64,000 nucleotides of DNA from Meiothermus sp. (GTDB taxonomy: Bacteria > Deinococcota > Deinococci > Deinococcales > Thermaceae), in contig JANRLD010000025.1 in NCBI GenBank assembly GCA_033762915.1, positions 1-64,000 of the forward strand, in the 5' to 3' direction. The notes under the pieces are model-generated. The model was not told the DNA's origin. It was given only the letters and a program-made list of their open reading frames with translations, and did not search any database. The position numbers were made by a program, and so were the translations under genes. Below are positions 1 to 64,000 of the stretch, in pieces. Numbering within the stretch: position 1 is the first letter of the stretch; the number at the start of each line of letters is the position of its first letter.

Positions 1-2
1 AG

Positions 3-1322
3 GCCGCCCAGTCTCAAGCGGCCCAGGGCCAGCCCAACCCCACACCGGCGGCCGCACGCCCGCTCGAGGTGGTTCCCCTGCCCTTCCTACGGGCCGACAG
101 CTCCGCTCCGGCCACCAGCCCCAACAGCCAGAACGCGACCCAAACCGCCCAGGCCAACCCCACCCCCACCAGCGCCGCCGCCCAGGCTCCGGCCCGGCCC
201 AGCCTGCCCCCCAACCCCTTCGCCCCGCTCATCAGCGAGAACCAGACCCCGCCGACCACCGCCACGGCCTCAGCGGTGCCCGCCACCCAAGGCCCCGGCA
301 GCCCGCCCATCCCCAGTGCGGCCAGTCCCACCCGGATTCCCACCCAGCAGAGCCGCGTGGTGGTCAGCCAGCCCCAGGCCGGGTTGCCCCGCATCCCCGG
401 CTTGACCAGCAACCGCCCCACCCCCACCGTCACTGGGCAGACGCCCAGGGTGACCGTGACCACCACCCGCCCCAGCCAGGGCCAGAACAGCGGGGTGCGC
501 ACCAACGCCGGCACCGCGCTGCCCCGCACCAACAACCTGAACACTGGTACCGCTCAGTCCAGCGCAGCCGGCAACGCCAACACCTCGAGCACCCCCCCCG
601 CCACCGCCCTGGTGCGACCGGGCGGCACCGTGCGCCTGACCCCCGGAGGCTCGGCCAACGCCGCGCCCAGCTCTATCACCCCCGGCACTGGGGCGCTGCC
701 GATCCGCATCGCGCCGCTCGAGCGCGAGTTGGCCTCCAGCCGCCCGGCCGCAGTCATCGAGACCCCCACCACCCCCCCGGTGGTGGAAACCCCCGCCGCC
801 CAGCCGACCCAGCAGCCCCTCAGCGCTCCCGTCGAGGCCGTCGAGACCCCCTCGGTGGGTGCCCTTGACATCGAGGGTGCCGGCCCGCAATCCAGCTTCA
901 GCCCCGACTTCACCCAGGTTCAACCGGGCGGGCGCACCACCCCCCGGCCCGAGATCCGGGGCACCACCGCCCAGCCCCCACGCCCGCAGACCCAGCAACA
1001 GCCCCAGCAACAAACCCAGCCTCAGCAGCAACAGCAGCAACAGACCCCCCAGCAGACCCAGACCACCGAGCAGACCACCACCGTCGCAGTGGCACCGCCC
1101 AACCCCATCGAGGATTACGTCAAGGCGCAGAACCTTCGCCTGGCCAACGTGGTGCTGGGCTCCACCAACGTGGCCATCTTCCAGAGCCGCGACGGCTTCC
1201 TGGTGCTCCCGGTAGGCTCCACCCTCCCCAACAGCGAGATTCTGATCCGCAGTCTGAACGCCCGCGAAGCCCTCTTGGTTCAGGGTTCGACCGAACTGAA
1301 CCTCCCCGTGCAGAACCCTTGA
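3..1322 (+). CDS. pilW: Thermus-type type IV pilus/competence protein PilW (5'-truncated by window edge)
   Basis: The frame of ORF 69..1322 is open back to base 3. It has a long Pro/Thr/Gln-rich linker, an 'LEVVPLPFL' motif and a small C-terminal beta domain (NVVLGSTNVAIF...LPVG). It lies directly upstream of pilQ, as in the Thermus pilMNOWQ operon. Confidence 0.7.
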   Translation, partial: AAQSQAAQGQPNPTPAAARPLEVVPLPFLRADSSAPATSPNSQNATQTAQANPTPTSAAAQAPARPSLPPNPFAPLISENQTPPTTATASAVPATQGPGSPPIPSAASPTRIPTQQSRVVVSQPQAGLPRIPGLTSNRPTPTVTGQTPRVTVTTTRPSQGQNSGVRTNAGTALPRTNNLNTGTAQSSAAGNANTSSTPPATALVRPGGTVRLTPGGSANAAPSSITPGTGALPIRIAPLERELASSRPAAVIETPTTPPVVETPAAQPTQQPLSAPVEAVETPSVGALDIEGAGPQSSFSPDFTQVQPGGRTTPRPEIRGTTAQPPRPQTQQQPQQQTQPQQQQQQQTPQQTQTTEQTTTVAVAPPNPIEDYVKAQNLRLANVVLGSTNVAIFQSRDGFLVLPVGSTLPNSEILIRSLNAREALLVQGSTELNLPVQNP

Positions 1323-1340
1323 CGCTAAGGCGGTGAATAG

Positions 1341-2861
1341 ATGAAACGTTTTCTTGCTCTTCTCGTAGTCCTCAGCCTGGCCTTGGCGCAGGGCGGCCTG
1401 CCCAAGGACCCCAGATTCGACCAGCCGGTAACCCAGACCGGCACCTCTGTGCCGCTGATTACCTTGCTCGAGGCCCTGGCCAAGAGCGTGGGCCTCTCCC
1501 CGGTACTGCGCGACATCCCCAGCGTACAGGTCAACGCCGACTTTAATCGCCGCCCCTTCCGCCAGGTCTGGGAACTCCTGATCTCCACCTACGGCGACGG
1601 CAAGATCAGCTACGTACTGCTGGACAACAACGTCATCGTGGTTGGCCCCCGCGAGGTGGTGGCCAGGGCGGCGGGCGAGACCGCCCCCACCACCGCCGCC
1701 CCCACCGAGCCGGTGAGCCGCGAGTTCTACGAGGTGCGCAGTGCCGACACCGCCCAACTCGTGACTTTCCTGGGCGAGCAAGTCCCCGGCGCTACCATCC
1801 GGGTAGCCCCCGGCAGCAACTCCATCGTGGTCACCGGCACGGTCAAGCAGCAGGCCGAGGTCGCGGCCATCCTGCAGCGCGTCGACCGCCCCCGTCCCAC
1901 CGCCGTCCCAGTGGTGCAGCGCTCCTTCAGCCTGTCCCACGCCCGGGCGACCGAGTTGGCCGAGGTACTGACCAAGACCATCGCAGCCCAGGCCGGTGCC
2001 GGGGCAGGCGCAGCTGCGGCCGCCGCCGCGGCCCCCGCCGCCACCATCGTGGGCGAGTCGCGCACCAACACCATCATCGTGACCGGCAGCGCCGACCAGA
2101 TCGCCCTGGTCGAGCGGCTGATTCCCCAGCTCGACCGCCCGATCCAGCAGGTGCAACTTCAAATCCGGGTGCAGAGCGTCCGCAGCGAGGTGGTGCGCAA
2201 CTTGGGCATCAAGTGGGAGACCATCGCGGGCGGCAACCTGATCGGCAGTATCCTCAGTGCTCCGGCCCAGGGCCTCAACCTGATCTTCGACGCCACCCGT
2301 AGCCTGACCTCGCTCAACATCCGGGCGGTCTTGGACGCCCTCGAGCAGCAGTCGCTCTCGCGACGCCTGAGCGACGGCAACGTGCTGGTGGAGGACAATT
2401 ACGGGGCCGCCAACGACGATATCCGCACTTCCGGGGCCAGGGGTGCCGAAATCCGCACCGGCGGCAAGCTGCTGATCCCCATCCGGGTGGGCGACCAGAT
2501 CAGCGTACGCGAGTTCGAGTACGGACTGACCCTGCGCGTTCGGCCCCAGATCACCAACGACGGCAGCATCGTCCTCGAGGTCTTCACCACCACCGGCGAC
2601 GACCCCCAGGCCGGCCCGGCAGACTCCATCCGCATCCCCCAACAGAGCACCCTCTCGAGGCTGCGCATCCGCGACGGCCAGACGGTGGTGCTGGGCGGCC
2701 TGATCCAGCGCGTCACCAACAGCACCACCAGCCAGGTACCGATCCTGGGCGACATTCCCCTGCTGGGCGAGCTGTTCAAGACCCGCTCCAACTCCACCCA
2801 GGACGAGGAGTTGATCGTGGTGATCACGGGCAACATCGTCAAGGACGTGGCAGCGCGGTAG
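1341..2861 (+). CDS. pilQ: Type IV pilus / DNA uptake secretin PilQ
   Basis: Signal peptide, N-domain repeats (SLSHARATELAEVL, ESRTNTIIVTGS...LDRP) and secretin C-terminus (GLTLRVRPQI, DGQTVVLGGLI, VPILGDIPLLGELFK). Confidence 0.92.
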   Translation: MKRFLALLVVLSLALAQGGLPKDPRFDQPVTQTGTSVPLITLLEALAKSVGLSPVLRDIPSVQVNADFNRRPFRQVWELLISTYGDGKISYVLLDNNVIVVGPREVVARAAGETAPTTAAPTEPVSREFYEVRSADTAQLVTFLGEQVPGATIRVAPGSNSIVVTGTVKQQAEVAAILQRVDRPRPTAVPVVQRSFSLSHARATELAEVLTKTIAAQAGAGAGAAAAAAAAPAATIVGESRTNTIIVTGSADQIALVERLIPQLDRPIQQVQLQIRVQSVRSEVVRNLGIKWETIAGGNLIGSILSAPAQGLNLIFDATRSLTSLNIRAVLDALEQQSLSRRLSDGNVLVEDNYGAANDDIRTSGARGAEIRTGGKLLIPIRVGDQISVREFEYGLTLRVRPQITNDGSIVLEVFTTTGDDPQAGPADSIRIPQQSTLSRLRIRDGQTVVLGGLIQRVTNSTTSQVPILGDIPLLGELFKTRSNSTQDEELIVVITGNIVKDVAAR

Positions 2862-2885
2862 AGTCGTCAACGTTAAGCGTCGCAG

Positions 2886-2917
2886 GCAGGCCGCTCGCGG
2901 GAGCGGCCTGCTCGTTT
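2886..2917 (+). terminator. Probable intrinsic terminator after pilQ
   Basis: Perfect 11-bp stem GCAGGCCGCTC-gcgg-GAGCGGCCTGC followed by tcgttt. Confidence 0.65.
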
Positions 2918-2950
2918 GCGTGGCCCGCCAACCGGTGAGCGGGGCTGTTT

Positions 2951-2978
2951 TTGCTTATGTGGGGCGATGTGCTAGATT
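2951..2978 (+). promoter_or_regulatory. SigA-type promoter for a leaderless aroC transcript
   Basis: TTGCTT-N16-TAGATT with an extended TGn. The -10 ends 6 nt before ATG 2985 and there is no Shine-Dalgarno. Confidence 0.55.
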
Positions 2979-2984
2979 CTTACC

Positions 2985-4136
2985 ATGCGTTTTCTGACTG
3001 CGGGCGAATCCCACGGGCCGGGCCTGACGGCCATCGTGGAGGGCCTGCCCAGCCAACTGCCGCTTACGGTCGAGGACATCAACCCTTGGCTAAAAAAGCG
3101 GCAGGGCGGGTACGGGCGGGGCCGACGAATGGTCATCGAGACCGACACGGCAGAGTTTTTGAGCGGGGTGAGGGCCGGGCGGACGACTGGCGCACCCGTG
3201 GCGATCTTCATCAAGAACACCGACCACCGCAACTGGACGGAGATCATGGACCCGGCCCCCGGCAACGAGCCGCGCAAAAAGGCCCTCACCGCCGCGCGGC
3301 CCGGCCACGCCGACCTGGCGGGCGGCATCAAATACGGGCACAAGGACCTGCGGGACGTACTCGAGCGGGCCTCGGCCCGAGAGACCGCCACCCGCGTCGC
3401 GGTCGGGGCCATCGCTCACAAGCTGCTGGCGCAGTTCGGGGTGCAGGGGGCGTCGTACGTGGACGGGATGGCCGGGGTTTGGAGCGGCGTTCCCTTCAAC
3501 TGGAGCCTGAAGAGCCAGGTCGAGGATAGCCCGGTACGCATGACCGACCCCGCCGCCGAGGCCGAGGTGATCCGGCGCGTGGACGAGGCCAAGGCTGCTG
3601 GCGACACCCTGGGGGGGGTGGTCGAGGTACGCTTCCGGGGCCTGGTGCCCGGCCTGGGCTCGCAGATGCACTGGGAGCGCAAGCTGGACGGGCGCATCAG
3701 CCAGATGGTGATGAGCATTCCGGCCATCAAGGGCGTCGAGATCGGCACCGGCTTCGGCAATGCCATGATCCCCGGCTCGCAGGTACACGACCCCATCTAC
3801 TGGGAGAAAGGTCGGGGCTACTTCCGCCAGTCCAACCGCTCCGGCGGCACCGAGGCGGGCATGACCACCGGCGAGGAGCTGGTGGTGCGGGCAGCCCTAA
3901 AGCCCATCGCCACCCTGATGAAGCCCCTGCCCACCGTGGATGTGGTGACCCACCAGCCCGCCGATGCGGCCAGGGAGCGCTCCGACACCACGGCGGTTCC
4001 CGCCGCCAGCGTGATCGTGGAGGCGCTGGTGGGGATCATCTTGGCCCAGGCCTACCTCGAGAAGTTTGGCGGCGACACGCTGGGGGAATTGGTGGAGCGG
4101 GTTGAGGCGTATAAGCAGAAAGCACTGGCCTATTAA
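2985..4136 (+). CDS. aroC: Chorismate synthase
   Basis: MRFLTAGESHG N-terminus; RPGHADL, ERASARET, SIPAIKGVEIG, KPIATL and ERSD motifs. Confidence 0.97.
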   Translation: MRFLTAGESHGPGLTAIVEGLPSQLPLTVEDINPWLKKRQGGYGRGRRMVIETDTAEFLSGVRAGRTTGAPVAIFIKNTDHRNWTEIMDPAPGNEPRKKALTAARPGHADLAGGIKYGHKDLRDVLERASARETATRVAVGAIAHKLLAQFGVQGASYVDGMAGVWSGVPFNWSLKSQVEDSPVRMTDPAAEAEVIRRVDEAKAAGDTLGGVVEVRFRGLVPGLGSQMHWERKLDGRISQMVMSIPAIKGVEIGTGFGNAMIPGSQVHDPIYWEKGRGYFRQSNRSGGTEAGMTTGEELVVRAALKPIATLMKPLPTVDVVTHQPADAARERSDTTAVPAASVIVEALVGIILAQAYLEKFGGDTLGELVERVEAYKQKALAY

Positions 4137-4173
4137 TGTCTCAGGTCGCACGTCTCAGGTCTCAGGCCAAGGG

Positions 4174-4389
4174 TCAGAGGCGACCCCCCCACGGTTTATG
4201 GGGGGCGGCGCACGCTGCCTTGTCCAGCACCTTGTATCCCCACCCGAGGTTTGCGTCAAACCGAGTTGGCGCGCCCTTCGCGGCGAGCGGGGGGCCGACT
4301 CGGTGGGCGGGCATCAGGGGGGGTCGCGGGGCAAGGATCTGTCCCCCCAGCCAAGCCGCCCGCAGCAGCTCCGGGAGAGAGGCCTCTGA
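4174..4389. other. Structured intergenic element (MITE-like or ncRNA)
   Basis: Bounded by TCAGAGGC/GCCTCTGA. Nested stems GCGACCCCCC/GGGGGGTCGC and ACCGAGTTGGC/GCCGACTCGGT. Confidence 0.35.
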
Positions 4390-4458
4390 ATTCCCCTTGC
4401 CCTTTCCCCTTTCCTCTTTGCTCCCTCTTCTTCCCACTTCCCCCCTCCCCTCCTTCGT

Positions 4459-5004
4459 ATGCTCGAGATAGACCGCCCCTCCAACTGGGTTGCCCTCACC
4501 GGCTTCATGGGCGTGGGCAAGAGCCGCATCGGGCGGGAGCTGGCGAAGGAGCTGATGCTGCACTTCATTGACCTGGACGGGTACATCGAGCGGGAGACCG
4601 GACTCTCGATTCCCGACATCTTCAGGCACCTGGGCGAGCCCACCTTTAGGGGCCTCGAAACCGAAGCCGTTACGGAGCTTACCCAGAAGGATTTTTTGGT
4701 ACTCTCATTGGGTGGGGGCACCTTTGTGAACGCCGAAAACCGCCAGCGGCTGCTGGACCGGGGGCCGGTGGTGGCGCTTTGGGCCAGCCCCGAAACCATC
4801 TACGAGCGGGTCAGCCGACGCCCCGGTCAGCGGCCCATCCTGGCGCAGGAAGACCCCATGCAGCGCATCCGCGACCTGCTCGAGCAGCGCCGGGCCATCT
4901 ACGAGCAGGCCACGCTCCAGGTCTCCACCGACGGTCGGCGCATCCCCGATGTGGTAGACGAGATTATCGAGAGGCTTTGGGATTATGCGGACGCTCAAGA
5001 TTAA
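4459..5004 (+). CDS. aroK: Shikimate kinase
   Basis: Walker A GFMGVGKS, then DLDGYIE, GEPTFRGLE, SLGGG and RP lid motifs. Confidence 0.96.
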   Translation: MLEIDRPSNWVALTGFMGVGKSRIGRELAKELMLHFIDLDGYIERETGLSIPDIFRHLGEPTFRGLETEAVTELTQKDFLVLSLGGGTFVNAENRQRLLDRGPVVALWASPETIYERVSRRPGQRPILAQEDPMQRIRDLLEQRRAIYEQATLQVSTDGRRIPDVVDEIIERLWDYADAQD

Positions 5005-6055
5005 ACAACCCTTTGAGCACCTGGTCAGCATCGGTTTCGACCTCGAGATCCCTCAGGCCCCCGGCCCCCGCGCCCTGCTCTACGACCGGGCGGTAGAGGG
5101 CTACGCGGGCGCGCTGGGCGACAAGCTGTCCATCAGCGCGAGGCTGGGCCTGAGCGGCGGCGAGGGCTGCAAGACCATCACCACCTACGCCGACGTGATG
5201 AGCTGGATGGCCAGGCGCTCGCTGCCCCGCGACACCACCCTTTATGTGGTGGGGGGCGGTACCCTGACCGATCTGGGCGGCTTTGTGGCCGCCAGCTACC
5301 TGCGCGGCATCAAGTACGTCAGCATTCCTACCACCACCCTGGCGGTGGTCGATGCATCGGTCGGGGGCAAAACCGGCATCAACCTGACCGAGGGCAAGAA
5401 CCTGGTGGGCGCTTTTCACACCCCCGAGGGCGTCTTTGCCGACCTCACCACCCTCAAGACCCTCCCCGGCCACACCTTCCGCGACGGGCTGGTGGAAGCC
5501 TTCAAGCACGGCGTGATCTCCGGCGACGAGTTGCTAATGAACGTGGAGGGCCTGACCCTCGAGGGGCCGGGCTTCGACAACTACCTGGCGCGGGCGGTCT
5601 CGGTGAAGATTCGCATCGTGGAGGCCGACCCCAGAGAGAAGGGCGAGCGGCGCAAGTTGAATCTGGGTCACACCCTGGGGCACGCCCTCGAGCAGGCCTC
5701 GCAGCACACCCTGCCGCACGGCGCGGCGGTAGCCTACGGGATGCTCTACGCGGCCCTGCTGGGTAAGGTGCTGGGCGGCAACGACCTGGTGCCTGCAGTG
5801 CAGAAGCTGATCCAGTGGCTCGAGCCCGCGGCCCCTCCCAAGCTGGAGTGGAGCGAGCTGACCCCCTACCTGATGCGCGACAAGAAAAAGATCGGCACCG
5901 CGCTCAACTGGGTGGTGCCGATGGACATGGGCTGGCTCGAGGTGCACCCGGTCTCCGAGGACGTCCTCTGGAACTGCTACGACGAGTTCCTCTTCCTCAC
6001 CAAAGACCCGACCCTATGGCCGCAGAAGGCGACACCTAACCAGCAGATGTCGTGA
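4985..6055 (+). CDS. aroB: 3-dehydroquinate synthase
   Basis: GGGTLTDLGGFVAASYLRGI, PTTTLAVVDASVGGKTGIN, LNLGHTLGHALE, HGAAVAYG and DKK motifs. Confidence 0.96.
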   Translation: MRTLKIKQPFEHLVSIGFDLEIPQAPGPRALLYDRAVEGYAGALGDKLSISARLGLSGGEGCKTITTYADVMSWMARRSLPRDTTLYVVGGGTLTDLGGFVAASYLRGIKYVSIPTTTLAVVDASVGGKTGINLTEGKNLVGAFHTPEGVFADLTTLKTLPGHTFRDGLVEAFKHGVISGDELLMNVEGLTLEGPGFDNYLARAVSVKIRIVEADPREKGERRKLNLGHTLGHALEQASQHTLPHGAAVAYGMLYAALLGKVLGGNDLVPAVQKLIQWLEPAAPPKLEWSELTPYLMRDKKKIGTALNWVVPMDMGWLEVHPVSEDVLWNCYDEFLFLTKDPTLWPQKATPNQQMS

Positions 6056-6096
6056 AGGCGGACGATGGTCGGAACAGACCCGGGGGTGGGGCAGGT

Positions 6097-6948
6097 TCAG
6101 CGTATTTGACCCAGCAGGTCTCGGAACCAGCCATGCCTCATGCTGGGCTGTTGGGTCAGCAGGTCGCGAAAGGCCTCGCGCTCCAAGGGCTCTCGAGCCC
6201 TTGAGTAGACCGCGTAGGCGAAGCGCAATGCCTCGAGGTGCCAGAACTCTCGAGGCGGTTCGGCCATCTGCTCGAGCCCCCAGGCCGGGGGCGGGTTCCA
6301 GCGCGAGACCTTGTGCTGTTCCTCGCCGATAAAGCGCCACATCCGGCCCGGGATCGAGACGTTGTGAGCCGCTCGAGGGCCGTAGGCGGCCAGCCAGGGG
6401 GCGTGCTGCTGCCAGCGCCAGGTGTTGGGGCTGTTCTTGGTGCGCCAGACCAGCCCCACGAAGCGCATCCGGCGGGCCAGAGCAGCGGGGTCGAGGCCCG
6501 ACCCACGCGCCCACTCTAGCCACAGTTCCGAGAGGTTCTGGTAGGTGCTGCCGCCCGACACCACGTCCACCAGCACGGTTTTACGCGGCGCTGCGGCGAT
6601 CTGCCGGGGGCTCAGCTCGAGGGCGGCGAGGTGCTGCCGGAAGACCTCGAGGGACTGCCGGTATTCCCGGCGGATGTCCCGGGCATCCCAGCGGTGCAGC
6701 GAGACGTTGAGCAGCGCGAGCCGCGAGGCCCAGGAAGTCTCGCCCAGCATCCCGCTCAGGTAGTCGAAGAGGCTCTCCGGCGAGCGCCCCAAAAAGACCA
6801 GATTGCCGTCTTGGCTGGCCGAGAGCACCCGGGCCGCGCAAAGCCGCAGGTCCTCCCAGAACTCCGGGTAGGCCTCGGCGGGGGTGCCCTCGAGGAGCTT
6901 ACCCAGCTGTTCGCGTCGCTTCACGTCCCAGCGAAACGGTTGGTACAT
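6097..6948 (-). CDS. Hypothetical protein with a phosphoribosyltransferase-like motif
   Basis: 283-aa ORF convergent with aroB. 'TVLVDVVSGGSTY' resembles a type I PRTase PRPP-binding loop. Confidence 0.6.
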   Translation of the reverse strand: MYQPFRWDVKRREQLGKLLEGTPAEAYPEFWEDLRLCAARVLSASQDGNLVFLGRSPESLFDYLSGMLGETSWASRLALLNVSLHRWDARDIRREYRQSLEVFRQHLAALELSPRQIAAAPRKTVLVDVVSGGSTYQNLSELWLEWARGSGLDPAALARRMRFVGLVWRTKNSPNTWRWQQHAPWLAAYGPRAAHNVSIPGRMWRFIGEEQHKVSRWNPPPAWGLEQMAEPPREFWHLEALRFAYAVYSRAREPLEREAFRDLLTQQPSMRHGWFRDLLGQIR

Positions 6949-6991
6949 AACCCTCTACACCCCACACCCTACACCCTGCTAGGCTTTTGGT

Positions 6992-7705
6992 ATGTCCACC
7001 CCCGTGATCTTTCTCCACGCCTTCCCGTACAGCCCTGCGATGTGGGAAGAGCAAGTTAAGTCTGTGGGCGACCGGCCCGCGCTGGTGCCCGACATCCTGG
7101 GCCTCGAGACCCTCGAGGCTGCCGCCGCGCAGGTGCTCTTGGAGATGGACGACCGGGGCTGGGAGAAGGCCGTTTTCGTGGGGCTCTCGATGGGCGGCTA
7201 CGTGATGTTCCGGCTGTGGAACCTCCAGCCGGAGCGCGTCGCGGCCATGCTGCTGGCCGACACCCGCGCCACCCCCGACACCCCCGAGGGCCGCGCCAGG
7301 CGACATGAGACCGCCGCCAAGATCGAGGCGGGAGGAATGGCGGCCTTCGTGCCGGGGGCCATCGAGTCCAACCTGGGCCAGACCACCAAAACGGCGCGAC
7401 TAGAGCTGCTCGAGCACGTCCGCCAGACCCTCCTGCACGCCGACCCGCACAAGACCGTCATCAGCCTCCGCGCCCTGGCCACCCGCCCGGACTCGCTCCC
7501 GCTGCTTCCCAGCATTAGCGTCCCGACGCTGGTGGTGGTGGGCGATGAGGACACCCTGACCCCGCCCTCCGACGCATGGCAGATGGCGGCCGCCATCCCC
7601 CGCAGCCAGCTGGTGGTCGTACCCCGGGCCGGACACATGAGCAACCTCGAGAACCCCTCGGTCTTCAACGCAGCCCTGCTGGGATTCCTGGCCGGACTGG
7701 GGTAA
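6992..7705 (+). CDS. Alpha/beta hydrolase (PcaD/MenH-like)
   Basis: FLHAFP oxyanion motif, GLSMGG nucleophile elbow, GDEDTLTP and AGHMSNLE. Confidence 0.92.
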   Translation: MSTPVIFLHAFPYSPAMWEEQVKSVGDRPALVPDILGLETLEAAAAQVLLEMDDRGWEKAVFVGLSMGGYVMFRLWNLQPERVAAMLLADTRATPDTPEGRARRHETAAKIEAGGMAAFVPGAIESNLGQTTKTARLELLEHVRQTLLHADPHKTVISLRALATRPDSLPLLPSISVPTLVVVGDEDTLTPPSDAWQMAAAIPRSQLVVVPRAGHMSNLENPSVFNAALLGFLAGLG

Positions 7706-7771
7706 CCGACAGAGGAAAGAGAAAGCAGAAACCGCAGTCGTCATGCGGTCGCATTGCCCTGGCTATTCACT

Positions 7772-10700
7772 TCAAGCCCGCGCCGCTTCCCGCGCCCTGT
7801 TCGCCAGAAGCTCCATCAGCGCGGGCACCGGCTGGGGCTTGGCGATGTAGTAGCCCTGGATCAGGTCGCAGCCGTGCTGGCGCAGCCAGTCCATCTGCTC
7901 GAGGGTCTCCACCCCCTCGGCCAGAACCTCCATGCCCAGGGTGTGGCCCAGTTGGATCATGGCCCGCAGCAGTTGCTCACCTGCCTCACCGCCGCCGATG
8001 TTGAGCACCAAGGTTCGGTCGAGCTTGAGTCGGTCGATGGGCAGGTGGCGCAGGTAGGCCACCGAGGCGTAGCCGCTGCCGAAGTCGTCGAGGGCGATCT
8101 TGGCCCCCAGCGCGCGAAGCTCGCCCAACACCTGCTGGGCGCTCTTGAGGTCAGAGAGCAGGGCGGTCTCGGTGATCTCGAAGATGAGCTGCTGGGCTGA
8201 GAGGTCGAACTCCTCGAGAAGCCGGCCCACGTGCTGCGGCAGGGTGGGGTCGCGCAGGGTCTGGGCCGAAAGGTTGAGCGAGACCTCGAGGGGGAGCTGG
8301 GAATGGGCCTTAAGCCACTCCAGCGCCCGGCGCAGCCCCAGGGTGTCGATCCGCTCGATCAGACGCAGCTCCTCGGCCAGCGGGATGAAGCGGGCCGGCG
8401 AGACCCACTGGCCCTGCTGGTTCCAGCGCACCAGCGACTCTACCGAGACGATGCGCTGGCTGCGCAGGTCGAAGATAGGCTGGTAGTGGAACTCGAAGAC
8501 CTGGGAGCTGACCGCCTGGCGCAGGCTGGCCTCGAGGTGCAGATGCTCCTCGGAGTAGGGATTCTGGCTGGGGTCGTAGACCACGATGCCGGCGCCCGCG
8601 CGCTTGGCCTGGTACATGGCGATGTCGGCGGCCTTGAGGAGGTCGGTAATCTCCGAGCCGTCCCGGGGGCTGCTGGCGATCCCGATGCTGACCGAGACCT
8701 GGAGCTTGTGTCCGCGCAGCTCGAGGGGCTTGCTGAGGCTGGTCAGGATGCGCTCGGCCACCTTGCGGGCGCTGGCCGGGTTGGCGTCGGTGAGCAGAAT
8801 GGCGAACTCGTCGCCGCTGTAGCGGACCAGGGTGTCCTCGAGCCGGATGCACTCCCCCAGCAGCCGGGCGATCTGTACCAGCAGTTCGTCGCCCGCGAAG
8901 TGGCCCAGGGTGTCGTTGATGTTCTTAAAGCGGTCGACATCCAGCAGGATCAGGCTGACCGACCAGCCCTTGCGCTGGGCGATGGCGATGGTGTGGGCGG
9001 CCCGGTCCTCGAGCATCCGGCGGTTGCCCAGGCCGGTAAGGGCGTCGTGCAGGGCCTGGTGGGCGATCTGACTCTCGTAGCTCTTGCGCTGGGTGATGTC
9101 GCGGCTGCCGAAGAGCAGCTTATGGGGCTGCCCGCCCTGGTAAATCACGTTCCCTACCACCTCGACCCAGACCGGGGTGCCGTCCTTTCGCACGTCCATC
9201 ACCTCGATGCGGGTATTGGCGGGGTTGGCGGGGTCGGCCAGGCCTTGGGCCAGGGCCTCGAGGGCGCGCTCCTGGTGCTCAGGATGGATCAGCTCGAGGG
9301 CGTTCATGCCCATCATCTCCTCCGGCTTGTAGCCGAACAGGTGCTCGGAGGATGGGGTTACGTACTCGATACGGGCCTCGAGGTCGCACAGCATCACCAC
9401 GTCCAGCATCCCGTCGGTCACCTGCTGCAAGAGGGTCTTGTGCTGCCGCACGGCCCGCTCGGCGGCCACCCTGGCGCTCACATCGCGGAAACCGAACTGG
9501 AAGACCGCGGCCTCGCCTTCCTTGTGGATCGGCCCGCCCAGGGCCTCCAGGTAGACGGTGCGCCCATCGGCGTGGCGGACCTGAAGGATCAGCGGGGCCG
9601 GCTCCACCCCGAAGTGGGCAGCCCGCTCGAGGTAGGCCCCCACCTCCTCGCGGAAGCGCGGCTCCACGAAGTCGAGGATGTTCGCGCCCAGCATCCGCTC
9701 CACCGAATAGCCCAGCAGGTTGTAGATCGAGGGGGTGACGAAGCGGATCTGGCCCTCGAGGCTGGCCTGCACCACGCAGTCCAGCATGGCGTCGGTGATC
9801 TTCTGCAGGGCCTCCTGGCTGCTCTTGAGGGCCGTCTCGGCCTCTTTGCGGGCCTGGACGGAGTGCATCACCAGCAGCAGGAAGCTGTCCTGGCCCTCCA
9901 CCACCGCGCTCACCGAGCCCTCCACACTCACCAGGCTGCCATCGCGCCGACGCAGCTGGTATTCGCCCGACATCGGCTGCCCGGCCAGCACCGCCTCTAG
10001 CCGCCGCACCGTCCAGCTGGCCTGGTAGGCCACCAGGTCCAGCATGCTGCGGCCTACCAGCTCTTCGCGACCGTAGTCCAGCAACTCGCCCAGGCTGTGG
10101 TTGGCCTCCAGTACCGCGAAGCTGCGGCTGTCCAAGAGCGCGATGCCCTCGGCGGCCTGCTGCACCAGGGCGCGGTAGCGGCGCTCCAGGGCCAGGCGTT
10201 CGTGCTGCTGGGTCTCGAGGCGACGCACCAGGGTGCGCCCCAGCAGCACGAACAGCAGCGCCACCGCTGCGCTGGCCAGGATGCTGCTGTTGACGATCTG
10301 CTGCCCCAGGAGGCTGAGGTAGCGGTTCTGCACCAGCTCGAGGCGGGCGATGACCCGACCGCTTATATCCGGGACGAAAATGCTGATCTGCTGCGTACGC
10401 TCGTTCAGCGGTTCGACCCGGCCGTGGCTGATGCGCGAGGACCCGCCCCGGCCCACCGCAGAAGGGGCGGAGGCCGGGGTCAGGGTCAGCCGCACGTTGG
10501 TGTTGGCCGGATCGGGCAGGCTGAACTTCCCTAGATCGAAACGCCGGGCTAAGACCAGATAGCCCCGCGACAGTCCCTCCCCTCCGGTGGGCAACACCTG
10601 AACCGAGGCCACCAGCAGCAGGCTGCCGTCCACGCGGATAAAGCCGGTGGCCAGGCGGGTCTCGACCAGGCGCCGCAGCTCGGCCACGGCCAGGCTCGAG

Positions 10701-11113
10701 GGGCGAACGGTCTCGGACGGGGTGAACTGCCCCGCGTACACCAGCCGGCCGTCGGGCCGGAAGAAGGCCATATACTCGATGCTGTTGGCGTACATCGAGC
10801 TGGGGGTGATGTTGGTCTGGAGGAAGCCGGGGTCGGGACGGGCCATGAAGGCGTAGCTGTCGTCCCAGAGCGCCCAGTCGGTGGTCAGGTTGAGCAAATC
10901 GAGCTTGGCCTGATTGAGCCCTTGGTGCACCACCTCGGCCTGATGTATGAGCTGCTCTCGCTCTAGTCGCACGAAATTAGGCATCAGGCCTTGCCACAGC
11001 AGGAAGGCGGCCAGCCCCACGAAGGACAGGCCGCCCAGCCACAACCCTAGGGTTTTTCCCAGTCCCTCGGGCACCTTGCGCCCCGCCGGGACGGGCTTAA
11101 CCTTCAAATACAT
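7772..11113 (-). CDS. Membrane CHASE4-PAS-PAS-PAS-GGDEF-EAL c-di-GMP signalling protein
   Basis: TM helix, CHASE4 motif DWALWDDSY, second TM, three PAS/PAC repeats, HDALTGLGNR, RLED-x5-SGDEF, ESLVRW and DDFGSGYAS. Start placed at ATG 11113 because TATCCT lies 7 nt upstream and the longer ORF overlaps the next gene. Confidence 0.92.
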   Translation of the reverse strand: MYLKVKPVPAGRKVPEGLGKTLGLWLGGLSFVGLAAFLLWQGLMPNFVRLEREQLIHQAEVVHQGLNQAKLDLLNLTTDWALWDDSYAFMARPDPGFLQTNITPSSMYANSIEYMAFFRPDGRLVYAGQFTPSETVRPSSLAVAELRRLVETRLATGFIRVDGSLLLVASVQVLPTGGEGLSRGYLVLARRFDLGKFSLPDPANTNVRLTLTPASAPSAVGRGGSSRISHGRVEPLNERTQQISIFVPDISGRVIARLELVQNRYLSLLGQQIVNSSILASAAVALLFVLLGRTLVRRLETQQHERLALERRYRALVQQAAEGIALLDSRSFAVLEANHSLGELLDYGREELVGRSMLDLVAYQASWTVRRLEAVLAGQPMSGEYQLRRRDGSLVSVEGSVSAVVEGQDSFLLLVMHSVQARKEAETALKSSQEALQKITDAMLDCVVQASLEGQIRFVTPSIYNLLGYSVERMLGANILDFVEPRFREEVGAYLERAAHFGVEPAPLILQVRHADGRTVYLEALGGPIHKEGEAAVFQFGFRDVSARVAAERAVRQHKTLLQQVTDGMLDVVMLCDLEARIEYVTPSSEHLFGYKPEEMMGMNALELIHPEHQERALEALAQGLADPANPANTRIEVMDVRKDGTPVWVEVVGNVIYQGGQPHKLLFGSRDITQRKSYESQIAHQALHDALTGLGNRRMLEDRAAHTIAIAQRKGWSVSLILLDVDRFKNINDTLGHFAGDELLVQIARLLGECIRLEDTLVRYSGDEFAILLTDANPASARKVAERILTSLSKPLELRGHKLQVSVSIGIASSPRDGSEITDLLKAADIAMYQAKRAGAGIVVYDPSQNPYSEEHLHLEASLRQAVSSQVFEFHYQPIFDLRSQRIVSVESLVRWNQQGQWVSPARFIPLAEELRLIERIDTLGLRRALEWLKAHSQLPLEVSLNLSAQTLRDPTLPQHVGRLLEEFDLSAQQLIFEITETALLSDLKSAQQVLGELRALGAKIALDDFGSGYASVAYLRHLPIDRLKLDRTLVLNIGGGEAGEQLLRAMIQLGHTLGMEVLAEGVETLEQMDWLRQHGCDLIQGYYIAKPQPVPALMELLANRAREAARA

Positions 11114-11189
11114 AGGGCTCAGGATACAGAGGCCACTCACATATCCCTGTGACAAATACCTGTAACTCTGGGCCGCAAAGTAACGCGGC

Positions 11190-13958
11190 CTAGAGGAGCA
11201 GAGCCAGCCGATCCTCTGGGGCCAGGGGTGAGATCGTGCCCAAACGGGTCTCGAGCTGCTGCTGGGGCCAGATCTTGCCCAGCACCCGGCCCAGTTGGGC
11301 GCGGTAGGGGGCGGGAAGGAAACCGGAGCCCTGCAGCTTGGCCCAGGCCGCCTCCTCCTGGCCCAGCCCCAGCAGGGCCTGGGTCTCGAGGCCCAGCTTC
11401 CAGGTCTGCACACCGGGGTCGGGCAGGTCGCTAATCTGCACCCCCTGGGCCAGGGCCTCAGCCCATTTCTGCTGCCGGGCCAGGGTCTCGGCATAGCCCA
11501 GCCGGGCCTGGGCCTCGAAGAAGGGGTCGTTCTGCTTGAGGTAGCCAAACATCATGACCTCGGACTCGGCGGCCGGCATCAGCAGCGAGAGCTTGAGCGC
11601 CACGTCCACCGAAAGGGCGTTGTAGCGGTCGCCGGGAAGCCCCTTGCTGACCAGTTCCTCGCGCAGCCGGCGCAGGATGGCCTCGGCCTGGGGGGCTACC
11701 TGCCCGCCCACGTAGGGCGGAAGGTAAGGCAGGCCGCTGGAGCGCACCCAGTAGGCCACCGCGATGCGGTACAGGGTGCGGCGGTGGCGGTAGTGGGCCT
11801 CCTCCGGGCGCTCACGCACCTCGCGCAGGTACGCCTCGGCCTGTGAGAGCAGCTCGAGGGCCTGCAGGGGCCGCCCACGGGCCAGCTCCAGCACCCCCGC
11901 TTCGCTCTGCGCCCTGGCCCGGATAAAGGGGTCGGCGGCCTCGCGGATGGCCGAGTAGAGGTACTGCTCAGACTCCTCGAACTTGCCGATGCGCCGCAGC
12001 ACCGTGCCGAAGCGGGCGCGAACGCGGGCCACTTCTTCAGGGGGAGCGCCCGCACCCTCCAGCGCCGCCAAGCCGTGCCGCATCTGCCCCTCGGCCTCGT
12101 AAACCCGGCCCAGCCGCAGCAGCAGGTCGCCGGACTGATACCTGGCCCGACCGGAGAGCAGTGGATCGTGGGCGACCTGTTTGAGCGCCTCGAGAGCCTC
12201 CGAGAAGCGCCCGGCGTCCTTGGCCACCAGACCCTGCCACAGCCGCACCCGGTCGGCCAGAAACGGCGGGATGGGCCGCTCCAGGGCCCGCTGCACGTAG
12301 GTGTCGGCCTGGGTGTAGTCGCCCTGCCAGCGCTCCACCGCGGCCCAGACCAGCAGCCCCTCGGCCCCGATCTCGCCCTGAAGGGTTTCGGGGGGCGGAA
12401 GCAGGGCCAGTGCGCCGGCAAAGTCCCCCGCGTCCACCCGCGCTTCCGCCGCCTTTACCCGCGCCCAGGACTGGGTGACCGGGTCGGCGGAGGAGGACAG
12501 CAGTTGCAGCGCCTCGAGGGCCTCCGGGTGGGCGTACTGGCCCAGCACCGCCCGGTAGCGGACCACCGCCATCGCCAGCTGTTCGCGCTCACCGCGCCCC
12601 CAGCCGGCCGAGGCCGCCCACAGCCCCGGCAGCAGCGAAAGGCGGCTGGGGTCCTGGGCCAGCAGTCGCAGCAGGGTCTCGAGCTTGTGTGCACCCAGCG
12701 CGTGGTGGAGCTGCCGAAACAGGTCGTCGCGGAAATACTCGAGGGCCAGGCTGTGCAGGATGCGGGCCTCCTTGGCGGGCACCTGAGGCAGCAGCGAGCG
12801 TAGCGAGGGACGCACCCTACTTTCCCCTACCGGGGTGAGCAGGGCACGCTCGGCCTGGGAAAGCTGCTCCAGACTCTTGCCCAGCACCTGCTCCAGCAGC
12901 GGGGTGGGGATGGCGGGGTCGGCCTCCGGCGAGAGCACCGCCAGGGCCTGCAACAGCGGGCGCAGGGTGGTGTCCTGGGCCAGCGCATCGCTGACCTGGG
13001 CTGGGGCGTTCTGACGCTCGCCGCGCTCGCTGCTGTAGGTCTCGAGCAGCACCAGCCGCGACAGCTCAGCGAAATTGCGCCCGGCCTGGTTCACCAGCGC
13101 CTCTACCCGCTCGGGCGGCAGGTCGGGCACCCGGTCTTTGACGTAGCGGCGGGCCTCCGCCCGGCTAGGCGCGGAAAGCGGACTCCAGGCCAGGCTGGGG
13201 GGCGGCTCGGACAGCCCGACCAGGTAAGGGACGGTGAGGCGGCGCAGCAACGGCTCGAGCCAGGCCGCCAGCCCCACCGGGTTGCCGTCGGGGTCGCGCA
13301 GGCTGAGGCCCCCGATCTGCCCTTCGCGCTCGGCCCGCAGCAAGAGGGGCCTGCCGTGGGCATTGAGGGCCTTGGCCAGCTCGGCCCGCAGTTCGTCCTG
13401 CAAGGCCGCCTGCAGCGCGTAGGGCTGGGTCGGGCTGAGCTGGGCCAGGGTGGTCTCCAGCTCCACCCCTATCTTTTCGGCCAGGGGGTAGAGGTGCTGC
13501 CCCAGTTCGCCCCCCAGGTTCACCATCAGGGTCTCGCCGCTGGCCCGCTCCACCGCCGAGAGCAGCACCCCCTTGCCGGTCACCGCCCCGCCGACCACCA
13601 CCATCTGGGGCTTTTCGCCCTGCTCGAGACCCCGCACGAACTTTCGGAACAAGCGCCGCTTATCGCGCCCCAGCGCCCGCCGGGCCGACTCGAGGGTCAG
13701 TTCGCTGGGCAGCTCAGGCGCCTCAAGGCCAGACTCGGTGTACAAATCGGCGATCACCTCGAACAGCCGCAGCTTCTCCTCGGGACTGCCCAGGTCTTTA
13801 TACAGAATGTTCCGCACCGTCCCGGCCCGCCCGCCCCTCTCGGCGACGGCGGCCTCGAGCCATCTCAAGCTGCCTTTCTTGCCCCGATGGTCGCGCCCGG
13901 TAAGGGTAGGGCGGAGGGTCTCAAGATGGGTTTGCCAGAGTGTACTAACATCGCTCAC
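11190..13958 (-). CDS. Large TPR-repeat protein with N-terminal helical domain and degenerate P-loop
   Basis: 922 aa. 'VVVGGAVTGKGVLL' is Walker-A-like. The C-terminal half consists of A/L/G-rich TPR-like helical repeats. Confidence 0.75.
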   Translation of the reverse strand: MSDVSTLWQTHLETLRPTLTGRDHRGKKGSLRWLEAAVAERGGRAGTVRNILYKDLGSPEEKLRLFEVIADLYTESGLEAPELPSELTLESARRALGRDKRRLFRKFVRGLEQGEKPQMVVVGGAVTGKGVLLSAVERASGETLMVNLGGELGQHLYPLAEKIGVELETTLAQLSPTQPYALQAALQDELRAELAKALNAHGRPLLLRAEREGQIGGLSLRDPDGNPVGLAAWLEPLLRRLTVPYLVGLSEPPPSLAWSPLSAPSRAEARRYVKDRVPDLPPERVEALVNQAGRNFAELSRLVLLETYSSERGERQNAPAQVSDALAQDTTLRPLLQALAVLSPEADPAIPTPLLEQVLGKSLEQLSQAERALLTPVGESRVRPSLRSLLPQVPAKEARILHSLALEYFRDDLFRQLHHALGAHKLETLLRLLAQDPSRLSLLPGLWAASAGWGRGEREQLAMAVVRYRAVLGQYAHPEALEALQLLSSSADPVTQSWARVKAAEARVDAGDFAGALALLPPPETLQGEIGAEGLLVWAAVERWQGDYTQADTYVQRALERPIPPFLADRVRLWQGLVAKDAGRFSEALEALKQVAHDPLLSGRARYQSGDLLLRLGRVYEAEGQMRHGLAALEGAGAPPEEVARVRARFGTVLRRIGKFEESEQYLYSAIREAADPFIRARAQSEAGVLELARGRPLQALELLSQAEAYLREVRERPEEAHYRHRRTLYRIAVAYWVRSSGLPYLPPYVGGQVAPQAEAILRRLREELVSKGLPGDRYNALSVDVALKLSLLMPAAESEVMMFGYLKQNDPFFEAQARLGYAETLARQQKWAEALAQGVQISDLPDPGVQTWKLGLETQALLGLGQEEAAWAKLQGSGFLPAPYRAQLGRVLGKIWPQQQLETRLGTISPLAPEDRLALLL

Positions 13959-14188
13959 GATAATTACACTATATCAGAGCCAGCCCTATCGGAGCGGCGG
14001 GCTCGGCGCTATCAACCCTACACACCTGGCTCGAGCCGGACGCGGGAACACCATCGGGTTCGTTGCTCGAGCCTCGAGGTCTGGCTTGCCGACCGGCCCG
14101 TACCGCAGATTAACCCTCCATTGCGTTCCTCAAGCCCGACCTCCCGTCCATCAGCCCCGGCTCATCATTGCCCTGATATGATTGAGGC

Positions 14189-14725
14189 ATGAGACGCCTT
14201 CTCGCGCTCCTCACGCTGGTGACGGGCCTGGCCTTCGCCCAGGTGCCGGCCTACAACGAAAACACCGTGGGTCTGGGTTTTGGGATCAGCCCGCTGAACA
14301 GCGGGCGGCCCAACATGCTGATCGTGCAGGGCAGCTTCGGTCTGCCCTTCAGCCCGCTGGGGATCGACACCGGCCTAGAGGTCGAGGGGCTGGTCCCCAC
14401 CAGCTTCGACGGCATAGAGATCTGGGCCATGGTTAAGGCCAATCTGCTGCCCGCCCTGGTGGTGGCCGACCTGCCGCTGTCGGTGGGCCTGGGGCTGGAC
14501 TTGAGCTTCGACACCCGCGCCTCGGTCTTCGGCACCCACCTCGGCCCCATCGCCACCTTGGAAATCCCCGGCGGGGCCCTGTCGGGCTACCTGGGGCTCG
14601 GCCTCGAGGGCGGCTTCAACCTGGCCTATGGCCTGGCCGGGCGCCTCTACCTCGACCCGGTAGCGCTCGAGCTAGGCCTCTCCGACCGCTACGCGCTCAA
14701 GATCGCCGTGCTGTATCTGTACTGA
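14189..14725 (+). CDS. Secreted small outer-membrane beta-barrel-like protein
   Basis: Signal peptide ending AFA-Q, alternating hydrophobic beta-strands, C-terminal aromatic residues (VLYLY). Confidence 0.7.
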   Translation: MRRLLALLTLVTGLAFAQVPAYNENTVGLGFGISPLNSGRPNMLIVQGSFGLPFSPLGIDTGLEVEGLVPTSFDGIEIWAMVKANLLPALVVADLPLSVGLGLDLSFDTRASVFGTHLGPIATLEIPGGALSGYLGLGLEGGFNLAYGLAGRLYLDPVALELGLSDRYALKIAVLYLY

Positions 14726-14837
14726 AGTCGTACATCGTACGCGAAACGTTGAAAGCCAGGCACGGCGGGCTCGAGACGGGGTGATGGTGCCCCCTCGAGC
14801 CCGCCTTGAGTTTTCGACGACCTACAACGGAAGAAGC

Positions 14838-15320
14838 CTAGCGAAAAATCATGCAGGTCGTGGTGGAGTGGGCATAGACCTTGCCCGCCCCATCTTTGAT
14901 GTAACCCTCGGCGGTGGCCTGCCGTCCGCCCAGGTAGATCACGCGTCCCTCGCAAAAAACCTCGCCAGTCTGAGCAGTCATGGGCCGGAGGTAGTTCACC
15001 TTCAGCTCGAGAGTGGTGTAGCCCACCCCTTTGGGCAGTTGGGAGTGGACCGCGCAGCCCATGACCGAGTCCAGCAGAGTACACGCCACGCCCCCATGGA
15101 CGCTGCCGATGGGGTTGTAGTGGTACTCGGCGGGCGTGAACCTAAAGACCACCCGCCCTGCCTCCACCTCGTGCGGCTGGAAGTTCATCAGCTGGCCGAT
15201 GGGGGGCCAGGGCAGCTCGCCGCGCTGCATGGCCTGTAGGTACTCGAGGCCGCTCAGGTCGCGGGCGGCACTCGCGCCGATCATGGGGTCTTGCCAGGTG
15301 AAGCTACGCTCGCGGGTCAT
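14838..15320 (-). CDS. PaaI-family hotdog thioesterase
   Basis: NPIGSVHGGVACTLLDS and TLELKVNYLRP motifs. Confidence 0.93.
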   Translation of the reverse strand: MTRERSFTWQDPMIGASAARDLSGLEYLQAMQRGELPWPPIGQLMNFQPHEVEAGRVVFRFTPAEYHYNPIGSVHGGVACTLLDSVMGCAVHSQLPKGVGYTTLELKVNYLRPMTAQTGEVFCEGRVIYLGGRQATAEGYIKDGAGKVYAHSTTTCMIFR

Positions 15321-15892
15321 GGTTGCTCCTTGAGGTGCCGGCGGTTGAGCCGGAGGATTTCGTCGCTGAGGCCGGGATCGGAGGCGGCTCGAGCCAGCAC
15401 CATTGCCCCGACCATGCTCGAGAGCATCAGCACCGCCTGGTGCCGACGCTCGGCCTCGTCTTCTCCGGGCATCCAGACACTCAGCCGGCTAAGGACATCG
15501 CCCACTGCCTCTCCCAGTGCGGCCCGGACCTCCGGGCCGTGCCGCACCAGTTCGGGCGAGAGGATGGGCAGGGCACAGCCGGTCTCGGGGTTGTCGCGGT
15601 GCGAGCGGCTCAGGTACTGGTTGACCAGCAGGGACAGGCGTTCAGGCAGCGGGAGCGCCTCGAGCTTTTCGGCGAAGTCGTCCCAAATCTCCCGCAAGCC
15701 CTGCCGCACCGACTCTGCCAGCAGTTGCTCCTTGCTCTCGAAGTGGGCGTAGAACCCCCCGTGGGTCAACCCTACCGCCCGCATCACCTCCGGTACACTG
15801 ACCCCCCCCGCCCCCTTCTGGCGAAAAGCCCGTGTCGCTGCCGAGAGGATTCTCTGTCGGACGGCGGGCTTGTGGGTCTTGGGGTAGGGCAT
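15317..15892 (-). CDS. TetR/AcrR-family transcriptional regulator
   Basis: HTH 'VSVPEVMRAVGLTHGGFYAHFESKEQL'. 4-bp overlap with the thioesterase gene. Confidence 0.95.
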   Translation of the reverse strand: MPYPKTHKPAVRQRILSAATRAFRQKGAGGVSVPEVMRAVGLTHGGFYAHFESKEQLLAESVRQGLREIWDDFAEKLEALPLPERLSLLVNQYLSRSHRDNPETGCALPILSPELVRHGPEVRAALGEAVGDVLSRLSVWMPGEDEAERRHQAVLMLSSMVGAMVLARAASDPGLSDEILRLNRRHLKEQP

Positions 15893-15912
15893 AATATGAT
15901 TATTATCATATT
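15893..15912. promoter_or_regulatory. Probable TetR autoregulatory operator
   Basis: Perfect palindrome AATATGAT-tatt-ATCATATT abutting the tetR start. It overlaps a minus-strand TTGACT-N18-TATGAT promoter. Confidence 0.75.
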
Positions 15913-16005
15913 TTCAAACATCGGGCAGAGTCAAGCAGTGCGGCCAGGGCGCAGGGAAAGCCGGACGAGTCGGGGAACAGTCACACCGGGTGAGCGCATC
16001 CCTCT

Positions 16006-16157
16006 GAGCGGTTCCCACCCATACTCCCTACGGCGCTAAAGCGGGCGGTTTTTGCTGTAGAGCGGTTGCCACGAACACTAACAGAATCTCCGCTTTAGCG
16101 CACGCTTTAGCGCACGCTTTAGCGCAGCACTGTGGGCGGAGTATGGGTGGGAAACGC
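16006..16157. repeat. MITE/REP-like palindromic element, copy 1, with an internal 12-bp tandem repeat
   Basis: 20-bp terminal inverted repeats GCGGTTCCCACCCATACTCC (16008-16027) / GGAGTATGGGTGGGAAACGC (16138-16157) with 1 mismatch. CGCTTTAGCGCA x3 at 16091-16126. Confidence 0.8.
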
Positions 16158-16218
16158 GGTCTGTACCCCAAACAGCCCATTCTCATCAGGTGAACCCGTT
16201 ATAGTAGCCCTTCGAGAT

Positions 16219-17067
16219 ATGCGACGCTCGAACGCCCAGTGGTTCGCCCTTCCAGCCGTCGGCCTGCTGGGGCTTTTTCTGTTGTATCCATTTCTGGATG
16301 TGATTCGCTTCTCGACCTGGGACTGGTCCGGGCTTTCCGACCCCCGACCGATCGGGCTCGAGAATTACGCCACCATCTGGCGCGATCCCGACTTCTGGGG
16401 CAGCCTGCGCATCACCCTAATCTTCGGGGTGATGACCCTGATCCCCTTCGTGATTCTTTCGGTGCTGCTGGCTCTGGCGCTAGACGGGCAACCCTACGAG
16501 CGGGGGGTTAAGGCCCTGCTCTTCCTGCCGGGGCTGGTCACGCTGGGCGGGGCCACGGTGGCCTGGTACACCCTGTTCAGCCCAGAATACGGGGCCCTGG
16601 CCTCGATCCTCCCGGTGCCCCGGTGGGACCAGAGCCAAGTCTGGGCCCTGATCCTGATCATGCTCTTCACCATCTGGCGGCACCTGGGCTACGGGGTGCT
16701 GGTGGTCTCGGCACGGCTTAAGGCCATCCCCAGGGCGCTGCTCGAGGCTGCCGCCGTGGACGGGGCCACCGCCTCCCAGGCCTTTCGCTTCATCACCCTG
16801 CCGCTGCTGCGCCCTGCCCTGACCTTTCTAGTGGTGATTGGAACGGTGCTCTCGCTGCAATCTTATACGGCCGTCTTCCTGCTAACCCGGGGCGGCCCCT
16901 TCGGCGGGACGGAGGTGTTGGGCTACTTCCTCTACAAGACCGGCTTCGAGTCTAGCCGCCTAGGCTACGCCGCCGCCCTCACGGTCGTGATTCTGATCCT
17001 CACCCTCAGCTTCGCGCTGGCCCAGGCCCGGCTGCTGCGCGGCAACGACGACCGGGAGAACGCATGA
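16219..17067 (+). CDS. Carbohydrate (CUT1, UgpA-like) ABC transporter permease
   Basis: IGLENY, EAA loop (LLEAAAVDGA...FRFITLPLL), LTRGGP. Start moved to ATG 16219 because the upstream extension runs into the repeat. Confidence 0.9.
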   Translation: MRRSNAQWFALPAVGLLGLFLLYPFLDVIRFSTWDWSGLSDPRPIGLENYATIWRDPDFWGSLRITLIFGVMTLIPFVILSVLLALALDGQPYERGVKALLFLPGLVTLGGATVAWYTLFSPEYGALASILPVPRWDQSQVWALILIMLFTIWRHLGYGVLVVSARLKAIPRALLEAAAVDGATASQAFRFITLPLLRPALTFLVVIGTVLSLQSYTAVFLLTRGGPFGGTEVLGYFLYKTGFESSRLGYAAALTVVILILTLSFALAQARLLRGNDDRENA

Positions 17068-17858
17068 ACGCCCTCCGCCATGCCTTCGTCTTCGTGGTGG
17101 CCTTCCTGGTCGCGCTGCCCTTCATCTGGATGGCCTACGCGGCCTTCATCCCGCCCGAGCTGATCTTTTCGGGGAACATTCTGGGGCAGTTCGGGTTCAG
17201 CCTCGAGAACTTCGCGGTGCTGTCGCAGGGCGGGTTCTGGGAGGGCTTTTGGGGCCGCCTGCTCTACTCGGTGCTGCTGACTGGCGGCGTAACCTTACTG
17301 CAGCTGTTGACCGCCTTCCTGGCCGCCTACGCAATCCGCGAGGGGGCCAAGGTGCTGCCACTGTTCTTGATCATGATGGCCATTCCGGTGGAGCTGCTGC
17401 TGGTTCCGCTGTACGGGCTGCTGCAGAACCTGCGCCTGCTGGACAGCATCTGGGCCCTGATCCTGCCCTTCGCGGCCAGCCCCTTCATCGTCTACCTGAT
17501 GTTCCAGGGGATGCGCACGGTGCCCGAGGAGTTGCTCGAGGCGGCCCGCCTGGACGGTGCGGACCACCGCGTCCTGCTCAGCCAAATCCTCTTCCCCCTC
17601 CTGCGCCCGCAGCTCATCGCCGCCGGAGTGCTGGCCTTCGCGGCCCACTGGAACCTGGTGCTCTACCCCCGCATCGTGGCGGGTTCGGACGACCTTAAGA
17701 CGGTGCAGACCTGGATCACCGACCTTCAGCGCCAGAACCCCGCCGATTGGGGGCCGCTCTCGGCGGCGGCTCTGGCCGCGACGCTGCCCCTGGTAATCAT
17801 CTACCTGATCTACGAGCGGCGTATTGTGGAGACGTTCGAAGAGGGCCTGAAGGGGTAG
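17064..17858 (+). CDS. Carbohydrate (CUT1, UgpE-like) ABC transporter permease
   Basis: EAA loop 'PEELLEAARLDGA', WN motif, ATGA overlap with the previous gene. Confidence 0.92.
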   Translation: MNALRHAFVFVVAFLVALPFIWMAYAAFIPPELIFSGNILGQFGFSLENFAVLSQGGFWEGFWGRLLYSVLLTGGVTLLQLLTAFLAAYAIREGAKVLPLFLIMMAIPVELLLVPLYGLLQNLRLLDSIWALILPFAASPFIVYLMFQGMRTVPEELLEAARLDGADHRVLLSQILFPLLRPQLIAAGVLAFAAHWNLVLYPRIVAGSDDLKTVQTWITDLQRQNPADWGPLSAAALAATLPLVIIYLIYERRIVETFEEGLKG

Positions 17859-18227
17859 GGCGCTGGAAACGGCAGCCAACGTCGCGCGACCCCCAAGGCT
17901 GCCGCGCGGCCAGAGATTGTGTGGTCGCCATTGGGTCTTCAAGGGCCGCGCGCAGAGGAGCGCTGTAAAGATCCCGTTATCCAAGCACCGTCGGCATCAC
18001 CGCATCGGGAAGTGCCTTCGACTTGGCCACAAGGGTCACTAGCCACGACTTCGCGGCGACCTGTCCCCCGTTGAGCGTTATCTGGCCTTGCTCTTGCTTT
18101 CCAAAACCTTGTCTTTTCCCTGGTTTGTGGCAGACTAAAGGGCGGCTCGAGGAGTTACCTCAACCCCCGAAGTCAATCCCTGACTCAAAACTTAGGTTCT
18201 TAATCCGGCGAATGGGATACTTGGAGT

Positions 18228-19436
18228 GTGAAGATGCGTCTAGCGGTGGTGGCGTTCATGGCGGGTTCGCTGGGTTTTGTGACGGCCCAGCGCACCGAGA
18301 TTCAGTTCTGGCACACCTCCGGGCCGCCCGCCCAGGAGGTCCTCGAGGCGCAGATCAACGAGTTCAACAGCCGCCAGAGCGAGTACCGCATCGCGGCCCG
18401 ATATGTCGGCGACTTCCGCGAGGGCGGGCTGCGGTTGCTGGCCTCGCTGCGCTCTGGTGGCGCGCCCGACCTCTTCCAGTCAGAAATTTCCTTCCTGGGC
18501 CGGATGGTGCAGGACAACGTGGCGCTGCCCTTGGACGAGTACCTTGGCGGCATTCCCACCGACTTCTTCCCCGGCTTTCTGGGAACCGGCAGGTTCAACG
18601 GCAAGAGCTACGGGATGCCGCTGGGCCTCTCGGTCCCGGTATTCTTCTACAACGCCGACCAATTCAACGCCAGGGGCCTTGCCGCGCCCAAGAACTGGCA
18701 CGACGTGTCCAACGCCGCCCACCGCCTGACCACCAGGGCTGCCAAGGGCTACACCATCTCCTCCGACATCTACAGCTTCAATGTGCTGGTGATGGCCAGG
18801 GGTGGGAGCATCATCAACGCCCAGGGCCGCCCGGACTTCACCAACGCCAAGGTAGTCGAGGCGCTGGAGTACCTGCAGAACATGGTACGGCGCAACATCG
18901 CCCAGAGCCGCAACATCGCCGAGGCCCAGTTTAGCGTGGCGGACTTCCTGCGCACCCGCACCTTCATGGGCATCGCGCCCATCACCACCTGGCCCCTGAT
19001 CGAAGACCGCGCCCCAATTCCCTTTAAACTCGGCGTGGCCGCCGTGCCCCGCAGCGCCGACGGCAAGGTCCCGCTCGCCGGGGCCACCCTGGTGGTACTG
19101 CGCGGGGCCAGCGAGGCCCAGACCAAAGGTTCGGTGGCCTTCTGGCGCTACTTGATGGAGCCGGCCCAGATCGCCCGATGGGTGCGGGCCACGTACTACC
19201 TGCCCATGCGCCGCGCGGCGATGCCCGCCCTCGAGACCTTCTTCGCCGAGGATCCGCGCCGCCGTCTGGCGTTCAGCCAGATCGAGCACGCCGACGTGTG
19301 GATCCAAGACCCCGAGTTTACGGTCTGGTACACCTACCTCGAGGATGCCCTCGAGCGAGCCCTCAAGGGCGGCCAGGACGCCAGACAAGTGCTCGAGGAC
19401 GCCCAGAAACGGGCCAACAGCGTTGAGCGCCGCTGA
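18228..19436 (+). CDS. ABC transporter substrate-binding protein (family 1, UgpB-like)
   Basis: Signal peptide, 'IQFWH', 'GKSYGMP..SVPVFFYN', 'PKNW' and 'YLPMRR' motifs. Confidence 0.9.
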   Translation: MKMRLAVVAFMAGSLGFVTAQRTEIQFWHTSGPPAQEVLEAQINEFNSRQSEYRIAARYVGDFREGGLRLLASLRSGGAPDLFQSEISFLGRMVQDNVALPLDEYLGGIPTDFFPGFLGTGRFNGKSYGMPLGLSVPVFFYNADQFNARGLAAPKNWHDVSNAAHRLTTRAAKGYTISSDIYSFNVLVMARGGSIINAQGRPDFTNAKVVEALEYLQNMVRRNIAQSRNIAEAQFSVADFLRTRTFMGIAPITTWPLIEDRAPIPFKLGVAAVPRSADGKVPLAGATLVVLRGASEAQTKGSVAFWRYLMEPAQIARWVRATYYLPMRRAAMPALETFFAEDPRRRLAFSQIEHADVWIQDPEFTVWYTYLEDALERALKGGQDARQVLEDAQKRANSVERR

Positions 19437-19502
19437 TCGAACTGGGCGGTTAGTGGTTGGCAACTGGGTTATGCTAAGCGCCAGTCGTTCACCGTCCGCC
19501 GC

Positions 19503-20549
19503 ATGAACACCGACGCCCCCGCCCCAACCCGCCCCGGCGAAGAACTCGATCGCTCGCGCCTCGAGCCCTACCTCCAGGCCAGCCTGGGGCTGGCGGGGGA
19601 GCTGGAGGTGGAGCAGTTTCCCAGGGGCTTCTCCAACCTGACCTACCTGATCCGGCTGGGCCACACCGAGATGGTGCTGCGCCGCCCGCCCTTCGGGACC
19701 ACCGTCAAGACCGCGCACGACATGGGCCGCGAGTACCGCATCCTCTCAGCGCTCAAGCCGGTCTACCCCAAGGTGCCCAGACCGCTCCTCTACTGCCAGG
19801 ACGAGACCATCCTGGGCGCCCCCTTCTACGTGATGGAGCGGCTGCACGGAGTGATCCTGCGGAATAAGCCCAGCCAGGACCTCACCCCCGAGCGGATGCA
19901 CGGGCTGTCCGAGGCTCTGCTCGACGCACTGGTGGAGCTGCACCAGTTCGACTACCGGGCGGCAGGACTCTCCGACCTTGGTAGGCCCGAGGGGTACGTG
20001 GAGCGCCAGGTTTCGGGCTGGGCCAAGCGCTACGAGGCCGCCCGCACCGACGAGGTGCCCGGCATGGAGCGGGCCGTGCGCTGGCTGGCCGAGCACCAGC
20101 CCCGGACCTACGGGGCGGCCCTGATCCACAACGACTTCAAGTACGACAATCTCATGCTCGAGCCGCACCAGCCGACCAGGGTGGTCGCAGTGCTGGACTG
20201 GGAGATGGCCACCCTGGGCGACCCGCTAATGGACCTGGGAACCACCCTGGGCTACTGGGCGCAGGCCGACAGCCCGCCGGGGCTCAGGGGCTTCGGGCTG
20301 ACCCACCTTCCGGGCAACCTGACCCGGGCCGAGCTGGCCCAGCGCTATGCCGAAAAGACCGGGGCCGATCTGAGCCACATCGTCTTCTACTACGTCTTCG
20401 GGCTGTTCAAGGTTGGCGTTATCATGCAGCAGATCTACGCCCGATACAAGGCCGGCAAGACCCAGGACGCCCGCTTCGGGGCGCTGATTGGGCTGATCCA
20501 CGAGACCGGCGGGATGCTCGAGGCGGCCATGGGGTCGAAGTCGCTGTGA
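19503..20549 (+). CDS. APH-family phosphotransferase (ACAD10/11 N-terminal-like)
   Basis: [29 protein letters not shown] and VLDWE motifs. Confidence 0.9.
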
Positions 20550-20780
20550 GACGAAGCGCAGAGGGCAGCGAGCCCAGGGGCCACCCCGCCGAGGCCGGTG
20601 TCGTTGCGGAATTACCAAGCGCGGCCCCGTCGCAGTTCGGTGGCTTTTGCCGAAGCGGGGGCTTTCGACCGCGCACATCACAACGGTCATAGATCGCTTA
20701 CAGCAGGCTGAATCCGCGCAGAACAAACAAGGTTGAGTTCAACGGGAATCAGGACTCTAGCACAGTACCAGGGAGATCAC

Positions 20781-21629
20781 ATGGACTTTAGCGGCAAGGT
20801 AGCAGTCATTACGGGCGGGGCGGGCGGGATCGGGCGGGCGCTGGTAGAGCGCTGCCTCGAGCTGGGGATGAAGGTCGTTATCTCCGATGTCAACGCGGGC
20901 GACCTGGCCAAGGCGGCGGGCGAACTCGAGGGCCGGGGCGAAATCCTGACCGCGCAGACCGACGTTTCCAAGCCCGAGCAGGTCGCGGCCCTGGCCGACG
21001 CGGCATACGCCAGGTTCGGGGCGGTACACCTGCTGTTCAACAACGCCGGGGTGTCTGACGGACGGCCCCTCTGGGAGAGCACGCCCGCAGACGTGGACTG
21101 GGTGCTGGGGGTCAACGTCAAGGGCATTCTGTACGGAATCCAGAGCTTCGTGCCCCGGATGATGGCTCAGGACGAGCCTTGCTGGGTGGTCAACACTGCC
21201 TCACTGGCTGGGCTGGTGGGCGGCTCCGGCTTCGGGATATACCGGGCCTCCAAGCACGCGGCGGTCTCGCTCTCCGAGACCCTGTACCACGACCTGCGGC
21301 TGGCAAACACCAAGGTCGGGGTAGCGGTGCTCTGCCCGGCCTGGGTCAAAACCAACATCGTCCTCTCGAGCCGCAACCGGCCCGCCGGGGTTGCCGAGCC
21401 CAAGCTGGACGAGTACGGCCAGAAGATGGGCACAGTGATGGCGGGGGTGGTCAATGGCGGCATCAGCCCCCGGCAGGTCGCGCAGCGGGTGTTCGAGGCC
21501 CTCGAGCAGGGCCGGTTCTACATCCTCACCCACCCCGAGATGAACGGTGCGATCTACGTTCGGGGCAAGCAAATCCTCGAGGGCAGCCAGCCCACAGACA
21601 CCTTCGCCAGCGCCTACCTGAGCCGCTAA
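20781..21629 (+). CDS. Short-chain dehydrogenase/reductase
   Basis: TGGAGGIG, NNAG and YRASK motifs. GGGAG RBS before ATG 20781. Confidence 0.93.
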   Translation: MDFSGKVAVITGGAGGIGRALVERCLELGMKVVISDVNAGDLAKAAGELEGRGEILTAQTDVSKPEQVAALADAAYARFGAVHLLFNNAGVSDGRPLWESTPADVDWVLGVNVKGILYGIQSFVPRMMAQDEPCWVVNTASLAGLVGGSGFGIYRASKHAAVSLSETLYHDLRLANTKVGVAVLCPAWVKTNIVLSSRNRPAGVAEPKLDEYGQKMGTVMAGVVNGGISPRQVAQRVFEALEQGRFYILTHPEMNGAIYVRGKQILEGSQPTDTFASAYLSR

Positions 21630-21752
21630 GCACTTCAAGGGTTGACCTGCGGCGTACCGTCCCGAGAAGTCCGTTAAGGAGTTGTACCCCTGCTGGCACC
21701 CCGGCACGTTTCCGCGGCGTTCGTTGGCCTCACGAATCTATGCTGGCGCACC

Positions 21753-22496
21753 TTAGTGCTGCGTCAGGTAGTAGTGGCTTAGCTCGCCCTCGAGCTGGTG
21801 CAACGCGCGCTGAACCGTGCTGCCGTGCAGGGGGAGCACCGCGTAGGCGCGGATCAGCATGTTCTGGCGGATGCGCCGGAAGACGATCTGTGCGCCCTCG
21901 GTAGAGCTGCCCTGGAGAGCAATCAGGAACTGATCATCGCGCAGTTGGAATATTAGGTCGGGGGAGCGGACGTGCTGCAGCAGGTCTTCGCCCAGTTGCT
22001 CGGGGCGGGTGTGCAGCAGCAGCAGGGTGACGGGGCGCACCAAGGCCATGGCCTCGAGACTGGGCGCCAGCGAGTCGAGGGCCGAGGCGGTCAGGATCTG
22101 GCGCGGCTGCCTCCGCCGTTCCACAAAAGATTTTGGGGCTTCTTCCCCATCCTGGGTCTTGGGCTCCTTGAGGTTGAAGTACAGCCCGGCCAGGAAAAGC
22201 CCGCTGGCCAGCATACTGGCCAGCGCGGCGGCGGTGGCGATCTCCTCGGGCAGGTGGGCCAGGTCGCGGGCGGCCTCCACGGCCAGCACCATGCCGATCA
22301 GGCTCAGCCCCAAGACCCACGAGAAGTTGGTTCGGGGGTTGGCACTTACCCGGGCAAAGATGCTGGCGGTGGCGGTGAAGAGCAACGCGGACAGCAGGAA
22401 TATCACCCCAGGGTAGAGATTTTCTTGGCGTTGAAACATCCATAGCGGGGATAGACCCAAAATCAGAAATCCCCAGGGCAGTACCGATAGCCACAT
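21753..22496 (-). CDS. 4-TM membrane protein with a degenerate GGDEF-like C-terminal domain
   Basis: Four hydrophobic segments, then ERRRQPR and RSPD-LIFQL-RDDQF-LIAL at the I-site/GGDEF positions. Confidence 0.65.
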   Translation of the reverse strand: MWLSVLPWGFLILGLSPLWMFQRQENLYPGVIFLLSALLFTATASIFARVSANPRTNFSWVLGLSLIGMVLAVEAARDLAHLPEEIATAAALASMLASGLFLAGLYFNLKEPKTQDGEEAPKSFVERRRQPRQILTASALDSLAPSLEAMALVRPVTLLLLHTRPEQLGEDLLQHVRSPDLIFQLRDDQFLIALQGSSTEGAQIVFRRIRQNMLIRAYAVLPLHGSTVQRALHQLEGELSHYYLTQH

Positions 22497-22662
22497 ACCC
22501 TCCCAGCATAGGTGAGGCCGGGATTAAGAGGGGCGCAAATGAACATATTCCGGCTGTTCTCAAGGGCATCGAAGTAACGGCTAGCGCTGGGCAGACCGGT
22601 CGTTTGCGGGCCGTCCGCAGGCTGCCGGGGGAGTCCGCAGCGCCTGCGGCAAAGGTCACGAC

Positions 22663-23835
22663 TTATTGGGGTACCCTAAAGGCTTCTCGCAGTGCCGCCA
22701 GGCCTTCTTCCAGCTCTTCGGTGGGCCCGGCAAAGCACAGGCGGAACCAGTCACCAAAGTCACGGCCAAACACCCCGCCGGGAACAAAGCCCAGGCCGTG
22801 CTCCCGCAACATGCGCTCGCAGAAGGCCTCGCCCCCCTCGGCGGTGGGCACCCGGCCGAACACATAGAAGGCCCCCTCGGGTTGTACAAACTCGATCCCG
22901 CAGCGACGCAGGGTCTCCACCACCCGGTCGCGGCGGGCCTGGTAGGTCTGGCGCATCGCCTCCACCTCGGCCTCGGCTGAGAGGGCCTCGAGGGCCCCCC
23001 ACTGGGCGAAGGCGGTGGCGCTGGTAACCAGATACTGGTGCAGCTTGAGGAACTGTGCGCTGTGCTCCGGGCTGGCGACCAGGTAGCCCAGCCGCCAGCC
23101 GGTCATGGCGTAACTCTTGGAGAACCCCCCCACCAGGATGGCGGGGTCGTCCGGGGCACTCAGCTCGAGCACCCCGATGTGACGGGAGGGGCCGAAGGTG
23201 ATGTCCTGGTATATCTCGTCGCAGATCAGCCACAGCCCTCGCCGCCGGGCTAGCCCCAGCAGACCGTCCAGATCATCGCGCCGGAGCATGGCCCCGGTGG
23301 GGTTGTTGGGGGTATTGACCACGATGGCCCGGGTGTGCGGGGTGATGGAACGCTCGAGCTCGACGAGGTCGGGCCGGAAGCCGTCCTGGGGGCGGGCCGG
23401 CAGCTCCACCGCCTCAGCCCCCAGCAGCCGGGGCAGGTGCAGGTAGTTGGGCCAGCAGGGCGTGGGCACCAGCACCTGGTCGCCGGGCTCGAGGACGGCC
23501 ATCAGGGCCAGGGTCAGGGCCTCGCAGGCCCCCACCGTGACCACTACCGACTCGGCAGGCAGGCTGGTGCCGTAGCGCCGGCTGAGGTCGGCGGCGATGG
23601 CCTGCCGAAGTTCGGGAATCCCCGCGTTGGGGGCGTAGTGGGTGCGGCCTTCCATCAAGGCCCTGGCGGCGGCCTCGCGCACCGCCAGGGGTGTGTCGAA
23701 GCTGGGCTCGCCCAGGTGGAACGGGTAGACCGGCAGCCCGGCAGCCTGCCGTGCTTGCGCGGCGCTCACGATCCGCCGAATCCCCGAGGCGGGAGCCTGA
23801 GTGAGCGCCCGGCTGAACCTGGGAAGTCCCCTCAT
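22663..23835 (-). CDS. PLP-dependent aminotransferase class I/II (AspC-like)
   Basis: GEPSFDTP, NTPNNPTG, DEIY, FSKSYAMTGWRLG and EGAFY motifs. Confidence 0.94.
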   Translation of the reverse strand: MRGLPRFSRALTQAPASGIRRIVSAAQARQAAGLPVYPFHLGEPSFDTPLAVREAAARALMEGRTHYAPNAGIPELRQAIAADLSRRYGTSLPAESVVVTVGACEALTLALMAVLEPGDQVLVPTPCWPNYLHLPRLLGAEAVELPARPQDGFRPDLVELERSITPHTRAIVVNTPNNPTGAMLRRDDLDGLLGLARRRGLWLICDEIYQDITFGPSRHIGVLELSAPDDPAILVGGFSKSYAMTGWRLGYLVASPEHSAQFLKLHQYLVTSATAFAQWGALEALSAEAEVEAMRQTYQARRDRVVETLRRCGIEFVQPEGAFYVFGRVPTAEGGEAFCERMLREHGLGFVPGGVFGRDFGDWFRLCFAGPTEELEEGLAALREAFRVPQ

Positions 23836-23851
23836 GGTGCGCCCCGTACAG

Positions 23852-25369
23852 CTACTGCCTGGGGGCCAGCCAGCCGCCCTCCATCAACAGGCGGTTGGTG
23901 TAAATGCGCAGCCCCCGTGCCTCGGGCCGGGCCACGAAGACCGCCGGGAGGTGCCCCACGGTCAGGAACAGGCTCTCGCGCTGGACGATCTCGAAGTACT
24001 GGTCGTAGAGGCGCTGCCGCTGCTGGCGGTTGAGGGTCACCAGCGCCCGGTCGAGCAAGGCGTCGAGGCGCGGGTCGTTGGACTGGGCCACGTTGAAGGC
24101 GTATTTGGAGTTAAGGCCGCCGTCGTAGGGCCAGGGGTCGAGGCTGCTGCCCGCCCACTGGAACCAGCAGATGTCGTAGTTGCCGCCCCGGGTGGTGTTG
24201 GAGAAGGCGGTGGGGTCCATGGGGCGGATGCGGGTCTGGATGCCGATCTCGCGCAGCATGGCGCTCACAATCTCGGCGGCCCGCAGCCGGGTGGGGATGG
24301 TCTCGGCGGGCATGTCCCAGACCAGCCGGGTGTCGCCCTTCTGCCGCACCCCGTCGGCCCCCCTGGCCCAGCCCGCCTCGTCGAGGATGCGGTTGGCCCG
24401 TGCCACGTCGTAGTCGTACTTAAGGGTGTTGGGGTTGTGGGTCCAGATGGCCTGGGGCATGGAGTAGAAGGAGACCGCAGCGAGGTTGTTGGTCACGGCA
24501 TTGACCAGGGCCGGCCGGTTGATGGCGTGGTTGACCGCCCGCCGCACGTTGGGGTCGGTGATGCGCTTGAGGTTCATGTAGATGTTGAGCTGGCCCAGCG
24601 GCTTGCCCACGTTGACGATCAGGCCGGCCCGGCGGGCGCGCTCGAGATCTGCCGAGGCCATGTCCACTGCGAAGTGCACGGTACCGGCCTCGAGCTCGAT
24701 CAGCCGGGTGCTGGCGTCGGGAATGATGCGGAAGATCAACCGGTCGACGTAAGGCCGGCCGGCCCGCCAGTAGCGGGGGTTGCGCTCGAGCACGATCCGC
24801 TCGCCCTTCACGTACTGCGTCAGGCGGAACGGCCCGGAGGCCACCGGGTTGGCCCGGAAGCCGGCGGTACCCAGGCGCTGCACGGCCGCCGGCGAGACCA
24901 CCACAAGGTTAATCATCCGCTCCATGAACTCGGGGTCGTAGCTCTGGTTGGTGATGCGCAGGGTGAAGTCGTCCACCACCTCTATGCTGCGGGTGCGGGC
25001 GAAGTAGGAGCCGTAACGCAGCCCGTTTTCGGGGTTGCGGTAGCGCTCGATCGTGAACTTGACCGCCTCGGCGTTAAGGGGTGTGCCGTCCTGGAAGTTC
25101 ACGCCCCGGCGAATCTTCCAGGTGTAGACCCCCTGAGCGTTCACACTCCAGCTCTCGATGATCCAGGGGGCCACGCCATCTTCGCCCAGGATCACGAACG
25201 GGTCGCCGACCGCGTTGTTGTAGATGGTGGCGTCAATGGTACCGCCCACCATCGGGTCAGTGGACTCGACGTCCCTGGCCAGGGCGATGACCAGAGTGCC
25301 CCCGCGCTGCTGGGCCAGGCCCACCGACAGCATCGACAAGATGAAAACCGCCATCAAGAATCTGTACAT
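23852..25369 (-). CDS. ABC transporter substrate-binding protein family 5 (Dpp/Opp-like)
   Basis: Signal peptide, GGTLVIA, FQDGTPLNAEAVKFT, GPFRL, ERNPRYW and VRRAVNHAINR. Confidence 0.93.
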   Translation of the reverse strand: MYRFLMAVFILSMLSVGLAQQRGGTLVIALARDVESTDPMVGGTIDATIYNNAVGDPFVILGEDGVAPWIIESWSVNAQGVYTWKIRRGVNFQDGTPLNAEAVKFTIERYRNPENGLRYGSYFARTRSIEVVDDFTLRITNQSYDPEFMERMINLVVVSPAAVQRLGTAGFRANPVASGPFRLTQYVKGERIVLERNPRYWRAGRPYVDRLIFRIIPDASTRLIELEAGTVHFAVDMASADLERARRAGLIVNVGKPLGQLNIYMNLKRITDPNVRRAVNHAINRPALVNAVTNNLAAVSFYSMPQAIWTHNPNTLKYDYDVARANRILDEAGWARGADGVRQKGDTRLVWDMPAETIPTRLRAAEIVSAMLREIGIQTRIRPMDPTAFSNTTRGGNYDICWFQWAGSSLDPWPYDGGLNSKYAFNVAQSNDPRLDALLDRALVTLNRQQRQRLYDQYFEIVQRESLFLTVGHLPAVFVARPEARGLRIYTNRLLMEGGWLAPRQ

Positions 25370-25390
25370 ACCTGCCTCCTCCTCATTCCT

Positions 25391-26482
25391 CTAAACACCC
25401 AACGTGCCGTGGTGTCGCTCGAGCGCGGTAAAAAGCCCGCCACCCTCGGCCTCGATCATCGCGGCCAGGTCGGCGAAGTTTTGGTCCGAGAGGCCGCGCT
25501 TCCCCTCCTCGATCTCCGAGATCACCCGCAGCAGGGCGCGGTTGTAGGGGACCGCCACCCCAGCCTTGTCGGCGAAGCGGATCAGGGCCTCCATCATCGC
25601 GGCAGTCTCGGTCTTGCGCTTGCGGTACATCAGGTCCCAGCGCATCCCGCTGCCGGTCTTGACGAAGCGGTGGAAGCTGTGCGAGCGGAAGACCTCATGG
25701 CGCGGCCAGGCGTGGTCAATCCAGAAGAACAGCGCCTCGTCGTCGCCCCGGTAGGGGCCGGGGTCGAAGAAGTCGAAGCCCACCAGCCGGATGCCCAGCG
25801 CATCAGCCACCCGGATGGCCTCGCGCACCAGCGCCCCCGCCACCAGCTTGTGCAACGGCTTGTCCAGGGCCTCGCCAGAGCGCCGGTCGGTGATGGCGGT
25901 GCAGACGATCTGCGAGCCGTAGACGAACTTGGTCCAAACCGTGCCCACGATGTTGTCGGTGATGAGGGTGGGGGTCCAGTGCAGCAGGGCCTGCTGGAGG
26001 CTTTGCAGCCGGGGCGTGAGCCGCCCGTCGAGTTCGCCAATCCAGATGTAGTTGGGAAAGCCCGCTTCCAAGTGTCCGGGGTTCACCAGGGCGGCCCCGT
26101 AGTTGGGGTCGGCCCCGATGGTGCGCTCGGCCCCCACAATCTCCTCGAACAAGTAGATGTTCTCGCCGGCCTGGAGCGAGACGAAGGCGGTGTCGGGGGT
26201 GCTGTAAGGAAGGAGCTGTTCCAAGGCGCCGCGGGTGTCGTGCGACTTCACCGCCACAATCACCGTCTCCAGCGGGCCCAGCTCCGCCAGCCGGTCGGGG
26301 GTGACCGCCCGCACCGGTATACGGTGCTTGCCACGCACTCCGTCCACATACACCCCGTCCCGATTGAGCGCGTCCACGTGCTCCTGCCAGCGCTCCACAA
26401 AGGTCACGTCCAGCCCGGCCCGGCTCATCCAGGTGCCCGCCAGACCGCCGATCCCGCCTGCCCCAACCACCGTGATCTTCAT
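25391..26482 (-). CDS. Ketopantoate reductase (PanE/ApbA)-like oxidoreductase 1
   Basis: GAGGIG Rossmann motif, AVKS, SLQ, IGELDG, W-x-K, and KTE/VPYN. Confidence 0.85.
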   Translation of the reverse strand: MKITVVGAGGIGGLAGTWMSRAGLDVTFVERWQEHVDALNRDGVYVDGVRGKHRIPVRAVTPDRLAELGPLETVIVAVKSHDTRGALEQLLPYSTPDTAFVSLQAGENIYLFEEIVGAERTIGADPNYGAALVNPGHLEAGFPNYIWIGELDGRLTPRLQSLQQALLHWTPTLITDNIVGTVWTKFVYGSQIVCTAITDRRSGEALDKPLHKLVAGALVREAIRVADALGIRLVGFDFFDPGPYRGDDEALFFWIDHAWPRHEVFRSHSFHRFVKTGSGMRWDLMYRKRKTETAAMMEALIRFADKAGVAVPYNRALLRVISEIEEGKRGLSDQNFADLAAMIEAEGGGLFTALERHHGTLGV

Positions 26483-26483
26483 C

Positions 26484-27437
26484 TCATGCCTCCACCGCCA
26501 GCGTCACCAGCGACTCCCCCGGATGCACCCGCACGCCGGTGCGCATCACCGCCACCACGCCGGGCGAAGAGGCCTCCACCACCTGCAGCACCTCGCCCAG
26601 CAGGTTGCGTACCTCGCCTAGCCTCTGGCCTGCCTTCACCTGCTCCCCCAGCGCCACGAACGCGGCAAACACTCCCCCGACCCTTGCCGGGTTGGAGGCG
26701 GTGCGCCGAACCGGGAGCTGGCCCGGCTGGGCGCGGCCGGGAATCATCTGAAGATGGCGCAGTGCCGCCCGTACGATCTCCACCCACTCCGACGCGTTCT
26801 CCCTGGCGTGGCGGTGGGCCGACCCGGCCTCGATGGCCAGTTGCGGCACCCCAATCTCCGGGGTGGCGCTGCTCCACATGCCGGGCAGGTTGCGGCTCGA
26901 GGGGTCCAGGAGGAACTCCAGCGGCAGGGCCTGGGCCAGCGGCAGCAGCGAGGGCTTGCCGGGCGCGTCGGTGAAGCGCCCGAAAGCGATATCACCCACC
27001 TCCGGGCTGCCGCCGTGGAGGTCGATGAGCAGATCGGCGCCGGGAAGAACATGGTGATGCAGGGCCGCCGCGATTTGCTGGGTGACGGTGCCCGAGTCTG
27101 AACCGGGGTGAACACGGTTCATGTCCTGCTGGTCGAAGGGGCTGTTGCGCCTGCCGTGGGTGTAGCCGTGGACGTTGAGGCAGGGCAGAATCCAGAGCTG
27201 TCCTGCGAGTTCTCCGGGCTTGACGGCCTCGGCCACCTCGAGCGCCCCCAGGGTGGCGTAGCCCTCGTCGCCATGCTGGGCGGCGGCCACCACCACCTTG
27301 GGGCCGGGCCGCACGCCGCAGACCACGATTAAGGGCAGCAGGGTGGGGCCGGTCCAGCTCTCCCCCACCCCCAGCCAGGTGCGCGTCACGCTGCCAGGGG
27401 CGGGCTCGAGCCCGTGCAGGTCCTTGGCCCGGATCAC
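26484..27437 (-). CDS. Succinylglutamate desuccinylase/aspartoacylase (M14) family deacylase
   Basis: HGDE zinc motif, DMNRVHPG, IDLHGG, IEAG, and a C-terminal barrel-sandwich hybrid domain. Confidence 0.9.
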   Translation of the reverse strand: MIRAKDLHGLEPAPGSVTRTWLGVGESWTGPTLLPLIVVCGVRPGPKVVVAAAQHGDEGYATLGALEVAEAVKPGELAGQLWILPCLNVHGYTHGRRNSPFDQQDMNRVHPGSDSGTVTQQIAAALHHHVLPGADLLIDLHGGSPEVGDIAFGRFTDAPGKPSLLPLAQALPLEFLLDPSSRNLPGMWSSATPEIGVPQLAIEAGSAHRHARENASEWVEIVRAALRHLQMIPGRAQPGQLPVRRTASNPARVGGVFAAFVALGEQVKAGQRLGEVRNLLGEVLQVVEASSPGVVAVMRTGVRVHPGESLVTLAVEA

Positions 27438-28468
27438 GCCACCTCCCTGGCCGAGCGGCGGGCACCCAGGAGTCCCTCGAGGGCCGCCTTTTCGCCGGTT
27501 TTGGCCGCCTGGAACAGCGTTTCGTAGGCTTGAATCGCTAGGACACCCACCCCCACCGCCGAGGCCGCCTGGCGCAGCTGGGCGAAGAGGCTCGAGAGTT
27601 CCTCGCCGGGGTTGGCGGGCGAGAGGCTGTGACCCAGACCGCAGGTGGTGGGGAAGGCGTAGGCCGAGCCCACCCGGTACTGCTCGTGGCGGACCCAGGC
27701 GTTTTTCACCCAGGTGTCCAGCGTGAAGGATTGGCCGGGGCCTTGGGCGCGGTAGAGCGGCGGGTCGAAGAAGTCGCCGCCCATCAGCGCCACCCCGAAA
27801 CGCTCTGCCACCGCCTGAACCTCGCGCACCAGCCGCACGGCAGCGGCGCGGGCGCGGGGGTGGGCGTAGAACTCGGTCGGGTGCTGCCCGAAGAGCGCCG
27901 GGAGGCCGGCCTCGAGGCTAAAGGCCACCTTGGCCCAGACCATGCCAACAATAGCGCGGGTGGTGAGCGAGGGCGCAGCCCAGCTCAGGTCACGCTGCAC
28001 CTCTTCCATCAGCGGCGTAAGGGTACCCGCCACGTTACCCAGCCAGATGAAGTTGGCGAAGGCAGTCTCCACATTCCCATCGGGCAACTGGCGCATCTCG
28101 CTCTGCACCACCGCCTGGATCACCTCTGCCCCCCACTCTCGCCCCAGCCGAAGCCCGTCCAGACCGCCGATAGCCACGACCAGGGGCAGGGCCGGGAACT
28201 GCGAAGCCAGTTGGCCCAGTGCCTCCTCCGCCTCGGCAGGCCTCACCGCCAGGATCGCGGCGTCGAACTCCCCGCTTAGGCCCTCCCAGCCCACCGCCCT
28301 TAGCTGCAGCGGCTCACCCATTCGGTGGCCCACCAGCCCGACCGGCCGCCCCAGCCGCTCCCTGCGCCCAGCGTCGGTCTCCACCAGCGTCACGCCCCGT
28401 CCGGCCCGCACCAGCGCGTGGCCCAGCCAACTGCCCAGCGCCCCGCCGCCGACGATCAAGTAGTTCAT
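27434..28468 (-). CDS. Ketopantoate reductase-like oxidoreductase 2 (divergent paralog)
   Basis: GGGALG Rossmann motif, W-x-K. Shares 'DFFDP..YR...AW.RHE..R' with paralog 1. Confidence 0.75.
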   Translation of the reverse strand: MNYLIVGGGALGSWLGHALVRAGRGVTLVETDAGRRERLGRPVGLVGHRMGEPLQLRAVGWEGLSGEFDAAILAVRPAEAEEALGQLASQFPALPLVVAIGGLDGLRLGREWGAEVIQAVVQSEMRQLPDGNVETAFANFIWLGNVAGTLTPLMEEVQRDLSWAAPSLTTRAIVGMVWAKVAFSLEAGLPALFGQHPTEFYAHPRARAAAVRLVREVQAVAERFGVALMGGDFFDPPLYRAQGPGQSFTLDTWVKNAWVRHEQYRVGSAYAFPTTCGLGHSLSPANPGEELSSLFAQLRQAASAVGVGVLAIQAYETLFQAAKTGEKAALEGLLGARRSAREVA

Positions 28469-28487
28469 ACCCTCCTGCCTCCTTGGC

Positions 28488-29642
28488 TCAGACGATCAGG
28501 GCGACCGACTCGAGCGAGTGCATCCTTCCGTAGAGCTTCTGGGCCAAGGCTCGAGGGGGCCGCGGCGCGACCAGAGAACGCAGCCGGCGCTCACCGAGCC
28601 AGTACGACCAAACGTGTGCCCCGCGGCCCTTGGGGGCGATATAGCCCAGCCGGTTGTCCACCCAGCCCGCCCCTCCCGACAGCGAGTTGCGGTGCAGGTA
28701 GTCGGCCGCTTGGTCGCGGCTCCAGCCCAGCTTGTGCAGCCCCCAGGCCGCCACTGTGCCCAGCCCAGCGCGGTAGTTGGTGAGCAGGGCCTGCACCTTG
28801 TCGTCTGCGTCTTCCCAGTCCAGCAGGTGCCCGCCCGAGTCGGCCACGCCTTCGAACAGGGGGCTCCCGGCGCTCTTGACCAGCGAGAGCAGGCCGTCGG
28901 CGTAGCCCCAGCCCTCGAGGTAAGCCCTCCGACGGGTCTCAAACTGGAGGCAGTGGCCGGGGAAGATCTCGTGGATCACCAGGTGCTTGAGGCTCTGGCG
29001 GGTGAGGACGGGGTCGCGGTTGACCTCCACGGTCAGGCGGGCGTAGTCGCAGCGGGCGTTGAAGGCCGCACCAGAGACGATCTTGATCTGCGGGTCGGGG
29101 CATTCGATGGGCCAGAAGACCGCCTCACTGCGGCCCCTGGCCTCGTCGGTCAGCATCAGCATGGTCTGCTCAATCTGCTCAGGCTCGACCCGGTGCCGGG
29201 CTTCCCAGGCGGTTGCCCGCTGGGCCAGGTCGCCGGCATAGCCCATCCCGCCCAGCAGCCCATGCAACTTGCCCCGGATTTCCTCGAGCTCGGCCTCGCT
29301 GGCGGGCCGGGGCGGGGCGGCCAGAAAGCCCTCGATCTGGGCCTCGAGGCCCAGTCCCTGTGTGTTCCACTCGATCACCGCCAGAGCCGAGCCGCACAGG
29401 GCCAGGTAGTAGGTGCGGCGGTCGGGTTCCAGGAGGCTACGGGCTTGCCCCCGCAACTCGTTAAAGCGCACCTTAGCCGCTGCGAAGTCGGGGAAGGGCT
29501 CGGGCTCCAGCCGCTCCAGCTCGAGTACCACCAGCCCCCAGGGGTCTTCGGGGTTGGCGGCGCGGTGCAGCTGATCCAGGCCCAGGTAGGCTCTCGCCAG
29601 GGCCAGGGCGTAGCGGCGGGTGGCCTCCGGCGCCTCAACCAT
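28488..29642 (-). CDS. DUF885-like putative metallohydrolase
   Basis: 'VIHEIFPGHCLQ' matches the DUF885-type HExxPGH motif. Downstream 'FEGVA' and 'SYWLG' also fit. Confidence 0.65.
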   Translation of the reverse strand: MVEAPEATRRYALALARAYLGLDQLHRAANPEDPWGLVVLELERLEPEPFPDFAAAKVRFNELRGQARSLLEPDRRTYYLALCGSALAVIEWNTQGLGLEAQIEGFLAAPPRPASEAELEEIRGKLHGLLGGMGYAGDLAQRATAWEARHRVEPEQIEQTMLMLTDEARGRSEAVFWPIECPDPQIKIVSGAAFNARCDYARLTVEVNRDPVLTRQSLKHLVIHEIFPGHCLQFETRRRAYLEGWGYADGLLSLVKSAGSPLFEGVADSGGHLLDWEDADDKVQALLTNYRAGLGTVAAWGLHKLGWSRDQAADYLHRNSLSGGAGWVDNRLGYIAPKGRGAHVWSYWLGERRLRSLVAPRPPRALAQKLYGRMHSLESVALIV

Positions 29643-30762
29643 AGAAGCGCTCCACTCCGTCCACCACCGCCTGAATGTCCTCTGGGTTCACGTCGGGGTG
29701 GTTGGGCAGGCTCAGCACCTCGCGGGTCAACCGCTCGGACACTGGGAAGTCGCCCTCCCGGTGCCCACACAGGGCTTGGTAGGGCGGCAAGAGGTGCAGG
29801 TCTTGGGGGTAGAGCACGGTGGACTCGACGCCAGCGTCGGCCAGGAACTTCTGCAGCGCATCGCGGCGACCTTCGGGCACCCGCAGGGTGTAGTGCAGGA
29901 AGGCGTGGGTGCAGCCGGGCAGGGTCTGCGGGGTGACCACCGGCAGCCCCCTCTCGGCGAAAAGGCGGTTGTACAGTGCGGCGTTCTCGCGGCGGCGTTG
30001 GTTCCACTCTTCTATTCGGCGCAACTGCACCCGCCCCACGGCGGCATGGAGCTCGGAGAGGCGCAGGTTGTAGCCGACGCGGTGAATCTCGTAGAAGCGC
30101 TGGCCTTTGGCCCGTGGCCGGCCGTGGTCGCGCAGCAGCCGCACCTCTTGGGCCAGGTCGTCGTTGTTGGTGGTCACCATCCCGCCCAGCCCGCAAACCG
30201 AGATGGTCTTGCCCGCAAAGCTCACAAAGCCTGCAGCGCCGATGCCCCCGACGTATTGCCCCTGATGCTGCGCACCCAGCGCGTGGCAGAAGTCCTCGAG
30301 CAGGTACACCCCGTGCCGCTCGGCCAGCGCCTTCAACCGGCCCATCTCGGCAGGGTGGCCGTACTTGTGCGCCGGGACGATGGCCCTGGTTTTCTCGCTG
30401 ATGGCCGCAGCGGCCTGATCGGGCTCGAGGTTAAAGGTCTGTTCCTCCACGTCGGCGAAGCGCGGGGTGGCCCCCACCACCGCCACCGCCTCGGCCAGCG
30501 TCACGAAGCCCATCGCAGGCACGATTACCTCGTCGCCCGGCCCGATGCCCAGCGCCCTCAAGATCAGCATCATGGCCGAGGTGCCAGAGTTTACCGCCAC
30601 CGCGTGGCGCACCCCGATGGAGTTGGCCAGCTCGGCCTCGAAGGCCTCGTTCTCCGGCCCCAGGTAGTAGTTGCGGCTCTCGAGGGCGCCCAGCAAGGCC
30701 TCGCGCATGGCCTCGTCGACATGGTTAAAGCCCTTGCGAACCCGGCGCGTGGCGGTACTCAT
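29635..30762 (-). CDS. DegT/DnrJ/EryC1/StrS family aminotransferase
   Basis: FEAELA, AVNSGTSA, GPGDEVIVP, EDFCHALG, SFAGK (PLP Lys), GYNLRLSE and LSLP. True start is MSTATRR at 30762, with an ATGA overlap on the upstream stop. Confidence 0.92.
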   Translation of the reverse strand: MSTATRRVRKGFNHVDEAMREALLGALESRNYYLGPENEAFEAELANSIGVRHAVAVNSGTSAMMLILRALGIGPGDEVIVPAMGFVTLAEAVAVVGATPRFADVEEQTFNLEPDQAAAAISEKTRAIVPAHKYGHPAEMGRLKALAERHGVYLLEDFCHALGAQHQGQYVGGIGAAGFVSFAGKTISVCGLGGMVTTNNDDLAQEVRLLRDHGRPRAKGQRFYEIHRVGYNLRLSELHAAVGRVQLRRIEEWNQRRRENAALYNRLFAERGLPVVTPQTLPGCTHAFLHYTLRVPEGRRDALQKFLADAGVESTVLYPQDLHLLPPYQALCGHREGDFPVSERLTREVLSLPNHPDVNPEDIQAVVDGVERFYG

Positions 30763-31577
30763 GGCTTGTGGGGGTAGAACGCGTTGTCGATCTTCATGTC
30801 CAGCGGCAGGGTCTGGAACTGGGTCGCGAAGCGGGCCAGGTAGTCGCTCACCACCTCCAAGATGCGCTCGCCGTGCGCTTCCGAGGCCTCGGTGGCGGGC
30901 TTGGAAGTGTCCCAGTAGCCCAGCGGCCAGCGCTCTTTCATCAACAGCGGTAGCTCCACCCCGCCGGCTTCGAAGCCGATGTCGTACTTGCCGGTGGAGT
31001 CGAAGCCGTGGCCGATGTCGGTGATGGCGCAGCCGCCCTCGGCCTTGCTCAAGTCGACGTTGCCGGGGCGGCAGGCCATCGCCACCGAAGTCTCGGTGAA
31101 GCCGCCGTGGTCTGGCCCCAGCTTCAGCTCGGGCAGCAGCGCGATGGCCAGCCGGTACCACAGCGGGATGGCTGAGAGGATGCCCAGTTCGCGGCGCAGC
31201 TTGAGCGAGACCTGCTTCATAACGGGAGCGTTGGGGCCGTGGCCGGTGATCCAGATGATGCGGCGGATGCCCCAGCCGTGCAGCGAGCGAGCGATGTCCT
31301 CCAGCACGTAGGTCGAGGTCTGCGGGCTGAAGCTGATCGTGCCGGGGAAGTCCATGGTGGAGTCGCAGTAGCCGTAGGGGATTCCAGGCAGCGCGATGGC
31401 GTTGCACTTGGCGGCAGAGCGGATGGCCACCTGCTCGGCGGCGAAGTGGTCGGTACCGATGATGCCGTGCGGGCCGTGGGCCTCCACCGCGCCCATCGGG
31501 ACGAAAGCGGTGTCGGTCTGGCGGAAAGCCTCTTCAGCTTCCAGAAAGGTCATGTCGGCTAGGTAGTGGGTTCGCAT
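30759..31577 (-). CDS. Creatininase (creatinine amidohydrolase) family protein
   Basis: Metal-binding motifs EAHGPH...TD, GHGPN and HGGFTETS. GAGG RBS before ATG 31577. Confidence 0.92.
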   Translation of the reverse strand: MRTHYLADMTFLEAEEAFRQTDTAFVPMGAVEAHGPHGIIGTDHFAAEQVAIRSAAKCNAIALPGIPYGYCDSTMDFPGTISFSPQTSTYVLEDIARSLHGWGIRRIIWITGHGPNAPVMKQVSLKLRRELGILSAIPLWYRLAIALLPELKLGPDHGGFTETSVAMACRPGNVDLSKAEGGCAITDIGHGFDSTGKYDIGFEAGGVELPLLMKERWPLGYWDTSKPATEASEAHGERILEVVSDYLARFATQFQTLPLDMKIDNAFYPHKP

Positions 31578-31672
31578 ACGCACCTCGCTGGCTCGGCCTG
31601 GCGCGGCCCCGCGCCCTGGCCCCTGGTTGTCTTCTTACGGCGTTGAGTATAAGATGCTAAGTAGACTTAATC

Positions 31673-31689
31673 AACTGGTCCGTCCAATC
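31673..31689. promoter_or_regulatory. Probable FadR-subfamily operator in the divergent promoter
   Basis: AACTGGTCCGTCCAATC resembles the PdhR/LldR-type TGGT-N3-ACCA palindrome and lies between the divergent operons. Confidence 0.55.
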
Positions 31690-31761
31690 TACTATGCCTA
31701 CTCCGCTATCACCCCCGCCGCCCGCAGTGAAGTATGCTCTTGCCCTGGATACGGAGGCCAG

Positions 31762-32463
31762 ATGAAATTCGGACGGGTTCAACAGATCAGGCTGTATGAG
31801 CAGATTGTCGAACGGATGGAGGAACTGGCCGAGGTCGGGCAGCTCACCCCGGGGGAGAAGTTCCCCCCCGAGCGGGAGCTGATGAAGCAACTGGGGGTAA
31901 GCCGCCAGGTGCTGCGCGAGGCCTTCAGCGTGATGGAGTCTCAGGGCTGGGTATCCACCACCCCCGGCGGAGGGCGGGTGTATCTGGGCAAGACCGGCTC
32001 CAACCCGGCGGTGCTGCTCAAGGCGCTGCAGGGCTCGGCGCTGCTCGAGCTGCTCGACGCCAGGGAAGCAGTGGAGTGCAAGATCGCCGAGCTGGCCGCA
32101 CAGAACGCCACCCCCGAGGACATCCGGGGCCTGGTGGAGCGCATCGAAAAACTCGACCAGAGCGGCTACACCTTCGAGTGGAACTACGACTTCCACCTGG
32201 CCATCGCCGAGACCGCACGCAACAACGTGCTGTACAGCCTGCTCCAGCTCTTGCTGCAGATCCGCCGCGAGGTCTACGCCAGGGACTACCTTTCCAAAGC
32301 CCAGCTAAAGCGGCTGTTCCAGGATCATCTTTCCATTGTCGAGGCCATCGAGACCGGCGAGGGGGCGCGGGCCAGGGAGGTCATGCGCAAGCACATCCTC
32401 GATACCCGCCGGGCCTACCAGGAGCGCATCGCCAAGCTGGGCACCGAGGTCGGTCAGGAGTAG
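31762..32463 (+). CDS. GntR/FadR family transcriptional regulator
   Basis: PGEKFPPERELMKQLGVSRQVLREA wHTH, plus an FCD domain (FHLAIA..ARN, DHLSIVEAI). GGAGG RBS before ATG 31762. Confidence 0.95.
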   Translation: MKFGRVQQIRLYEQIVERMEELAEVGQLTPGEKFPPERELMKQLGVSRQVLREAFSVMESQGWVSTTPGGGRVYLGKTGSNPAVLLKALQGSALLELLDAREAVECKIAELAAQNATPEDIRGLVERIEKLDQSGYTFEWNYDFHLAIAETARNNVLYSLLQLLLQIRREVYARDYLSKAQLKRLFQDHLSIVEAIETGEGARAREVMRKHILDTRRAYQERIAKLGTEVGQE

Positions 32464-32467
32464 ACCT

Positions 32468-33424
32468 ATGGCCGTATACCTTCTGCGCCGCCTGATCACC
32501 GCCGTCCCGGTGATGCTGGTGGTGGTGCTGCTGGTATTCCTTTCGCTGCAGTTGGTGCCCGGCGACCCGGTGGACTTCATCATCGGGCCGGACACCCCCT
32601 ACAACATTGACCGCGAGGCCTACGAGGCCCAAATCCGCCAGCAACTGGGGCTGGACAGGCCGCTCTACGAGCAGTTCCTGCGCTACGTCTGGGGGCTGGT
32701 ACAGTTCGACTTCGGCACCTCCATCCGCAGCAAGCTGCCGGTCATCGAGGAGCTGATCCCGCGCTACCAGGCCACCCTCGAGCTGGCCGTCTTCGCCCTG
32801 CTGATCGCCGTGGCGGTGGGTATCCCGGCAGGGGTGATCGCCGCGATCCGCCCGAACTCCTGGCTCGACTCGTTGGTGACCACCCTGGCGCTGATGGGCA
32901 TCTCGCTGCCCTCGTTCTGGTTCGGGCTGCTGCTGATGCTGCTGTTCGCCCTCCAGCTGGGCTGGCTGCCCCCCTCGGGCCGACCCACCTCGGCCTTCAC
33001 CGCCGAGGGCTTCGCCTACGTAATCATGCCCGCCGTCACCCTGGGGCTGGGCTCCGCCGGGTTGATCATGCGCCTGACCCGCTCGCAGCTCCTGGAGGTG
33101 CTGGGCGAGGACTATGTGCGCACCGCCAGGGCCAAGGGCCTGCCGCCCTCGGCGGTGGTGCTCAAGCACGCCCTGCGCAACGCCCTGCTGCCAGTGGTCA
33201 CGGTGGTGGGGCTGCAGTTTGGCGAGTTGCTGGCCGGGGCGGTGATCGTGGAGACGGTCTTCTCCTACCCCGGCGTGGGAAGCTACCTGATCCAGTCGGT
33301 CTCCAACCGCGACTTCCCAGCGGTGCAGTCGGGGGTGCTGTTCGTCTCCCTCACCTTCGTGCTGGTCAACCTGCTGGTGGACGCGCTCTACTCGCTGGTC
33401 GATCCCAGGATTCGCTACGACTGA
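32468..33424 (+). CDS. Peptide/nickel-type ABC permease DppB-like
   Basis: PGDP, LGLDRPLYEQF, EDYVRTARAKGL and HALRNA motifs. Confidence 0.94.
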   Translation: MAVYLLRRLITAVPVMLVVVLLVFLSLQLVPGDPVDFIIGPDTPYNIDREAYEAQIRQQLGLDRPLYEQFLRYVWGLVQFDFGTSIRSKLPVIEELIPRYQATLELAVFALLIAVAVGIPAGVIAAIRPNSWLDSLVTTLALMGISLPSFWFGLLLMLLFALQLGWLPPSGRPTSAFTAEGFAYVIMPAVTLGLGSAGLIMRLTRSQLLEVLGEDYVRTARAKGLPPSAVVLKHALRNALLPVVTVVGLQFGELLAGAVIVETVFSYPGVGSYLIQSVSNRDFPAVQSGVLFVSLTFVLVNLLVDALYSLVDPRIRYD

Positions 33425-33434
33425 GGGGAGGCGC

Positions 33435-34283
33435 ATGAACCGGAGCAGTTTTTGGAAGAGGTTCTGGCGGCGCTGCCGCGCCAACCCCATCACCCTGGCG
33501 TCGCTGGTGGTGCTCGCACTCATCCTGCTGACCGCCGTCGTGGGTCCGCTGCTGGCCCCCTACGACCCCCTCAAGCCCGACTTCCTGGCCCTGTCCCAAG
33601 GCCCAAGCGCAAAACACTGGTTCGGCACCGACCAGCTGGGGCGAGACGTGTTCAGCCGGGTGCTGCACGGGGCTGGTTACTCCATCTCCATCGGGCTGCT
33701 CTCGGTGGCGCTGGGGCTGGTGCTGGGGGCGGTGATGGGGCTGGTGGCGGGCTTCGTGGGGGGGCGCGTGGACGCCTGGCTGATGCGGGTGGTGGACGTG
33801 CTGCTGGCCTTCCCCGGGATTTTGCTGGCCATCCTGATCGTGAGCATCTTCGGCAGCAGCTACGTCAATGTGGTGGTGGCGCTGGCCTTCTTCTCGGTGC
33901 CCACCTTTGCCCGCATCGCCCGTGCCTCCACCCTCTCGATCCGCAACCTCGACTACGTACAGGCCGCCGAAGCCCTGGGGGTCCACCCGCTGCGCATCAT
34001 GTTCCGGCACATCCTGCCCAACGCCACCGCCCCGCTGGTGGTCTACTCGACGCTTCGCTGCGCCTCGGCGATCCTGGGCGGAGCCGCGCTGAGCTTCCTC
34101 GGGCTAGGGGTGGCCCCGCCCACCCCGGAGTGGGGGCTGATGATTGCCCAGGCCCGGGAGGCCCTGCGTTCCGCGCCGCACATCATGCTCTTCCCCGGCC
34201 TGGCTATCTTCCTCACCGTGCTGGCCGTCAACATCCTGGGCGACGCGCTGCGCGACGTGCTCGACCCCAAGCTAAAGACCTGA
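33435..34283 (+). CDS. Peptide/nickel-type ABC permease DppC-like
   Basis: HWFGTDQLGRDVFSR, HILPN, LSFLGLG, PPTPEWG and GDALRDVLDP motifs. Confidence 0.95.
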   Translation: MNRSSFWKRFWRRCRANPITLASLVVLALILLTAVVGPLLAPYDPLKPDFLALSQGPSAKHWFGTDQLGRDVFSRVLHGAGYSISIGLLSVALGLVLGAVMGLVAGFVGGRVDAWLMRVVDVLLAFPGILLAILIVSIFGSSYVNVVVALAFFSVPTFARIARASTLSIRNLDYVQAAEALGVHPLRIMFRHILPNATAPLVVYSTLRCASAILGGAALSFLGLGVAPPTPEWGLMIAQAREALRSAPHIMLFPGLAIFLTVLAVNILGDALRDVLDPKLKT

Positions 34284-34354
34284 GCTTTGTTGTCGAATGT
34301 CGGACATCTAGCGCTGTGTCTGGGGCGCGGTGTTGAGGGACGTGGACGGACTGC

Positions 34355-34437
34355 TAGAGCGGTTCCCACACATACTCCTTACAGCAAAAACCGCTGTAGG
34401 GAATACATTACCTGCCGAGGTAATGGTGGAAAACGCG
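34355..34437. repeat. MITE/REP-like palindromic element, copy 2
   Basis: Begins TAGAGCGGTTCCCACACATACTCC and ends GTAATGGTGGAAAACGCG. The internal TACAGCAAAAACCGC is the reverse complement of 16045-16059. Confidence 0.75.
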
Positions 34438-34688
34438 ATCAGATGGAACGCAGGAGTGTTGGCATTGTTCTGCGTGCGGGCAATCCCTTGGGGTCGCCCG
34501 AAATCCGCGCCGTGATCGCCTTGGTATGGGGGGTACAAGGCTATGCCCGTTCGAGAGAACATCATCAACCGGGTTTTTGTGCGGGTTTTTCGTAATGCTC
34601 GAGTGAACGACTACCCACCATGGTCAGACGTATGGATGTACGTCCCTACAGGGAGCGCACACTGGTTTTTCTCTCTACGCTCTACCCT

Positions 34689-35084
34689 CTACCTCTTCGT
34701 GATCCGCTCGATCACGGCCCGCACCTTGTCGCCCGGCGCGGCGGGGCCTAAGGCCTTGGTGACGGCGCCGATGGCGGCCATTGGCGCTTTAAACTGGGCG
34801 AAGTCTATGTTGGCTTTGACCCAATCCTCTATGGCCGCCTCGTCCATCTCGGTGGGCAGGTAGCCGTTCAGAAACTCGACCTCAAACCCGTTCTTGTTCT
34901 CCTCCGCGGTGACCTTAAGGGCCTTGAGGATTTTCACCGCGTCGGCGTCGGGTAGCGGCCTGCCGTCGCCCTTGCGGTCCATCTCGGCTTTGACTACCCT
35001 GGCGAAGTCGCGGGTAGGCACGTCACCCGCCTTCATGGCCTCGATGATGGTCTTCTTGATGCGGTCGTAGATCTCGGTGCCCAT
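34689..35084 (-). CDS. GatB/YqeY domain protein
   Basis: 'IKKTIIEAMKAGD', 'FLNGYLPTEMDE' and 'ADGK'-like C-terminal helices. Leaderless TACACT-N6-ATG. Confidence 0.8.
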   Translation of the reverse strand: MGTEIYDRIKKTIIEAMKAGDVPTRDFARVVKAEMDRKGDGRPLPDADAVKILKALKVTAEENKNGFEVEFLNGYLPTEMDEAAIEDWVKANIDFAQFKAPMAAIGAVTKALGPAAPGDKVRAVIERITKR

Positions 35085-35499
35085 GAGGACAGTGTATAAG
35101 AGTCGGGGAGTTATGGAGCAGGGCGGCGGGCAACGTGCCGCCAGCAGCCAGTATCCCTAGCCGTTGCCACTCCGAGGTCTGCGGGTTGCGCCGGGCACCG
35201 CGACGCCCTCTTCGCCCCAGAGTCCCCTGCGCTGGAGTGCGCCCGGGTCGTCTGGGCGAGGCCCGGGGACCGCCGACCTGGGCGTGAAGGACTCCTCAGC
35301 GCGTCCTGCGGCCACGCGGTATCCGGAACCTCCGCATGACCAGCCATCGGTGCGGCGAACAGCCGAGCCGGCTGTGGCCGTTGACTTCCACCTGTTAACA
35401 TTCCCCCTCTCCCTGCACCCCGCCCCGGAACCGTTCCACCCCGTCGTGTCCCCTAGGCGGTATACTCTCGAGGCGATTTATGCAGACACGGAGGTTTAA

Positions 35500-36774
35500 A
35501 TGCCGCTAAGGAACGCCTACCGTCCGCCGGGTGAGTCGGGCATGTGGGAGAGCTTTTTGCGCCGGCTCGAGGCCAGCCTCAGGCTGGCCAAGATTCACCC
35601 GGCCACGGTTCAGTACCTGATCCACCCCAAACGCATCGTGGGTCTGTCGATCCCCATCTTGATGGACGACGGGCGGGTGCAGCACTTCCCCGGCTTCCGG
35701 GTGATCCATAACATCGGTCGCGGCCCCGCGCTGGGTGGAGTGCGCTACCACCCCGACGTGACGCTGGGCCAGACCTGCGGGATGGCAGCCTGGATGACGC
35801 TCAAGGCGGCGGTCTACGGGCTCCCCTTCGGGGGCTCGGCGGGCGGGGTGGAGGTTGACCCGGCCAAGCTCTCTCGGCGCGAACTCGAGCGGCTCTCGCG
35901 GCGCTACATCACCGAACTGATCGAGCTGATAGGCCCCGACGAAGACATTCTGGCCCCCGACGTGGGCACCACCGAGCAGGTCATGGCCTGGTTTCAGGAC
36001 ACCTTCACCATGTCCAAGGGCGAGACCTCGCTGAGCGCGGTGACCGGCAAGCCCGACCCTGTGGGCGGCCTGGCCGGGCCGGACGAGGGCGGCGGGCAGG
36101 GCGCGATTTACGTGCTGGCCGACCTGGCCAAGCGCAATGGGTGGAGTCTCGAGGGCGCCTCGGTCGCCATCCAGGGTTTCGGGATGGTGGGCAGCGCCGC
36201 CGCCCGCTACGCCTCGAAAGAGGGGCTGAAGGTGGTGGCGGTGTCGACCAGCCGCAGCGGCGTGTACAACCCCAGCGGCCTGGACATCCCCGCCCTCGAG
36301 GCCCATTACGCCCAACACAAGCACCTCGAGGGATTCGAAGGGGCCAGGCCCATTGGCAACTCCGAACTCCTGACCCTGGACGTGGACTACCTGATCCCGG
36401 CGGCAGTCGAAGCCGTGGTTACTGTGGCCAACGCCGACGCCATTAAGGCCAGGGTGATCGTGGAGGGGGCCAACGGGGCAGTCATGCCCGAGGCCGAGGA
36501 GCGCCTCAAGCTGCGCGGCGTCGAGGTGATCCCCGACGTGCTGGCCAACGGCGGCGGGCTGGTCCTGAGCTACCTCGAGTGGGTGCAAGACCTCTCGATG
36601 CTCTTTTTCGACGAGCACGAGGTGCAAAACCGCCTGCGCGGCTTCATCCACCAGACCCTCGAGGCCGTCATCGAGCGCTCCAAGACCCTGGAGAACGACC
36701 TGCGGGCCGGGGCCTATGTGCTGGCGCTCGAGCGCATCAACGAGGCCAGCCGACTGCGGGGCGTGTACCCCTGA
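35500..36774 (+). CDS. gdhA: Glutamate dehydrogenase regulatory (catalytically degenerate) subunit, Thermus GdhA-type
   Basis: GDH fold with GPALGG in place of GPAKGG and GGSAGG in place of GGGKGG. N-terminus MPLRNAYRPP and C-terminus RLRGVYP are as in Thermus GdhA. Confidence 0.88.
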   Translation: MPLRNAYRPPGESGMWESFLRRLEASLRLAKIHPATVQYLIHPKRIVGLSIPILMDDGRVQHFPGFRVIHNIGRGPALGGVRYHPDVTLGQTCGMAAWMTLKAAVYGLPFGGSAGGVEVDPAKLSRRELERLSRRYITELIELIGPDEDILAPDVGTTEQVMAWFQDTFTMSKGETSLSAVTGKPDPVGGLAGPDEGGGQGAIYVLADLAKRNGWSLEGASVAIQGFGMVGSAAARYASKEGLKVVAVSTSRSGVYNPSGLDIPALEAHYAQHKHLEGFEGARPIGNSELLTLDVDYLIPAAVEAVVTVANADAIKARVIVEGANGAVMPEAEERLKLRGVEVIPDVLANGGGLVLSYLEWVQDLSMLFFDEHEVQNRLRGFIHQTLEAVIERSKTLENDLRAGAYVLALERINEASRLRGVYP

Positions 36775-36942
36775 CGGGACCAGGAACGGGGATCAGCGAA
36801 CCAGCGATCAGCAATGCGCATCTGTTGCCCTCTTCTCCTTCTGATCCGCTGGCCCGTTCCGTTTTCACCGGTCACCCATCCGACTTCCCGTCTTAAGTTC
36901 TGTGTTGCCTGAATCCTGTTCCCCATTTCGCGGAGCGAAACC

Positions 36943-38220
36943 ATGAAATCCGAACCCCTTTCCTACCTCAGCACCGAGAACATCGGCCCCTGGGAGATTT
37001 ACCTGGCCCAAGTGGACCGGGTGACGCCCTACCTGGGCAAGCTGGCCTTCTGGGTCGAAGACCTCAAGCGGCCCAAGCGCATCCTGGTGGTGGATGTGCC
37101 CATCGCCCTGGACGACGGATCGGTGGCCCACTTCGAGGGCTACCGGGTGCACCACAACACCTTTCGCGGCCCGGCCAAGGGCGGCATCCGCTACCACCAG
37201 GACGTGACCATGTCCGAGGTGATGGCGCTGTCGGCCTGGATGACCATCAAGAACGCCGCCGTGGGGCTCCCGTACGGCGGGGGCAAGGGCGGTATCCGGG
37301 TGAACCCGTCCAAGCTCAGCCCCGGCGAAGTAGAGCGCCTCACGCGGCGCTACACCTCCGAGATCGGGCTGATCATCGGCCCAGACAAGGACATCCCCGC
37401 GCCGGATATGGGCACCGGGCCAAGGGAAATGGCCTGGATGATGGACACCTACTCCATGAACGTGGGGCGCACCGCCTCGGGCGTGGTGACCGGAAAGCCG
37501 ATTGCGGTGGGGGGCTCGCTGGGCCGCCAGGACGCCACCGGGCGGGGGGTCTTTGTGACCGCCGTGGCGGCCGCCGAAAAGATCGGGCTGCCGGTAGCCG
37601 GTAGCCGGGTGGTGGTGCAGGGGTTCGGCAATGTGGGCAACGCCTCGGCCCGCATTTTCCACGACGCCGGGGCCAGGGTGGTGGCCGTATCCGACGTGAG
37701 CGGAGCCATCCGCAACGACGGCGGGATAGACCCCTACAAGCTGGTTGATTATGTCCGGCAGATGGGCGGGGTGAAAGGCTACCCCGAGGCCGAGGCCATC
37801 CCAGCTAGTGAGTTGCTCATGGTGCCGTGCGAGTTCCTGGTTCCGGCGGCCCTCGAGAAGCAAATCACCGAGAAAAACGCCTGGAAAATCGAGGCCAGGA
37901 TCATTGCCGAGGGGGCCAACGGCCCTACCACCCCCGCCGCAGACGACATCTTCGCCGAGCGCGGCATCGTGGTGATCCCCGACGTGCTGGCCAACGCGGG
38001 CGGCGTCACGGTGAGCTACTTCGAGTGGGTGCAGGACTTTAATTCCTTCTTCTGGACCGAGCAAGAGATCAACGCCCGCCTCGAGCGGCTGATGCGCCAG
38101 AGCTTCGAGGCCATCTGGCAGGTGGCCCAGGACAAGAAGGTCTCGCTGCGAACCGCCGCCTACATCGTGGCAGCCACCCGGGTGCTGGAGGCGCGGGCCC
38201 TGCGAGGCCTTTACCCCTGA
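36943..38220 (+). CDS. gdhB: Glutamate dehydrogenase catalytic subunit, Thermus GdhB-type
   Basis: [10 protein letters not shown]-terminus. Intact [31 protein letters not shown] and SYFEW. Confidence 0.93.
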
Positions 38221-38317
38221 GCCGCGCCCACATTATGATTGGGGTCCGTGGCTTTGGTGCACTAAAGTACGCAGTGCATTTAGACTGGCCTCGTACTGGC
38301 CTGCGGGGCAGAGATTT

Positions 38318-39001
38318 ATGGAACGATTGCTGGTAGTCGAAGACGACCCCCAACTGGCCCGCCTTATGACCTCGGTCCTCGAGCGGGAGGGTTACCGTGT
38401 TCAGTTGGCCACCAACGGGCTGGACGCCGTAGCGATGGGCCCACAGTCCGACCTGATGCTGCTGGACCTTGGCCTCCCGGGGCTTTCGGGCCTCGAGGTC
38501 ATCCGCGACATGCGCTCAGGCGGCTGGAATATGCCCATCCTGGTGGTCAGCGCCCAGGGCTCGGAGGACATGCGGGTGCGGGCCCTGGAACTGGGGGCCG
38601 ACGACTACTTGACCAAGCCGATGGGGATGCGCGAGATGGTGGCCCGGGTGCGGGCCCTAATCCGCCGTACCCGCCCGGCCCCCGAGATTCAGGTGGGCGA
38701 CCTCAAGATTCTGCTCAACCGCCGCCAGGTGTACAAGGGCCAGCAACTGCTGGACTTCTCGGCCACCGAGCTCGACCTGCTGATCACCCTTGCGGCAAAC
38801 CCCGGCGAGGTCTGGAGCCGCGAACGGCTCTTGAGCCGGGTCTGGGGCTCGGAGCGGGGAAGCGCGGTGGACGAGCGGGTGGTGGACAGCTACGTGGCCC
38901 TGTTGCGGCGCAAGCTGGGCGACGACCCCAAGGCCCCCCGTTACGTGGAGACAGTCTTTGGGCAGGGCTACCGAATGGTCATCAGCCTGGGCGAGCTGTG
39001 A
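38318..39001 (+). CDS. OmpR/PhoB family response regulator (no adjacent kinase)
   Basis: VVEDD, LLDLGLPG, GADDYLTKP, and wHTH 'LRRKLGDD...ETVFGQGY'. Confidence 0.95.
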   Translation: MERLLVVEDDPQLARLMTSVLEREGYRVQLATNGLDAVAMGPQSDLMLLDLGLPGLSGLEVIRDMRSGGWNMPILVVSAQGSEDMRVRALELGADDYLTKPMGMREMVARVRALIRRTRPAPEIQVGDLKILLNRRQVYKGQQLLDFSATELDLLITLAANPGEVWSRERLLSRVWGSERGSAVDERVVDSYVALLRRKLGDDPKAPRYVETVFGQGYRMVISLGEL

Positions 39002-39059
39002 GGCGGGTCTGGCTCCACTCTTGGCTCGTCACCCCATACAACCTCGAGACAACTATTGA

Positions 39060-39076
39060 AGAGTTATGATAACTCT
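39060..39076. promoter_or_regulatory. Perfect AT-rich palindrome, probable transcription-factor site upstream of the DUF11 operon
   Basis: AGAGTTAT-G-ATAACTCT. Confidence 0.55.
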
Positions 39077-39158
39077 ACGTCGTGCGTTACGTGTCCTTTT
39101 TACGTCCAGCGCAACTTTCTTTGCAGGTTATTACTGTAAGTGGTGCGTATAGCCGTAT

Positions 39159-39205
39159 TTGACAAGGTAATTTAGACGACCCGTTACGTGGTCGGTTGCT
39201 ACACT
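39159..39205 (+). promoter_or_regulatory. Candidate promoter elements of the DUF11 operon
   Basis: TTGACA at 39159-39164 and an extended -10 TGcTACACT at 39197-39205. The two are too far apart to form a single promoter. Confidence 0.35.
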
Positions 39206-39266
39206 CCTCAATCGTAGAGGCGTGAGTTTCGGCATGCTGTGCCGCTACGCCCGAGGAGGAGTGGGA

Positions 39267-39779
39267 ATGAAGTGGAGACAGCTTTGGATCATTGGTCTCA
39301 GCCTGGTGCTGGCCCTGGCATTTGCGCAGACCAGGGGGGCAGTGAAGCTCGACCTTCAGGCCTACCGGGTGCTGAGCGTGCAGGAAAACGGCAGGTCCGT
39401 TGAGAAGCTGGAGGAGGCCCTCGAGGTACGCCCCGGCCAACTCATCGAGTACCGCCTGGCCGCCCAGAACACCAGCCAGACCGCCCTGCGCCAGGTCAGC
39501 CTGGTCATCCCGATTCCCCGCACCACCGCCTACCAGGCCCTGAGTGCGGCTCCCCTGCGGCTTGGCCAGAGCCTGGTCGCGCCTCAGTTTAGTTTTGACG
39601 GTGGAAGCGTCTACGGCTTCCCGCCGCTAAAGCGCAAAGTAACTGTGATGGAAAACGGCAAGGAGGTTCAGCGCGAGGTTGAGGTGAAGCCCGAAGAGTA
39701 CACCCATGTTCGCTGGGTTCTGCCGCAGATGGCCACCCAGGAAAACGTCGTCTTGACGCTGCGGGCCACGGTTCGCTAA
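39267..39779 (+). CDS. Small secreted single truncated-DUF11 protein (putative chaperone/cap)
   Basis: GAGGAGG RBS, signal peptide ending AFA-Q, 'RPGQLIEYRLAAQN...VIPIP...HVRW...LTLRATVR*'. Confidence 0.8.
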   Translation: MKWRQLWIIGLSLVLALAFAQTRGAVKLDLQAYRVLSVQENGRSVEKLEEALEVRPGQLIEYRLAAQNTSQTALRQVSLVIPIPRTTAYQALSAAPLRLGQSLVAPQFSFDGGSVYGFPPLKRKVTVMENGKEVQREVEVKPEEYTHVRWVLPQMATQENVVLTLRATVR

Positions 39780-39830
39780 ACGAACCGCATTAGGCCCTAA
39801 GCCAACGCTGTCATTGGAGGAAATTCAACC

Positions 39831-42602
39831 ATGAAAAGAACCCTAAGTCTGTTGGTCGGCGCGGTGGCGCTTCTGGGCGTAGCCTTCGCCCAGCAAACCC
39901 CCGCCGGAACCAACATCTCCAACCAGGCCTCGGCCACCTATATCGACTCGGCCGGTCAGAACCAGAGCACCACTTCCAACCAAGTGTTGACCGTGGTGCA
40001 GCAGGTTTACAGCTTCACCATCACCCCCAACTCGGCCAGCACCAGCGAGCCCACCGGCGCCGCCGGCTTCGCCCAGAGCCGCAGCGCCCTTCCCGGTGCG
40101 CGCGTCTACTTCCCCTACACGGTCAACAATACAGGCAACGGCCCTGATACCATCAACCTGACCAGTGTACTCGGTACCGCCGGCGGCACCACCCCCGTTC
40201 GCTTCGTGCTCCAGACCCCCACCATCTACCGCGACACCAACTGTAACGGCTCGGTGGACGCCGGTGAGTCGGTGATCTCCTCGGTGGCCCTCACCCAAAA
40301 CGTCGGGGCACTGGCCGCAACCTCCTTGGCCTGCGTGATCATCGAGACCACCATCCCCAGCAGCGCCAATAACAACGAGGTCGGCAACATCAACCTCTCG
40401 GGGATCTCGGCCGGCAACAACTCGGTGACCGACACCAACAACTGGTCGCGGGCCATCGCCACCACCTCCGCCGCGCTGGACATCAACAAGAGCGCCAGCC
40501 CCAGCAACACGGCTTCGGCGGGCGGCACCATCTCCTACACCATCACCGGCCAGAATCGCGGCGGCAGCGCGGCCTCCGGCCTGACCACCATCCCCACCGG
40601 CCTGGGCAGCATCCCGGTTGCCAGCAGCACCGGCATCCTGATCTGGGACATCGTGCCCACTGGCCTGACCCTGACCGGCGCCCCCAGCGGCTCCTCGGGC
40701 GCGGGCACCGTCAACATCGTCTACTCGAGCGACGGCACCACCTGGACCTCGACCGCCCCGACCTTCGCCACCTGGGCCGGCGACGGCACCCGCCGCGTGG
40801 GCATGTGGATCACCGGCTCGGGCGCTTTCTTCCCCCAGGGGGCCTCGTACACCTTTAGCTTCACCACCAACGTGCCCGCAGGCGCGGCCTCGGGTACCAC
40901 GTACACCAACACTGCCAACCTGCAGTTCAACAACGGCGCCGACGTCGGTCCGGTCGCCTCGAACAGCACCTCCAACACCGTCGGCACCACCTTCGGCGTG
41001 GCCCTTGGCCCCAACGGTACCGCCACCGCTGCGGGCAACGGCGCGGTCGGCTCGGCCGACTCCCAGACCATCGCCTCGGCTTTCAGTGGCCAGACGGTGA
41101 CCTTCACCCAGACCCTGCAGAACACCGGCAATGCCTCTGACAGCTTCAACCTGTCCCTGGGCACCGGCGCGACCGCCCCCAACCTGGCCCCGCCCAGCGG
41201 CTGGTCCTGCCAGATCACCCAGATTGACGGCACCCCCATCAACACCGCCGTCGGGCCTTTTGCTGCCAACGCCACCTTCAACTTCCAGGTGCGCTGCGCC
41301 ATCCCCGCCAGCTACACCACCGCCACCGCGGTTAGCTTGAACGTGATCGCCACTTCGGTCGGCAACTCTGGCACCAGCGACCCCACCGCCGACACGGTCA
41401 GCGCGGTCAGCCTGGGCTACGCAGTCGACCTCGCCACCCGCGGCAACACCTCCAGGCCCGAGACCGCGGCCAACGACAACCCCGCCGGCCAGACCACCAA
41501 CCCCGCAACCACCGTCAGCTTCCCGCTGGACGTGCGCAACAACGGCGAGAACACTGACACCTACCAGCTCTCGGCCACCATCCCCTCTGGCTGGTCGGTG
41601 CAGTTCATCAACGATGCCAACAACAACGGCGTAGCCGACTCCGGCGAGGCCGTGGTCAACAACACCGGCCTGATGGCCAAGGACGCTGTCCGTAGCGTGA
41701 TCGCGGTGGTCACGGTGCCGGCCGGCACCAGCCCCGGCAGCAACAGCCTGACCTTTACCACCACCAGCGCCACCCTGGGCACGGTGAGCAACGCCGTCTC
41801 TACCACCATCACCGTCAACGAGGTCCGGGCCTTCGTATTCGACCCCGACCGCAGCGGTACCGTGACCAGCCCCGGCACCATCGTCTACACCCATAACCTG
41901 CGCAACAACGGCAACGCCAGCGCAACCGTGGCGATCCCCGCGCCCACCTTCCTCAACACCTCCCGCGGCTGGACCTACCAGTACTCCACCGACGGCGGCA
42001 CCACCTGGACCAGCACCGTCTCGGGCTTGGTCCTGGCCGCCAACGCCTCGGCCACCCTGCAGGTGCGGGTGATCGTGCCCGCCGGCGAGGCCATCGGGGT
42101 GAGCGAGACCGCCCAGATCACCGCCACCGCCACCTACGCCAGCAGTGCCACCGCAGCCCAGACCGTCAACGACACCACCACCATCGTGGCCGGCGACCTG
42201 ACCCTGGCCAAGACCGGCATCAGCTACGTGGGCAGCTCCGCCACCGTGCGCTCCGCCACCGCCGCCACCGCACTGCCCGGCGACCAGATCCTCTACACGG
42301 TGGTCGCGACCAACAACGGCGTGGGCAATCTGACCACCGTCAAGATCGCCGACCCGCTGCCCAGCTTCACCGACTTCGTCTCGGTTAGCGCCACTACCAC
42401 CATCTCGGGCGGTACCGTGGTCTACTCCACCGACGGCAACAACTGGACCACCACTGCCCCGACTACCCTCTCGGCAGGTCAGTCCATCTACGTAGCCGTC
42501 AACACCGCCGGCACCGCTGGCGGCGCGGGCAGCATCGACGCCAGCGACCTGATGGCTCCTGGCCGCACCATCACCATCACCTTCCGAGTGCAAGTCCGCT
42601 AA
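39831..42602 (+). CDS. Secreted multi-Ig/DUF11 protein, putative major filament (shaft) subunit
   Basis: GGAGG RBS, 20-aa signal peptide, T/A/S/G/N-rich beta repeats, N-terminal 'TPAGTNISNQASATY' and C-terminal truncated DUF11 ending 'TITFRVQVR*'. Confidence 0.85.
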   Translation: MKRTLSLLVGAVALLGVAFAQQTPAGTNISNQASATYIDSAGQNQSTTSNQVLTVVQQVYSFTITPNSASTSEPTGAAGFAQSRSALPGARVYFPYTVNNTGNGPDTINLTSVLGTAGGTTPVRFVLQTPTIYRDTNCNGSVDAGESVISSVALTQNVGALAATSLACVIIETTIPSSANNNEVGNINLSGISAGNNSVTDTNNWSRAIATTSAALDINKSASPSNTASAGGTISYTITGQNRGGSAASGLTTIPTGLGSIPVASSTGILIWDIVPTGLTLTGAPSGSSGAGTVNIVYSSDGTTWTSTAPTFATWAGDGTRRVGMWITGSGAFFPQGASYTFSFTTNVPAGAASGTTYTNTANLQFNNGADVGPVASNSTSNTVGTTFGVALGPNGTATAAGNGAVGSADSQTIASAFSGQTVTFTQTLQNTGNASDSFNLSLGTGATAPNLAPPSGWSCQITQIDGTPINTAVGPFAANATFNFQVRCAIPASYTTATAVSLNVIATSVGNSGTSDPTADTVSAVSLGYAVDLATRGNTSRPETAANDNPAGQTTNPATTVSFPLDVRNNGENTDTYQLSATIPSGWSVQFINDANNNGVADSGEAVVNNTGLMAKDAVRSVIAVVTVPAGTSPGSNSLTFTTTSATLGTVSNAVSTTITVNEVRAFVFDPDRSGTVTSPGTIVYTHNLRNNGNASATVAIPAPTFLNTSRGWTYQYSTDGGTTWTSTVSGLVLAANASATLQVRVIVPAGEAIGVSETAQITATATYASSATAAQTVNDTTTIVAGDLTLAKTGISYVGSSATVRSATAATALPGDQILYTVVATNNGVGNLTTVKIADPLPSFTDFVSVSATTTISGGTVVYSTDGNNWTTTAPTTLSAGQSIYVAVNTAGTAGGAGSIDASDLMAPGRTITITFRVQVR

Positions 42603-42611
42603 GCCCCATTT

Positions 42612-42639
42612 GTCCCCCTGGGCCTGTGCCCAGGGGGAC
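42612..42639 (+). terminator. Strong hairpin after the putative major subunit (attenuator or mRNA stabiliser)
   Basis: Perfect 12-bp stem GTCCCCCTGGGC-ctgt-GCCCAGGGGGAC. No U-tract on the + strand. Confidence 0.6.
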
Positions 42640-42773
42640 CCAAAAGTTCAACTGAGTTAGCTTGACTTCAGGATTCAACAGTTCAGCCACCCCTCGAGCC
42701 GAACTCAGTTAGTGGGACCCCCACCTAACCGCGTCGGCTCGAGTTTTTTTACCCTGAGAAGGAGGTGAGCGTT

Positions 42774-45509
42774 TTGACACCCGACAACCCCAATGCGCCC
42801 ACTTCCCTCGGGGCCCGCGCACAACATCGGACTTTCCTTTTCCCGCTGGCCCTTTTGCTGAGCTTCCTGGCCTGTTTTTGGCCCTCGGCCCTAGCCCAGA
42901 GCGCCCTGGCCGGCACCATCATCTCCAACCAGGCCCAAGTCTCCTTCGCCGAGTCTACCCAGCCCTACTTCTCCAACGTGGTGGAGACCCTGGTTCAGGC
43001 GGTCTGCGCGCCGACCATCACCCCCAACGGAACCCAGGGCAGCCCGGCCCAGCGGGCGGTGGTTTCGGCGGGCGGTTTCGCCTACTTCCCCTACCTGCTG
43101 CGCAATGCCGGCAACCAGCGCAGCACTTTCGCGCTGAGCTCGGCCCAGAACGCCGCCACCTGGGCCCCCCGTTGGGTCCGGTTGTACCTAGATCAAAACG
43201 AAGACTCGAGGCTCGACCCGGGGGAGCCCCAGGTCGCGAGCCTGTCCCTTGATGTGGGGGAGCAGCGCCGGCTGGTGATGGAGGTTGCCCTACCCGCCAA
43301 CGCCACCGGCGACCTGCTGGTCACCCCCACTGCCAGCTGCGTGACCGGCGAGCGCGACGACGACAACTTCAGCCAGATCAGCGTGGGAACCGGGCCCTCG
43401 CTCAACCTCACCAAGTCCACCAGCCGGACCACCCTCGACACCAACCAGGAAACCACCTTCGGGCTCCTGGTGGCCAACCTGGGCAGCACGCGGACGGGCG
43501 GGCCGGTCTCCGTCACCGACTGGCTCAACACCCCCGAACTGGCCGGGCTAAGCATTGTGCCCGGCTCGGCCGAGGCCACCAAGGGACGCCTGGAGTACAG
43601 CGCCGACGGGACCACCTGGAGTAGCCTCGAAGGCACCCAGGTCCTCGGGGTGCGCCTGGTGCTCGATGGCCTGGAGGCCGGCGAGCAGGCAGTCTTCAGC
43701 TTCCGCATGCGCCTGGGCGAGGGTAGCTCGAACGGCCTCCGGCGTAACCTGGCCACCGCCGAGGGTCCGGGCGGGCCAGCGGTGGCCGCCGTCGAGCTGA
43801 CGGTGGCCCCACGCTTCGCCCACCGGTTGGGGCCGCTGGGCCGGCCCGAGGCCAGCGGTGCCCAGGACCGCCAGAGCGGAACCGCCCGTGTCGGGCAGAG
43901 CTACTGCTTCTCACACAGCCTGATTAACCTGGGCAACGCCCCCGACCGCTACACCCTCGAGCTCGGCGTGCTGCCCCCAGGGATAACCGCCAGCTTCCGC
44001 CAGGGCAGCGGCCCGCTGGCCCAACCGATCCTGCTGGGCCAGGGCGAACGCAGTGACTTCCAACTCTGCCTAGGCGGCCTCGATCAGCAGACTCCCAGCT
44101 TCGAGGTCACCCTCAACGCGGTCTCCCAGACCACCGGGGCGGTCGACCCCACCTACGACATACTGGGTGTCACCTACGACCCGGCCAGCGTGCGGCTGCT
44201 CAAGAGCACCGACCGGGCCTCGGCGATGCCGGGAGAGTCGGTCAACTACACCCTGCAAATCAGCAACCCCTTCCCGGTCGCGATGACCAACCTGCGTGTC
44301 AGGGACCAGCTCGACGAGAGGCTGGAGTTCGTCGAAGCCTCTTCAGGCGGCAGCTTCGAACCGGCCAGCCGCGAGGTGGTCTGGACGGTGGGCAGCCTGG
44401 GGGTCGGCCAGACCCTCACCCTGAGCCTGCGGGTGCGGGTGGCCTCCACCACGAACGACGGCCAGATCCCCAACCGCTTCAGTCTCCGGGCCGATCAGTT
44501 CGACGACACCGCCACCTCCAACACGGTCAGTCTGCCTATCCTCACCAGCAGCATCCAGCTGCTCAAGAGGGTAACCCCTGCTCAGGCAGTGGTGGGCGAC
44601 ACCCTCACCTTCACGCTGACCCTACAGAACACCGGCAAGACCGACCTGGTCATCGAGGTGGTTGACACCCCCGGCAAAGGCCTGCGCTACGTGGAGCAGA
44701 GCGCCCAGCCCGCCGCCTCAGCCCAGCGCGGAGAGGGCCTGGTGTGGTCGGGCCTCGAGCTACCCGCCGGGGCCACCCGCAGCCTGAGCTACAAGATGCG
44801 GGTGTTGGCAGGGGCCCCGGAGCTGCTGGAGAACCGCGCGGTGGCCACTGGGGTCAACACCCAGGGGGTGGCGGTGGCGGCGGCCTCGGCGGCGGCCTCG
44901 GTCAAGCTGGACCGGGCGGTGTTCACGCCCATCAACATTCTGAGCGGCAGGGTCTTCCTCGATTCCGACCGCGATGGGCGCTATACGGCTGGTCTGGACA
45001 TCCCGCTACCAGGAGCCAGGCTGGTGCTGTCCAACGGGATGCAAACCCTCAGCGACAAGGACGGGCGCTACGCCTTTCGGGAGCTGCGGGGCGGGGCCTG
45101 GGAGATCTTCCTCGACCCGGCCTCAGCCCCCTTCAAGCCGCTCCCGCACCCCGAGCAGTTAGGTGAAGGCTACCGCCACAGGGTCACGGTCAACGGCCTG
45201 ACCAACTCCGACTTCCCCCTCGAGCGCCCCCTGGGCCAGGCGGTGGTGCAGCGCGAGACCACCCTCGAGTTCGGCCCGCTTAAGGTCTACAAGCGCCTGA
45301 TCGCCCTGCCGGCCGGGTTGCGGGTGGTCTTGGAGGTCAACAGCAGCGAGCCCATGAACGACCTCACCGTCTCCGACCCGGTGCCCGGCGGTGGGCTTCG
45401 GGAGTTCAAATTTGACAAGCTGGAAGGCCCACAGACCGTAACCTACGACTTGCCCATAACGCCCGGGTTCTACCTAACCGACCCGCAGGCCAGGTGGCGA
45501 TACCCATGA
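42774..45509 (+). CDS. Secreted DUF11/SdrD-B-like protein, putative base/adaptor subunit
   Basis: Signal peptide, 'ALAGTIISNQAQVSF', three complete DUF11 domains, and an SdrD-B-like 'GRVFLDSDRDG...PLPGARL...DKDGRYAF'. The GTG at 42765 lies inside a perfect SD (AAGGAGGTGA), so TTG 42774 is the likelier start. Confidence 0.85.
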   Translation: MTPDNPNAPTSLGARAQHRTFLFPLALLLSFLACFWPSALAQSALAGTIISNQAQVSFAESTQPYFSNVVETLVQAVCAPTITPNGTQGSPAQRAVVSAGGFAYFPYLLRNAGNQRSTFALSSAQNAATWAPRWVRLYLDQNEDSRLDPGEPQVASLSLDVGEQRRLVMEVALPANATGDLLVTPTASCVTGERDDDNFSQISVGTGPSLNLTKSTSRTTLDTNQETTFGLLVANLGSTRTGGPVSVTDWLNTPELAGLSIVPGSAEATKGRLEYSADGTTWSSLEGTQVLGVRLVLDGLEAGEQAVFSFRMRLGEGSSNGLRRNLATAEGPGGPAVAAVELTVAPRFAHRLGPLGRPEASGAQDRQSGTARVGQSYCFSHSLINLGNAPDRYTLELGVLPPGITASFRQGSGPLAQPILLGQGERSDFQLCLGGLDQQTPSFEVTLNAVSQTTGAVDPTYDILGVTYDPASVRLLKSTDRASAMPGESVNYTLQISNPFPVAMTNLRVRDQLDERLEFVEASSGGSFEPASREVVWTVGSLGVGQTLTLSLRVRVASTTNDGQIPNRFSLRADQFDDTATSNTVSLPILTSSIQLLKRVTPAQAVVGDTLTFTLTLQNTGKTDLVIEVVDTPGKGLRYVEQSAQPAASAQRGEGLVWSGLELPAGATRSLSYKMRVLAGAPELLENRAVATGVNTQGVAVAAASAAASVKLDRAVFTPINILSGRVFLDSDRDGRYTAGLDIPLPGARLVLSNGMQTLSDKDGRYAFRELRGGAWEIFLDPASAPFKPLPHPEQLGEGYRHRVTVNGLTNSDFPLERPLGQAVVQRETTLEFGPLKVYKRLIALPAGLRVVLEVNSSEPMNDLTVSDPVPGGGLREFKFDKLEGPQTVTYDLPITPGFYLTDPQARWRYP

Positions 45510-48500
45510 AACCAGGAACAGGGAACAGGGAACAGGGAACAGGGAGGAGAAGCTCTCGCGGTCTCTCTCTCCTGGTTCCTCTCCTTTCTTTCCTCGCCCT
45601 CCTGATGTTCGGCAGCGCGCTCGCGCAAGTCCGTACCGAACTCAAGGGGATCGTGCCCGGCAGTGAGCTGCGCTGGGAGATCACCGAACTGCGGGCCAGC
45701 ATCGTGGTCACCAAGCCGACCATTCTGAACCTGCAGATCTACTCCCCGGGCTTCGACCCCAAGGACTACCGCAGCGCCTTACAGGGCAAAAGCGAACTGG
45801 GCGATGAGCGCTACGATAAGGGCAAGGGGCCGATGCGCGCCAGCTTCGCCCTCAGCCGCGACGGGCGGGTGCTCGAGAACCGGGGCTACGGGGTGGAGCC
45901 GCACCGCTGGGTGCTGTTCTTCCGGGGACGGGTGGAACCGGGGGTGTACACGATTGCCAGCAGCCTCAAGGGGCTGGGCAAGAACGCCTTCCTCTACCGC
46001 ATCCAGACCAGCGTCCCCGAATCCGCCGAGCTGCTTGTGGATCCCACCCTTCAGCTCTACGACGTGCGCCGGAGCAGCGCGGTCTCGATCGGCACCATCC
46101 GTGGGCCGAACTGGGTGGAGCCCTTCACCCTCGAGGTGCTGCCGGGGGTGGGGCCGTTTAGGGTGGGCATCTACGACGAGGACGGCCCAAGCGAGATGCT
46201 GGGGCGGGTGCGGCTGCCCGGCCAGCAGGTGGTGCCGCGCCAGGTTGCCGGCGACCGACAGTGGAGCTACTTCAATGTAGCGACGCCCGGCATCTACCGC
46301 TTCGGCTTCGCGCAGGCCCCCACCTCCAGGCAGTACTCCAACACCATCGGGTTCCAGGTGAATGCCTGCATGCAGGTGCGCGGCGACCGCTTCGCGGTGC
46401 TTCCACCCAAGCCGGTTACGGCCAGTGTGGTGAACCAAGCGGGGCAGCGGCTCGAGTTCGCCCCCACGATCACCGGCGAGCAGATCCGCGAGGTCACGCT
46501 GCCCCCGCTGCCCGACGGCTACACCCTGCTGCGCATCGAGACCGAGGGCGGCGAGCCGCTGGCGGCCAACAAAGCCCGGCTGGGCTGCGCGGGCGGAAGC
46601 GTGCGCTTCGTGGTCGCGCTGCCCAAGGTGGCCGAGACGCCGGTCTCGCCGGAGCCCAGAGAGCCCGCCCTCACCGACCCCACGCCCGAGCCCGGCCAGC
46701 CCGAGATGGTGGCCCCCCCGGCCCCGGAGCCCATCGCGGTGGCTCCGCTCGAGCCGCTGGCTCCGCAGCCTGAGCCACAACCACAACCCCAGCCTGAGCC
46801 ACAACCACAACCCCAGCCTGAGCCACAACCACAACCCCAGCCTGAGCCACAACCACAACCCCAACCACAACCCCAGCCCCAGCCTGAACCCCAGCCCCAG
46901 CCCGAGCCGCAACCACAACCCCAACCGCAACCCCAGGTCGAGGTGGTCGCCCCCCCGGTCAAGAAAGGTCGCCTCGAGCTGACGGCCCGCCTGGTGCTTC
47001 CCACGGGTGAGCAGAGCGCCGAGATTGGGGTGCAGGTGGGCGACCAGACCGTCCGGCTCGAGGGCGGGGCGGCCTCGCTCGAGCTGACCCCCGGCAGCCT
47101 GACCCTGACTCCCCAAGTGCAGGGCGCGACAGTGGTCGGCCCCAGCACCGCCGAGGTGCTGGCAGACCAGACCGCCAGGGCCGAGTTTAGGGTCTACCCC
47201 AGCGTCCAGCTGACCCTGCACGCCGACAAAACCGTGCTGAAGATCGGCGAAGAGGCGGTACTGACCGCAACCGCCACAACCGCCTACGCTCGCCTGCTGC
47301 CCGCCAACCTCCAACTTGCCCTGCCTGCCTGCCTGGAGCCGCTCGAGACCCCCCGCCTAACCACCCCGATCTCCGCCGCCCGGCAGGGGGTGCTGCGTGT
47401 CCCGGTCCGTGCGGTCTGCCGGGGTGAGTTTCCTGTCCCGGCGACACTAACCCCCTGGGGCCAAGGGGCCAGTGTGAGCCTTAAGGTGCTGCAGCCACTG
47501 AGGTTTAGCCTGACCAAACAGGCCCTGACCCCCGCAGTCGCGGTAGGGGGCCAGGCAGTCTACCGGCTGACGGTCCAGAACATCAGCGACGAGGCCGGGC
47601 CGGTGACCCTGCGCGACCCCCTGGCCGTGGGCCTGCTGGGTGAGCCTCTCGAGCAAAGCCTGGTCCTCGAGCCGGGCCAGGAGCGCAGCATCGAGCTCAG
47701 CGCCCTGGTCGGCCCCGAGGCCCCGGCCCGCATCCAAAACCGGGCCCAGTTGGTGAACGCTGCCGGCGAGGTGCTGGCTGAGTCTGAGGCCGGGGTCGAG
47801 GTGCTGCGACCGGCGGCCGTGCTGGGCCGCACACTGGACAAGCGCGTGGTGGTCCCCGGCGAGACGGTGGAGGTCGGGCTGACCGTGGGCAACGACGGGC
47901 AGGCCAACCTCGAGTACAGCCTGAGCGACACCATACCCGAGTGGCTCGAAGTCTCGAACCCCCCCAGCTTCAGCGGGCAGCTGGCCCCGGGCCAGCGCGT
48001 GACCCACCGCTACACTGCCACGGTGCGCTTCGGCTCGGGGGCCGAGGGACAGTTTGAGGCCCAACTGCGCTCCAACGGCGGCGACCCCACCGCCACCGAC
48101 ACCCTGCGGCGGGTGCTGGTACCCCTAAGCAAGCGGGCCACGCCCGAGCGGGTGGTGTTGGGGAACGACGCGGCCTTTGAAATCGAGTTCACCAACCCCA
48201 CCGACCACCCTTTGAGCCTGGAGTTGATGGAAGCACCCGACCCCGATCTGGGGATGGATATCCCTGGGGAACTTCGGTACGAGCTGGCCCCCGGAGAGAC
48301 ACAGCGCTTGACCCTTCCGGCTAAGCCCAAGCGGGTGGGGCCCCTGGAGAACCAGGTCACGGCCTTCGTGGGCGGCGCCCCGGCCTCCTTTCCCACCAAG
48401 GCCACCCTCATGGTAATGCCGGTACTGGAGGTGCAGCGCTACTCCCTGGTAACCCTCGAGTTCAGCGCACAGGGGCAGGGCGAGCGACTTCTTCTGACCC

Positions 48501-51412
48501 ACCGGCCGCCCGAGACCGCCGGTTACGAGGCTGGCTCGGCCCGCCTGGACGGCCAGCCCATCCCCGACCCCCGGGCCGACGAGCAGGGCCGGCTCTACTT
48601 CGAGTTCGCGTTCCAGCCCAGGGGAGTCCTTACCTACAGCCTGCGCCACCGCGAGTCACTGCCAGCCCTCCAGCCGCCCACCCTGACCCTGCGCGCCGGC
48701 GACCGCGAGGTGATGCTGCAGGGACAGGTCGGGTTCGGCGACCTGAACCGGGCCAAGCCGCTGGAAGTCAGCCGCCGCGACGGCTACATCCAGTCCCCCC
48801 TCCCCGGCACTATCTTCAGCGTGGATAAGGCCTCGGTCACAGTGGAGGCTCCCTTCGGCCTCGAGGTGCAGCTCCGCCTCAACGGAGAGCTGGTGGACAG
48901 CCGCAACCTGGGCCAGGGCATCTTCGACTCGACCAAGAACCTCCAGCGCCTGGAGTACTTCGGCCTGCCCCTGCGCCGCGGCCGCAACCTGATCGAGGTC
49001 CAGACGGGCGCGGGATCCGACCGCGTGGAGGTCTTCCTGCCCGACCGACCGGTGCGCCTTGAGGCCCGCCCGGTGAGGGTACAGGCCGACGGGCGCACCC
49101 CGCTGGAGCTGGAATTGCGGGCGGTCGACGACAGCGGCCTGCCCTCGGGCTTCGGGCCGCTGACCCTTCAGAGCTCCCTCGAGCCCCTGGCTACCGACGC
49201 CTTCCCAGGCGAGTCGGGCTATCAGGTGCTGCTGCGCGACGGGCGGGCCACCCTCCTGCTCAGGCCCACCGCCACCCCCACCACCCTGCGCCTGCGCATG
49301 AGCTTCAACGACCTCAGCGCTACCCAGGAGTTCTTCGTGGGTGGCCGCCAGAGCAGCATCGGCCAGATTCAGGGCAGCGTGGGGCTGCAGTTGAGCGACG
49401 GCTGGCAGGGCTTCGGCTCCCTGCGCGGCTACCTCGAGACCCCCCTGGCCGGCGGAACCCTGCGGGCCGCCACTGACACCTCGGTGCGCTTCGAGAGCGG
49501 CCAGGCGGTGGTGGAAAACGGCCTGTCAGGCCAGACAACCCCCACCGGGCGTTTCCCGCTGACCGGCGCGGGCAATGAGGCCACCCAGCCCTTGACCTCG
49601 GCCGACCCCCTGGCCGTGCGCTACGACCAGGAGGCGTTCGGCATCGGCTATTACTCCGGGGCGCTGGCCCTGCCGGGGGTCAGCGAACTCCCCCAGGTCA
49701 CTGCATTGCGCGCAGAGAGCCGTGGCGAGCTCCAGTTGCTCGGCTTCGCTGGGGCCCTGCCGGTGACCAGTATCCGTCAGGAGATCGTGCCCGACGGCAC
49801 CCGCCACTACCGCCTGGGCCAGCCCGCCCTGCCCGAGAGCGAGACCGTGATCGTGCGCACAGGGGCCTCCGAGCGGCAGCTCGAGCGCCTGCGCGACTAC
49901 GTCCTGGACGCGCCCACCGGCATCCTCACGCTCTCCAGCCCGCTGTGGCCCAGCGGCCCGGACTTCCAGAATGTCCGGCTGATCATCACCTACGCGCCGG
50001 AGAGCGCCAGCCGGGCCCCGGGCTACGGCATCGGGGTGCGCTACCGGGCCGGCGGGTTTAGCCTGGGGGCAGGCCTGGCACAGCTGCCCCTGGACAATCA
50101 GAGCCGCGACCTGCGCTACGGCCTCGAGGCCGCCTACCAGAGCCAGGACCTGAGCATCCGCCTTACCTACAGCCATGTCGCGCCAGGCACGCCGGGCAAG
50201 ATGGGCTTAGATCTTGGCGGCAACTCCGACACCCTCGAGGGCAGCGCTAACCTGACCCTACAGAACCAGGTCCAAGGACAGGCCCGGGTGGCGGTCAGGC
50301 TCAGCCCCGACGATAAGCTCTCCCTCGAGCACCAGGCCTCGGACATTAACCAGAGCGGCCTGATCTACACCCGCCGGCTGAGCCCAGCGTTTAGCCTCGG
50401 CGGTGGCCTGGGGTACATCTGGGAGAGCGGCAACCTGGCCGCCCTGGCCCGCCTGGCCGCAACCGGGACCCCGCTCAACACCGAGCTGACCCACAGCCAG
50501 CCCTTGAGCCTCCAGGCTCCTGCCCAGACCCGCCTACGCAGCAACTATGCCCTCGACACCAACTTGAGCCTCGAGGCCGAGGCGGTGACCACCTGGGGCA
50601 TAGGAGTCAGCGGCGTGGTGGGGCTCAAGCAGAAGTTCGACGCCGCCAACCTCTCGCTTTCTTACCAGCTGCCTGGGGCTTCGGGCGAGGGCAACCGAGC
50701 CCGGTTCGGCCTCGAGACGCCCTTCAGCCTGAGCGACAGGCTGAGCCTTAATCTCAACGCCGGCTACGAGCAAAGCCTCAGCAGCGGCGATGCCCAGTCT
50801 GCCGCCGGGGCTGCTCTGCGCTACAAAGCCGACGACTTCAGCGCAACCCTCGGGGCCGAGGCCGCGATGGCCAGCGGGCGGCCCAAGGTGGTGCTGCGGG
50901 CGGGCGCGACTGGCCAGATCGACGACCAGCAGACCCTCTCGCTCGATACGACCTACCAGATCGTCCCCACTGCCGAGGGTCGGTTCACCCTGTCGTACGC
51001 ACTGCGCGGGCGGGACGTGAGCCTGCTTTCCTACCACCGCCTGCTGAGCGGCGGTGAGCCGGTGCTCGAGGGGGCGGTGGCCGCCAGCCTCCACCCCGAC
51101 CCTCGCTTCCAGCTGCGCCCCACCGCGGCCTACCGCTTCAAGCCGCTGGACCAGGTGGGCAACACCTACCAGCTTGGCCTGGGGGCCAACTACTACCTCA
51201 CCGACTGGCTGGGCCTGGGCGCGGGAGCCCACTACCAGTTCCAGCCCGGCCTCGGCCAAAGCGCCACAGCCTGGGGTCTCGAGGGCAGCCTTCGGGTGGC
51301 GGATGGGCTGTGGTTCAACGCCGGCTACACCTTCGGCGGCTTCGAGGGCCTGACCGGCGAGACCCGCGGCGGCTTCTACATCCGCCTAGACTTCTTCGGC
51401 GCGACCCGCTAG
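45506..51412 (+). CDS. 1968-aa DUF11-containing protein with a large C-terminal outer-membrane beta-barrel (putative usher/anchor)
   Basis: ATGA-coupled to the previous gene. Signal peptide, PQPE linker, several DUF11/Ig domains, then several hundred residues of alternating G/aromatic beta-strands ending 'GFYIRLDFFGATR'. Confidence 0.82.
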   Translation: MKPGTGNREQGTGRRSSRGLSLLVPLLSFLALLMFGSALAQVRTELKGIVPGSELRWEITELRASIVVTKPTILNLQIYSPGFDPKDYRSALQGKSELGDERYDKGKGPMRASFALSRDGRVLENRGYGVEPHRWVLFFRGRVEPGVYTIASSLKGLGKNAFLYRIQTSVPESAELLVDPTLQLYDVRRSSAVSIGTIRGPNWVEPFTLEVLPGVGPFRVGIYDEDGPSEMLGRVRLPGQQVVPRQVAGDRQWSYFNVATPGIYRFGFAQAPTSRQYSNTIGFQVNACMQVRGDRFAVLPPKPVTASVVNQAGQRLEFAPTITGEQIREVTLPPLPDGYTLLRIETEGGEPLAANKARLGCAGGSVRFVVALPKVAETPVSPEPREPALTDPTPEPGQPEMVAPPAPEPIAVAPLEPLAPQPEPQPQPQPEPQPQPQPEPQPQPQPEPQPQPQPQPQPQPEPQPQPEPQPQPQPQPQVEVVAPPVKKGRLELTARLVLPTGEQSAEIGVQVGDQTVRLEGGAASLELTPGSLTLTPQVQGATVVGPSTAEVLADQTARAEFRVYPSVQLTLHADKTVLKIGEEAVLTATATTAYARLLPANLQLALPACLEPLETPRLTTPISAARQGVLRVPVRAVCRGEFPVPATLTPWGQGASVSLKVLQPLRFSLTKQALTPAVAVGGQAVYRLTVQNISDEAGPVTLRDPLAVGLLGEPLEQSLVLEPGQERSIELSALVGPEAPARIQNRAQLVNAAGEVLAESEAGVEVLRPAAVLGRTLDKRVVVPGETVEVGLTVGNDGQANLEYSLSDTIPEWLEVSNPPSFSGQLAPGQRVTHRYTATVRFGSGAEGQFEAQLRSNGGDPTATDTLRRVLVPLSKRATPERVVLGNDAAFEIEFTNPTDHPLSLELMEAPDPDLGMDIPGELRYELAPGETQRLTLPAKPKRVGPLENQVTAFVGGAPASFPTKATLMVMPVLEVQRYSLVTLEFSAQGQGERLLLTHRPPETAGYEAGSARLDGQPIPDPRADEQGRLYFEFAFQPRGVLTYSLRHRESLPALQPPTLTLRAGDREVMLQGQVGFGDLNRAKPLEVSRRDGYIQSPLPGTIFSVDKASVTVEAPFGLEVQLRLNGELVDSRNLGQGIFDSTKNLQRLEYFGLPLRRGRNLIEVQTGAGSDRVEVFLPDRPVRLEARPVRVQADGRTPLELELRAVDDSGLPSGFGPLTLQSSLEPLATDAFPGESGYQVLLRDGRATLLLRPTATPTTLRLRMSFNDLSATQEFFVGGRQSSIGQIQGSVGLQLSDGWQGFGSLRGYLETPLAGGTLRAATDTSVRFESGQAVVENGLSGQTTPTGRFPLTGAGNEATQPLTSADPLAVRYDQEAFGIGYYSGALALPGVSELPQVTALRAESRGELQLLGFAGALPVTSIRQEIVPDGTRHYRLGQPALPESETVIVRTGASERQLERLRDYVLDAPTGILTLSSPLWPSGPDFQNVRLIITYAPESASRAPGYGIGVRYRAGGFSLGAGLAQLPLDNQSRDLRYGLEAAYQSQDLSIRLTYSHVAPGTPGKMGLDLGGNSDTLEGSANLTLQNQVQGQARVAVRLSPDDKLSLEHQASDINQSGLIYTRRLSPAFSLGGGLGYIWESGNLAALARLAATGTPLNTELTHSQPLSLQAPAQTRLRSNYALDTNLSLEAEAVTTWGIGVSGVVGLKQKFDAANLSLSYQLPGASGEGNRARFGLETPFSLSDRLSLNLNAGYEQSLSSGDAQSAAGAALRYKADDFSATLGAEAAMASGRPKVVLRAGATGQIDDQQTLSLDTTYQIVPTAEGRFTLSYALRGRDVSLLSYHRLLSGGEPVLEGAVAASLHPDPRFQLRPTAAYRFKPLDQVGNTYQLGLGANYYLTDWLGLGAGAHYQFQPGLGQSATAWGLEGSLRVADGLWFNAGYTFGGFEGLTGETRGGFYIRLDFFGATR
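45515..45542 (+). repeat. Heptamer tandem repeat (GGAACAG)x4 in the 5' end of the barrel gene
   Basis: Four perfect 7-bp units starting 9 nt after the A of ATG 45506. Confidence 0.9.
46763..46936 (+). repeat. Coding Pro-Gln/Pro-Glu tandem repeat
   Basis: 24-bp unit CAGCCTGAGCCACAACCACAACCC x4 (46766-46861) plus degenerate units, encoding about 58 aa of (PQPE/PQPQ)n. Confidence 0.92.
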
Positions 51413-51457
51413 ACCCCAAGCACTCCCATTGCCTCGCGAATTCAACCGCAGAAACCT

Positions 51458-54328
51458 ATGTACACACCCCTCACAAGGCAGGACTCAGGCCGGGCCCGCG
51501 CTCCCCTGGGCCTTCTCGTCATGGCGCTGCCCGCCCCCCTGACCAGAGTCTTCGCCCTCGCGTTGCTCCTCTGCAGCTTCGCTCAGGCCCAGCTCAGCTT
51601 CACCAACAGCACCACCGCCCAGACCCTAGCCAATGCCCTGGCCGGGCCTGGCGTCACAGTAGTGGCCAACTCCGCCACCCTCACCCGCGCCACCACCAAC
51701 CAGAACAACACGGGCACCTTCAGCGGGGGCACCACCGGAGGCGCCGGCCCGGTGGTCGGGATCGGCTCAGGGGTGCTCCTCAACACCGGCAGCTTCGCCA
51801 CCTCAGTGGCGGGGCCCAACAACCGCAAAGGCTCTTCGGCGGGCGGCAGCCAGCTCACCGACGCTGACCTGACCAGCTTGGCCGGGGCCACGGCCAACTA
51901 CGACACCGTGTTGCTGACCTTCAGCGTAGTACCCAGCGGGCGCAGCCTCAACTTCCAGTACGTCTTCGGCAGCGAAGAGTACCCCGAGTATGTCTGCACC
52001 TCGTTCAACGACGCGATGGGGATCTTCGTGCGGGGCCCGGGCATCTCCGGGCCCTACGCCAACGGCGCGGTCAATGTGGCCACCCTGCCCAGCGGGGACC
52101 GGATTAGCATCAACAACATCAACGGCGGGCAGATCGGCTACCAGGGCGGGGCCACCGGGACCGGCTGTGTCCTGGGCAACAACGCCTACTACGTCGACAA
52201 CGGCGATCCCAACAACGCCACCCTGCCCAACTCGGCCCTGTTCACCAATACCCAGCTCGACGGCTTCACCCGGCCCCTGCGCAGCCGGGTCAGCGTGACC
52301 CCCGGCCAGACCTACGTCGTGAAGATCGCCATTGCCGACACCGGCGACGCGCAGTACGACTCCGCGCTGTTCATCGGGCTGATCTCGAGCCAGTCCGACT
52401 GGGGCGATGCCCCCTCCACCTACGGCACCAGCACCGCCACCAATGGCCCCCTGCACGACATCGACAGCCGGATCTTCATCGGCCCGACCCAGCCCGACGT
52501 GGAGAACGACGGCCAACCCGGGGCGGGGGCCGACGGTGACAACCTCAACGGGACCAACGACGAGAACACCCTCACCACCTTCCCAACCCTTACCTCGAGC
52601 ACCCCCACCTACACCCTTAGCGCAATACCGTTGACCAACACCACTGGCCTACCCGCGACCCTGGCAGGATGGATCGACTTCAACCGCAACGGCCTGTTCG
52701 ACGCCTCGGAGCGGGCCACCGTATCGGTGGCCAGCGGCGCCACCAGCGCCACTCTGACCTGGAGCGGGCTGAGCGGGCTTTCGATCGGGACCACCTACCT
52801 GCGCCTGCGCCTCTCCTCGGCGCTCGACTTCGTGGCCAACCCCCTCCCGACCGGCGGCTACGACGACGGCGAGGTGGAGGACTATGCACTGAGTATCGTG
52901 TTCGGGGCGGTGGTCTCGGGCACCGTCTACAGCGACCTACAGCCCAACGGAACCCGCGACAGCGGCGAGAGCTGGAGTGGGGGCCCGACCGTCTTCGTCA
53001 ACCTGATCCAGGCCGGGACGGTGGTGCAGTCGGCCCAGGTGGCCAGCGGCGGCGGGGCCTACAGCTTCAGCGCGGTGCTACCCGGCAGCTATAGCCTGGT
53101 GCTGGGCGGCTCCATCGGCGCCACCACGCCCGCCTCGCCCGCTGGCTGGATGGCCATCAACCCCAGCCCTGCCCTCCTCAGCGTTACGGTCACCGCAAGC
53201 AACATGCCCAACCAGAACTTCGGCCTGTTTAACGGCTATCGCCTCGCGGGCCTGGTTTTCCGAGACGACGGGCGGGGCGGCGGGACCGCCAACAACGCCC
53301 TGCAAGACGGCGGCGAGCCGGGCTTGGGGGGCGTCACCTTGACCGCCACCGCAGGCCCCAGCACCCGCTCGGCCGCGACCGACGCCACCGGGGCCTACGA
53401 CCTCTACATCCCCGCCAGCTTCTCCAGCGTAACCCTGGGCCACGCTCAGACCCCGGCCACCGGCCACAACAACGCCGGATCGGCCGTCACGCTGGCCTCG
53501 AGCTTCTCCGACCCCGCCGCGAGGCAGCGCAGCCTGGGCACCCTGGCCAACGGCTCGAGCTACTCCTACAACTTCGGGGTGGTATGGGCCTCGGAGCTCC
53601 GCCCCGACCAGAGCGGCCAGGCCACCAGCCCCGGCATCGCCACCTACCGCCACACCTTCCGCCCCGGCACCCTTGGCAGTCTCTCGCTCGCCGCCACCGG
53701 CGCACTGACCTACCGCATCCGCCGTGCCGCCGGCTGCACCGCCCTGGCCCCCTCCGACACCCTGCAGCCGCTGCCCCTCTCTGTGGTCGTCGACGCCGCC
53801 TGGCCCCGCGACCCCAATGGCCGTCTCAGCGCCTGCGAACTCGAGCTGCTGGTCCTGGTGCCCGCCGGACGGCCCAGCGGCGCGGTGGACATCGCCCAAC
53901 TTACCAGCAGCCTGACCTGGGCCGGCAACGCGAGCGTGACGGAACAGCGCAACGTCATCGACACCACCACCGTCGTGGCCCAGGGCGCTCTCCGCCTTGA
54001 AAAGGCCGTCCGCAACGTCACCCAGAACGTCCCCGCCGCCGGCGCCTATACCACCAACGTTGCCGGGCGCCCCGGCGACACCCTCGAGTACTGCATCGCC
54101 TTTCGCAACCCCGGCGCCGCCGCCGTCAGCAGCGCCGTCCTCACCGACCCCATCCCCTTCTTCACCAACTACACCGCTTCCTCCCTCCGCCTCGGCGCCA
54201 CCGCCCTCTCCGACGCCGCCGACGCCGACGCCGGCGAGCTGGTGAGCGGCCTCTACGTCCTGGTTCGCCTCGGCAACCTTACGGCAGGCCAGACCGGACA
54301 GGTCTGCTACCGCGTGACAGTGCGCTGA
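51458..54328 (+). CDS. Putative tip adhesin 1: choice-of-anchor-L-like + GEVED + SdrD-B-like + C-terminal truncated DUF11
   Basis: 'FQYVFGSEEYPEYVCTSFND', 'KIAIADTGDAQYDSALFI', 'DWGDAP', 'WIDFNRNG..GEVEDY'; ends 'QVCYRVTVR*'. The start may instead be ATG 51521. Confidence 0.82.
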   Translation: MYTPLTRQDSGRARAPLGLLVMALPAPLTRVFALALLLCSFAQAQLSFTNSTTAQTLANALAGPGVTVVANSATLTRATTNQNNTGTFSGGTTGGAGPVVGIGSGVLLNTGSFATSVAGPNNRKGSSAGGSQLTDADLTSLAGATANYDTVLLTFSVVPSGRSLNFQYVFGSEEYPEYVCTSFNDAMGIFVRGPGISGPYANGAVNVATLPSGDRISINNINGGQIGYQGGATGTGCVLGNNAYYVDNGDPNNATLPNSALFTNTQLDGFTRPLRSRVSVTPGQTYVVKIAIADTGDAQYDSALFIGLISSQSDWGDAPSTYGTSTATNGPLHDIDSRIFIGPTQPDVENDGQPGAGADGDNLNGTNDENTLTTFPTLTSSTPTYTLSAIPLTNTTGLPATLAGWIDFNRNGLFDASERATVSVASGATSATLTWSGLSGLSIGTTYLRLRLSSALDFVANPLPTGGYDDGEVEDYALSIVFGAVVSGTVYSDLQPNGTRDSGESWSGGPTVFVNLIQAGTVVQSAQVASGGGAYSFSAVLPGSYSLVLGGSIGATTPASPAGWMAINPSPALLSVTVTASNMPNQNFGLFNGYRLAGLVFRDDGRGGGTANNALQDGGEPGLGGVTLTATAGPSTRSAATDATGAYDLYIPASFSSVTLGHAQTPATGHNNAGSAVTLASSFSDPAARQRSLGTLANGSSYSYNFGVVWASELRPDQSGQATSPGIATYRHTFRPGTLGSLSLAATGALTYRIRRAAGCTALAPSDTLQPLPLSVVVDAAWPRDPNGRLSACELELLVLVPAGRPSGAVDIAQLTSSLTWAGNASVTEQRNVIDTTTVVAQGALRLEKAVRNVTQNVPAAGAYTTNVAGRPGDTLEYCIAFRNPGAAAVSSAVLTDPIPFFTNYTASSLRLGATALSDAADADAGELVSGLYVLVRLGNLTAGQTGQVCYRVTVR

Positions 54329-54549
54329 CCCACGCCCTCTCGAGGCCCAACCCCATGGCCTGAAGCGCGTTATCTGGCTTTGTGATCAACCTACTATTGA
54401 GCGGTCCAAATAACCACGACCAAGCCCGTCTAGCACGTAAATTTAGTGTGGATGTCGACGATTTCGACCACACGTACGGCTCTTTCAGCTTCAACATTAC
54501 CTCAAGTGCCGTCTGGTAGCCGGCTCGAGCCCGGAGGAGCGCCGCCACG

Positions 54550-57500
54550 ATGATGCCTAAAACCGCCGGCGGATGGCCCGGGCTGGCGGTCGGGCTGGTG
54601 CTTATCGCCCTGACAGGGCTGTCCGGGCCAGCCTCGGCCCAGGCCACCAATTTCTGCGCCAACGCCGGGGGCACCCGCAGCGCCAACCTCTTCGCCCTCG
54701 ACGGAACCTTCGGCACCGCCCCGGCCGGCACCCAGGCCCCCACCCTAACCAGTTCCACCAACCCCACCCCCACCGTCACCCCCCTGAGGTACGCGATGAG
54801 CACAGTGCCGGGCGTGACCGGGGGTTTGGACGCCCAGGGACGCCCCATCGGCACCACCACCTACGCCCTCAACAACCGGTCCACGGTAAACTTCCCCGGC
54901 AACTATAGCCCCGAGGACGGTGAGTACGAGATCACCAACAGCTCCTACAGCCGCCAGGACGGAGCCTGGCACCGTTTCATCGGCGGGCGTAACACCGGCA
55001 ACGAGCGCGACCTGTTCATGTTCATCAACGCGGCCGTGGCGGCGGGGGTCTTCTACGAGCAGACCCTCACCGTCACCCCCAACACCAACTTCGAGTTCAG
55101 CATCTCGATCATCAACCTGATCGCCAACAACTCCTCCATCGTGCCCAACGTAAACCTCGAGATCGACCGACTGGGGGTGGACGACAACAACAACGGCACC
55201 GTCGACGAGAGCGGCGAAGCCCAGACCATCGTCCTTACCGGCAACATCCCCAACAGCAACACGCCCATCTGGCGCGACTACGGCGGGGTCATCAACTCGG
55301 GCGCCTCCAACCGCATCACAGTGCGCTTCCGCAATAACGCCCCCGGCGGCGGCGGCAACGACCTGGCCATCGACAACCTGCAGTTCACCAGCTGCACCGG
55401 GCTGAGTACCGGCAACATCTCAGGCCGGGTCTATCTCGACCAGAACGCCAACAACACCTCCGACGCCGGCGAGCCCGGCTACGGCCCCAACGTGGCGGTC
55501 TCGCTGATCGGCAAGGATCAAAACCTGAACGACTTCATCGTGGCCACCGCCCAGACCGCAGCCGACGGCAGCTACAGCTTTGTCAACGTCCCCGCCGGGA
55601 CCTACACCGTGGCGGTCCCCCAGAACGAGCCCCAGCTCAACCAGGCCAACCCCCGCAACCCCAGCACCACCGCCGTCATCAACTCCGTCACCTATGTAAC
55701 CCGCCCCAGCACGGTGGTGGGCCTGGGGACCAGCCTGACCAACCAGAACTTCGGCTTTGGCCCGGCCCCCATCTCGCTCCAGAAGACCGCCAACGCCAAC
55801 TCCAGCACCGACGCCATCGGCAGCGTGATCACCGCCGCCGCCGTGGGGAACACCTTCCAGTACACCCTGCGGGTCACCAACAACACTGGCACCAACCTCA
55901 GCAGCACCTCGCTTCGCCTGATGGACGCCCTGCCCGCGGGGTTGACCTACGTCACCGGCTCGCTACAGATGGCTCTGGTGACCACCGGCAGCCCCACTTT
56001 CAGCAGCGTCAACGACGGCGGCAGCTACCCCTTCACCGAGCCCAGCGGGCGTCTTTTGGGGCGCAACGTGGGCACCAGCACCAGCAGCTTCAACAATGGC
56101 AACCTCAACAGCGGCGAGACCCTGATCGTACGCTTCAGGGTCACCGTGGCCAGCGGCCCGCCGCCACAAATCTCCAACCAGGGCCGCATCACCTACACCA
56201 TCAGTTCGGTCTCGCGGAACGTCCTTAGCGACGATCCCAACGTGGCCGGTTTTGCCGACCCAGCGGTGGTTGTGGTGGGGGCCAACCTAACCGTCTCCAA
56301 GGTCGCCGATCTGGCCTCGGTCAGCCCCGGCTCGACCCTGCGCTACACCATCACTCTGGTCAACAACGGCGCGCTCCCAACCACCGCCCTGACCCTCCAA
56401 GACCCTCTGCCCGCCGGCCTGACCTACGTACCCAACAGCGCCGAAGCGGCCATCGGGAGCACCCCAGCCAGTTTCACCCCGCTGAACGCCTCGAGCTACC
56501 CCTTCGCGACGGCACGAACCATGGGCAACAACGTCTCCTCGGGCGGCTTCAACAACAACACCCTGGCGGTGGGCGAGACCCTCACCGTGCGCTTCAGGGT
56601 CACAGTCGCGGACACCGCCACCGGGCTGGGCCAGGCCACCAGCCTGTCCAACCAGGCCTCGACCGTGTTCAACTACACCGGCGGCAGCCCGACCACCGTA
56701 CCCTCCGACGACCCCGCCTTCGGCGGCCCCAGCGACCCCACCATCACGCCAGTCCAGTACCCTGACTTGACCATCCAGAAGACCGCCGCCGCCACCTTCT
56801 GGCAGGGCAACAACTCAAGCTACACCCTTACCGTCTCCAACACCGCCGGTTCACCGGCCAGCCTGGGGACCGTAAGCGTGACCGACGTGCTTGACGCTAG
56901 TCTCAACTACGTCTCGGCGGGCGGCAGCGGCTGGAGTTGTGCCTATACTGCGGCCACCCGCACCGTGGCCTGCACCCGCTCGGACGCCCTGAGCGGGGGT
57001 AGCGCCTACCCCGGCATCACCTTGACCGTGGTGCCCACCGCAGCCGGGCCGGTACCCAACACCGCCGGCGTAGCCAACGGAGCCGACAACAACAGCGCCA
57101 ACAACACCTCCACCCTCTCCCTGAGCGTCCAGGCCACCTACACCCTCTCCGGCAATGTGTTCGCTGACGCCAACGCCAACGGCCTGCGCGAGGGCGGCGA
57201 GGCTGGGCTGGCCGGCGTGACCGTCGCGCTGGGCGGGGCGGCTGCGCGCACCGCACTCACCGACAGCTCGGGCAACTACGCCTTCACCTTCCTGATCCCC
57301 GGGAGCTACACCCTCACCCAGACCGACCTGCCCGGATACATCTCCATCACCCCCAACCTGCTGGGCGTGAGCCTGGGCAACGCCGACCTGGGCAACCAGA
57401 ACTTCGCCGACTTCCTGGGCTACCGGCTGAGCGGCACCGTCTTCCGCGACGACGGGCGCGGCGGTGGAACGGCCAACAACGCTCTGCAGGACGGCGGCGA

Positions 57501-58512
57501 ACCCGGCATCGGCGGGGTGACCGTCTCGGCGGTGGGGGCCACCACCCGCACCGCCAGCACCGACGCCAGCGGCGGTTTTAGCCTGCTGATCCCCAGCGGC
57601 TTTGGCAATTTCACCCTCTCCCAGCCCCAGGGTCCTGCCACCGGCTCTAACGTCGGCGGCACCGCGGTTCAGCTGGCCGCCGGCTACAACAGCGCGGTGG
57701 CCCGTCAGCGAGCCGTAACCGCCCTACCCAACGGCTCGAGCAACTCGGGCTACAACTTCGGGGTGGTATGGGCCTCGGAGCTCCGCCCCGACCAGAGCGG
57801 CCAGGCCACCAGCCCCGGTGTCGCCGCCTATCGCCACACCTTCCGCCCCGGCACGCTCGGCAGTGCAAGCCTGACCGTCAGCGGCGCCTTCACTTACCAG
57901 ATCCGCCGCGCCGCTGGATGCACCGCCCTGGCACCCTCCGACGCCCTGCGGCCCGTGCCCCTCTCCCTGGTCGTCGACTCCACCTGGCCCCGCGACCCCG
58001 ACGGCCGCCTCAGCGCCTGCGAGCTCGAGCTGCTGGTCCTGGTCCCCGCCGGCCGGCCCGGCGGCTCCGTCGACATCGCCCAGCTTTCGGCGTCCCTAAC
58101 CTGGGCCGGCAACGCAAGCGTGACCGACCAGCGCACCGCGACCGACACCACCACCGTCGCCGCGACGGGCGCTCTGCGCTTGAGCAAGGTGGTGCGCAAC
58201 GTCACCCAGAACATTCCCGCTGCTGGCGCATATGCCACCAACGTCGCTGGCCGCCCCGGCGACACCCTCGAGTACTGCATCGCCTTCCGCAACTCCGGCG
58301 CCGCTGCCGTCAGCAGCGCCGTCCTCACTGACCCCATCCCCTTCTTCACCAACTACGCCCCGGGCACCCTCCGCCTCGACTCCGCACCGCTCACCGATAC
58401 CGCCGACGCCGACACCGGCGAGCTGGTGGGCACCCTCTACGTTCTGGTTCGCCTCGGCACCCTGACCGCAGGCCAGACCGGACAGGTCTGCTACCGCGTC
58501 ACCATCCGCTGA
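54550..58512 (+). CDS. Putative tip adhesin 2: lectin/jelly-roll-like head + SdrD-B + DUF11 stalk + C-terminal truncated DUF11
   Basis: GGAGGAG RBS, signal peptide, 'MFINAA...FYEQT...GGGGNDLAIDNLQF' head, three complete DUF11 domains; ends 'QVCYRVTIR*'. Confidence 0.82.
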   Translation: MMPKTAGGWPGLAVGLVLIALTGLSGPASAQATNFCANAGGTRSANLFALDGTFGTAPAGTQAPTLTSSTNPTPTVTPLRYAMSTVPGVTGGLDAQGRPIGTTTYALNNRSTVNFPGNYSPEDGEYEITNSSYSRQDGAWHRFIGGRNTGNERDLFMFINAAVAAGVFYEQTLTVTPNTNFEFSISIINLIANNSSIVPNVNLEIDRLGVDDNNNGTVDESGEAQTIVLTGNIPNSNTPIWRDYGGVINSGASNRITVRFRNNAPGGGGNDLAIDNLQFTSCTGLSTGNISGRVYLDQNANNTSDAGEPGYGPNVAVSLIGKDQNLNDFIVATAQTAADGSYSFVNVPAGTYTVAVPQNEPQLNQANPRNPSTTAVINSVTYVTRPSTVVGLGTSLTNQNFGFGPAPISLQKTANANSSTDAIGSVITAAAVGNTFQYTLRVTNNTGTNLSSTSLRLMDALPAGLTYVTGSLQMALVTTGSPTFSSVNDGGSYPFTEPSGRLLGRNVGTSTSSFNNGNLNSGETLIVRFRVTVASGPPPQISNQGRITYTISSVSRNVLSDDPNVAGFADPAVVVVGANLTVSKVADLASVSPGSTLRYTITLVNNGALPTTALTLQDPLPAGLTYVPNSAEAAIGSTPASFTPLNASSYPFATARTMGNNVSSGGFNNNTLAVGETLTVRFRVTVADTATGLGQATSLSNQASTVFNYTGGSPTTVPSDDPAFGGPSDPTITPVQYPDLTIQKTAAATFWQGNNSSYTLTVSNTAGSPASLGTVSVTDVLDASLNYVSAGGSGWSCAYTAATRTVACTRSDALSGGSAYPGITLTVVPTAAGPVPNTAGVANGADNNSANNTSTLSLSVQATYTLSGNVFADANANGLREGGEAGLAGVTVALGGAAARTALTDSSGNYAFTFLIPGSYTLTQTDLPGYISITPNLLGVSLGNADLGNQNFADFLGYRLSGTVFRDDGRGGGTANNALQDGGEPGIGGVTVSAVGATTRTASTDASGGFSLLIPSGFGNFTLSQPQGPATGSNVGGTAVQLAAGYNSAVARQRAVTALPNGSSNSGYNFGVVWASELRPDQSGQATSPGVAAYRHTFRPGTLGSASLTVSGAFTYQIRRAAGCTALAPSDALRPVPLSLVVDSTWPRDPDGRLSACELELLVLVPAGRPGGSVDIAQLSASLTWAGNASVTDQRTATDTTTVAATGALRLSKVVRNVTQNIPAAGAYATNVAGRPGDTLEYCIAFRNSGAAAVSSAVLTDPIPFFTNYAPGTLRLDSAPLTDTADADTGELVGTLYVLVRLGTLTAGQTGQVCYRVTIR

Positions 58513-58526
58513 GTTGCGCGACAGTG

Positions 58527-58593
58527 ACAGCGGTTCCCACCATTACCCCGCACATCCGAGTCTCTGCGTGCGGGGTATTCGTGGGACCGCTGT
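58527..58593. repeat. MITE/REP-like palindromic element, copy 3
   Basis: ACAGCGGTTCCCACCATTACCCCGCAC ... GTGCGGGGTATTCGTGGGACCGCTGT, an imperfect 26-27-bp stem just after the stop codon. Confidence 0.75.
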
Positions 58594-58781
58594 GAGTTTG
58601 CGAAACCCTCCACGCGACCTCGGCAGCGAGCAGCCTGCAGGCGCAATTCTCTATAGGCTACCGGCCGAGATTTCGCATCTCGACCATGGAGACACTTATA
58701 CACCCTCGAGCAAGACTCACAGCCCGAGACACCGGCGTTAAGGATCGGAATCCCAGCAAGCCACAAATAACCAATAATTGA

Positions 58782-58849
58782 AATGTATCCCAGTTACATT
58801 AGGCTCAATGTTTTACTTTGTAGATCAGTCACATTTTAGCTACCATAAT
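58782..58849 (+). promoter_or_regulatory. AT-rich promoter region with two TGTA-N7-YACA sites
   Basis: AATGTA-tcccagt-TACATT (58782-58800) and TTTGTA-gatcagt-CACATT (58817-58835), followed by TACCATAAT. Confidence 0.5.
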
Positions 58850-58977
58850 ACTTTGGAAACGGATTCCGTAGGCCCAAGGCTCAAGTCCAATTCGCCGGCC
58901 CGTGCTGAGGGTCGCAGAGCGCACGCACCAGCCCGGTTAGAACGGAGCCTCCGGCGCGCCAAACGGGTAGGGCATCC

Positions 58978-61900
58978 GTGATACCAAGCGACTTCTTGAA
59001 GAAGCTAGGGGTCGCCCTGTGTACCTTACTGTGTGCCCTGCTGGGCTCGGAGGCCCTCGCACTCAGCCCGGGCAGCATCACGGCCGTCATGACCACCGAC
59101 AACCTGCTCACCTCGGACTCCAACAACTGTTCCGGAGGGGCTGGGCCTCGAGCGGCCTACGTGGGCTTCCGCTTCACTAACACCTCCGGCTCCGCCCTGC
59201 GCGACGTCCGGGTCACGCTGGGCGCGTTCGCCGCCGGCTTCGGACTCAACAACGGGCAGGCCGCCACCCTGACCATCGGTAGCCTGGCGGCCGGGGCCAG
59301 CGACGTGCTGTACTGGCACATCTTCTACCCGTGCCACACCGCCTCCCCCAACAGCAACACCCTAACCCTGACCCTCAGCGACTCCAACCCCGGAACCGTG
59401 ACCATCAACACCGGCACCACCATAACCTCGACCAGTAGCCTCAGCGCCAACGCTGGCGGCCAGATCAACACCACCACCCTGGGGCCGGGAGCAGTGTTGG
59501 GCCAGGTCATCACCTACGATGTCACCTATAACTTCGGCCAAACCTCCGTCGGCGACCGCTTCAATCTCCAACCCGCAGGGAACACGTCTTACAACGCGGG
59601 CTGCTTTCAGTTGGTCAACTCGAGGATCACCTCCTCCAACGTGCCCGCCATCACGACAGGCACAGCCGATCAACTGCTATTCGTGGCAGGCGCGGGGCAG
59701 AACACCGGCGGCGGGCAGACCAACCTGGTTACCGTGCGCTACTTCATCAAGTACCTCTGCGCCAACACTTCCACCACCTCCGCACCCTACGCGTCGCAGA
59801 CCAGCGGCGGCCAGCTCAAGTACAGCGGCAACTTCGGCGGCGCCGCAACCCTGATGAACTTCCCCGGAGCGACCAACTCGGTGAGCATCTCCAAGAGCGC
59901 CGACTTCTCGGTGGTCCCCGCCGGCGCCGCCGTCACCTACACCGTCACCCTCACCAACTCCTCGGCCAGCTTCCCAACCTACGTCGACCAGATCACCGAT
60001 GTTTTGCCCAGCGGGGCCACCTTCGGCAGCATCCAGAGCAGCAGCGACGTGACCGCCGCCAACTCCAATCAAGTCCCGCAGACTGGGAGCAGCGGCACCC
60101 TGAGCTTCATCGGCCAGCCCTTCACCGTCAGCGCGGGTGGCACAGTGAGCGGGTCGTACCTGATCCCGCCAACCAGCTCGATCCGGCTGATCTACACCGT
60201 CAACCTCTCCACCACTCCCGGCACTTACGCCAACTCCGCCACCGCCACCATAGGCACCGTCACCACGCCGCCCGCCAGCATCAGCGTTCAGGTGGTGACG
60301 ATGGCCCTGACATTGACCAAGACCGCAGTGACCCGGGCCTACATTGGCGACACGGTCACCTACACCTACACCCTCACCAACACCACCACCAGCGGCGCCC
60401 CCAACCTCACCCTGTCTTCCATCACCGACCCACTGCTGGGCACCCTGAGCCCGCCCGCCAGTTGCACCACCCTGGCCCCCGGCGCCTCCTGCAGCTTCAC
60501 CCAGACCTACCCGGTGACCTCTTCCACCCCCGACCCCTTCACCACCACGGCCACCGCCACCTACACCTTCACCCCCACCGGCACCCCCAGCAGCGCCAGC
60601 GCCAGCGCCACCCACGTCCTCGACGTGCTAAAGCCCGACCTCACCATCTCCAACGTGGCTAGCGGCTCCTTCGCCCGGGGCTCCACCGGCACCTACACCC
60701 TCACCGCCACCAACCTCTCGGCCGACCCCACCACCGGCACGGTCACGGTGAGCGGCACCCTGCCCGCCGGCCTCACCCCCACCTCGGCCACCGGCACTGG
60801 CTGGAGTTGCACCATCTCCGGCCAGACCGTGACCTGCACCCGCTCCGACGCCCTATCCGGCGCGGCCTATCCGCCCATCACCGTGAACGTGAACGTAGCC
60901 CAGTCGGCGGCCACACCGCTCTCCTTCACCGCCACGGTCTCCGGTGGGGCTGACACCAACAGCACCAACAACAGCGCCACGGTGAACAGCACCATCTCCA
61001 CCGTGGCCGACCTGTCCGTGACCAAGACCGACGGAGTGAGCGTGGTGGCGGCGGGCAGCACGGTCAGCTACACCATCACAGCAGCCAACAACGGCCCTTC
61101 CAACCTCATTGGGGCGACCCTCACTGACACCCTGCCCGCCAGCCTGACCGGGGCCACCTGGACCTGCGCGGCCTCGAGCGGCTCCTCCTGCCCCGCCTCT
61201 GGGTCGGGCAACATCGTCGCCAGCCTCAGCCTACTCTCTGGCGGCACCGCCACCTTCACCCTCAACGCCACCCTCTCGGCCTCGGCCACCGGCAGCGTGG
61301 CTAACACCGCCACCGTGGCCGTACCCGGCGGGGCCACCGACCCCAACTCCTCTAACAACTCCTCCACCGACACCAACTCCATCGTCCCCGCGGTGGACCT
61401 GGCCATCACCAAGACCGCGGGCGCTTCCACGGCCGTCCCCGGCTCCACCCTGACCTACACCCTGGTGGCCCGCAATAACGGCCCCAACCCGGTCACCGGG
61501 GCCACCCTCACCGACACCCTGCCGTCCGGTGTCACCGGCGGGAGCTGGACCTGCGCGGCCTCGAGCGGCTCCTCCTGCCCCGCCTCCGGGTCGGGCAACA
61601 TCGCCGCCAACGTCAGCCTGCTCTCCGGCGGCACCGCAACCTTCAGCCTGGTGGTCACTGTCTCGCCCGCCGCCACCGGCACCCTCAGCAACACCGCCGG
61701 CATCAGCGCCCCCCTCACGGTCGCCGACACCAACCTCTCCAACAACTCCTCCACCGTCACCACCACCCTCACCCCCAGCGTCAACCTGAGCCTCAGCAAA
61801 ACCGACGGCAAGACCACCACCCTGCGCGGCGACCTCAACACCTACACCATCACCGTGAGCAACAGCGGCCCCTCCAACCTGGTCGGGGCCACCGTCACAG

Positions 61901-64000
61901 ACGCCCTGCCGTCCGGCCTGACCGGCGGGAGCTGGACCTGCACCGCCCCCAGCGGCGGCTCTTGCACCGCCTCGGGGAGCGGCAACATCTCCGACACGGT
62001 GAACATCCCGGCCGGCGGCAGCCTCACCTACAGCCTGAGCGCGACCGTGGGCGCGGGCGCGAGCGGCACCCTGAGCAACACCGTAAGCGTGTCGGTGCCC
62101 TTGAGCACCACCAATACCGGTGCCTCGAGCGCCACCGACACCACCAGCGTCCTGACCTACACCGTGACCAAGGCGGTCAGCTCGACCACCCCGGTCCTGC
62201 CGGGCACCACCCTCACCTACACCATTCAGATCACCAACACCAGCCTGGTCGCGATCAGCGGGGCCGCCTTTACCGACGCCCTGCCCGCCGGGACGGCCTA
62301 CTACCCCCTCAGCGCCAGCCTCAACGGCGGCAGCGCCTTCGGGACCACCTACCCCTTCGCCAGCGCCTACCCGGTCAACAGCGCGGGCCAGAGCAGCGGC
62401 GTCATCGCGGCGGGCGCCACCACGACGATCAGCTTCAAGGTGGTGGTGAACAGCAGCAGCCCGCCGGCCTCGGTCTCCAACCAGGGCTATTTCACCTTCA
62501 CCGGCGGGCCCTCCGGCGGTGCCCCCACCGACGACCCCACCACCCCCGCCGCCAACGACCCCACCCTGAGCACCGTGACGGCCCCCCCGGGCTACTTCAT
62601 CAACTATGAGGACGGCACGGTCGGAAGCTACAACTGCACCACCAACGTCGGCATGGACGTGGGGGGCTTGACCAGCACCGGGGCCGCCTTCGGGCGCTCC
62701 CAGGCCAACCCGCCGCTCAACGGGCTGTACCACTTGGTCAGCGACGACCTGAGCAGCGCCTCGCTCAACGCCTACACCGAGACCCCCTGGCTCCTGTTCG
62801 GCGGGGGCAACCTGATCGAGTTCAGGCACAAGATCAGCAACCTCTCCACCACAAACGCCCGGATAGTGATTTCCCTAGTCGAGGCGGGCACCGGCCTCGA
62901 GACGGTCCTGCTGACCTACACCTACGTCGCCGGGGACGCCAACGTCTCGAGGTTCGTCTCGCAGAACACCAGCGTGACCGGGGTCTACAAGGTCCGCATC
63001 CGCTTCCTGGGGACCCCAGGCTCGGGCAGCGCCAGGGGCGCGGTGGACGACATCAACACCGACGCCACCCAGGCCACCGCCGGCGTGGGAACCGCCGCCT
63101 CGCCCGCCTCCGGCTCGGCCTGTAACTACCGCCTCGACCCCCGGGTTGTGAAGACCGGCCCCGCCACCGCCACCACCACCCAGACCGTCACCTACACCAT
63201 CACCGCCACCAACGGCGGCCCCGCCACCTTCCAGGGAACCCTCACCGACGCCGTCCCCGCCGGCTTCACGGCCGTAACCTGGGTCTGCACCGCCGCCGGA
63301 GACGCCGACTGCGACACCGCCGCCGCTGGGACCGGGGCCTCCGGCTCGGGCAACAGCATCAGCCTGACGGCGGTACGCATCCGGCCGGGGTCGGGCAACT
63401 CGGTCACCCTCACCGTGACCGCCACCGCCGCCACCGCCGGGACCGTCGTCAATACCGCCCTTCTGACTCTGCCGGGCGGGGCCACCGACGACCTCAACCC
63501 CGCCGACAACACCTCCTCGGTCACCACGGTCATCTCCCTGCTGGGGGTGACGGTCTCGGGACGGGTCTACGCGGACCTCCAACCCAACGGCACGCTCGAC
63601 GGCGGCGAGGACTGGAGCAGCGGGGTCGCAGTGCGGGTCAACCTGGTCCAAGGCACGACCGTGGTGCAGAGTGTCGCGGTGGGGGCAGGGGGCGGCAACT
63701 TCTCCTTCAGCGCGGTGGTGGCAGGATCCTACCAGCTCATCGTCACCACGGGCGCGGGCGCCACAACTGCCGCCGCGCCCGCCGGCTGGATCTTCATCCA
63801 ACCCCAGTCCGGCAGCCTGAGCCTGAGCGTGGCCACGGCCGACCTGAGCGGCCAGAACCTGGGGCTCTACAACGGCTCGAGGCTCACCGGCACCGTCTTC
63901 CGCGACGACGCCCTGGGCGGGGGTACGGCTAACAACTCGCTGCAAGACGGGGGCGAGGTGGGAATGGGGGGCGTCACGGTCACCGCCAGCGACGGCACCA
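58978..64000 (+). CDS. Putative tip adhesin 3 (>1674 aa, 3'-truncated by the window, absent from the ORF track)
   Basis: Frame +1 from GTG 58978: 'IPSDFLKKLGVALCTLLCALLGSEALA' signal peptide, many DUF11 domains, and at the window end the shared module 'RLTGTVFRDD.LGGGTANNSLQDGGE.G.GGVTVTA'. Confidence 0.88.
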   Translation, partial: MIPSDFLKKLGVALCTLLCALLGSEALALSPGSITAVMTTDNLLTSDSNNCSGGAGPRAAYVGFRFTNTSGSALRDVRVTLGAFAAGFGLNNGQAATLTIGSLAAGASDVLYWHIFYPCHTASPNSNTLTLTLSDSNPGTVTINTGTTITSTSSLSANAGGQINTTTLGPGAVLGQVITYDVTYNFGQTSVGDRFNLQPAGNTSYNAGCFQLVNSRITSSNVPAITTGTADQLLFVAGAGQNTGGGQTNLVTVRYFIKYLCANTSTTSAPYASQTSGGQLKYSGNFGGAATLMNFPGATNSVSISKSADFSVVPAGAAVTYTVTLTNSSASFPTYVDQITDVLPSGATFGSIQSSSDVTAANSNQVPQTGSSGTLSFIGQPFTVSAGGTVSGSYLIPPTSSIRLIYTVNLSTTPGTYANSATATIGTVTTPPASISVQVVTMALTLTKTAVTRAYIGDTVTYTYTLTNTTTSGAPNLTLSSITDPLLGTLSPPASCTTLAPGASCSFTQTYPVTSSTPDPFTTTATATYTFTPTGTPSSASASATHVLDVLKPDLTISNVASGSFARGSTGTYTLTATNLSADPTTGTVTVSGTLPAGLTPTSATGTGWSCTISGQTVTCTRSDALSGAAYPPITVNVNVAQSAATPLSFTATVSGGADTNSTNNSATVNSTISTVADLSVTKTDGVSVVAAGSTVSYTITAANNGPSNLIGATLTDTLPASLTGATWTCAASSGSSCPASGSGNIVASLSLLSGGTATFTLNATLSASATGSVANTATVAVPGGATDPNSSNNSSTDTNSIVPAVDLAITKTAGASTAVPGSTLTYTLVARNNGPNPVTGATLTDTLPSGVTGGSWTCAASSGSSCPASGSGNIAANVSLLSGGTATFSLVVTVSPAATGTLSNTAGISAPLTVADTNLSNNSSTVTTTLTPSVNLSLSKTDGKTTTLRGDLNTYTITVSNSGPSNLVGATVTDALPSGLTGGSWTCTAPSGGSCTASGSGNISDTVNIPAGGSLTYSLSATVGAGASGTLSNTVSVSVPLSTTNTGASSATDTTSVLTYTVTKAVSSTTPVLPGTTLTYTIQITNTSLVAISGAAFTDALPAGTAYYPLSASLNGGSAFGTTYPFASAYPVNSAGQSSGVIAAGATTTISFKVVVNSSSPPASVSNQGYFTFTGGPSGGAPTDDPTTPAANDPTLSTVTAPPGYFINYEDGTVGSYNCTTNVGMDVGGLTSTGAAFGRSQANPPLNGLYHLVSDDLSSASLNAYTETPWLLFGGGNLIEFRHKISNLSTTNARIVISLVEAGTGLETVLLTYTYVAGDANVSRFVSQNTSVTGVYKVRIRFLGTPGSGSARGAVDDINTDATQATAGVGTAASPASGSACNYRLDPRVVKTGPATATTTQTVTYTITATNGGPATFQGTLTDAVPAGFTAVTWVCTAAGDADCDTAAAGTGASGSGNSISLTAVRIRPGSGNSVTLTVTATAATAGTVVNTALLTLPGGATDDLNPADNTSSVTTVISLLGVTVSGRVYADLQPNGTLDGGEDWSSGVAVRVNLVQGTTVVQSVAVGAGGGNFSFSAVVAGSYQLIVTTGAGATTAAAPAGWIFIQPQSGSLSLSVATADLSGQNLGLYNGSRLTGTVFRDDALGGGTANNSLQDGGEVGMGGVTVTASDGT

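Follow-up and report, generated by a model that had tools for sequence, protein, structure and literature searches.

Several surface-fibre systems are relevant to the locus described here. Sortase pili consist of Ig-like pilins linked covalently into a chain that has a tip, a shaft and a base, and they need a sortase and an LPXTG signal. Type V pili are made from lipoprotein precursors, with proteolytic removal of an N-terminal strand and C-terminal donor strands. SpyTag/SpyCatcher is an engineered split CnaB2 domain, in which a peptide carrying one residue of the triad reconstitutes the domain and bonds to it spontaneously. In outer-membrane bacteria the known pili are, to our knowledge, non-covalent and need dedicated chaperones or ATPases.

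Two recent descriptions are closer. CLIPPER (DUF11, PF01345) is a domain of fibrillar adhesins that forms an isopeptide within its own chain, as presented in the accessible part of Costa et al. (2025, PMC12617251); in its crystal structure (9IFR) the triad is K715, D748 and N806. For Clostridium perfringens BsaA, a member of the TasA family, the accessible part of the preprint describes 'donor-strand exchange and lock', and mutation of the triad abolished oligomers (bioRxiv 10.1101/2024.11.04.621531).

The window analysed here is the whole 64,000-nucleotide stretch of Meiothermus DNA. A preliminary description proposed that it encodes a new class of pilus built from split DUF11 domains, with a chaperone, shaft, base, barrel and interchangeable tips. 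The split, the distribution and predicted fit of its halves, the predicted barrel and the lack of PapC, PapD and sortase in the seven proteins and the flanking ORFs scanned all stand; the chaperone does not.

The locus and its divided domains

The locus comprises seven neighbouring genes, g1 to g7, all on the + strand and all with secreted products, which agrees with the original reading of the ORF list (signal peptides were recognised by eye only). g1 (39267..39779) encodes a secreted single-domain protein of 170 aa, a CLIPPER-like acceptor. g2 (39831..42602, 923 aa) is built of some eight Ig-like domains and carries its donor N-terminally and its acceptor C-terminally; it is a candidate connector or shaft. 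g3 (42765..45509) is a 914-aa ORF starting from GTG, with its mature N-terminus near residue 45; it has a donor only and is the putative base or terminator. g4 (45494..51412, 1972 aa) is a predicted outer-membrane giant. It is followed by three candidate tips, g5 (51458..54328, 956 aa), g6 (54550..58512, 1320 aa) and g7 (58978..64000, 1997 aa), the last running past the window to contig position 64971. No promoter-like sites are found in 39000-58999, and terminator-like sites number 10 against 11.0 expected, which is uninformative on operon structure.

Five of the proteins (g1, g2, g5, g6 and g7) have a C-terminal CLIPPER domain that ends about 30 profile positions early. The acceptor domain of g2 (42192..42599, residues ~788-923, last strand FRVQVR) covers positions 7-82 of the 114 in Pfam DUF11 (E 1.1e-7), that of g5 positions 12-84 (E 0.0042) and that of g6 positions 10-83 (E 0.02), the latter two below the curated cut-off, and in each case the protein then ends. 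The terminal domains are likewise short against the DUF7507 profile (9-79 of 105). Four such truncated proteins had been proposed; the truncation is correct but the count is not, as g7 is a fifth acceptor-ended protein, terminating in YRVTIR like g6. Nor is the 'xxRxxxR' ending conserved as such, since in homologues the residue that closes the protein after V.V may be Q, R, K or N.

The two missing strands stand directly after the signal peptide of g2 and g3. The donor hairpin of g2 (39891..40007, residues 21-59) reads TPAGTNISNQASATY...TSNQVLTVV, and that of g3 (42897..43001, residues ~45-79) reads SALAGTIISNQAQVSF...FSNVVETLV. The proposal that these N-termini are the strands absent from the C-terminal domains is supported by computation. 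The alignment also confirms that the internal domains are complete and have the two extra strands; complete copies are found in g3, g6 and g7, and form their stalks. By comparison with a complete nine-strand CnaA-like domain, the terminal domains of g1, g2, g5, g6 and g7 lack the Asn strand in cis.

A profile of the eight complete domains in the window matches the CLIPPER structure 9IFR with E 4.7e-8, the runner-up having E 0.16. This profile was needed because a single window domain gave no match to solved structures in phmmer. Against PF01345 (curated cut-off 24.6 bits), g2 scores 32.9 bits, g3 122.1, g4 24.8, g6 94.9 and g7 267.4, all above the cut-off; g5 matches only when its C-terminal piece is scanned alone (17.8 bits, below the cut-off), and the Pfam scan gave no DUF11 match for g1. 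With TIGR01451 (cut-off 24), g5 passes at 26.5 bits and g1 fails at 17.4, and no Pfam or NCBIfam family matches g1 above its cut-off. Scanned by themselves, the two donor peptides (42 residues each) hit nothing in Pfam at E up to 10, being too short for this to count either way; they match the small in-window domain profile weakly (E 0.083). It is worth adding that the DUF11 of the tafi paper (PMC11821415) is actually DUF1102, and is hence irrelevant to the CLIPPER family.

Among the matches listed, the donor motif lies within the first 80 residues in 116 of 120 g2 homologues, and the g2 homologues listed have the same final strand in all except P0110, which has 8 extra residues. The donor is the most conserved stretch of g2. 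In 20 loci the g3 orthologues begin [TA]PAGTVIRNQA...YLSN, the short form in L011 having VVENQA. Over the 4045 ORFs of the genome, the two-strand donor pattern matches g2, g3 and one unrelated ORF, and the C-terminal acceptor pattern only g2, g5, g6 and g7, both patterns having been built from the very proteins that they recover. C16 (176 aa), a lone regex match considered as a third donor, was rejected on reading its sequence. The genome total is exactly two donors and three tip modules, all of them within the g1-g7 locus. The distribution first suggested, with donor and acceptor in g2, donor only in g3 and acceptor only in g5 and g6, to which g7 is now added, is conserved. Given that g1, g5, g6 and g7 have acceptors without a donor, and g3 a donor without an acceptor, completion of these is possible only in trans.

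The three tips have different heads on a common module. g5 has a head of choice-of-anchor L (choice_anch_L, E 2.1e-54), GEVED and SdrD_B, followed by the shared C-terminal module, in which the acceptor carries both Lys and Asp (LRLEK ... LTDPIP ... YRVTVR, then stop). In g6 the head is another one, and three CLIPPER domains and SdrD_B also precede the shared module and its acceptor; g7 has seven CLIPPER stretches before the same module and acceptor. g6 is 58% identical to g5 over 588 aligned positions, and g7 is 62-64% identical to g5 and g6 over about 500.

A homologue of g1 is present in 48 of 68 genomes of the family and in 258 of 301 Deinococcota genomes; g3 is found in 48 and g4 in 49 of the 68. 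The order g1-g2-g3-g4-tip occurs in all 20 fetched Thermaceae loci, which were chosen for having a g1 match, and in eight of ten Deinococcus-type loci. A neighbourhood survey had been suggested as a check; the donor/acceptor distribution is conserved across the family, and most of the fetched loci have one tip gene. The system appears to be present in nearly all Deinococcota sampled. Proteins resembling g1 also occur in Gemmatimonadota, cyanobacteria and Gammaproteobacteria.

The isopeptide triad and the putative role of g1

Alignment with 9IFR assigns the Lys of the triad to the motif 'L.I.K' and the Asp to '.D.LP'. The Asn belongs to 'G..I.N.A', the first missing strand. The split parts the triad, leaving Lys and Asp in the C-terminal piece and Asn in the N-terminal piece. 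The presence of the isopeptide Asn on the missing piece had gone unnoticed in the preliminary description.

N31, N50 and K794 show no variation among 61 g2 homologues, and the conservation of D841 is 90% or more; an internal g2 domain has the same three motifs in cis, with K220, D273 and N360 invariant. Across 21 loci, Lys is present in 21/21 g2 proteins and Asp in 20/21, and the tips have Lys in 23/23 and the Asp motif in 22/23. The g2 orthologue in L017 has Ala at the Asp site. The distribution of residues that a split isopeptide domain has, with Lys and the acid on one partner and Asn on the other, is thus present and conserved. By homology the bonding Asn in g2 would be N31, with N50 as the other candidate. 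As the split separates the three residues of the triad, the link between donor and acceptor is likely to be covalent, and nearer to SpyTag/SpyCatcher, BsaA and the archaeal threads than to plain donor-strand complementation.

g1 stops after the same strand as the other acceptors, with IPIP replacing DPLP at the triad site. Neither Lys nor Asp is found at the triad sites in any of the 30 aligned sequences, and in the 21 loci both are at 0/21. g1 had been proposed as a chaperone, but in the chaperone-usher sense this does not hold, since it offers a groove instead of a strand and is without the bond-forming Lys and Asp. A PapD-like chaperone was rejected, there being no donor strand and the shape being that of an acceptor. 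Judged by its sequence, g1 is a non-covalent acceptor and not a PapD-like chaperone.

Predicted structures and possible assembly

The complex prediction that had been suggested as a check was run with g2 residues 780-923 and 21-62. It places the donor in the acceptor with ipSAE values of 0.90, 0.91 and 0.90, the best of three controls giving 0.00; of 157 solved complexes 116 attain the mark used, as do 2 of 215 mismatched pairs, figures that are rough here because a custom alignment was used. The runs share at least 93% of contacts, with partner pLDDT at least 86. Donor residues 29-40 pair with acceptor residues 834-841 and donor residues 47-59 with acceptor residues 788-796, the donor interface as a whole comprising 21-23, 27, 29-40, 45 and 47-59. 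Near relatives of a genuine partner pass as well, making g2-g2, g2-tip and g3-g2 pairs indistinguishable, and a pass indicates complementarity, not binding in the cell, as the predictor may recognise two halves of a familiar fold. Both chains came from a single alignment of the same proteins, and the co-variation could be intramolecular. The AlphaFold2 model of full-length g2 (pLDDT 87.6) is a rod of about eight domains, and its N-terminal strands have pLDDT 86-93, implying that they are docked somewhere.

g3 has two complete CLIPPER domains (DUF11, E 1.8e-35) and a conserved C-terminal end, ...DPQARWRYP. In g4 an N-terminal domain and a PQ-repeat linker come first; CLIPPER-like Ig domains follow, and a C-terminal barrel (49361..51409, residues ~1290-1972) completes the protein, which has Pfam matches to Porin_4 (E 2.2e-7) and DUF11 (E 2.9e-5). 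In the model of the barrel some 32 long strands run antiparallel, and a further four lie upstream of an inserted region (pLDDT 77.7, 19-row alignment), in agreement with the original claim of a β-barrel; the C-terminus of g4 is predicted to form a very large one, of about 32 or more strands. Foldseek gave only generic matches for it (LptD, FimD/PapC, MtrB and SlpA, listed TM scores at most 0.32) and no family was assigned. For the N-terminal domain, the best score in the ESM Atlas was 0.88, which is below the useful range. The first 16 nt of g4 lie within the 3' end of g3, and the two frames overlap in most fetched loci too. Elsewhere in the genome there is a paralogous pair, with a g3-like C-terminal part beside a g4-like giant. 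We infer that g3 and g4 are in contact.

The split, its conservation, the distribution of the triad and the predicted fit of donor and acceptor are computed results; we infer a covalent bond, polymerisation of g2 into a filament, export and a role for g1, and the labels 'polymerising shaft', 'export platform' and 'pilus' are to be taken as naming proposed functions. In our judgement the locus probably encodes a modular surface fibre, whose subunits are joined by trans-complementation of a split CLIPPER domain. Sec export and cleavage of the signal peptide would free the N-terminal two-strand hairpin of g2 or g3, and this would enter the open sandwich at the C-terminus of its distal neighbour, either one of the tips (g5, g6 or g7) or a further g2. 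Insertion would restore a complete CnaA-like domain and bring N31 beside K794 and D841 (g2 numbering), and a spontaneous Lys-Asn isopeptide bond would then probably lock the joint. The chain would run from a tip through one or more copies of g2 to g3, where it would end, because g3 is a donor without an acceptor. g4, the giant outer-membrane barrel, would be the partner that keeps g3 at the cell, and perhaps also provides passage. g1 may bind a donor reversibly, either as a cap against premature pairing or as a minimal non-covalent tip.

A bolder form of this proposal, which we put forward tentatively, is that these loci represent an unrecognised class of pilus in the Deinococcota, with related operons in other diderm phyla. 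Its subunits would be self-ligating without a sortase, through a reconstituted split CLIPPER domain and an autocatalytic Lys-Asn bond; the Lys-less g1 would be a decoy, acting as an acceptor-mimicry chaperone that holds donors until handover; and the g4 barrel, with 32 or more strands, would be both passage and root.

It is possible, though we think it unlikely, that a single g2 joins one tip to one g3, giving a three-part adhesin with swappable heads and no homopolymeric shaft. With its eight or so domains g2 forms a rod even by itself, a single tip gene is usual in the fetched loci, and complex prediction does not tell g2-g2 from g2-tip or g3-g2. Moreover, the paralogous system in the same genome has head, stalk and base in a single chain beside the g4-like barrel, which suggests that the split form is a fibrillar adhesin turned modular. 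However, the donor and acceptor of g2 are predicted to fit each other with no visible bar to self-addition, and the donor is the part of g2 that is best conserved.

Much less probable is that these are separate, ordinary surface proteins, with complete seven-strand Ig-like terminal domains and an N-terminal motif that serves as a sorting or maturation signal. CLIPPER_2 domains are more compact and typically have seven strands, according to the accessible part of PMC12617251, so that shortness alone is no proof of a split, and the donor peptides alone match no family. Nevertheless, the terminal domains keep Lys and Asp, with the Asn absent in cis and invariant in the N-terminal peptides; they are short against DUF7507 as well as DUF11; the motif is confined to g2 and g3 although all seven proteins are secreted; and the prediction gave 0.90 against 0.00. 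Least credible of all is that the g2 hairpin folds into its own C-terminal domain, as a ring or circular permutation, with the other proteins as independent adhesins: the strands are confidently placed in the monomer model (pLDDT 86-93) and co-variation within a single protein cannot separate cis from trans, but the acceptor-only g1, g5, g6 and g7 and donor-only g3 are conserved in the family, making completion in cis impossible for them, the donor leads without a break into the opening strand of domain 1, in the manner of tandem repeats, and a fit in cis would presumably bend a rod of about eight domains into a ring.

Comparison with known systems

The proposed fibre would resemble chaperone-usher pili (FimA/PapA, FimH/PapG, PapH, FimC/PapD, FimD/PapC) in that an N-terminal extension is predicted to complete the Ig-like fold of a more distal subunit, the putative adhesin tip is acceptor-only, a donor-bearing terminator is unable to accept, and the operon encodes a large predicted outer-membrane barrel. 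It would differ in donating two strands rather than one, in a joint that is probably covalent, in having g1 as a groove and not a strand, and in the larger g4 barrel, whose likeness to FimD/PapC is generic. Searches of Pfam and NCBIfam found no PapD-like protein or PapC/FimD usher in the seven proteins, and none was found in the 16 flanking ORFs scanned. A sortase domain and an LPXTG signal are also absent from both sets, and the preliminary description had recognised no PapC, PapD or sortase gene. The seven proteins have no membrane anchor, their C-termini ending directly after a β-strand. With regard to type V pili (Bacteroidota FimA/Mfa), the sequences here show no lipobox Cys in the signal peptides, whose last residues are ...ALAQ or ...FAQ, and place the donor at the N-terminus. 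TasA/BsaA-type matrix fibres have a TasA-like fold and a SipW-type signal peptidase encoded in the operon; no match to the TasA or Peptidase_M73 families and no gene for a signal peptidase is found in the locus.

In BsaA, as described in the accessible part of the preprint, an N-terminal segment also enters the sheet of its neighbour, after which the joint is locked by an isopeptide between Asn and Lys, helped by a catalytic acid; however, the fold is TasA-like, the triad is N-E-K, and the product is a matrix fibre of a Gram-positive organism with one type of subunit and no tips, base or outer-membrane barrel. The thread of the archaeon Sulfolobus acidocaldarius, Saci_0406 (PMC9715654), is similar in its head-to-tail donor-strand complementation, its proposed intermolecular isopeptides, its thermophilic host and its lack of a known sortase. 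As far as the accessible part of that paper goes, it differs in that Asn57 is bonded to the amino group at the N-terminus of subunit n+2, no Pfam domain is present in the subunit, and the archaeal envelope has no outer-membrane component.

The CLIPPER domains of fibrillar adhesins belong to the same family and have the same Lys-Asp-Asn triad positions as the Meiothermus locus, but there the bond lies within one chain, whereas in this locus two proteins each supply a part of the terminal copy and the bond would be interchain. The accessible part of PMC12617251 makes no mention of 'split', 'truncated', 'Thermus' or 'Deinococc'. We found no description in the literature of a split-domain self-locking fibre operon, which fits the earlier remark that no characterisation was known, the CLIPPER domain itself having been characterised in 2025, in the accessible part of PMC12617251 as intramolecular only.

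If the proposal is correct, it would provide a new class of pilus and a function for many 'DUF11 domain-containing' proteins, and protein engineering would gain thermostable peptide-domain pairs that ligate with mutual specificity. The system may also help to explain the firm attachment and biofilm formation of Thermus, Meiothermus and Deinococcus. SpyTag/SpyCatcher differs in being man-made, and the locus would then be its natural counterpart, assembling surface fibres in outer-membrane bacteria.

Layout of the locus and the divided DUF11 domain

The 76.5-kb contig of which the window forms the first 64 kb belongs to a genome of 5.4 Mb with a G+C content of about 67%. The assembly is large for its genus, 25 other genomes having 2.4-3.9 Mb, and its estimated contamination is 0.51%. 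The locus consists of seven genes, all on the forward strand: g1 (39267-39779, 170 aa), the putative connector or shaft g2 (39831-42602, 923 aa), the putative base g3 (42765-45509, a 914-aa ORF), the barrel g4 (45494-51412, 1972 aa) and the candidate tips g5 (51458-54328, 956 aa), g6 (54550-58512, 1320 aa) and g7 (58978 to contig position 64971, 1997 aa), the last of these ending beyond the window. The locus is preceded by the gene for an OmpR-type response regulator (38318-39001) and followed by a dihydrouridine synthase gene in convergent orientation; housekeeping genes make up the flanks. Positions 35500-39001 hold two tandem glutamate/leucine dehydrogenase-family genes and then the response regulator, which lies directly upstream of g1 and has no adjoining histidine kinase. 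All seven proteins start with a putative Sec signal peptide, called by eye. Pfam and NCBIfam scans of g1-g7 and 16 flanking ORFs found no sortase, usher, PapD-like chaperone or signal peptidase, in agreement, within these ORFs, with the preliminary description, which had recognised no PapC, PapD or sortase.

Pfam and NCBIfam assign g2, g3, g4, g6 and g7 to DUF11/TIGR01451, with seven stretches of DUF11 in g7 (profile scan, E 1.5e-80). Alignment shows complete internal domains to be built as first described: an 'L.I.K' strand, a '.D.LP' turn and an 'F.V.V' strand, followed by 'G..I.N.A' and 'SN....V'. The last domain of g2 covers positions 7-82 of the 114 in the DUF11 profile, and there the protein ends. 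The proteins g5 and g6 also end with their last domains, which cover positions 12-84 (E 0.0042) and 10-83 (E 0.02), both under the curated cut-off. The truncated C-termini reported earlier are therefore confirmed, but g7 ends in YRVTIR*, identical to the end of g6, so that there are five and not four. The two missing strands do, as claimed, open g2 and g3, 3-5 residues past the predicted cleavage site. The N-terminal hairpin is here called the donor, and the C-terminal domain short of these strands the acceptor. Being too short for one, the donor peptides gave no family match on their own in a Pfam scan, and they matched a small profile of the window's domains weakly (E 0.083); the case for them rests on the Lys-Asp-Asn triad described below, on conservation and on complex prediction. 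The split itself is real, and chance falls far short of explaining it.

Since 2025 DUF11 has borne the name CLIPPER. Its crystal structure (9IFR) contains an intramolecular isopeptide bond, Lys715-Asn806, with Asp748 nearby, and replacing the Lys by Ala costs the domain its thermal and protease resistance (PMC12617251, sections 2.3 and 2.4). So far CLIPPER has been known solely for forming this bond within one chain. A profile from eight complete domains of the window matches 9IFR at E 4.7e-8 (next match, E 0.16), with the Lys aligned to 'L.I.K', the acid to '.D.LP' and the Asn to 'G..I.N.A'. Given these positions, the gene boundary cuts through the triad, so that the C-terminal fragment keeps Lys and Asp and the hairpin at the N-terminus carries Asn, a covalent aspect that the preliminary description overlooked. 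In 61 aligned g2 homologues the donor residues N31 and N50 and the acceptor residue K794 are invariant and D841 is at least 90% conserved; in the same alignment an internal g2 domain, contained in one chain, has K220, D273 and N360 invariant in the same three motifs. Across 21 loci, the g2 acceptor has the Lys in 21/21 and the Asp in 20/21 (Ala in locus L017), and the tip acceptors have the Lys in 23/23 and the Asp motif in 22/23. A covalent bond at the joint is, in our estimate, reasonably probable.

Probable complementation between proteins

The preliminary description had proposed modelling the C-terminal domain of g2 with its own N-terminal peptide. With both segments taken from the 61-row alignment, the complex of g2 780-923 and g2 21-62 scored 0.90, 0.91 and 0.90, against 0.00 for the best of three controls. 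This score expresses model confidence only; the halves of a familiar fold may pass by likeness, and near relatives of a true partner also pass. Of 157 solved complexes, 116 attained the mark used, as did 2 of 215 mismatched pairs, counts that hold only roughly because we supplied our own alignment. The runs share at least 93% of contacts, with a partner pLDDT of at least 86. Donor residues 29-40 are predicted to pair with acceptor residues 834-841, the strand leading to D841, and residues 47-59 with 788-796, the strand bearing K794. The prediction supports complementarity, and no particular pairing.

As to whether the domain is completed in cis or in trans, the full-length g2 model (pLDDT 87.6, pTM 0.51) has about eight β-sandwich domains and confident N-terminal strands. 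The stronger argument for trans is architectural. There is an acceptor without a donor in g1, g5, g6 and g7, and a donor without an acceptor in g3, and this distribution is kept across the family, so that those ends can be completed only by another protein. We regard trans-complementation among the locus proteins as likely; for a homopolymer of g2, the chances appear even.

The g1 protein consists of one strongly conserved domain, in which 15 positions are invariant among 30 sequences, and it has neither Lys nor Asp at the triad sites (Lys 0/21 and Asp 0/21 across the loci). Judging from its sequence, it can act at a joint only as the acceptor, and the joint would be non-covalent. That it serves as a donor-holding factor is a tentative suggestion. 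Small proteins resembling g1 are present in Gemmatimonadota, Nostoc-type cyanobacteria and Gammaproteobacteria as well. In loci L094-L113, single-domain proteins with an SxDGG...YTHxRW signature were seen in Gemmatimonadota, in the cyanobacteria Nostoc, Scytonema and Phormidium, in Steroidobacteraceae and other Gammaproteobacteria, and in one Helicobacteraceae MAG; by eye, those of Gemmatimonadota keep the Asp (FVDPIP) and seemingly have no Lys.

Conservation, candidate tips and the proposed base-barrel module

There are 193 homologues of g2 at E up to 1e-5; the 120 listed come from Meiothermus, Calidithermus, Thermus and metagenome records. The donor motif lies no more than 80 residues from the start in 116 of the 120 listed, the four misses being near variants, and all but one of those listed stop on the same strand. 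The donor is the best-conserved part of g2, identity elsewhere being 43-72% across the listed homologues. Among 68 genomes of the family, g1 is found in 48, g3 in 48 and g4 in 49. A comparison of gene neighbourhoods gave the order g1-g2-g3-g4-tip in 20/20 fetched loci, which were selected for a g1 match and lie mostly on long contigs. Five have damaged or shortened genes: g2 is in two ORFs interrupted by about 1 kb in L004 (1073-4991), g4 is in three ORFs with masked bases in L005 (4139-12868), g4 is short in L007, and g3 is short in L010 and L011.

Across the phylum Deinococcota, a g1 homologue is present in 258 of 301 sampled genomes (257/300 without G258, a genome flagged unpublished). Eight of ten Deinococcus-type loci have g1-g2-g3-g4 with the same donor and acceptor ends; L024 has a 2.4-kb gap with no detected g2, and in L030 a 1416-aa protein, made of a head and a g3-like C-terminal half, replaces g2 and g3. 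In some relatives (L004, L005, L030) the system shows decay or rearrangement.

Within the 4045 ORFs of the Meiothermus genome, the two-strand donor pattern finds g2, g3 and one unrelated protein, and the C-terminal pattern Lys...DP[LIV]P...end finds g2, g5, g6 and g7 only; the patterns were derived from these proteins, so the scan indicates specificity and not independent discovery. Protein searches turn up just three tip modules and two donor-bearing N-termini in the genome, and the locus holds all of them. Below their differing heads, the three tips have a C-terminal module of about 490 residues in common (58-64% identity); the head of g5 carries choice-of-anchor L and GEVED domains (NCBIfam scan). 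Most fetched loci have one tip within the 20 kb fetched.

Orthologues of g3 start with [TA]PAGTVIRNQA...YLSN and end with ...DP[QE][VA]RWRYP. This aromatic end (45480-45509 in the window) has the latter form in Thermaceae and is ...SWRY or WRY in the Deinococcus type (orthologues in L002-L033); it may be a contact for g4. In the model of the last 830 residues of g4 (pLDDT 77.7), about 32 long strands run antiparallel, and four more precede an inserted region. Foldseek matches it only to large barrels of a generic kind (LptD, FimD/PapC, MtrB and Deinococcus SlpA), none of the matches listed exceeding TM 0.32. The model supports a giant outer-membrane barrel, for which an usher-like export role is suggested by analogy; we think it somewhat probable that g4 is an anchor, and rather doubtful that it is a passage. 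At g4 residues ~395-480 (window ~46676-46934) a long (PEPQPQPQ)n-type proline-glutamine linker joins the conserved N-terminal domain to the Ig-like domains, and g4 matches in other genomes break there. The reading frames of g3 and g4 overlap in the window and in most fetched loci; base and barrel are separate, translationally coupled proteins.

A paralogous pair lies on another contig of the genome, C88 (locus L022, 5199-15298, minus strand): a 1280-aa protein followed by a 2086-aa g4-like giant. The former has a tip-like head and a g3-like C-terminal region (29% identity to g3 587-879), has no donor, and ends in ...TDPDLFWDEVTP. Base plus barrel therefore occurs as an independent module. Since g1, g2 and a donor N-terminus are absent here, head, stalk and base are united in a single chain, and the split system resembles a fibrillar adhesin made modular. 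A further contig, C39 (locus L023, 6482-11209, minus strand), carries a protein of at least 1575 aa that has four strong DUF11 domains and a g4-like barrel end, ...FYLRLDWLFDERFFGVR, and runs into the contig end.

Proposed assembly and comparison with known systems

Cleavage of the signal peptide would expose the hairpin on each donor-bearing secreted protein. The hairpin would then enter the open C-terminal domain of a more distal partner, and the rebuilt domain would form its own Lys-Asn bond. The chain would run from a tip through g2 (one or many) to g3, which would be held by g4, with donors reversibly capped by g1. The parts list first proposed was largely right in its logic, the functions of the parts being putative.

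The locus shares the logic of chaperone-usher pili (tip, rod, terminator and barrel), although the defining proteins of that family are all absent from it. A chaperone-guided donor-strand pilus, built from other families, has reportedly been described in Enterococcus in a 2026 preprint. The chemistry of the predicted joint is paralleled by the engineered SpyTag/SpyCatcher system. Further parallels are found in the 'exchange and lock' chemistry of BsaA (bioRxiv 10.1101/2024.11.04.621531) and in archaeal threads (PMC9715654). No description of split DUF11/CLIPPER fibres or of the g1-g7 locus was found in full-text searches of the accessible literature, and 300,000 characters of text from a late-2026 review of bacterial surfaces contain neither CLIPPER nor DUF11. 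DR_0685 of Deinococcus radiodurans, a 'DUF11 domain-containing protein', appears as a proteomics detection in an altered-abundance table (PMC8779699). Strand-complemented, isopeptide-locked fibres are known as a kind, and the machinery proposed here for diderm bacteria is undescribed in the literature searched; its features are its phylum-wide presence in Deinococcota, a g1 with neither Lys nor Asp, and three tips on one module.

Follow-up and report, generated by a model that had tools for sequence, protein, structure and literature searches.

PapD and FimC are small, basic, Sec-exported Ig-fold chaperones that are encoded together with pilus subunits and an outer-membrane platform; PapD, built from a pair of Ig domains, inserts a strand of its own in the groove of the subunit, and the donor-strand complexes of chaperone-usher pili are kinetically very stable. 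In the curli system, CsgC, a small periplasmic beta-sandwich, prevents the subunits from polymerising inside the cell, acting substoichiometrically on an amyloid client. Subunits that weld themselves pose a control problem, i.e. how to avoid the reaction in the periplasm. According to the available sections of the respective reports, the BsaA fibres of Clostridium perfringens are formed by strand insertion and then a spontaneous intermolecular isopeptide, with the same locus encoding a paralogue, BsaB, without the N-E-K triad (PMC11580942; bioRxiv 10.1101/2024.11.04.621531), and the threads of Sulfolobus acidocaldarius by donor-strand complementation reinforced by covalent inter-subunit links (PMC9715654). 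These two are the nearest precedents for the system of gene 1, a small gene of a Meiothermus sp. described here. From the same sections, BsaA and BsaB are of the TasA family and Gram-positive, with no outer membrane (PMC11580942), and the threads are archaeal, with a single membrane, another subunit family and no decoy partner described there (PMC9715654), whereas the gene 1 system would be built on DUF11 domains in a diderm.

The closest described relatives of the domain itself are the CLIPPER (DUF11) domains of single-chain fibrillar adhesins (9IFR; PMC12617251, available part), which are probably of the same Ig-like sandwich family as gene 1 and share its PG…Y…N…P.P motifs. The isopeptide triad of 9IFR comprises Lys715, Asp748 and Asn806, with the Lys715-Asn806 bond formed intramolecularly in one chain together with Asp748 (PMC12617251), whereas gene 1 has other residues in place of Lys and Asp, lacks the Asn hairpin and contains an insertion of ~40 residues. 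Some DUF11 domains are without the triad, and the part of that paper available describes no split domains and no stand-alone small protein (PMC12617251). Likewise, a full-text literature search found no description of a split DUF11 fibre or of the small protein, and a 2026 review, in its accessible part, mentions intermolecular isopeptides only for sortase pili and holds nothing on a split-domain fibre or the small protein.

The window, i.e. the whole 64,000-nt stretch of DNA that was analysed, carries the small gene in front of a series of presumed fibre genes, directly after a gene for an OmpR-type response regulator. The genes and the donor hairpin concerned are the following.

Gene 1, 39267..39779, + strand: 170-aa secreted protein whose DUF11/CLIPPER-like domain is acceptor-only, lacking both the Lys/Asp pair and the Asn hairpin
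Gene 2, 39831..42602, + strand: presumed shaft subunit of 923 aa; donor hairpin at the N-terminus, K/D acceptor at the C-terminus, the latter cut before its Asn hairpin
Donor hairpin of gene 2 (QQTPAGTNISNQASATYIDSAGQNQSTTSNQVLTVV…), 39891..40034, + strand: its predicted place in gene 1 is between strand A and the I81 strand
Gene 3, 42765..45509, + strand: presumed base subunit of 914 aa; donor hairpin at the N-terminus, complete DUF11 domains, and …LTDPQARWRYP as C-terminus
Gene 4, 45494..51412, + strand: protein of 1972 aa containing a PQ/PE repeat and, in its C-terminal part, a porin-like beta-barrel
Gene 5, 51458..54328, + strand: 956-aa presumed tip protein (GEVED, SdrD_B), with a truncated K/D acceptor end and no donor hairpin
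Gene 6, 54550..58512, + strand: 1320-aa presumed tip protein, with a truncated K/D acceptor end as in gene 5

After their signal peptides, genes 2 and 3 begin with …AGT-x-I-x-N-x-A…SN-x-V…, and this donor start matches the sequence that follows the '…LRVRV' strand in a complete DUF11 domain, such as the internal one of gene 3 (…LSLRVRVAS…IPNRFSLRA…TSNTVSLPI). At the other end, genes 2, 5 and 6 finish in a DUF11 domain that bears LTLAKT/LRLEKA and ADPLP/TDPIP and stops at …FRVQVR*/…YRVTVR* (gene 5: …LRLEKA…LTDPIP…YRVTVR*); in gene 2, Pfam DUF11 is matched at residues 808-891 on profile positions 7-81 of 114, along with TIGR04226. Read against the 9IFR triad, these end sequences place the Lys and Asp at the C-terminus of a subunit and the Asn at the N-terminus. 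We therefore infer that the fibre subunits carry a split CLIPPER (DUF11) domain, in which ~seven strands with the Lys and the catalytic Asp would sit at the C-terminus and the Asn hairpin on the N-terminus of the next subunit, the two docking head to tail and probably being locked by a spontaneous Lys-Asn isopeptide. The stop codon of gene 3 overlaps the start of gene 4, which matches Porin_4 (E 2.2e-7 at 1491-1642) and, more weakly, OMP_b-brl, bears its PQ/PE repeat at aa 424-481, and is presumed to be an outer-membrane anchor or export platform.

The mechanical ORF list calls gene 1 as the longest ORF from a GTG at 39222 (185 aa); the ATG at 39267, preceded by the SD-like AGGAGGAG, was preferred, since the start of all 26 aligned homologues falls on it or close by. 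The first 20 residues form a hydrophobic helix ending in ALAFA/Q, which by eye from the letters reads as a Sec signal without a lipobox, and a hydrophobic N-terminus ending near A-x-A-Q is seen in all aligned relatives. Four parts of the protein matter for what follows.

Signal peptide (MKWRQLWIIGLSLVLALAFA, cleavage before Q21), 39267..39326, + strand: read from the sequence; helix 3-22 in the AlphaFold2 model
Strand A (residues 25-32, AVKLDLQA), 39339..39362, + strand: site of the isopeptide Lys in acceptors, with a core-facing Lys absent; mature residues 3-12 lie in the predicted interface
SLVIPIPR strand (residues 78-85), 39498..39521, + strand: I81 stands at the catalytic-Asp place of acceptors (ADPLP / TDPIP) by hhalign; mature residues 52-62 lie in the predicted interface
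Family-specific conserved stretch, beta-hairpin 121-140 (KRKVTVMENGKEVQREVEVK) and then PEEYTHVRW, 39627..39716, + strand: outside the predicted donor interface

The gene 1 copy gave no match to PF01345 (DUF11), and none to the families of the PapD N- and C-terminal domains, in Pfam at E ≤ 0.01, and the NCBIfam model TIGR01451 scored 17.4 bits on residues 53-90, below its cut-off of 24. A word-indexed search yielded 46 relatives (158-183 aa) and, in addition, a fragment of 100 aa; those that carry a species name all belong to Meiothermus or Thermus. An exhaustive search of 1.84 billion cluster representatives yielded 1034 matches at E ≤ 0.001, with 161 at E ≤ 1e-10. The family is large and has no curated family name. 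Of 149 newly listed relatives, 117 measured 140-215 aa, and 116 small relatives were used for the family counts. Among these 116, PF01345 matches 35 (best E 2.1e-7) and TIGR01451 matches 46, and no curated family is specific to the small relatives. Gene 1 is on this sequence evidence a diverged DUF11/CLIPPER relative and not a scoring member. The PF01345 coverage in the small relatives reaches at most profile positions 8-83 of 114, versus 5-111 for a complete internal domain of gene 3, so that the small family is a DUF11/CLIPPER-like domain ending before the last hairpin. A shared C-terminal motif ([RK]-x-x-x-[KR…] / …R-x-x-V-[KR]) was found in 100 of the 116. Relative to canonical DUF11, the family contains an insertion of ~40 residues, consisting of FS-x-DGG, the hairpin 121-140 and then P-x-EYTHVRW, and this insertion with P-x-EYTHVRW is the best conserved part of the small family; P142, Y145, T146, R149 and W150 are invariant in 45 operon-linked copies.

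The closest profile relatives of gene 1 are the acceptor half-domains of genes 2, 5 and 6 and their homologues, which have the same end, the same groove and the FS/YS-x-DG motif. Aligned by hhalign with 27 C-terminal acceptor domains, the small family matched at 98.35 % (E 1.1e-14, 133 columns), sharing the last strand and thus the acceptor end point, i.e. the strand before the Asn hairpin; this confirmed the initial annotation in its description of a 170-aa ORF with one truncated DUF11-like domain ending on the last acceptor strand. The same alignment put I81 on the acceptor Asp column, as that annotation had also claimed. In 48 true acceptor domains the Lys is kept in 41 and the Asp in 43, with Glu at the Asp site in 3. 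The I81 column, by comparison, reads L38, G32, V15, I12, M7, A3, Q3, T3, D2 and F1 in the 116 relatives, and I24, L8, G4, V3, N3, D2 and M1 in the 45 operon-linked copies; the two Asp-bearing copies (L060, L061) have no Lys in the strand-A stretch printed.

On the Lys side, the initial annotation had proposed a Q where acceptors have K, and this did not hold: its own pairing of LDLQAY with LTLAKT puts the Lys on A32, and the residue at Q31 varies within the family, K being present in 10 of the 116 relatives and 12 of the 45 operon-linked copies. Judging from strand alternation, Q31 probably faces outward. The placement of the acceptor Lys on gene 1 differs with the method, being A32 in that pairing, L30 in the complex model and near S37 in hhalign. 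At positions 26, 28, 30, 32, 33, 35 and 38 of gene 1, no Lys occurs in either the 116 or the 45 sequences, and the alternating strand-A positions show sporadic Lys in at most 19 of 116. With no Lys at any of the core-facing strand-A positions, the Lys register is immaterial, and the alignments indicate a loss of core-facing K/D in the family whichever register is taken. The systematic loss expected in the initial annotation was therefore borne out by the homologues (Asp in 2/116 and 2/45; core-facing strand-A Lys in none). The chain of gene 1 also ends before the Asn hairpin, so the Lys-Asp-Asn triad is absent. Together, these alignments establish gene 1 as a free-standing, reaction-dead homologue of the fibre acceptor half-domain at the level of sequence.

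The AlphaFold2 model of gene 1, made from 27 sequences, is all-beta (pLDDT 91.5, pTM 0.78), with twelve strands after the signal helix in a single domain of ~150 residues, strands 121-129 and 132-140 forming the hairpin. A Foldseek search of the PDB with this model returned nothing at E ≤ 0.001, the best being TTHA1873 (E 8.7e-3, TM 0.36). VIA-align against 48,161 chains returned generic Ig sandwiches at Z ≤ 8.3, with Gram-positive pilins at Z 6-7 and the CLIPPER domain 9ifr_A at rank 10 (Z 7.4, rmsd 2.9, 91 aligned). When PDB sequences were searched with a profile, only arrestins at chance level came up (E ≥ 0.021), with 9ifr at E 0.47. Because Z values of this size are common, the fold assignment comes mainly from the sequence profiles.

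In composition, gene 1 departs from the fibre parts, as the initial annotation had proposed. The mature protein has 22.7 % D+E+K+R and a pI of 9.6, versus 7.6-11.3 % charged residues and pI 4.4-4.8 in the proteins of genes 2, 5 and 6 (gene 2 itself: 7.6 %, pI 4.4). Over 44 locus pairs, the small protein was more charged than its shaft neighbour in 43 and had the higher pI in all 44. The acceptor half-domains keep K/D, are T/S/A/G/N-rich and acidic and are joined to other domains totalling 700-1300 aa, whereas gene 1 is free-standing, charged and without K/D. The pI of the small protein is above 7 in 30 of the 44 copies. The other 14 of 44 are acidic, and these copies count against a chaperone role.

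The docking of a donor hairpin was modelled with the mature gene 1 protein (alignment of 45 operon-linked copies) and residues 1-48 of the mature gene 2 protein (45 cognate hairpins aligned, of which 43 rows were used). The pair reached ipSAE values of 0.88, 0.87 and 0.88, versus 0.00 for the best of 3 controls, with contacts agreeing in ≥ 93 % between runs and a partner pLDDT ≥ 79; the ipSAE mark is attained in 116 of the 157 solved complexes and in 2 of the 215 mismatched pairs, a calibration that is only rough here because own alignments were used. In the model, hairpin strand 1 (residues 11-17) pairs with mature residues 57-62, i.e. the I81 strand, and hairpin strand 2 (29-30…) with mature residues 8-10 in strand A, and this site on gene 1 is where the last hairpin would lie in an intact domain. 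G6, N11 and A13 are invariant in 45 aligned donor hairpins, and the invariant Asn11 contacts L30 (mature residue 10) and P82 of gene 1 in the model. Mature residues 101-120 of gene 1 are absent from the list of donor interface residues.

The initial annotation had gene 1 bind donor hairpins, and the controlled complex prediction (ipSAE 0.88, best control 0.00) supports donor binding without a covalent lock. As a prediction it shows a compatible groove rather than affinity, reversibility or preference over K/D acceptors; its passing may reflect a re-creation of the intact CLIPPER fold known from the PDB (9IFR), and cousins of true partners also pass the calibration. Separately, the complex model does not distinguish a decoy from any acceptor. 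We also considered a complementation in cis, in which the hairpin 121-140 of gene 1 fills its own groove. This was not supported, as the model puts a foreign hairpin there and mature residues 101-120 lie outside the interface, although the free protein may still do so.

We regard a periplasmic holdase or delivery chaperone for donor hairpins as the most likely role of gene 1, at just short of an even chance. In this proposal, the Sec-exported, soluble, single Ig-domain protein would be a diverged copy of the subunit acceptor half-domain in which the groove flanked by strand A and the I81 strand is retained, with hydrophobic residues in place of Lys and Asp. With the groove kept and these residues replaced, uptake of the Asn hairpins of genes 2 and 3 without welding would be expected. 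Gene 1 would thereby mask the donor hairpins of newly exported subunits, so that no premature lock forms before the outer-membrane platform (gene 4), where a real K/D acceptor would take over the hairpin and the bond would make the exchange irreversible. The high conservation of the hairpin (G6, N11, A13) would let one copy of gene 1 serve several donors. This role is favoured because both reactive residues are lost across phyla whereas true acceptors keep them, because the composition is unlike that of every exported fibre part, because gene 1 is the first cistron and adjoins the major subunit, and because a conserved surface lies away from the donor interface and might bind a second partner. 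The periplasmic location, the reversibility, the hand-over and the covalent nature of the fibre are what we infer; composition, the absent K/D, gene order and analogy make a periplasmic, reversible, anti-polymerisation role plausible.

In its proposed job gene 1 would be alike to PapD, with one domain instead of two and, as predicted, the inverse arrangement, i.e. accepting the donor hairpin of the subunit. The signal peptide, the charged composition and the gene 4 barrel point only indirectly to a PapD-like location, transient binding and hand-over. Unlike CsgC, which is not homologous to the docking domain of its client, gene 1 is homologous to the acceptor domain. The insertion of two strands resembles the very stable chaperone-usher complexes, and release from gene 1 is for this reason not self-evident. 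The open acceptor grooves of the subunits would stay uncapped, which counts against a chaperone role.

The main rival, which we hold to be rather unlikely, is a distal cap or initiator that is exported first, stays non-covalently on the outermost shaft hairpin, where the tip adhesins (genes 5-7) would sit, and might prime the outer-membrane platform. The predicted docking would be identical, and gene 1 has the topology of the tip proteins, i.e. an acceptor end and no donor hairpin; in the window, however, the operon already holds three acceptor-only candidates that bear K/D, whereas Thiothrix-type loci contain only the small gene, a shaft gene and a giant gene within 10 kb, with no other acceptor-only gene detected there. 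Non-covalent strand complementation can be very stable, as in chaperone-usher pili, so a cap would not need the bond; yet the other fibre parts keep K (41/48) and D (43/48) while the small family is without both, which would be odd for a permanent joint in thermophiles. The charged, mostly basic composition, unlike that of every fibre part with the acceptor ends included, and the family-specific conserved hairpin with PxEYTHVRW, which lies away from the donor interface and may point to a second partner, also speak against a cap.

Gene order was compared across 73 loci of the small gene, found by a locus pattern search with one genome per species and an alignment narrower than the 116-sequence one; they span Thermaceae, Deinococcaceae, Trueperaceae, Thiothrix and other Gammaproteobacteria, Geobacterales, Gemmatimonadota, cyanobacteria, Nitrospirota, Campylobacterales and Hydrothermia. 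The small family accordingly occurs in Deinococcota, Pseudomonadota, Desulfuromonadota-type lineages, Gemmatimonadota, cyanobacteria and Nitrospirota. Among the 72 of 73 loci counted by script, a hairpin-bearing gene lies directly downstream of the small gene in 44, under 900 nt of downstream flank is available in 4, and no downstream hairpin gene was found by regex in 24, an upper bound since the regex misses divergent hairpins. The locus outside the 72 (L027), dropped by the ORF-length filter, has a hairpin gene directly downstream as well. Within the 24, four loci (L058, L062, L067, L068) have the hairpin gene directly upstream instead, and the Geobacterales loci have a 438-456 aa gene and a giant of ~2000 aa downstream, the hairpin being missed by the regex. 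The usual order is small gene, shaft (hairpin … V-x-V-[QKR]), base (hairpin … RWRYP) and, at the place that gene 4 has in the window, a giant of 1300 to over 2300 aa.

About ten orphan small genes of Deinococcus have no hairpin gene downstream by regex, and in three that were inspected no fibre genes appeared in the flanks printed (within 10 kb). The 24 of 72 loci without a downstream hairpin gene, these orphans included, count against a chaperone role. Copies so far from fibre genes would suit an Ig-domain protein with its own job, e.g. an envelope or matrix component, that shares only ancestry and neighbourhood with the fibre, or a variant of it in which the protein's own hairpin 121-140 fills the groove; the monomer model, confident without a partner (pLDDT 91.5), and the generic Ig sandwiches among its structural neighbours (Z ≤ 8.3) fit this as well. 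We consider such a separate job very improbable, given the synteny in 44 of 72 loci across phyla, the Thermaceae co-occurrence below (44/14/1/0) and the predicted complex, which has a foreign hairpin in the groove and leaves mature 101-120 outside the interface.

For co-inheritance, 251 phylum members with genomes ≥ 90 % complete were tallied: 217 (G243 included) have the small protein and 179 the gene-3-type C-terminus. In Thermaceae, 59 genomes besides that of the window (G000) comprise 44 with both, 14 with neither, 1 with gene 3 only (G061) and 0 with the small gene only; in one genus (g2), the small gene and the gene-3 type each occur in 19 of 30, with the same 11 lacking both. As the same Thermaceae genomes have or lack both, the small gene and gene 3 come and go together, although these counts are descriptive and overstate the evidence, kin not being independent. 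In another family (f4), the small protein was found in 66 of 69 genomes and the gene-3-type C-terminus in 25 of 69. This imbalance counts against a chaperone role.

A further reading, quite improbable in our estimate, makes gene 1 a negative regulator of fibre length or number that titrates donor hairpins, as CsgC does with curli, the gene-1 to gene-2 ratio setting the amount of fibre and no delivery taking place. The docking prediction fits this equally, the loss of K/D fits an inhibitor that is not consumed, and gene 1 stands first in the operon, directly after the OmpR-type response regulator. On present data such a regulator is hardly separable from a chaperone; that the small gene is inherited so strictly with the structural genes in Thermaceae would suit an assembly component no less.

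Returning to the chaperone role, its wider form is put forward tentatively, the chances being somewhat against it: gene 1 may be the founder of a new class of pilus chaperones whose principle, acceptor mimicry, is inverse to that of PapD, a reaction-dead copy of the docking half-domain sequestering the reactive Asn hairpin in a phylum-spanning diderm system of split-CLIPPER isopeptide fibres. If true, it would be a natural, catalytically dead 'Catcher' that holds its 'Tag' reversibly, a new logic for fibre chaperones, and a thermostable protein tool that competes non-covalently with isopeptide tag/catcher pairs.

A scan for promoters and terminators found no promoter-like site and a single terminator-like one, which lies on the opposite strand; this is within the expectation from shuffled sequence. 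In the genome of the window, gene 1 is single-copy.

The fibre genes, i.e. genes 2 to 7, all lie on the forward strand and form one cluster that runs on past the window end, where the open frame of gene 7 (2020 aa) also extends. The following features were recorded within and upstream of this cluster, with the two paralogues at the head of the list named by reading their sequences.

35500-36774, forward strand: glutamate-dehydrogenase-like protein, 424 aa
36943-38220, forward strand: its tandem glutamate-dehydrogenase-like paralogue, 425 aa
38318-39001, forward strand: OmpR-type response regulator, after this pair and directly upstream of gene 1, the small-protein gene
39831-64000, forward strand: fibre cluster
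45494-51412, forward strand: gene 4, 1972 aa
51458-54328, forward strand: gene 5, N-terminal part with GEVED
54550-58512, forward strand: gene 6, N-terminal part with SpaA/SdrD_B/DUF11

The conserved Asn hairpin was found as the N-terminal start of genes 2 and 3, and genes 2, 5 and 6 end in a K/D DUF11 domain that is cut before the hairpin. Taken as a whole, the cluster looks like an operon for a split-CLIPPER fibre, a kind of fibre for which no description in diderm bacteria was found in the literature searched. The C-terminus of gene 3 is …LTDPQARWRYP, and the gene 3 end overlaps the start of gene 4. Gene 4, the presumed outer-membrane anchor or export platform, carries a PQ/PE dipeptide repeat of 58 residues (aa 424-481), placed after the N-terminal region and before the DUF11-like domains, and ends in a porin-like barrel (Porin_4, E 2.2e-7). 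Genes 5 and 6 share 216 identical positions across their last 330 residues and differ in their N-terminal parts, a pattern resembling duplication of a single tip module followed by re-heading. No histidine kinase to go with the response regulator was seen in the stretch inspected. The assembly that contains the window totals 5.38 Mb across 119 contigs with a stated contamination of 0.51%, versus rounded sizes of 2.4-3.9 Mb for the 20 same-genus genomes searched.

At three loci of Thiothrix and other Gammaproteobacteria (L048, L055 and L053), the second hairpin-bearing gene itself encodes a giant of 1951-2050 aa, which resembles a fusion of the base subunit with the outer-membrane platform.

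In Deinococcus, orphan paralogues of the small protein occur at loci L034, L036, L039-L042, L044-L046 and L057, and no hairpin-bearing gene was found downstream of any of them; nor were fibre genes seen within the flanks inspected at L034, L040 and L045. At L040 and L045, the two loci inspected for this, the small-protein gene comes after a glmM-like gene. The last strand contains a Cys (…CFIR…, …NCNLRV…) in the copies at L040, L045 and L049. The L049 record is titled Taylorella asinigenitalis, and its contig bears a Deinococcus-like orphan copy; as Taylorella is a low-GC genus and the contig has 66.6% G+C, the contig probably entered that assembly through contamination.

Follow-up and report, generated by a model that had tools for sequence, protein, structure and literature searches.

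The shaft subunit, a protein of 923 residues encoded in the window (the whole stretch of 64,000 nucleotides of Meiothermus DNA that was analyzed), is probably the subunit of a surface fiber in which a CLIPPER isopeptide domain, split between the two ends of the protein, connects subunits head to tail and is closed by an autocatalytic Lys-Asn bond. Strand donation between subunits with a split Lys-Asp-Asn triad had been put forward in the original prediction, and it is supported here by homology, by controlled docking, by conservation, and by the paralogs encoded in neighboring genes.

Organization of the Shaft Subunit

The shaft comprises a signal peptide, a donor module, about five complete β-sandwich domains, and a C-terminal CLIPPER domain that is incomplete (the acceptor), in that order (Table 1). 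The AF2 model of the monomer is all-β, with a pLDDT of 86.4, a pTM of 0.43, and low-confidence linkers at residues 401–408 and 786–788. Translation of the open reading frame at 39831–42602 places the triad residues named originally, Lys794, Asp841, and Asn31, correctly to the codon: Asn31 (AAC) lies in ISNQA (residues 29–33), Lys794 (AAG) in LTLAKTG (residues 790–796), and Asp841 (GAC) in KIADPLP (residues 838–844). The complete cis triad that had been claimed for the internal domain was also located, with Lys220 in LDINKSA (residues 216–222), Asp273 in IWDIVP (residues 271–276), and Asn360 in TYTNTAN (residues 357–363). The whole protein has only five lysines (residues 2, 220, 617, 794, and 838), of which only Lys220 and Lys794 are conserved, and domain 1 has none. 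Lys794 is the only conserved lysine without a matching Asn in its own domain and is therefore a candidate partner for Asn31.

Table 1. Features of the shaft locus; coordinates are positions in the window
Feature	Coordinates	Strand	Remarks
o185	39222..39779	+	Small secreted protein with a single DUF11-like domain; likely start ATG 39267
Shaft subunit gene (P0001)	39831..42602	+	923 residues, secreted, all-β
Shaft signal peptide, residues 1–20	39831..39890	+	Cleavage ...GVAFA/QQ, inferred by eye, without a prediction tool; helix 2–18 in the model
Donor module, residues 21–68	39891..40034	+	Asn31 codon 39921–39923; from hhalign, conservation, and predicted interface
Internal complete CLIPPER/CnaA-like domain, residues 211–396	40461..41018	+	From fold model, fold matches, and conservation
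Cis triad codons of the internal domain	K220 40488; D273 40647; N360 40908	+	
Acceptor domain, residues 786–923	42186..42599	+	DUF11/CLIPPER; from Pfam, hhalign, and complex prediction
Acceptor-domain residues	K794 42210–42212; D841 42351–42353	+	
Two strong RNA hairpins	42612..42750	+	3' of the shaft stop codon; the second is followed by T7
o914, donor-only protein	42765..45509	+	Signal peptide, donor module, DUF11 domains; AGTIISNQA at 42909–42935, Asn codon 42927–42929; invariant C-terminal RWRYP at 45492–45506
o1972, giant protein of 1972 residues	45494..51412	+	C-terminal porin-like β-barrel (PF13609)
Tip-like protein 1, 956 residues	51458..54328	+	GEVED and SdrD_B domains; C-terminal acceptor, no donor; LRLEK (K849) at 53990–54004, TDPIP at 54143–54157, ends in YRVTVR before the stop
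Tip-like protein 2, 1320 residues	54550..58512	+	DUF11 and SdrD_B domains; C-terminal acceptor, no donor; LRLSK (K1213) at 58174–58188, TDPIP at 58327–58341
Tip-like protein 3, 1997 residues	58978..64000, continuing past the window to 64971	+	Seven DUF11 domains; same C-terminal acceptor (LRLEK ... TDPIP ... YRVTIR before the stop)

Homology of the Two Ends to the Internal Domain

Both ends of the shaft can be aligned with its internal domain by profile comparison (hhalign). Residues 790–922 align to residues 216–348 (E 4.2e-13, probability 97.9%) such that Lys794 is equivalent to Lys220 and Asp841 to Asp273, and the alignment stops immediately before the Asn strand. Residues 21–68 align to residues 350–396 (E 2.9e-5, probability 73.6%) with Asn31 equivalent to Asn360. 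This homology is moderate, and on its basis residues 21–68 appear to represent the last two strands of a CLIPPER domain together with the linker. The Smith-Waterman score of the N terminus against the internal domain was 35, which was equaled or exceeded in 98 of 300 shuffles; because this pairwise alignment is not significant, the N-terminal homology rests on the profile comparison. The register of the Smith-Waterman alignment is the same as that of the profile alignment.

Lys, Asp, and Asn are found together in the internal domain; the C-terminal domain is without the Asn. The acceptor domain matches the Pfam family DUF11 (PF01345) at 32.9 bits (cut-off 24.6), with residues 808–891 corresponding to profile positions 7–81 of 114, and TIGR04226 over positions 12–104 of 123 at 26.9 bits, which is under the cut-off of 30; an NCBIfam match to TIGR01451 scored 50.8 bits (cut-off 24). 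The Pfam and TIGR04226 matches both stop short of the end of the profile, and neither the Asn strand nor the final strand is present in the domain.

Fold of the Internal Domain

The internal domain has no Pfam match and is tied to CLIPPER by hhalign and by its fold; the fold class was read from the model of this domain, and the acceptor domain is linked to that fold by sequence profiles. The model (pLDDT 87.1, pTM 0.83) aligns with CLIPPER 9ifr_A over 123 of 123 residues with a Z score of 11.7 and an rmsd of 2.2, the match covering model residues 6–180 (residues 211–385 of the shaft). CnaA-type pilin domains are also matched, namely those of BcpA (3kpt_A, Z 13.7), SpaD (Z 11.8), and RrgB (Z 10.8), and the Jo.In complex of RrgA (5MKC) is among the fold matches with a Z of 9.0. 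In Foldseek, the internal domain matched 9ifr with an E of 8.2e-5 and a TM score of 0.70 (normalized to the target). According to the available text of PMC12617251, 9IFR has a Lys-Asp-Asn bond, and the CnaA-type chemistry cited as known in the original prediction, a Lys-Asn bond with a catalytic Asp, agrees with that account. The full-length model of 923 residues was also submitted to Foldseek, where it returned only generic Ig-like chains (ciliary proteins, titin, and macroglobulins) and was uninformative.

Predicted Docking of Donor into Acceptor

Prediction of a complex between residues 786–923 and residues 21–70 gave ipSAE values of 0.90, 0.90, and 0.90, as compared with 0.02 for the best of three controls; the mark used for this score was attained in 116 of 157 solved complexes and in 2 of 215 mismatched pairs. 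At least 93% of the contacts were in agreement between runs, and the pLDDT of the partners was at least 82. The predicted interface includes Lys794, Asp841, and Asn31, with donor residues 29–40 paired with the Asp strand (residues 834–842) and donor residues 47–57 paired with the Lys strand (residues 788–796), so that the strand pairing at the joint is that of the intact domain. Lys794 makes its most confident predicted contacts with residues 49 and 52 rather than with residue 31, and we assume that its side chain would cross the core of the sandwich to reach Asn31 as in the intact domain. Completion of the incomplete Ig-like fold of one subunit by the N-terminal extension of another is what homology and docking together predict. 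The success of the docking could be due in part to likeness to solved split isopeptide domains (5MKC). Against that likeness, the shaft family has no relative in the PDB by sequence, the only matches to its profile being two antibody light chains with E values of 0.065 and 0.36.

Neighboring Genes and the Distribution of Donors and Acceptors

The same order of genes, namely o185, shaft, o914, barrel, and tips, recurs and is conserved in Thermaceae. Among 35 loci, o185 is upstream of the shaft in 29, o914 is present (at least 300 bits) in 29, and the barrel protein is present in 28. The donor module of o914 was recognized by the donor HMM (E 3e-7), and the donor Asn is conserved in 35 of 35 shaft proteins and in 29 of 29 o914 orthologs. 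The start of the barrel gene overlaps the end of o914, and its product matches Porin_4 (PF13609) over residues 1491–1642 at 31.4 bits (cut-off 27). We propose that o914 is a chain terminator and anchor and that the barrel protein is an outer-membrane platform or anchor. An acceptor with the Lys, the Asp, and the same end point is found in all eight tip-type proteins that have no donor. The o185 protein resembles the acceptor domain (hhalign probability 95.3%, E 2.2e-8, 27 sequences aligned) and has neither the Asp (VIPIP, 39504–39518) nor a conserved Lys in strand A; a search of the PDB with its sequence gave nothing at E values up to 1.

The region between the shaft gene and o914 that contains the hairpins has a minimum free energy of –66.3 kcal/mol (z –7.26), and none of 200 shuffles was as stable. 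A simple terminator scan of the + strand after the shaft gene gave nothing, and the two hairpins are seen on direct folding. They are possibly an attenuator between the two genes, and they could produce an excess of shaft transcript. Such an excess bears on whether the shaft is a homopolymer at all because the same joints could instead unite a single copy each of a tip, a shaft, and a base protein in one long, fibrillar three-part adhesin of fixed stoichiometry. The operon logic requires only trans joints between different proteins, and a single shaft, with its six or so domains, is already long. We regard this arrangement as unlikely in that the shaft has both a donor and an acceptor, which are predicted to dock with one another, and all orthologs that were scored retain the two ends, in addition to the possible excess of its transcript.

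The distribution of donors and acceptors also bears on closure in cis, in which the N-terminal module would fold into the C-terminal domain of its own chain and a Lys794-Asn31 bond would give a cyclized, self-locked monomer. The N-terminal module has a pLDDT of 88–95 in the AF2 monomer, which is compatible with docking in cis and may have its source there, and the co-variation of Asn31 and Lys794 described below fits cis as well as trans. However, the pTM of that model corresponds to no confident ring, and neither the acceptor-only tips (none of the eight has a donor) nor the donor-only o914 proteins (29 of 29) can complete the domain in cis. The donor module also continues into domain 1, and its counterpart in the internal domain leads into the domain that follows in the same way, which favors an extended tandem array. 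Closure in cis is therefore improbable, more so than the three-part adhesin.

Conservation of the Split Triad

In an alignment of 120 close homologs, Asn31, Lys220, Asp273, Asn360, and Lys794 are each present in every sequence, and Asp841 is present in 118, the exceptions being one Glu and one Ala. The positions that adjoin the triad residues vary, whereas the triad residues are invariant or nearly so, and the C-terminal end falls in the same alignment column in 119 of the 120. A distant set was made up of 40 Deinococcota orthologs with 25–45% identity, for which the open reading frames were chosen per locus by HMM score; one is truncated at the N terminus, and thus 39 could be scored for the split triad. 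Asn, Lys, and Asp are present in 37 of these, and the other two have Ala, Leu, and Asp. In the representative P0267, replacement of Asn31 by Ala is accompanied by replacement of Lys794 by Leu. The cis triad (Lys220, Asp273, and Asn360) is complete in only 19 of the 40, and the C-terminal end falls in the same column in all 40. The split triad is thus kept better than the cis triad, and its Asn and Lys are lost together. Shaft orthologs are present across Deinococcota. A search of 1.84 billion representatives with the acceptor domain gave 1286 matches at E values up to 0.001, mostly giant multi-DUF11 proteins; about 16 of the best 150 of these 1286 are shaft-like, with the domain at the very C terminus. 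Among sequencing runs, a search by sequence words gave no RNA run, and the best DNA runs contained 0.29 and 0.22 of the words.

This pattern can be set against donor-strand complementation of a purely non-covalent kind, in which Lys, Asp, and Asn would serve in packing or folding. Chaperone-usher and type V pili have great stability without covalent links, and the Ala at position 841 in one homolog would be accommodated by such a joint. The three residues are, however, exact homologs of the bond-forming triad in the solved CLIPPER domain, and their near invariance amid varying neighbors and the joint loss of Asn and Lys also argue for a bond; we find a non-covalent joint about as improbable as closure in cis. 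It is very improbable that the shaft is an ordinary multidomain adhesin with a degenerate last domain and a conserved N terminus that acts as an unrelated sorting or export signal. In favor of such an adhesin are the frequent occurrence of DUF11 stalk proteins, the absence of the triad from some DUF11 domains (PMC12617251, in its available text), and the lack of significance of the pairwise match between the N terminus and the Asn strand. Against it, profile homology puts the Asn in register, the complex score far exceeds that of the best control, the truncation point is the same in close and distant orthologs, and the tip and base paralogs match the donor-acceptor pattern.

Proposed Assembly of the Fiber

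In the head-to-tail fiber that we favor, the shaft would be exported by the Sec route, and removal of the signal peptide would leave a protein with two matching ends, an acceptor and a donor. The donor module of one protein would insert into the acceptor domain of another to rebuild a complete CLIPPER domain, in which Lys794 would attack the carboxamide of Asn31 with the aid of Asp841. Ammonia would be lost in this step, and the junction would then be held by a covalent lock. We infer that shaft would polymerize onto shaft in this way and might thereby give a long filament. The three tip-like adhesins would be at the distal end because they have an acceptor only. The o914 protein, with a donor only, could only end a chain and probably ties it to the outer-membrane barrel protein of 1972 residues. 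By analogy with chaperone-usher pili, growth would take place at the base.

A broader and more tentative reading is that these proteins make up an undescribed class of pilus that is present across Deinococcota and is assembled, at a dedicated giant outer-membrane barrel protein, from multidomain subunits of ~90 kDa with welded joints, acceptor-only tips, and a donor-only anchor. Such a pilus would use no sortase, no chaperone-usher machinery, and no ATP outside the cell; interchangeable tip adhesins would begin the chains, and the donor-only anchor would finish them. The o185 protein could then hold donor strands reversibly, as a chaperone opposite in sense to PapD, and donor and acceptor would constitute a ready-made thermostable Tag/Catcher pair.

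Comparison with Known Systems

Chaperone-usher pili (type 1 and P pili) have an acceptor-only tip adhesin, a rod whose subunits have an N-terminal extension and a groove, a terminator, and an outer-membrane barrel platform, and this architectural logic is common to the shaft system. In contrast, no PapD or usher domains were found in Pfam scans of the 11 proteins in and beside the cluster, and the joint of the shaft has two donor strands rather than one and is predicted to be covalent, between multidomain subunits of about six times the size. In sortase-assembled pili, the bond between subunits is made by a sortase that links the threonine of LPXTG to a pilin-motif lysine. Such pili (BcpA, SpaD, and RrgB) resemble the shaft in having isopeptide domains of the CnaA/CnaB type and covalently joined subunits, the latter being proposed for the shaft, and it is to these pilins that the internal domain has its best fold matches. 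The shaft, however, ends in ITFRVQVR and has no LPXTG, and its genome (95.5% complete) gave no match to sortase (PF04203) in a search that matched 3 of 14 control genomes, in keeping with the sortase independence that had been claimed; the bond between shaft subunits would be autocatalytic.

Engineered split isopeptide pairs, of which SpyTag/SpyCatcher is one, derive from domains with a Lys-Asn (or Lys-Asp) bond and carry the Asn strand on one piece and the Lys and catalytic acid on the other, and they reassemble and ligate spontaneously. These pairs were cut in the laboratory from intact domains, whereas the pair in the shaft would have been split by evolution and is of thermophile origin, and its tag has two strands and ~48 residues. 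Jo/In, from RrgA, is likewise an engineered split isopeptide pair, as described in the accessible part of PMC5333627 (PDB 5MKC).

CLIPPER domains (DUF11, PF01345; 9IFR) have the same fold as the internal domain and the same triad, with the Lys in the first strand, the Asp in the DPxP strand, and the Asn in the penultimate strand. In CLIPPER, as far as the available text of PMC12617251 goes, a single domain of a single chain holds the whole triad, and a stalk is stabilized by the bond. In the shaft, the last domain stops short of the Asn strand, the two missing strands being N-terminal; with the Asn strand thus relocated, the bond would join two polypeptides. The words "split," "SpyTag," and "strand complementation" are absent from the available text of this CLIPPER survey.

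A similar mechanism is that of BsaA from Clostridium perfringens, for which the accessible part of the source (10.1101/2024.11.04.621531) describes an N-terminal strand that is inserted into the next subunit and locked by a spontaneous Asn-Lys isopeptide bond, catalyzed by an acidic residue of the acceptor, and the loss of oligomers on mutation of the triad (N35/E56/K74). BsaA is a small single-domain subunit with a TasA-like fold from a Gram-positive organism with SipW, whereas the shaft has a CnaA-like/CLIPPER fold, putative catalysis by Asp, six domains in 923 residues, and a diderm host, and its system has separate tip, base, and outer-membrane barrel proteins. No TasA or peptidase-M73 families are among the Pfam matches of the cluster proteins. 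The proposed mechanism of the shaft is thus like the exchange and lock of TasA/BsaA, but the shaft is not a member of that group, having a CnaA-like fold and Asp in place of Glu. In the thread of Sulfolobus acidocaldarius (Saci_0406), also from an extremophile, head-to-tail donor-strand complementation is combined with an intermolecular isopeptide link; the bond is non-canonical, from Asn57 to the N-terminal α-amine of Asp24, subunit n+2 (PMC9715654, in its available portion). The thread differs from the shaft in its archaeal host, in having no Lys-Asp-Asn triad, and in its unrelated fold.

The principle of donor-strand exchange with an isopeptide bond as a lock between molecules is therefore already known in other folds, going by the available texts on BsaA and the Sulfolobus thread. 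A description of the present Deinococcota system was not found in the literature searched, which included the available text of a 2026 review (PMC13721041) and did not extend to subscription journals. Should the bond form, a covalent, sortase-independent assembly of surface fibers would exist in bacteria that possess an outer membrane. It would bring together two principles so far seen apart, the way in which chaperone-usher pili build their chains and the isopeptide chemistry that is known from the pilins of Gram-positive bacteria. A stalk-stabilizing domain would have become a polymerization device simply through the transfer of two strands to the opposite terminus, and the fiber would offer an explanation for attachment and biofilm formation in Thermus, Meiothermus, and Deinococcus. 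The naturally split Lys-Asp-Asn pair from a thermophile is a candidate reagent for protein ligation, and it comes in several versions (shaft, tip, and base types) that look orthogonal.

The Shaft Protein and Its Split Triad

The original prediction held that the two termini of the shaft protein share the Lys-Asp-Asn triad of an isopeptide-forming domain, as in a natural Tag/Catcher pair. In the translated ORF, which is rich in Thr, Ala, Ser, Gly, and Asn, every motif that it named lies at the residues and codons claimed. The donor module (residues 21–68) contains ISNQA at residues 29–33 (Asn31, codon 39921), and the C-terminal acceptor domain (residues 786–923) contains LTLAKTG at 790–796 (Lys794, codon 42210) and KIADPLP at 838–844 (Asp841, codon 42351). 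A second triad, Lys220/Asp273/Asn360, is held in cis by the motifs LDINKSA, IWDIVP, and TYTNTAN of the internal domain (residues 211–396). Lysine occurs only five times in the shaft, at positions 2, 220, 617, 794, and 838.

Pfam DUF11 matches residues 808–891 above its cut-off, covering profile positions 7–81 of 114, and TIGR04226 (NCBIfam isopeptide-forming fimbrial D2) matches residues 809–922 at positions 12–104 of 123, slightly below its cut-off; both matches stop short of the profile end. An alignment of 38 shaft-family sequences (A1) was cut by column, and the resulting sub-profiles were compared with each other. Residues 790–922 correspond to residues 216–348 of the internal domain (E 4.2e-13, probability 97.9%), with Lys794 on Lys220 and Asp841 on Asp273, and the alignment ends at ...FTTNV348 and ...FRVQV922, directly ahead of the strand that bears Asn360; the complete domain reaches about 37 residues beyond this end point of the shaft. 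The best match of the mature N terminus (residues 21–68) is to residues 350–396 (E 2.9e-5, probability 73.6%), with Asn31 on Asn360. Pairwise alignment of the N terminus with the internal domain gave the same register as the profiles and was not significant in this low-complexity sequence. The shaft thus starts and stops at a single position within a DUF11 domain and, judged by profile comparison, opens its mature chain with 48 residues that correspond to the two strands and linker missing from its last domain.

Conservation of the Two Triads

A word-indexed search gave 194 shaft-family matches, almost all in Meiothermus, Calidithermus, and Thermus. In an alignment of 120 of these, Asn31, Lys220, Asp273, Asn360, and Lys794 are each present in all 120 sequences and Asp841 in 118 (one Glu, one Ala), and the C-terminal end falls in one common column in 119. 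When 301 Deinococcota genomes were searched with the shaft profile, 129 of them, from five families, gave matches at E ≤1e-40, and full-length matches extend beyond the family to which the window belongs. Among 40 of these orthologs with 25–45% identity, the split triad is Asn/Lys/Asp in 37 (37 of the 39 that can be scored, one being truncated at the N terminus) and Ala/Leu/Asp in two, which probably represent one event because both are from one genus. The cis triad, in contrast, is intact in only 19 of the 40, so the split triad is under more constraint than the ordinary stabilizing one. The C-terminal end is in one common column in all 40. Among representatives at 50% identity, P0267 has Ala at Asn31 and Leu at Lys794, P0225 has lost Lys794 and Asp841, and P0250 has lost the cis triad alone. 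In these sequences the Asn and Lys of the split triad appear to vanish together, as expected of partners, with few independent losses. Degenerate cis triads are frequent in the distant orthologs (loci L051, L055, L056, L063–L078, and L082).

The ORF at each distant locus was chosen by HMM score; the longest ORF was a spurious mirror frame in 13 of the 40 loci. A 916-residue open frame antisense to the whole shaft gene (39843–42593, minus strand) is taken to be an artifact; DNA of this composition (67% GC) has many such frames.

Fold of the Internal Domain and Predicted Docking of the Donor

The AF2 model of the full-length shaft is all-β with about seven segments (pLDDT 86.4, pTM 0.43), and a fold search with it returned only generic Ig-chain matches; the internal domain was therefore folded alone, from a 30-row alignment built from DNA references (pLDDT 87.1, pTM 0.83). 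Compared with 48,161 solved chains, it scores best, in agreement with Foldseek, against isopeptide domains from the pilins of Gram-positive bacteria and against the CLIPPER structure: BcpA (3kpt_A; Z 13.7, rmsd 2.4, 133 residues aligned), SpaD (4hss_B; Z 11.8, rmsd 3.3, 132 aligned), CLIPPER (9ifr_A; Z 11.7, rmsd 2.2, 123 of 123 aligned, model residues 6–180 being shaft residues 211–385), and RrgB (2x9z_A; Z 10.8, rmsd 2.7, 131 aligned). TTHA1873, a hypothetical protein of Thermus thermophilus (160 residues; solved as monomer and dimer, PDB 7WRK/7WWO), also ranks among the best matches (Z 10.9, rmsd 2.5, 129 aligned). DUF11/CLIPPER domains are CnaA-like and form a Lys-Asn isopeptide bond catalyzed by Asp (Lys715, Asp748, and Asn806 in 9IFR; PMC12617251), so the chemistry assumed at the outset is right. 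That paper treats intramolecular bonds only, and the terms "split," "SpyTag," and "strand complementation" do not occur in it.

When residues 786–923 and 21–70, both as rows of A1, were submitted to complex prediction, the score was 0.90 in each of three runs as compared with 0.02 for the best of three controls. The high score may partly express likeness, since structures of engineered split isopeptide domains with the same fold have been solved (5MKC, Z 9.0). Of 157 solved complexes, 116 reach the mark used for docking, as do 2 of 215 mismatched pairs. At least 93% of contacts agree between runs, with a partner pLDDT of 82 or more. A sequence search of the PDB found no relative of the shaft family. 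In the predicted complex, residues 29–40 run antiparallel to 834–842 (841 with 33, 840 with 34, 838 with 36), and residues 47–57 lie against 788–796 (794 with 49 and 52); the most confident predicted contacts of Lys794 are with residues other than Asn31. This modeled pairing is the one expected if the donor module stands in for the strands to which it is homologous in a complete domain.

Organization of the Operon

The genes from 39222 to past the end of the window are closely spaced and all on the plus strand. The small-protein gene is followed by those of the shaft, the donor-only protein, the barrel protein, and the tip-like proteins, an arrangement that recurs in 35 public loci, among which, with many loci ending at contig ends, 29 have an o185-type gene, 29 a donor-only ortholog (at least 300 bits), and 28 a barrel protein.

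Features of the shaft operon
Feature	Position	Strand	Description
o185	39222–39779	+	185-aa secreted single DUF11-like domain, upstream of shaft gene
Shaft gene	39831–42602	+	923-aa ORF, N-terminal signal peptide
Two RNA hairpins	42612–42750	+	After shaft stop codon; T7 after second; MFE -66.3 kcal/mol, z -7.26
o914	42765–45509	+	Signal peptide, then donor module AGTIISNQA...
1972-aa barrel protein	45494–51412	+	C-terminal third porin-like barrel, PF13609 above cut-off

The small protein o185 is related to the acceptor domain (profile comparison, probability 95.3%) and has VIPIP where acceptors have xDPxP. Its strand A lacks a conserved Lys, a PEEYTHxRW stretch is conserved, and no PDB sequence matched it at E ≤1. 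A possible role is reversible binding of donor strands in a chaperone-like or capping function. The donor HMM detects the module of o914 at E 3e-7, and the donor Asn is kept in all 29 second-gene proteins of other loci; o914 has no C-terminal acceptor and ends in TDPxxRWRYP. All 25 aligned orthologs have a C-terminal TDPxxRW motif, with RWRYP in 24 and an RWGYGR end in one (window 45492–45509). The o914 stop overlaps the start of the barrel gene (45494), suggesting that the two genes are translationally coupled and perhaps that the motif serves in docking.

The tip-like proteins (956, 1320, and 1997 residues, the last continuing beyond the window to G000:C25:64971 in the same genome) have varied N-terminal parts (GEVED, SdrD_B, DUF11) and no donor module. 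Each C-terminal domain has LxLxK and TDPIP and closes with YRVTxR at the alignment column where the shaft also ends; with five matching proteins from other loci, the acceptor Lys and Asp are present in eight of eight tip-type proteins. Tip-like acceptors (53990–54325 and 58174–58509; about 5700–6069 in locus L007) have two conserved Cys, in LEYC... and ...VCYRV, at positions that are both Thr in the shaft acceptor; this pair may form a disulfide and so set these acceptors apart as a type of their own.

Proposed Assembly

Strand donation between subunits that carry a split triad, the core of the original prediction, was supported by every computational test run. Trans complementation is required at the tip and o914 joints because an acceptor-only protein needs the strand of another and a donor-only protein completes the domain of another; the shaft, having both ends, can extend the chain. 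The distribution of acceptor-only, two-ended, and donor-only proteins also gives the chain its polarity. A tip-like protein would form the distal end, and toward the cell each further protein would insert its N-terminal module into the exposed C-terminal domain of the one before, until the donor-only o914 terminates the chain, its conserved C terminus probably holding it at the barrel protein. Each joint would have the residues for a self-catalyzed Lys-Asn bond. We infer the isopeptide bond itself, the number of joined shafts, the passage of folded subunits across the outer membrane, and the function of the small Asp-less domain of o185. Taken together, trans insertion, a covalent lock, and chains that include shaft-shaft joints make up the account that we consider probable.

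A heterotrimer with a single shaft, in which the two-ended protein would be joined to a tip-like protein and to o914 without shaft-shaft joints, is improbable but the most credible of the alternatives. Closure in cis, where the donor of a shaft would fill its own acceptor, has little likelihood; both halves lie on one polypeptide there, but not in the tip-like proteins or o914. Complementation that is only non-covalent is given an equally slight chance. That the shaft is an ordinary adhesin is very improbable.

Comparison with Known Systems

Like chaperone-usher pili, the proposed fiber has a tip adhesin without extension, a rod subunit with both ends, and a terminator, but its joints would differ in carrying residues for the self-catalyzed bond. 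Pfam scans found no PapD or usher domains in the cluster proteins, the shaft contains no LPXTG, and a sortase search that matched 3 of 14 control genomes gave no match in this genome (95.5% complete). SpyTag/SpyCatcher is a laboratory split of an isopeptide domain into tag and catcher. Jo/In is likewise a laboratory split, of an RrgA domain (PMC5333627). The exchange-and-lock principle is already published, as are intramolecular CLIPPER bonds (PMC12617251): Clostridium perfringens BsaA has a TasA-like fold with Asn35/Glu56/Lys74, and its mutants lose oligomers (10.1101/2024.11.04.621531), and in the Sulfolobus thread Asn57 bonds with the amine at the N terminus of subunit n+2 (PMC9715654). Full-text searches outside subscription journals, together with the part of a 2026 review that they covered (PMC13721041), found no natural split CnaA-like/CLIPPER domain joining proteins and nothing that describes the operon for Thermus, Meiothermus, or Deinococcus.

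Additional Features of the Locus

A Deinococcus MAG (L042, 9971–12945) encodes what looks like a pared-down shaft, a 536-residue protein that combines a donor module (E 2e-4) with a terminal acceptor (E 4e-24); it is preceded by a 490-residue protein with a DUF11-like C-terminal part. The two hairpins 3' of the shaft gene, both missed by a simple terminator scan, could be an attenuator that raises the ratio of shaft to base transcripts. Directly upstream of the fiber operon is an OmpR/PhoB-type response regulator (38318–39001), and also upstream are tandem glutamate dehydrogenase paralogs (35500–36774 and 36943–38220). The assembly comprises 5.38 Mb in 119 contigs with 0.51% contamination, and the same-genus genomes among those surveyed are 2.4–3.9 Mb.
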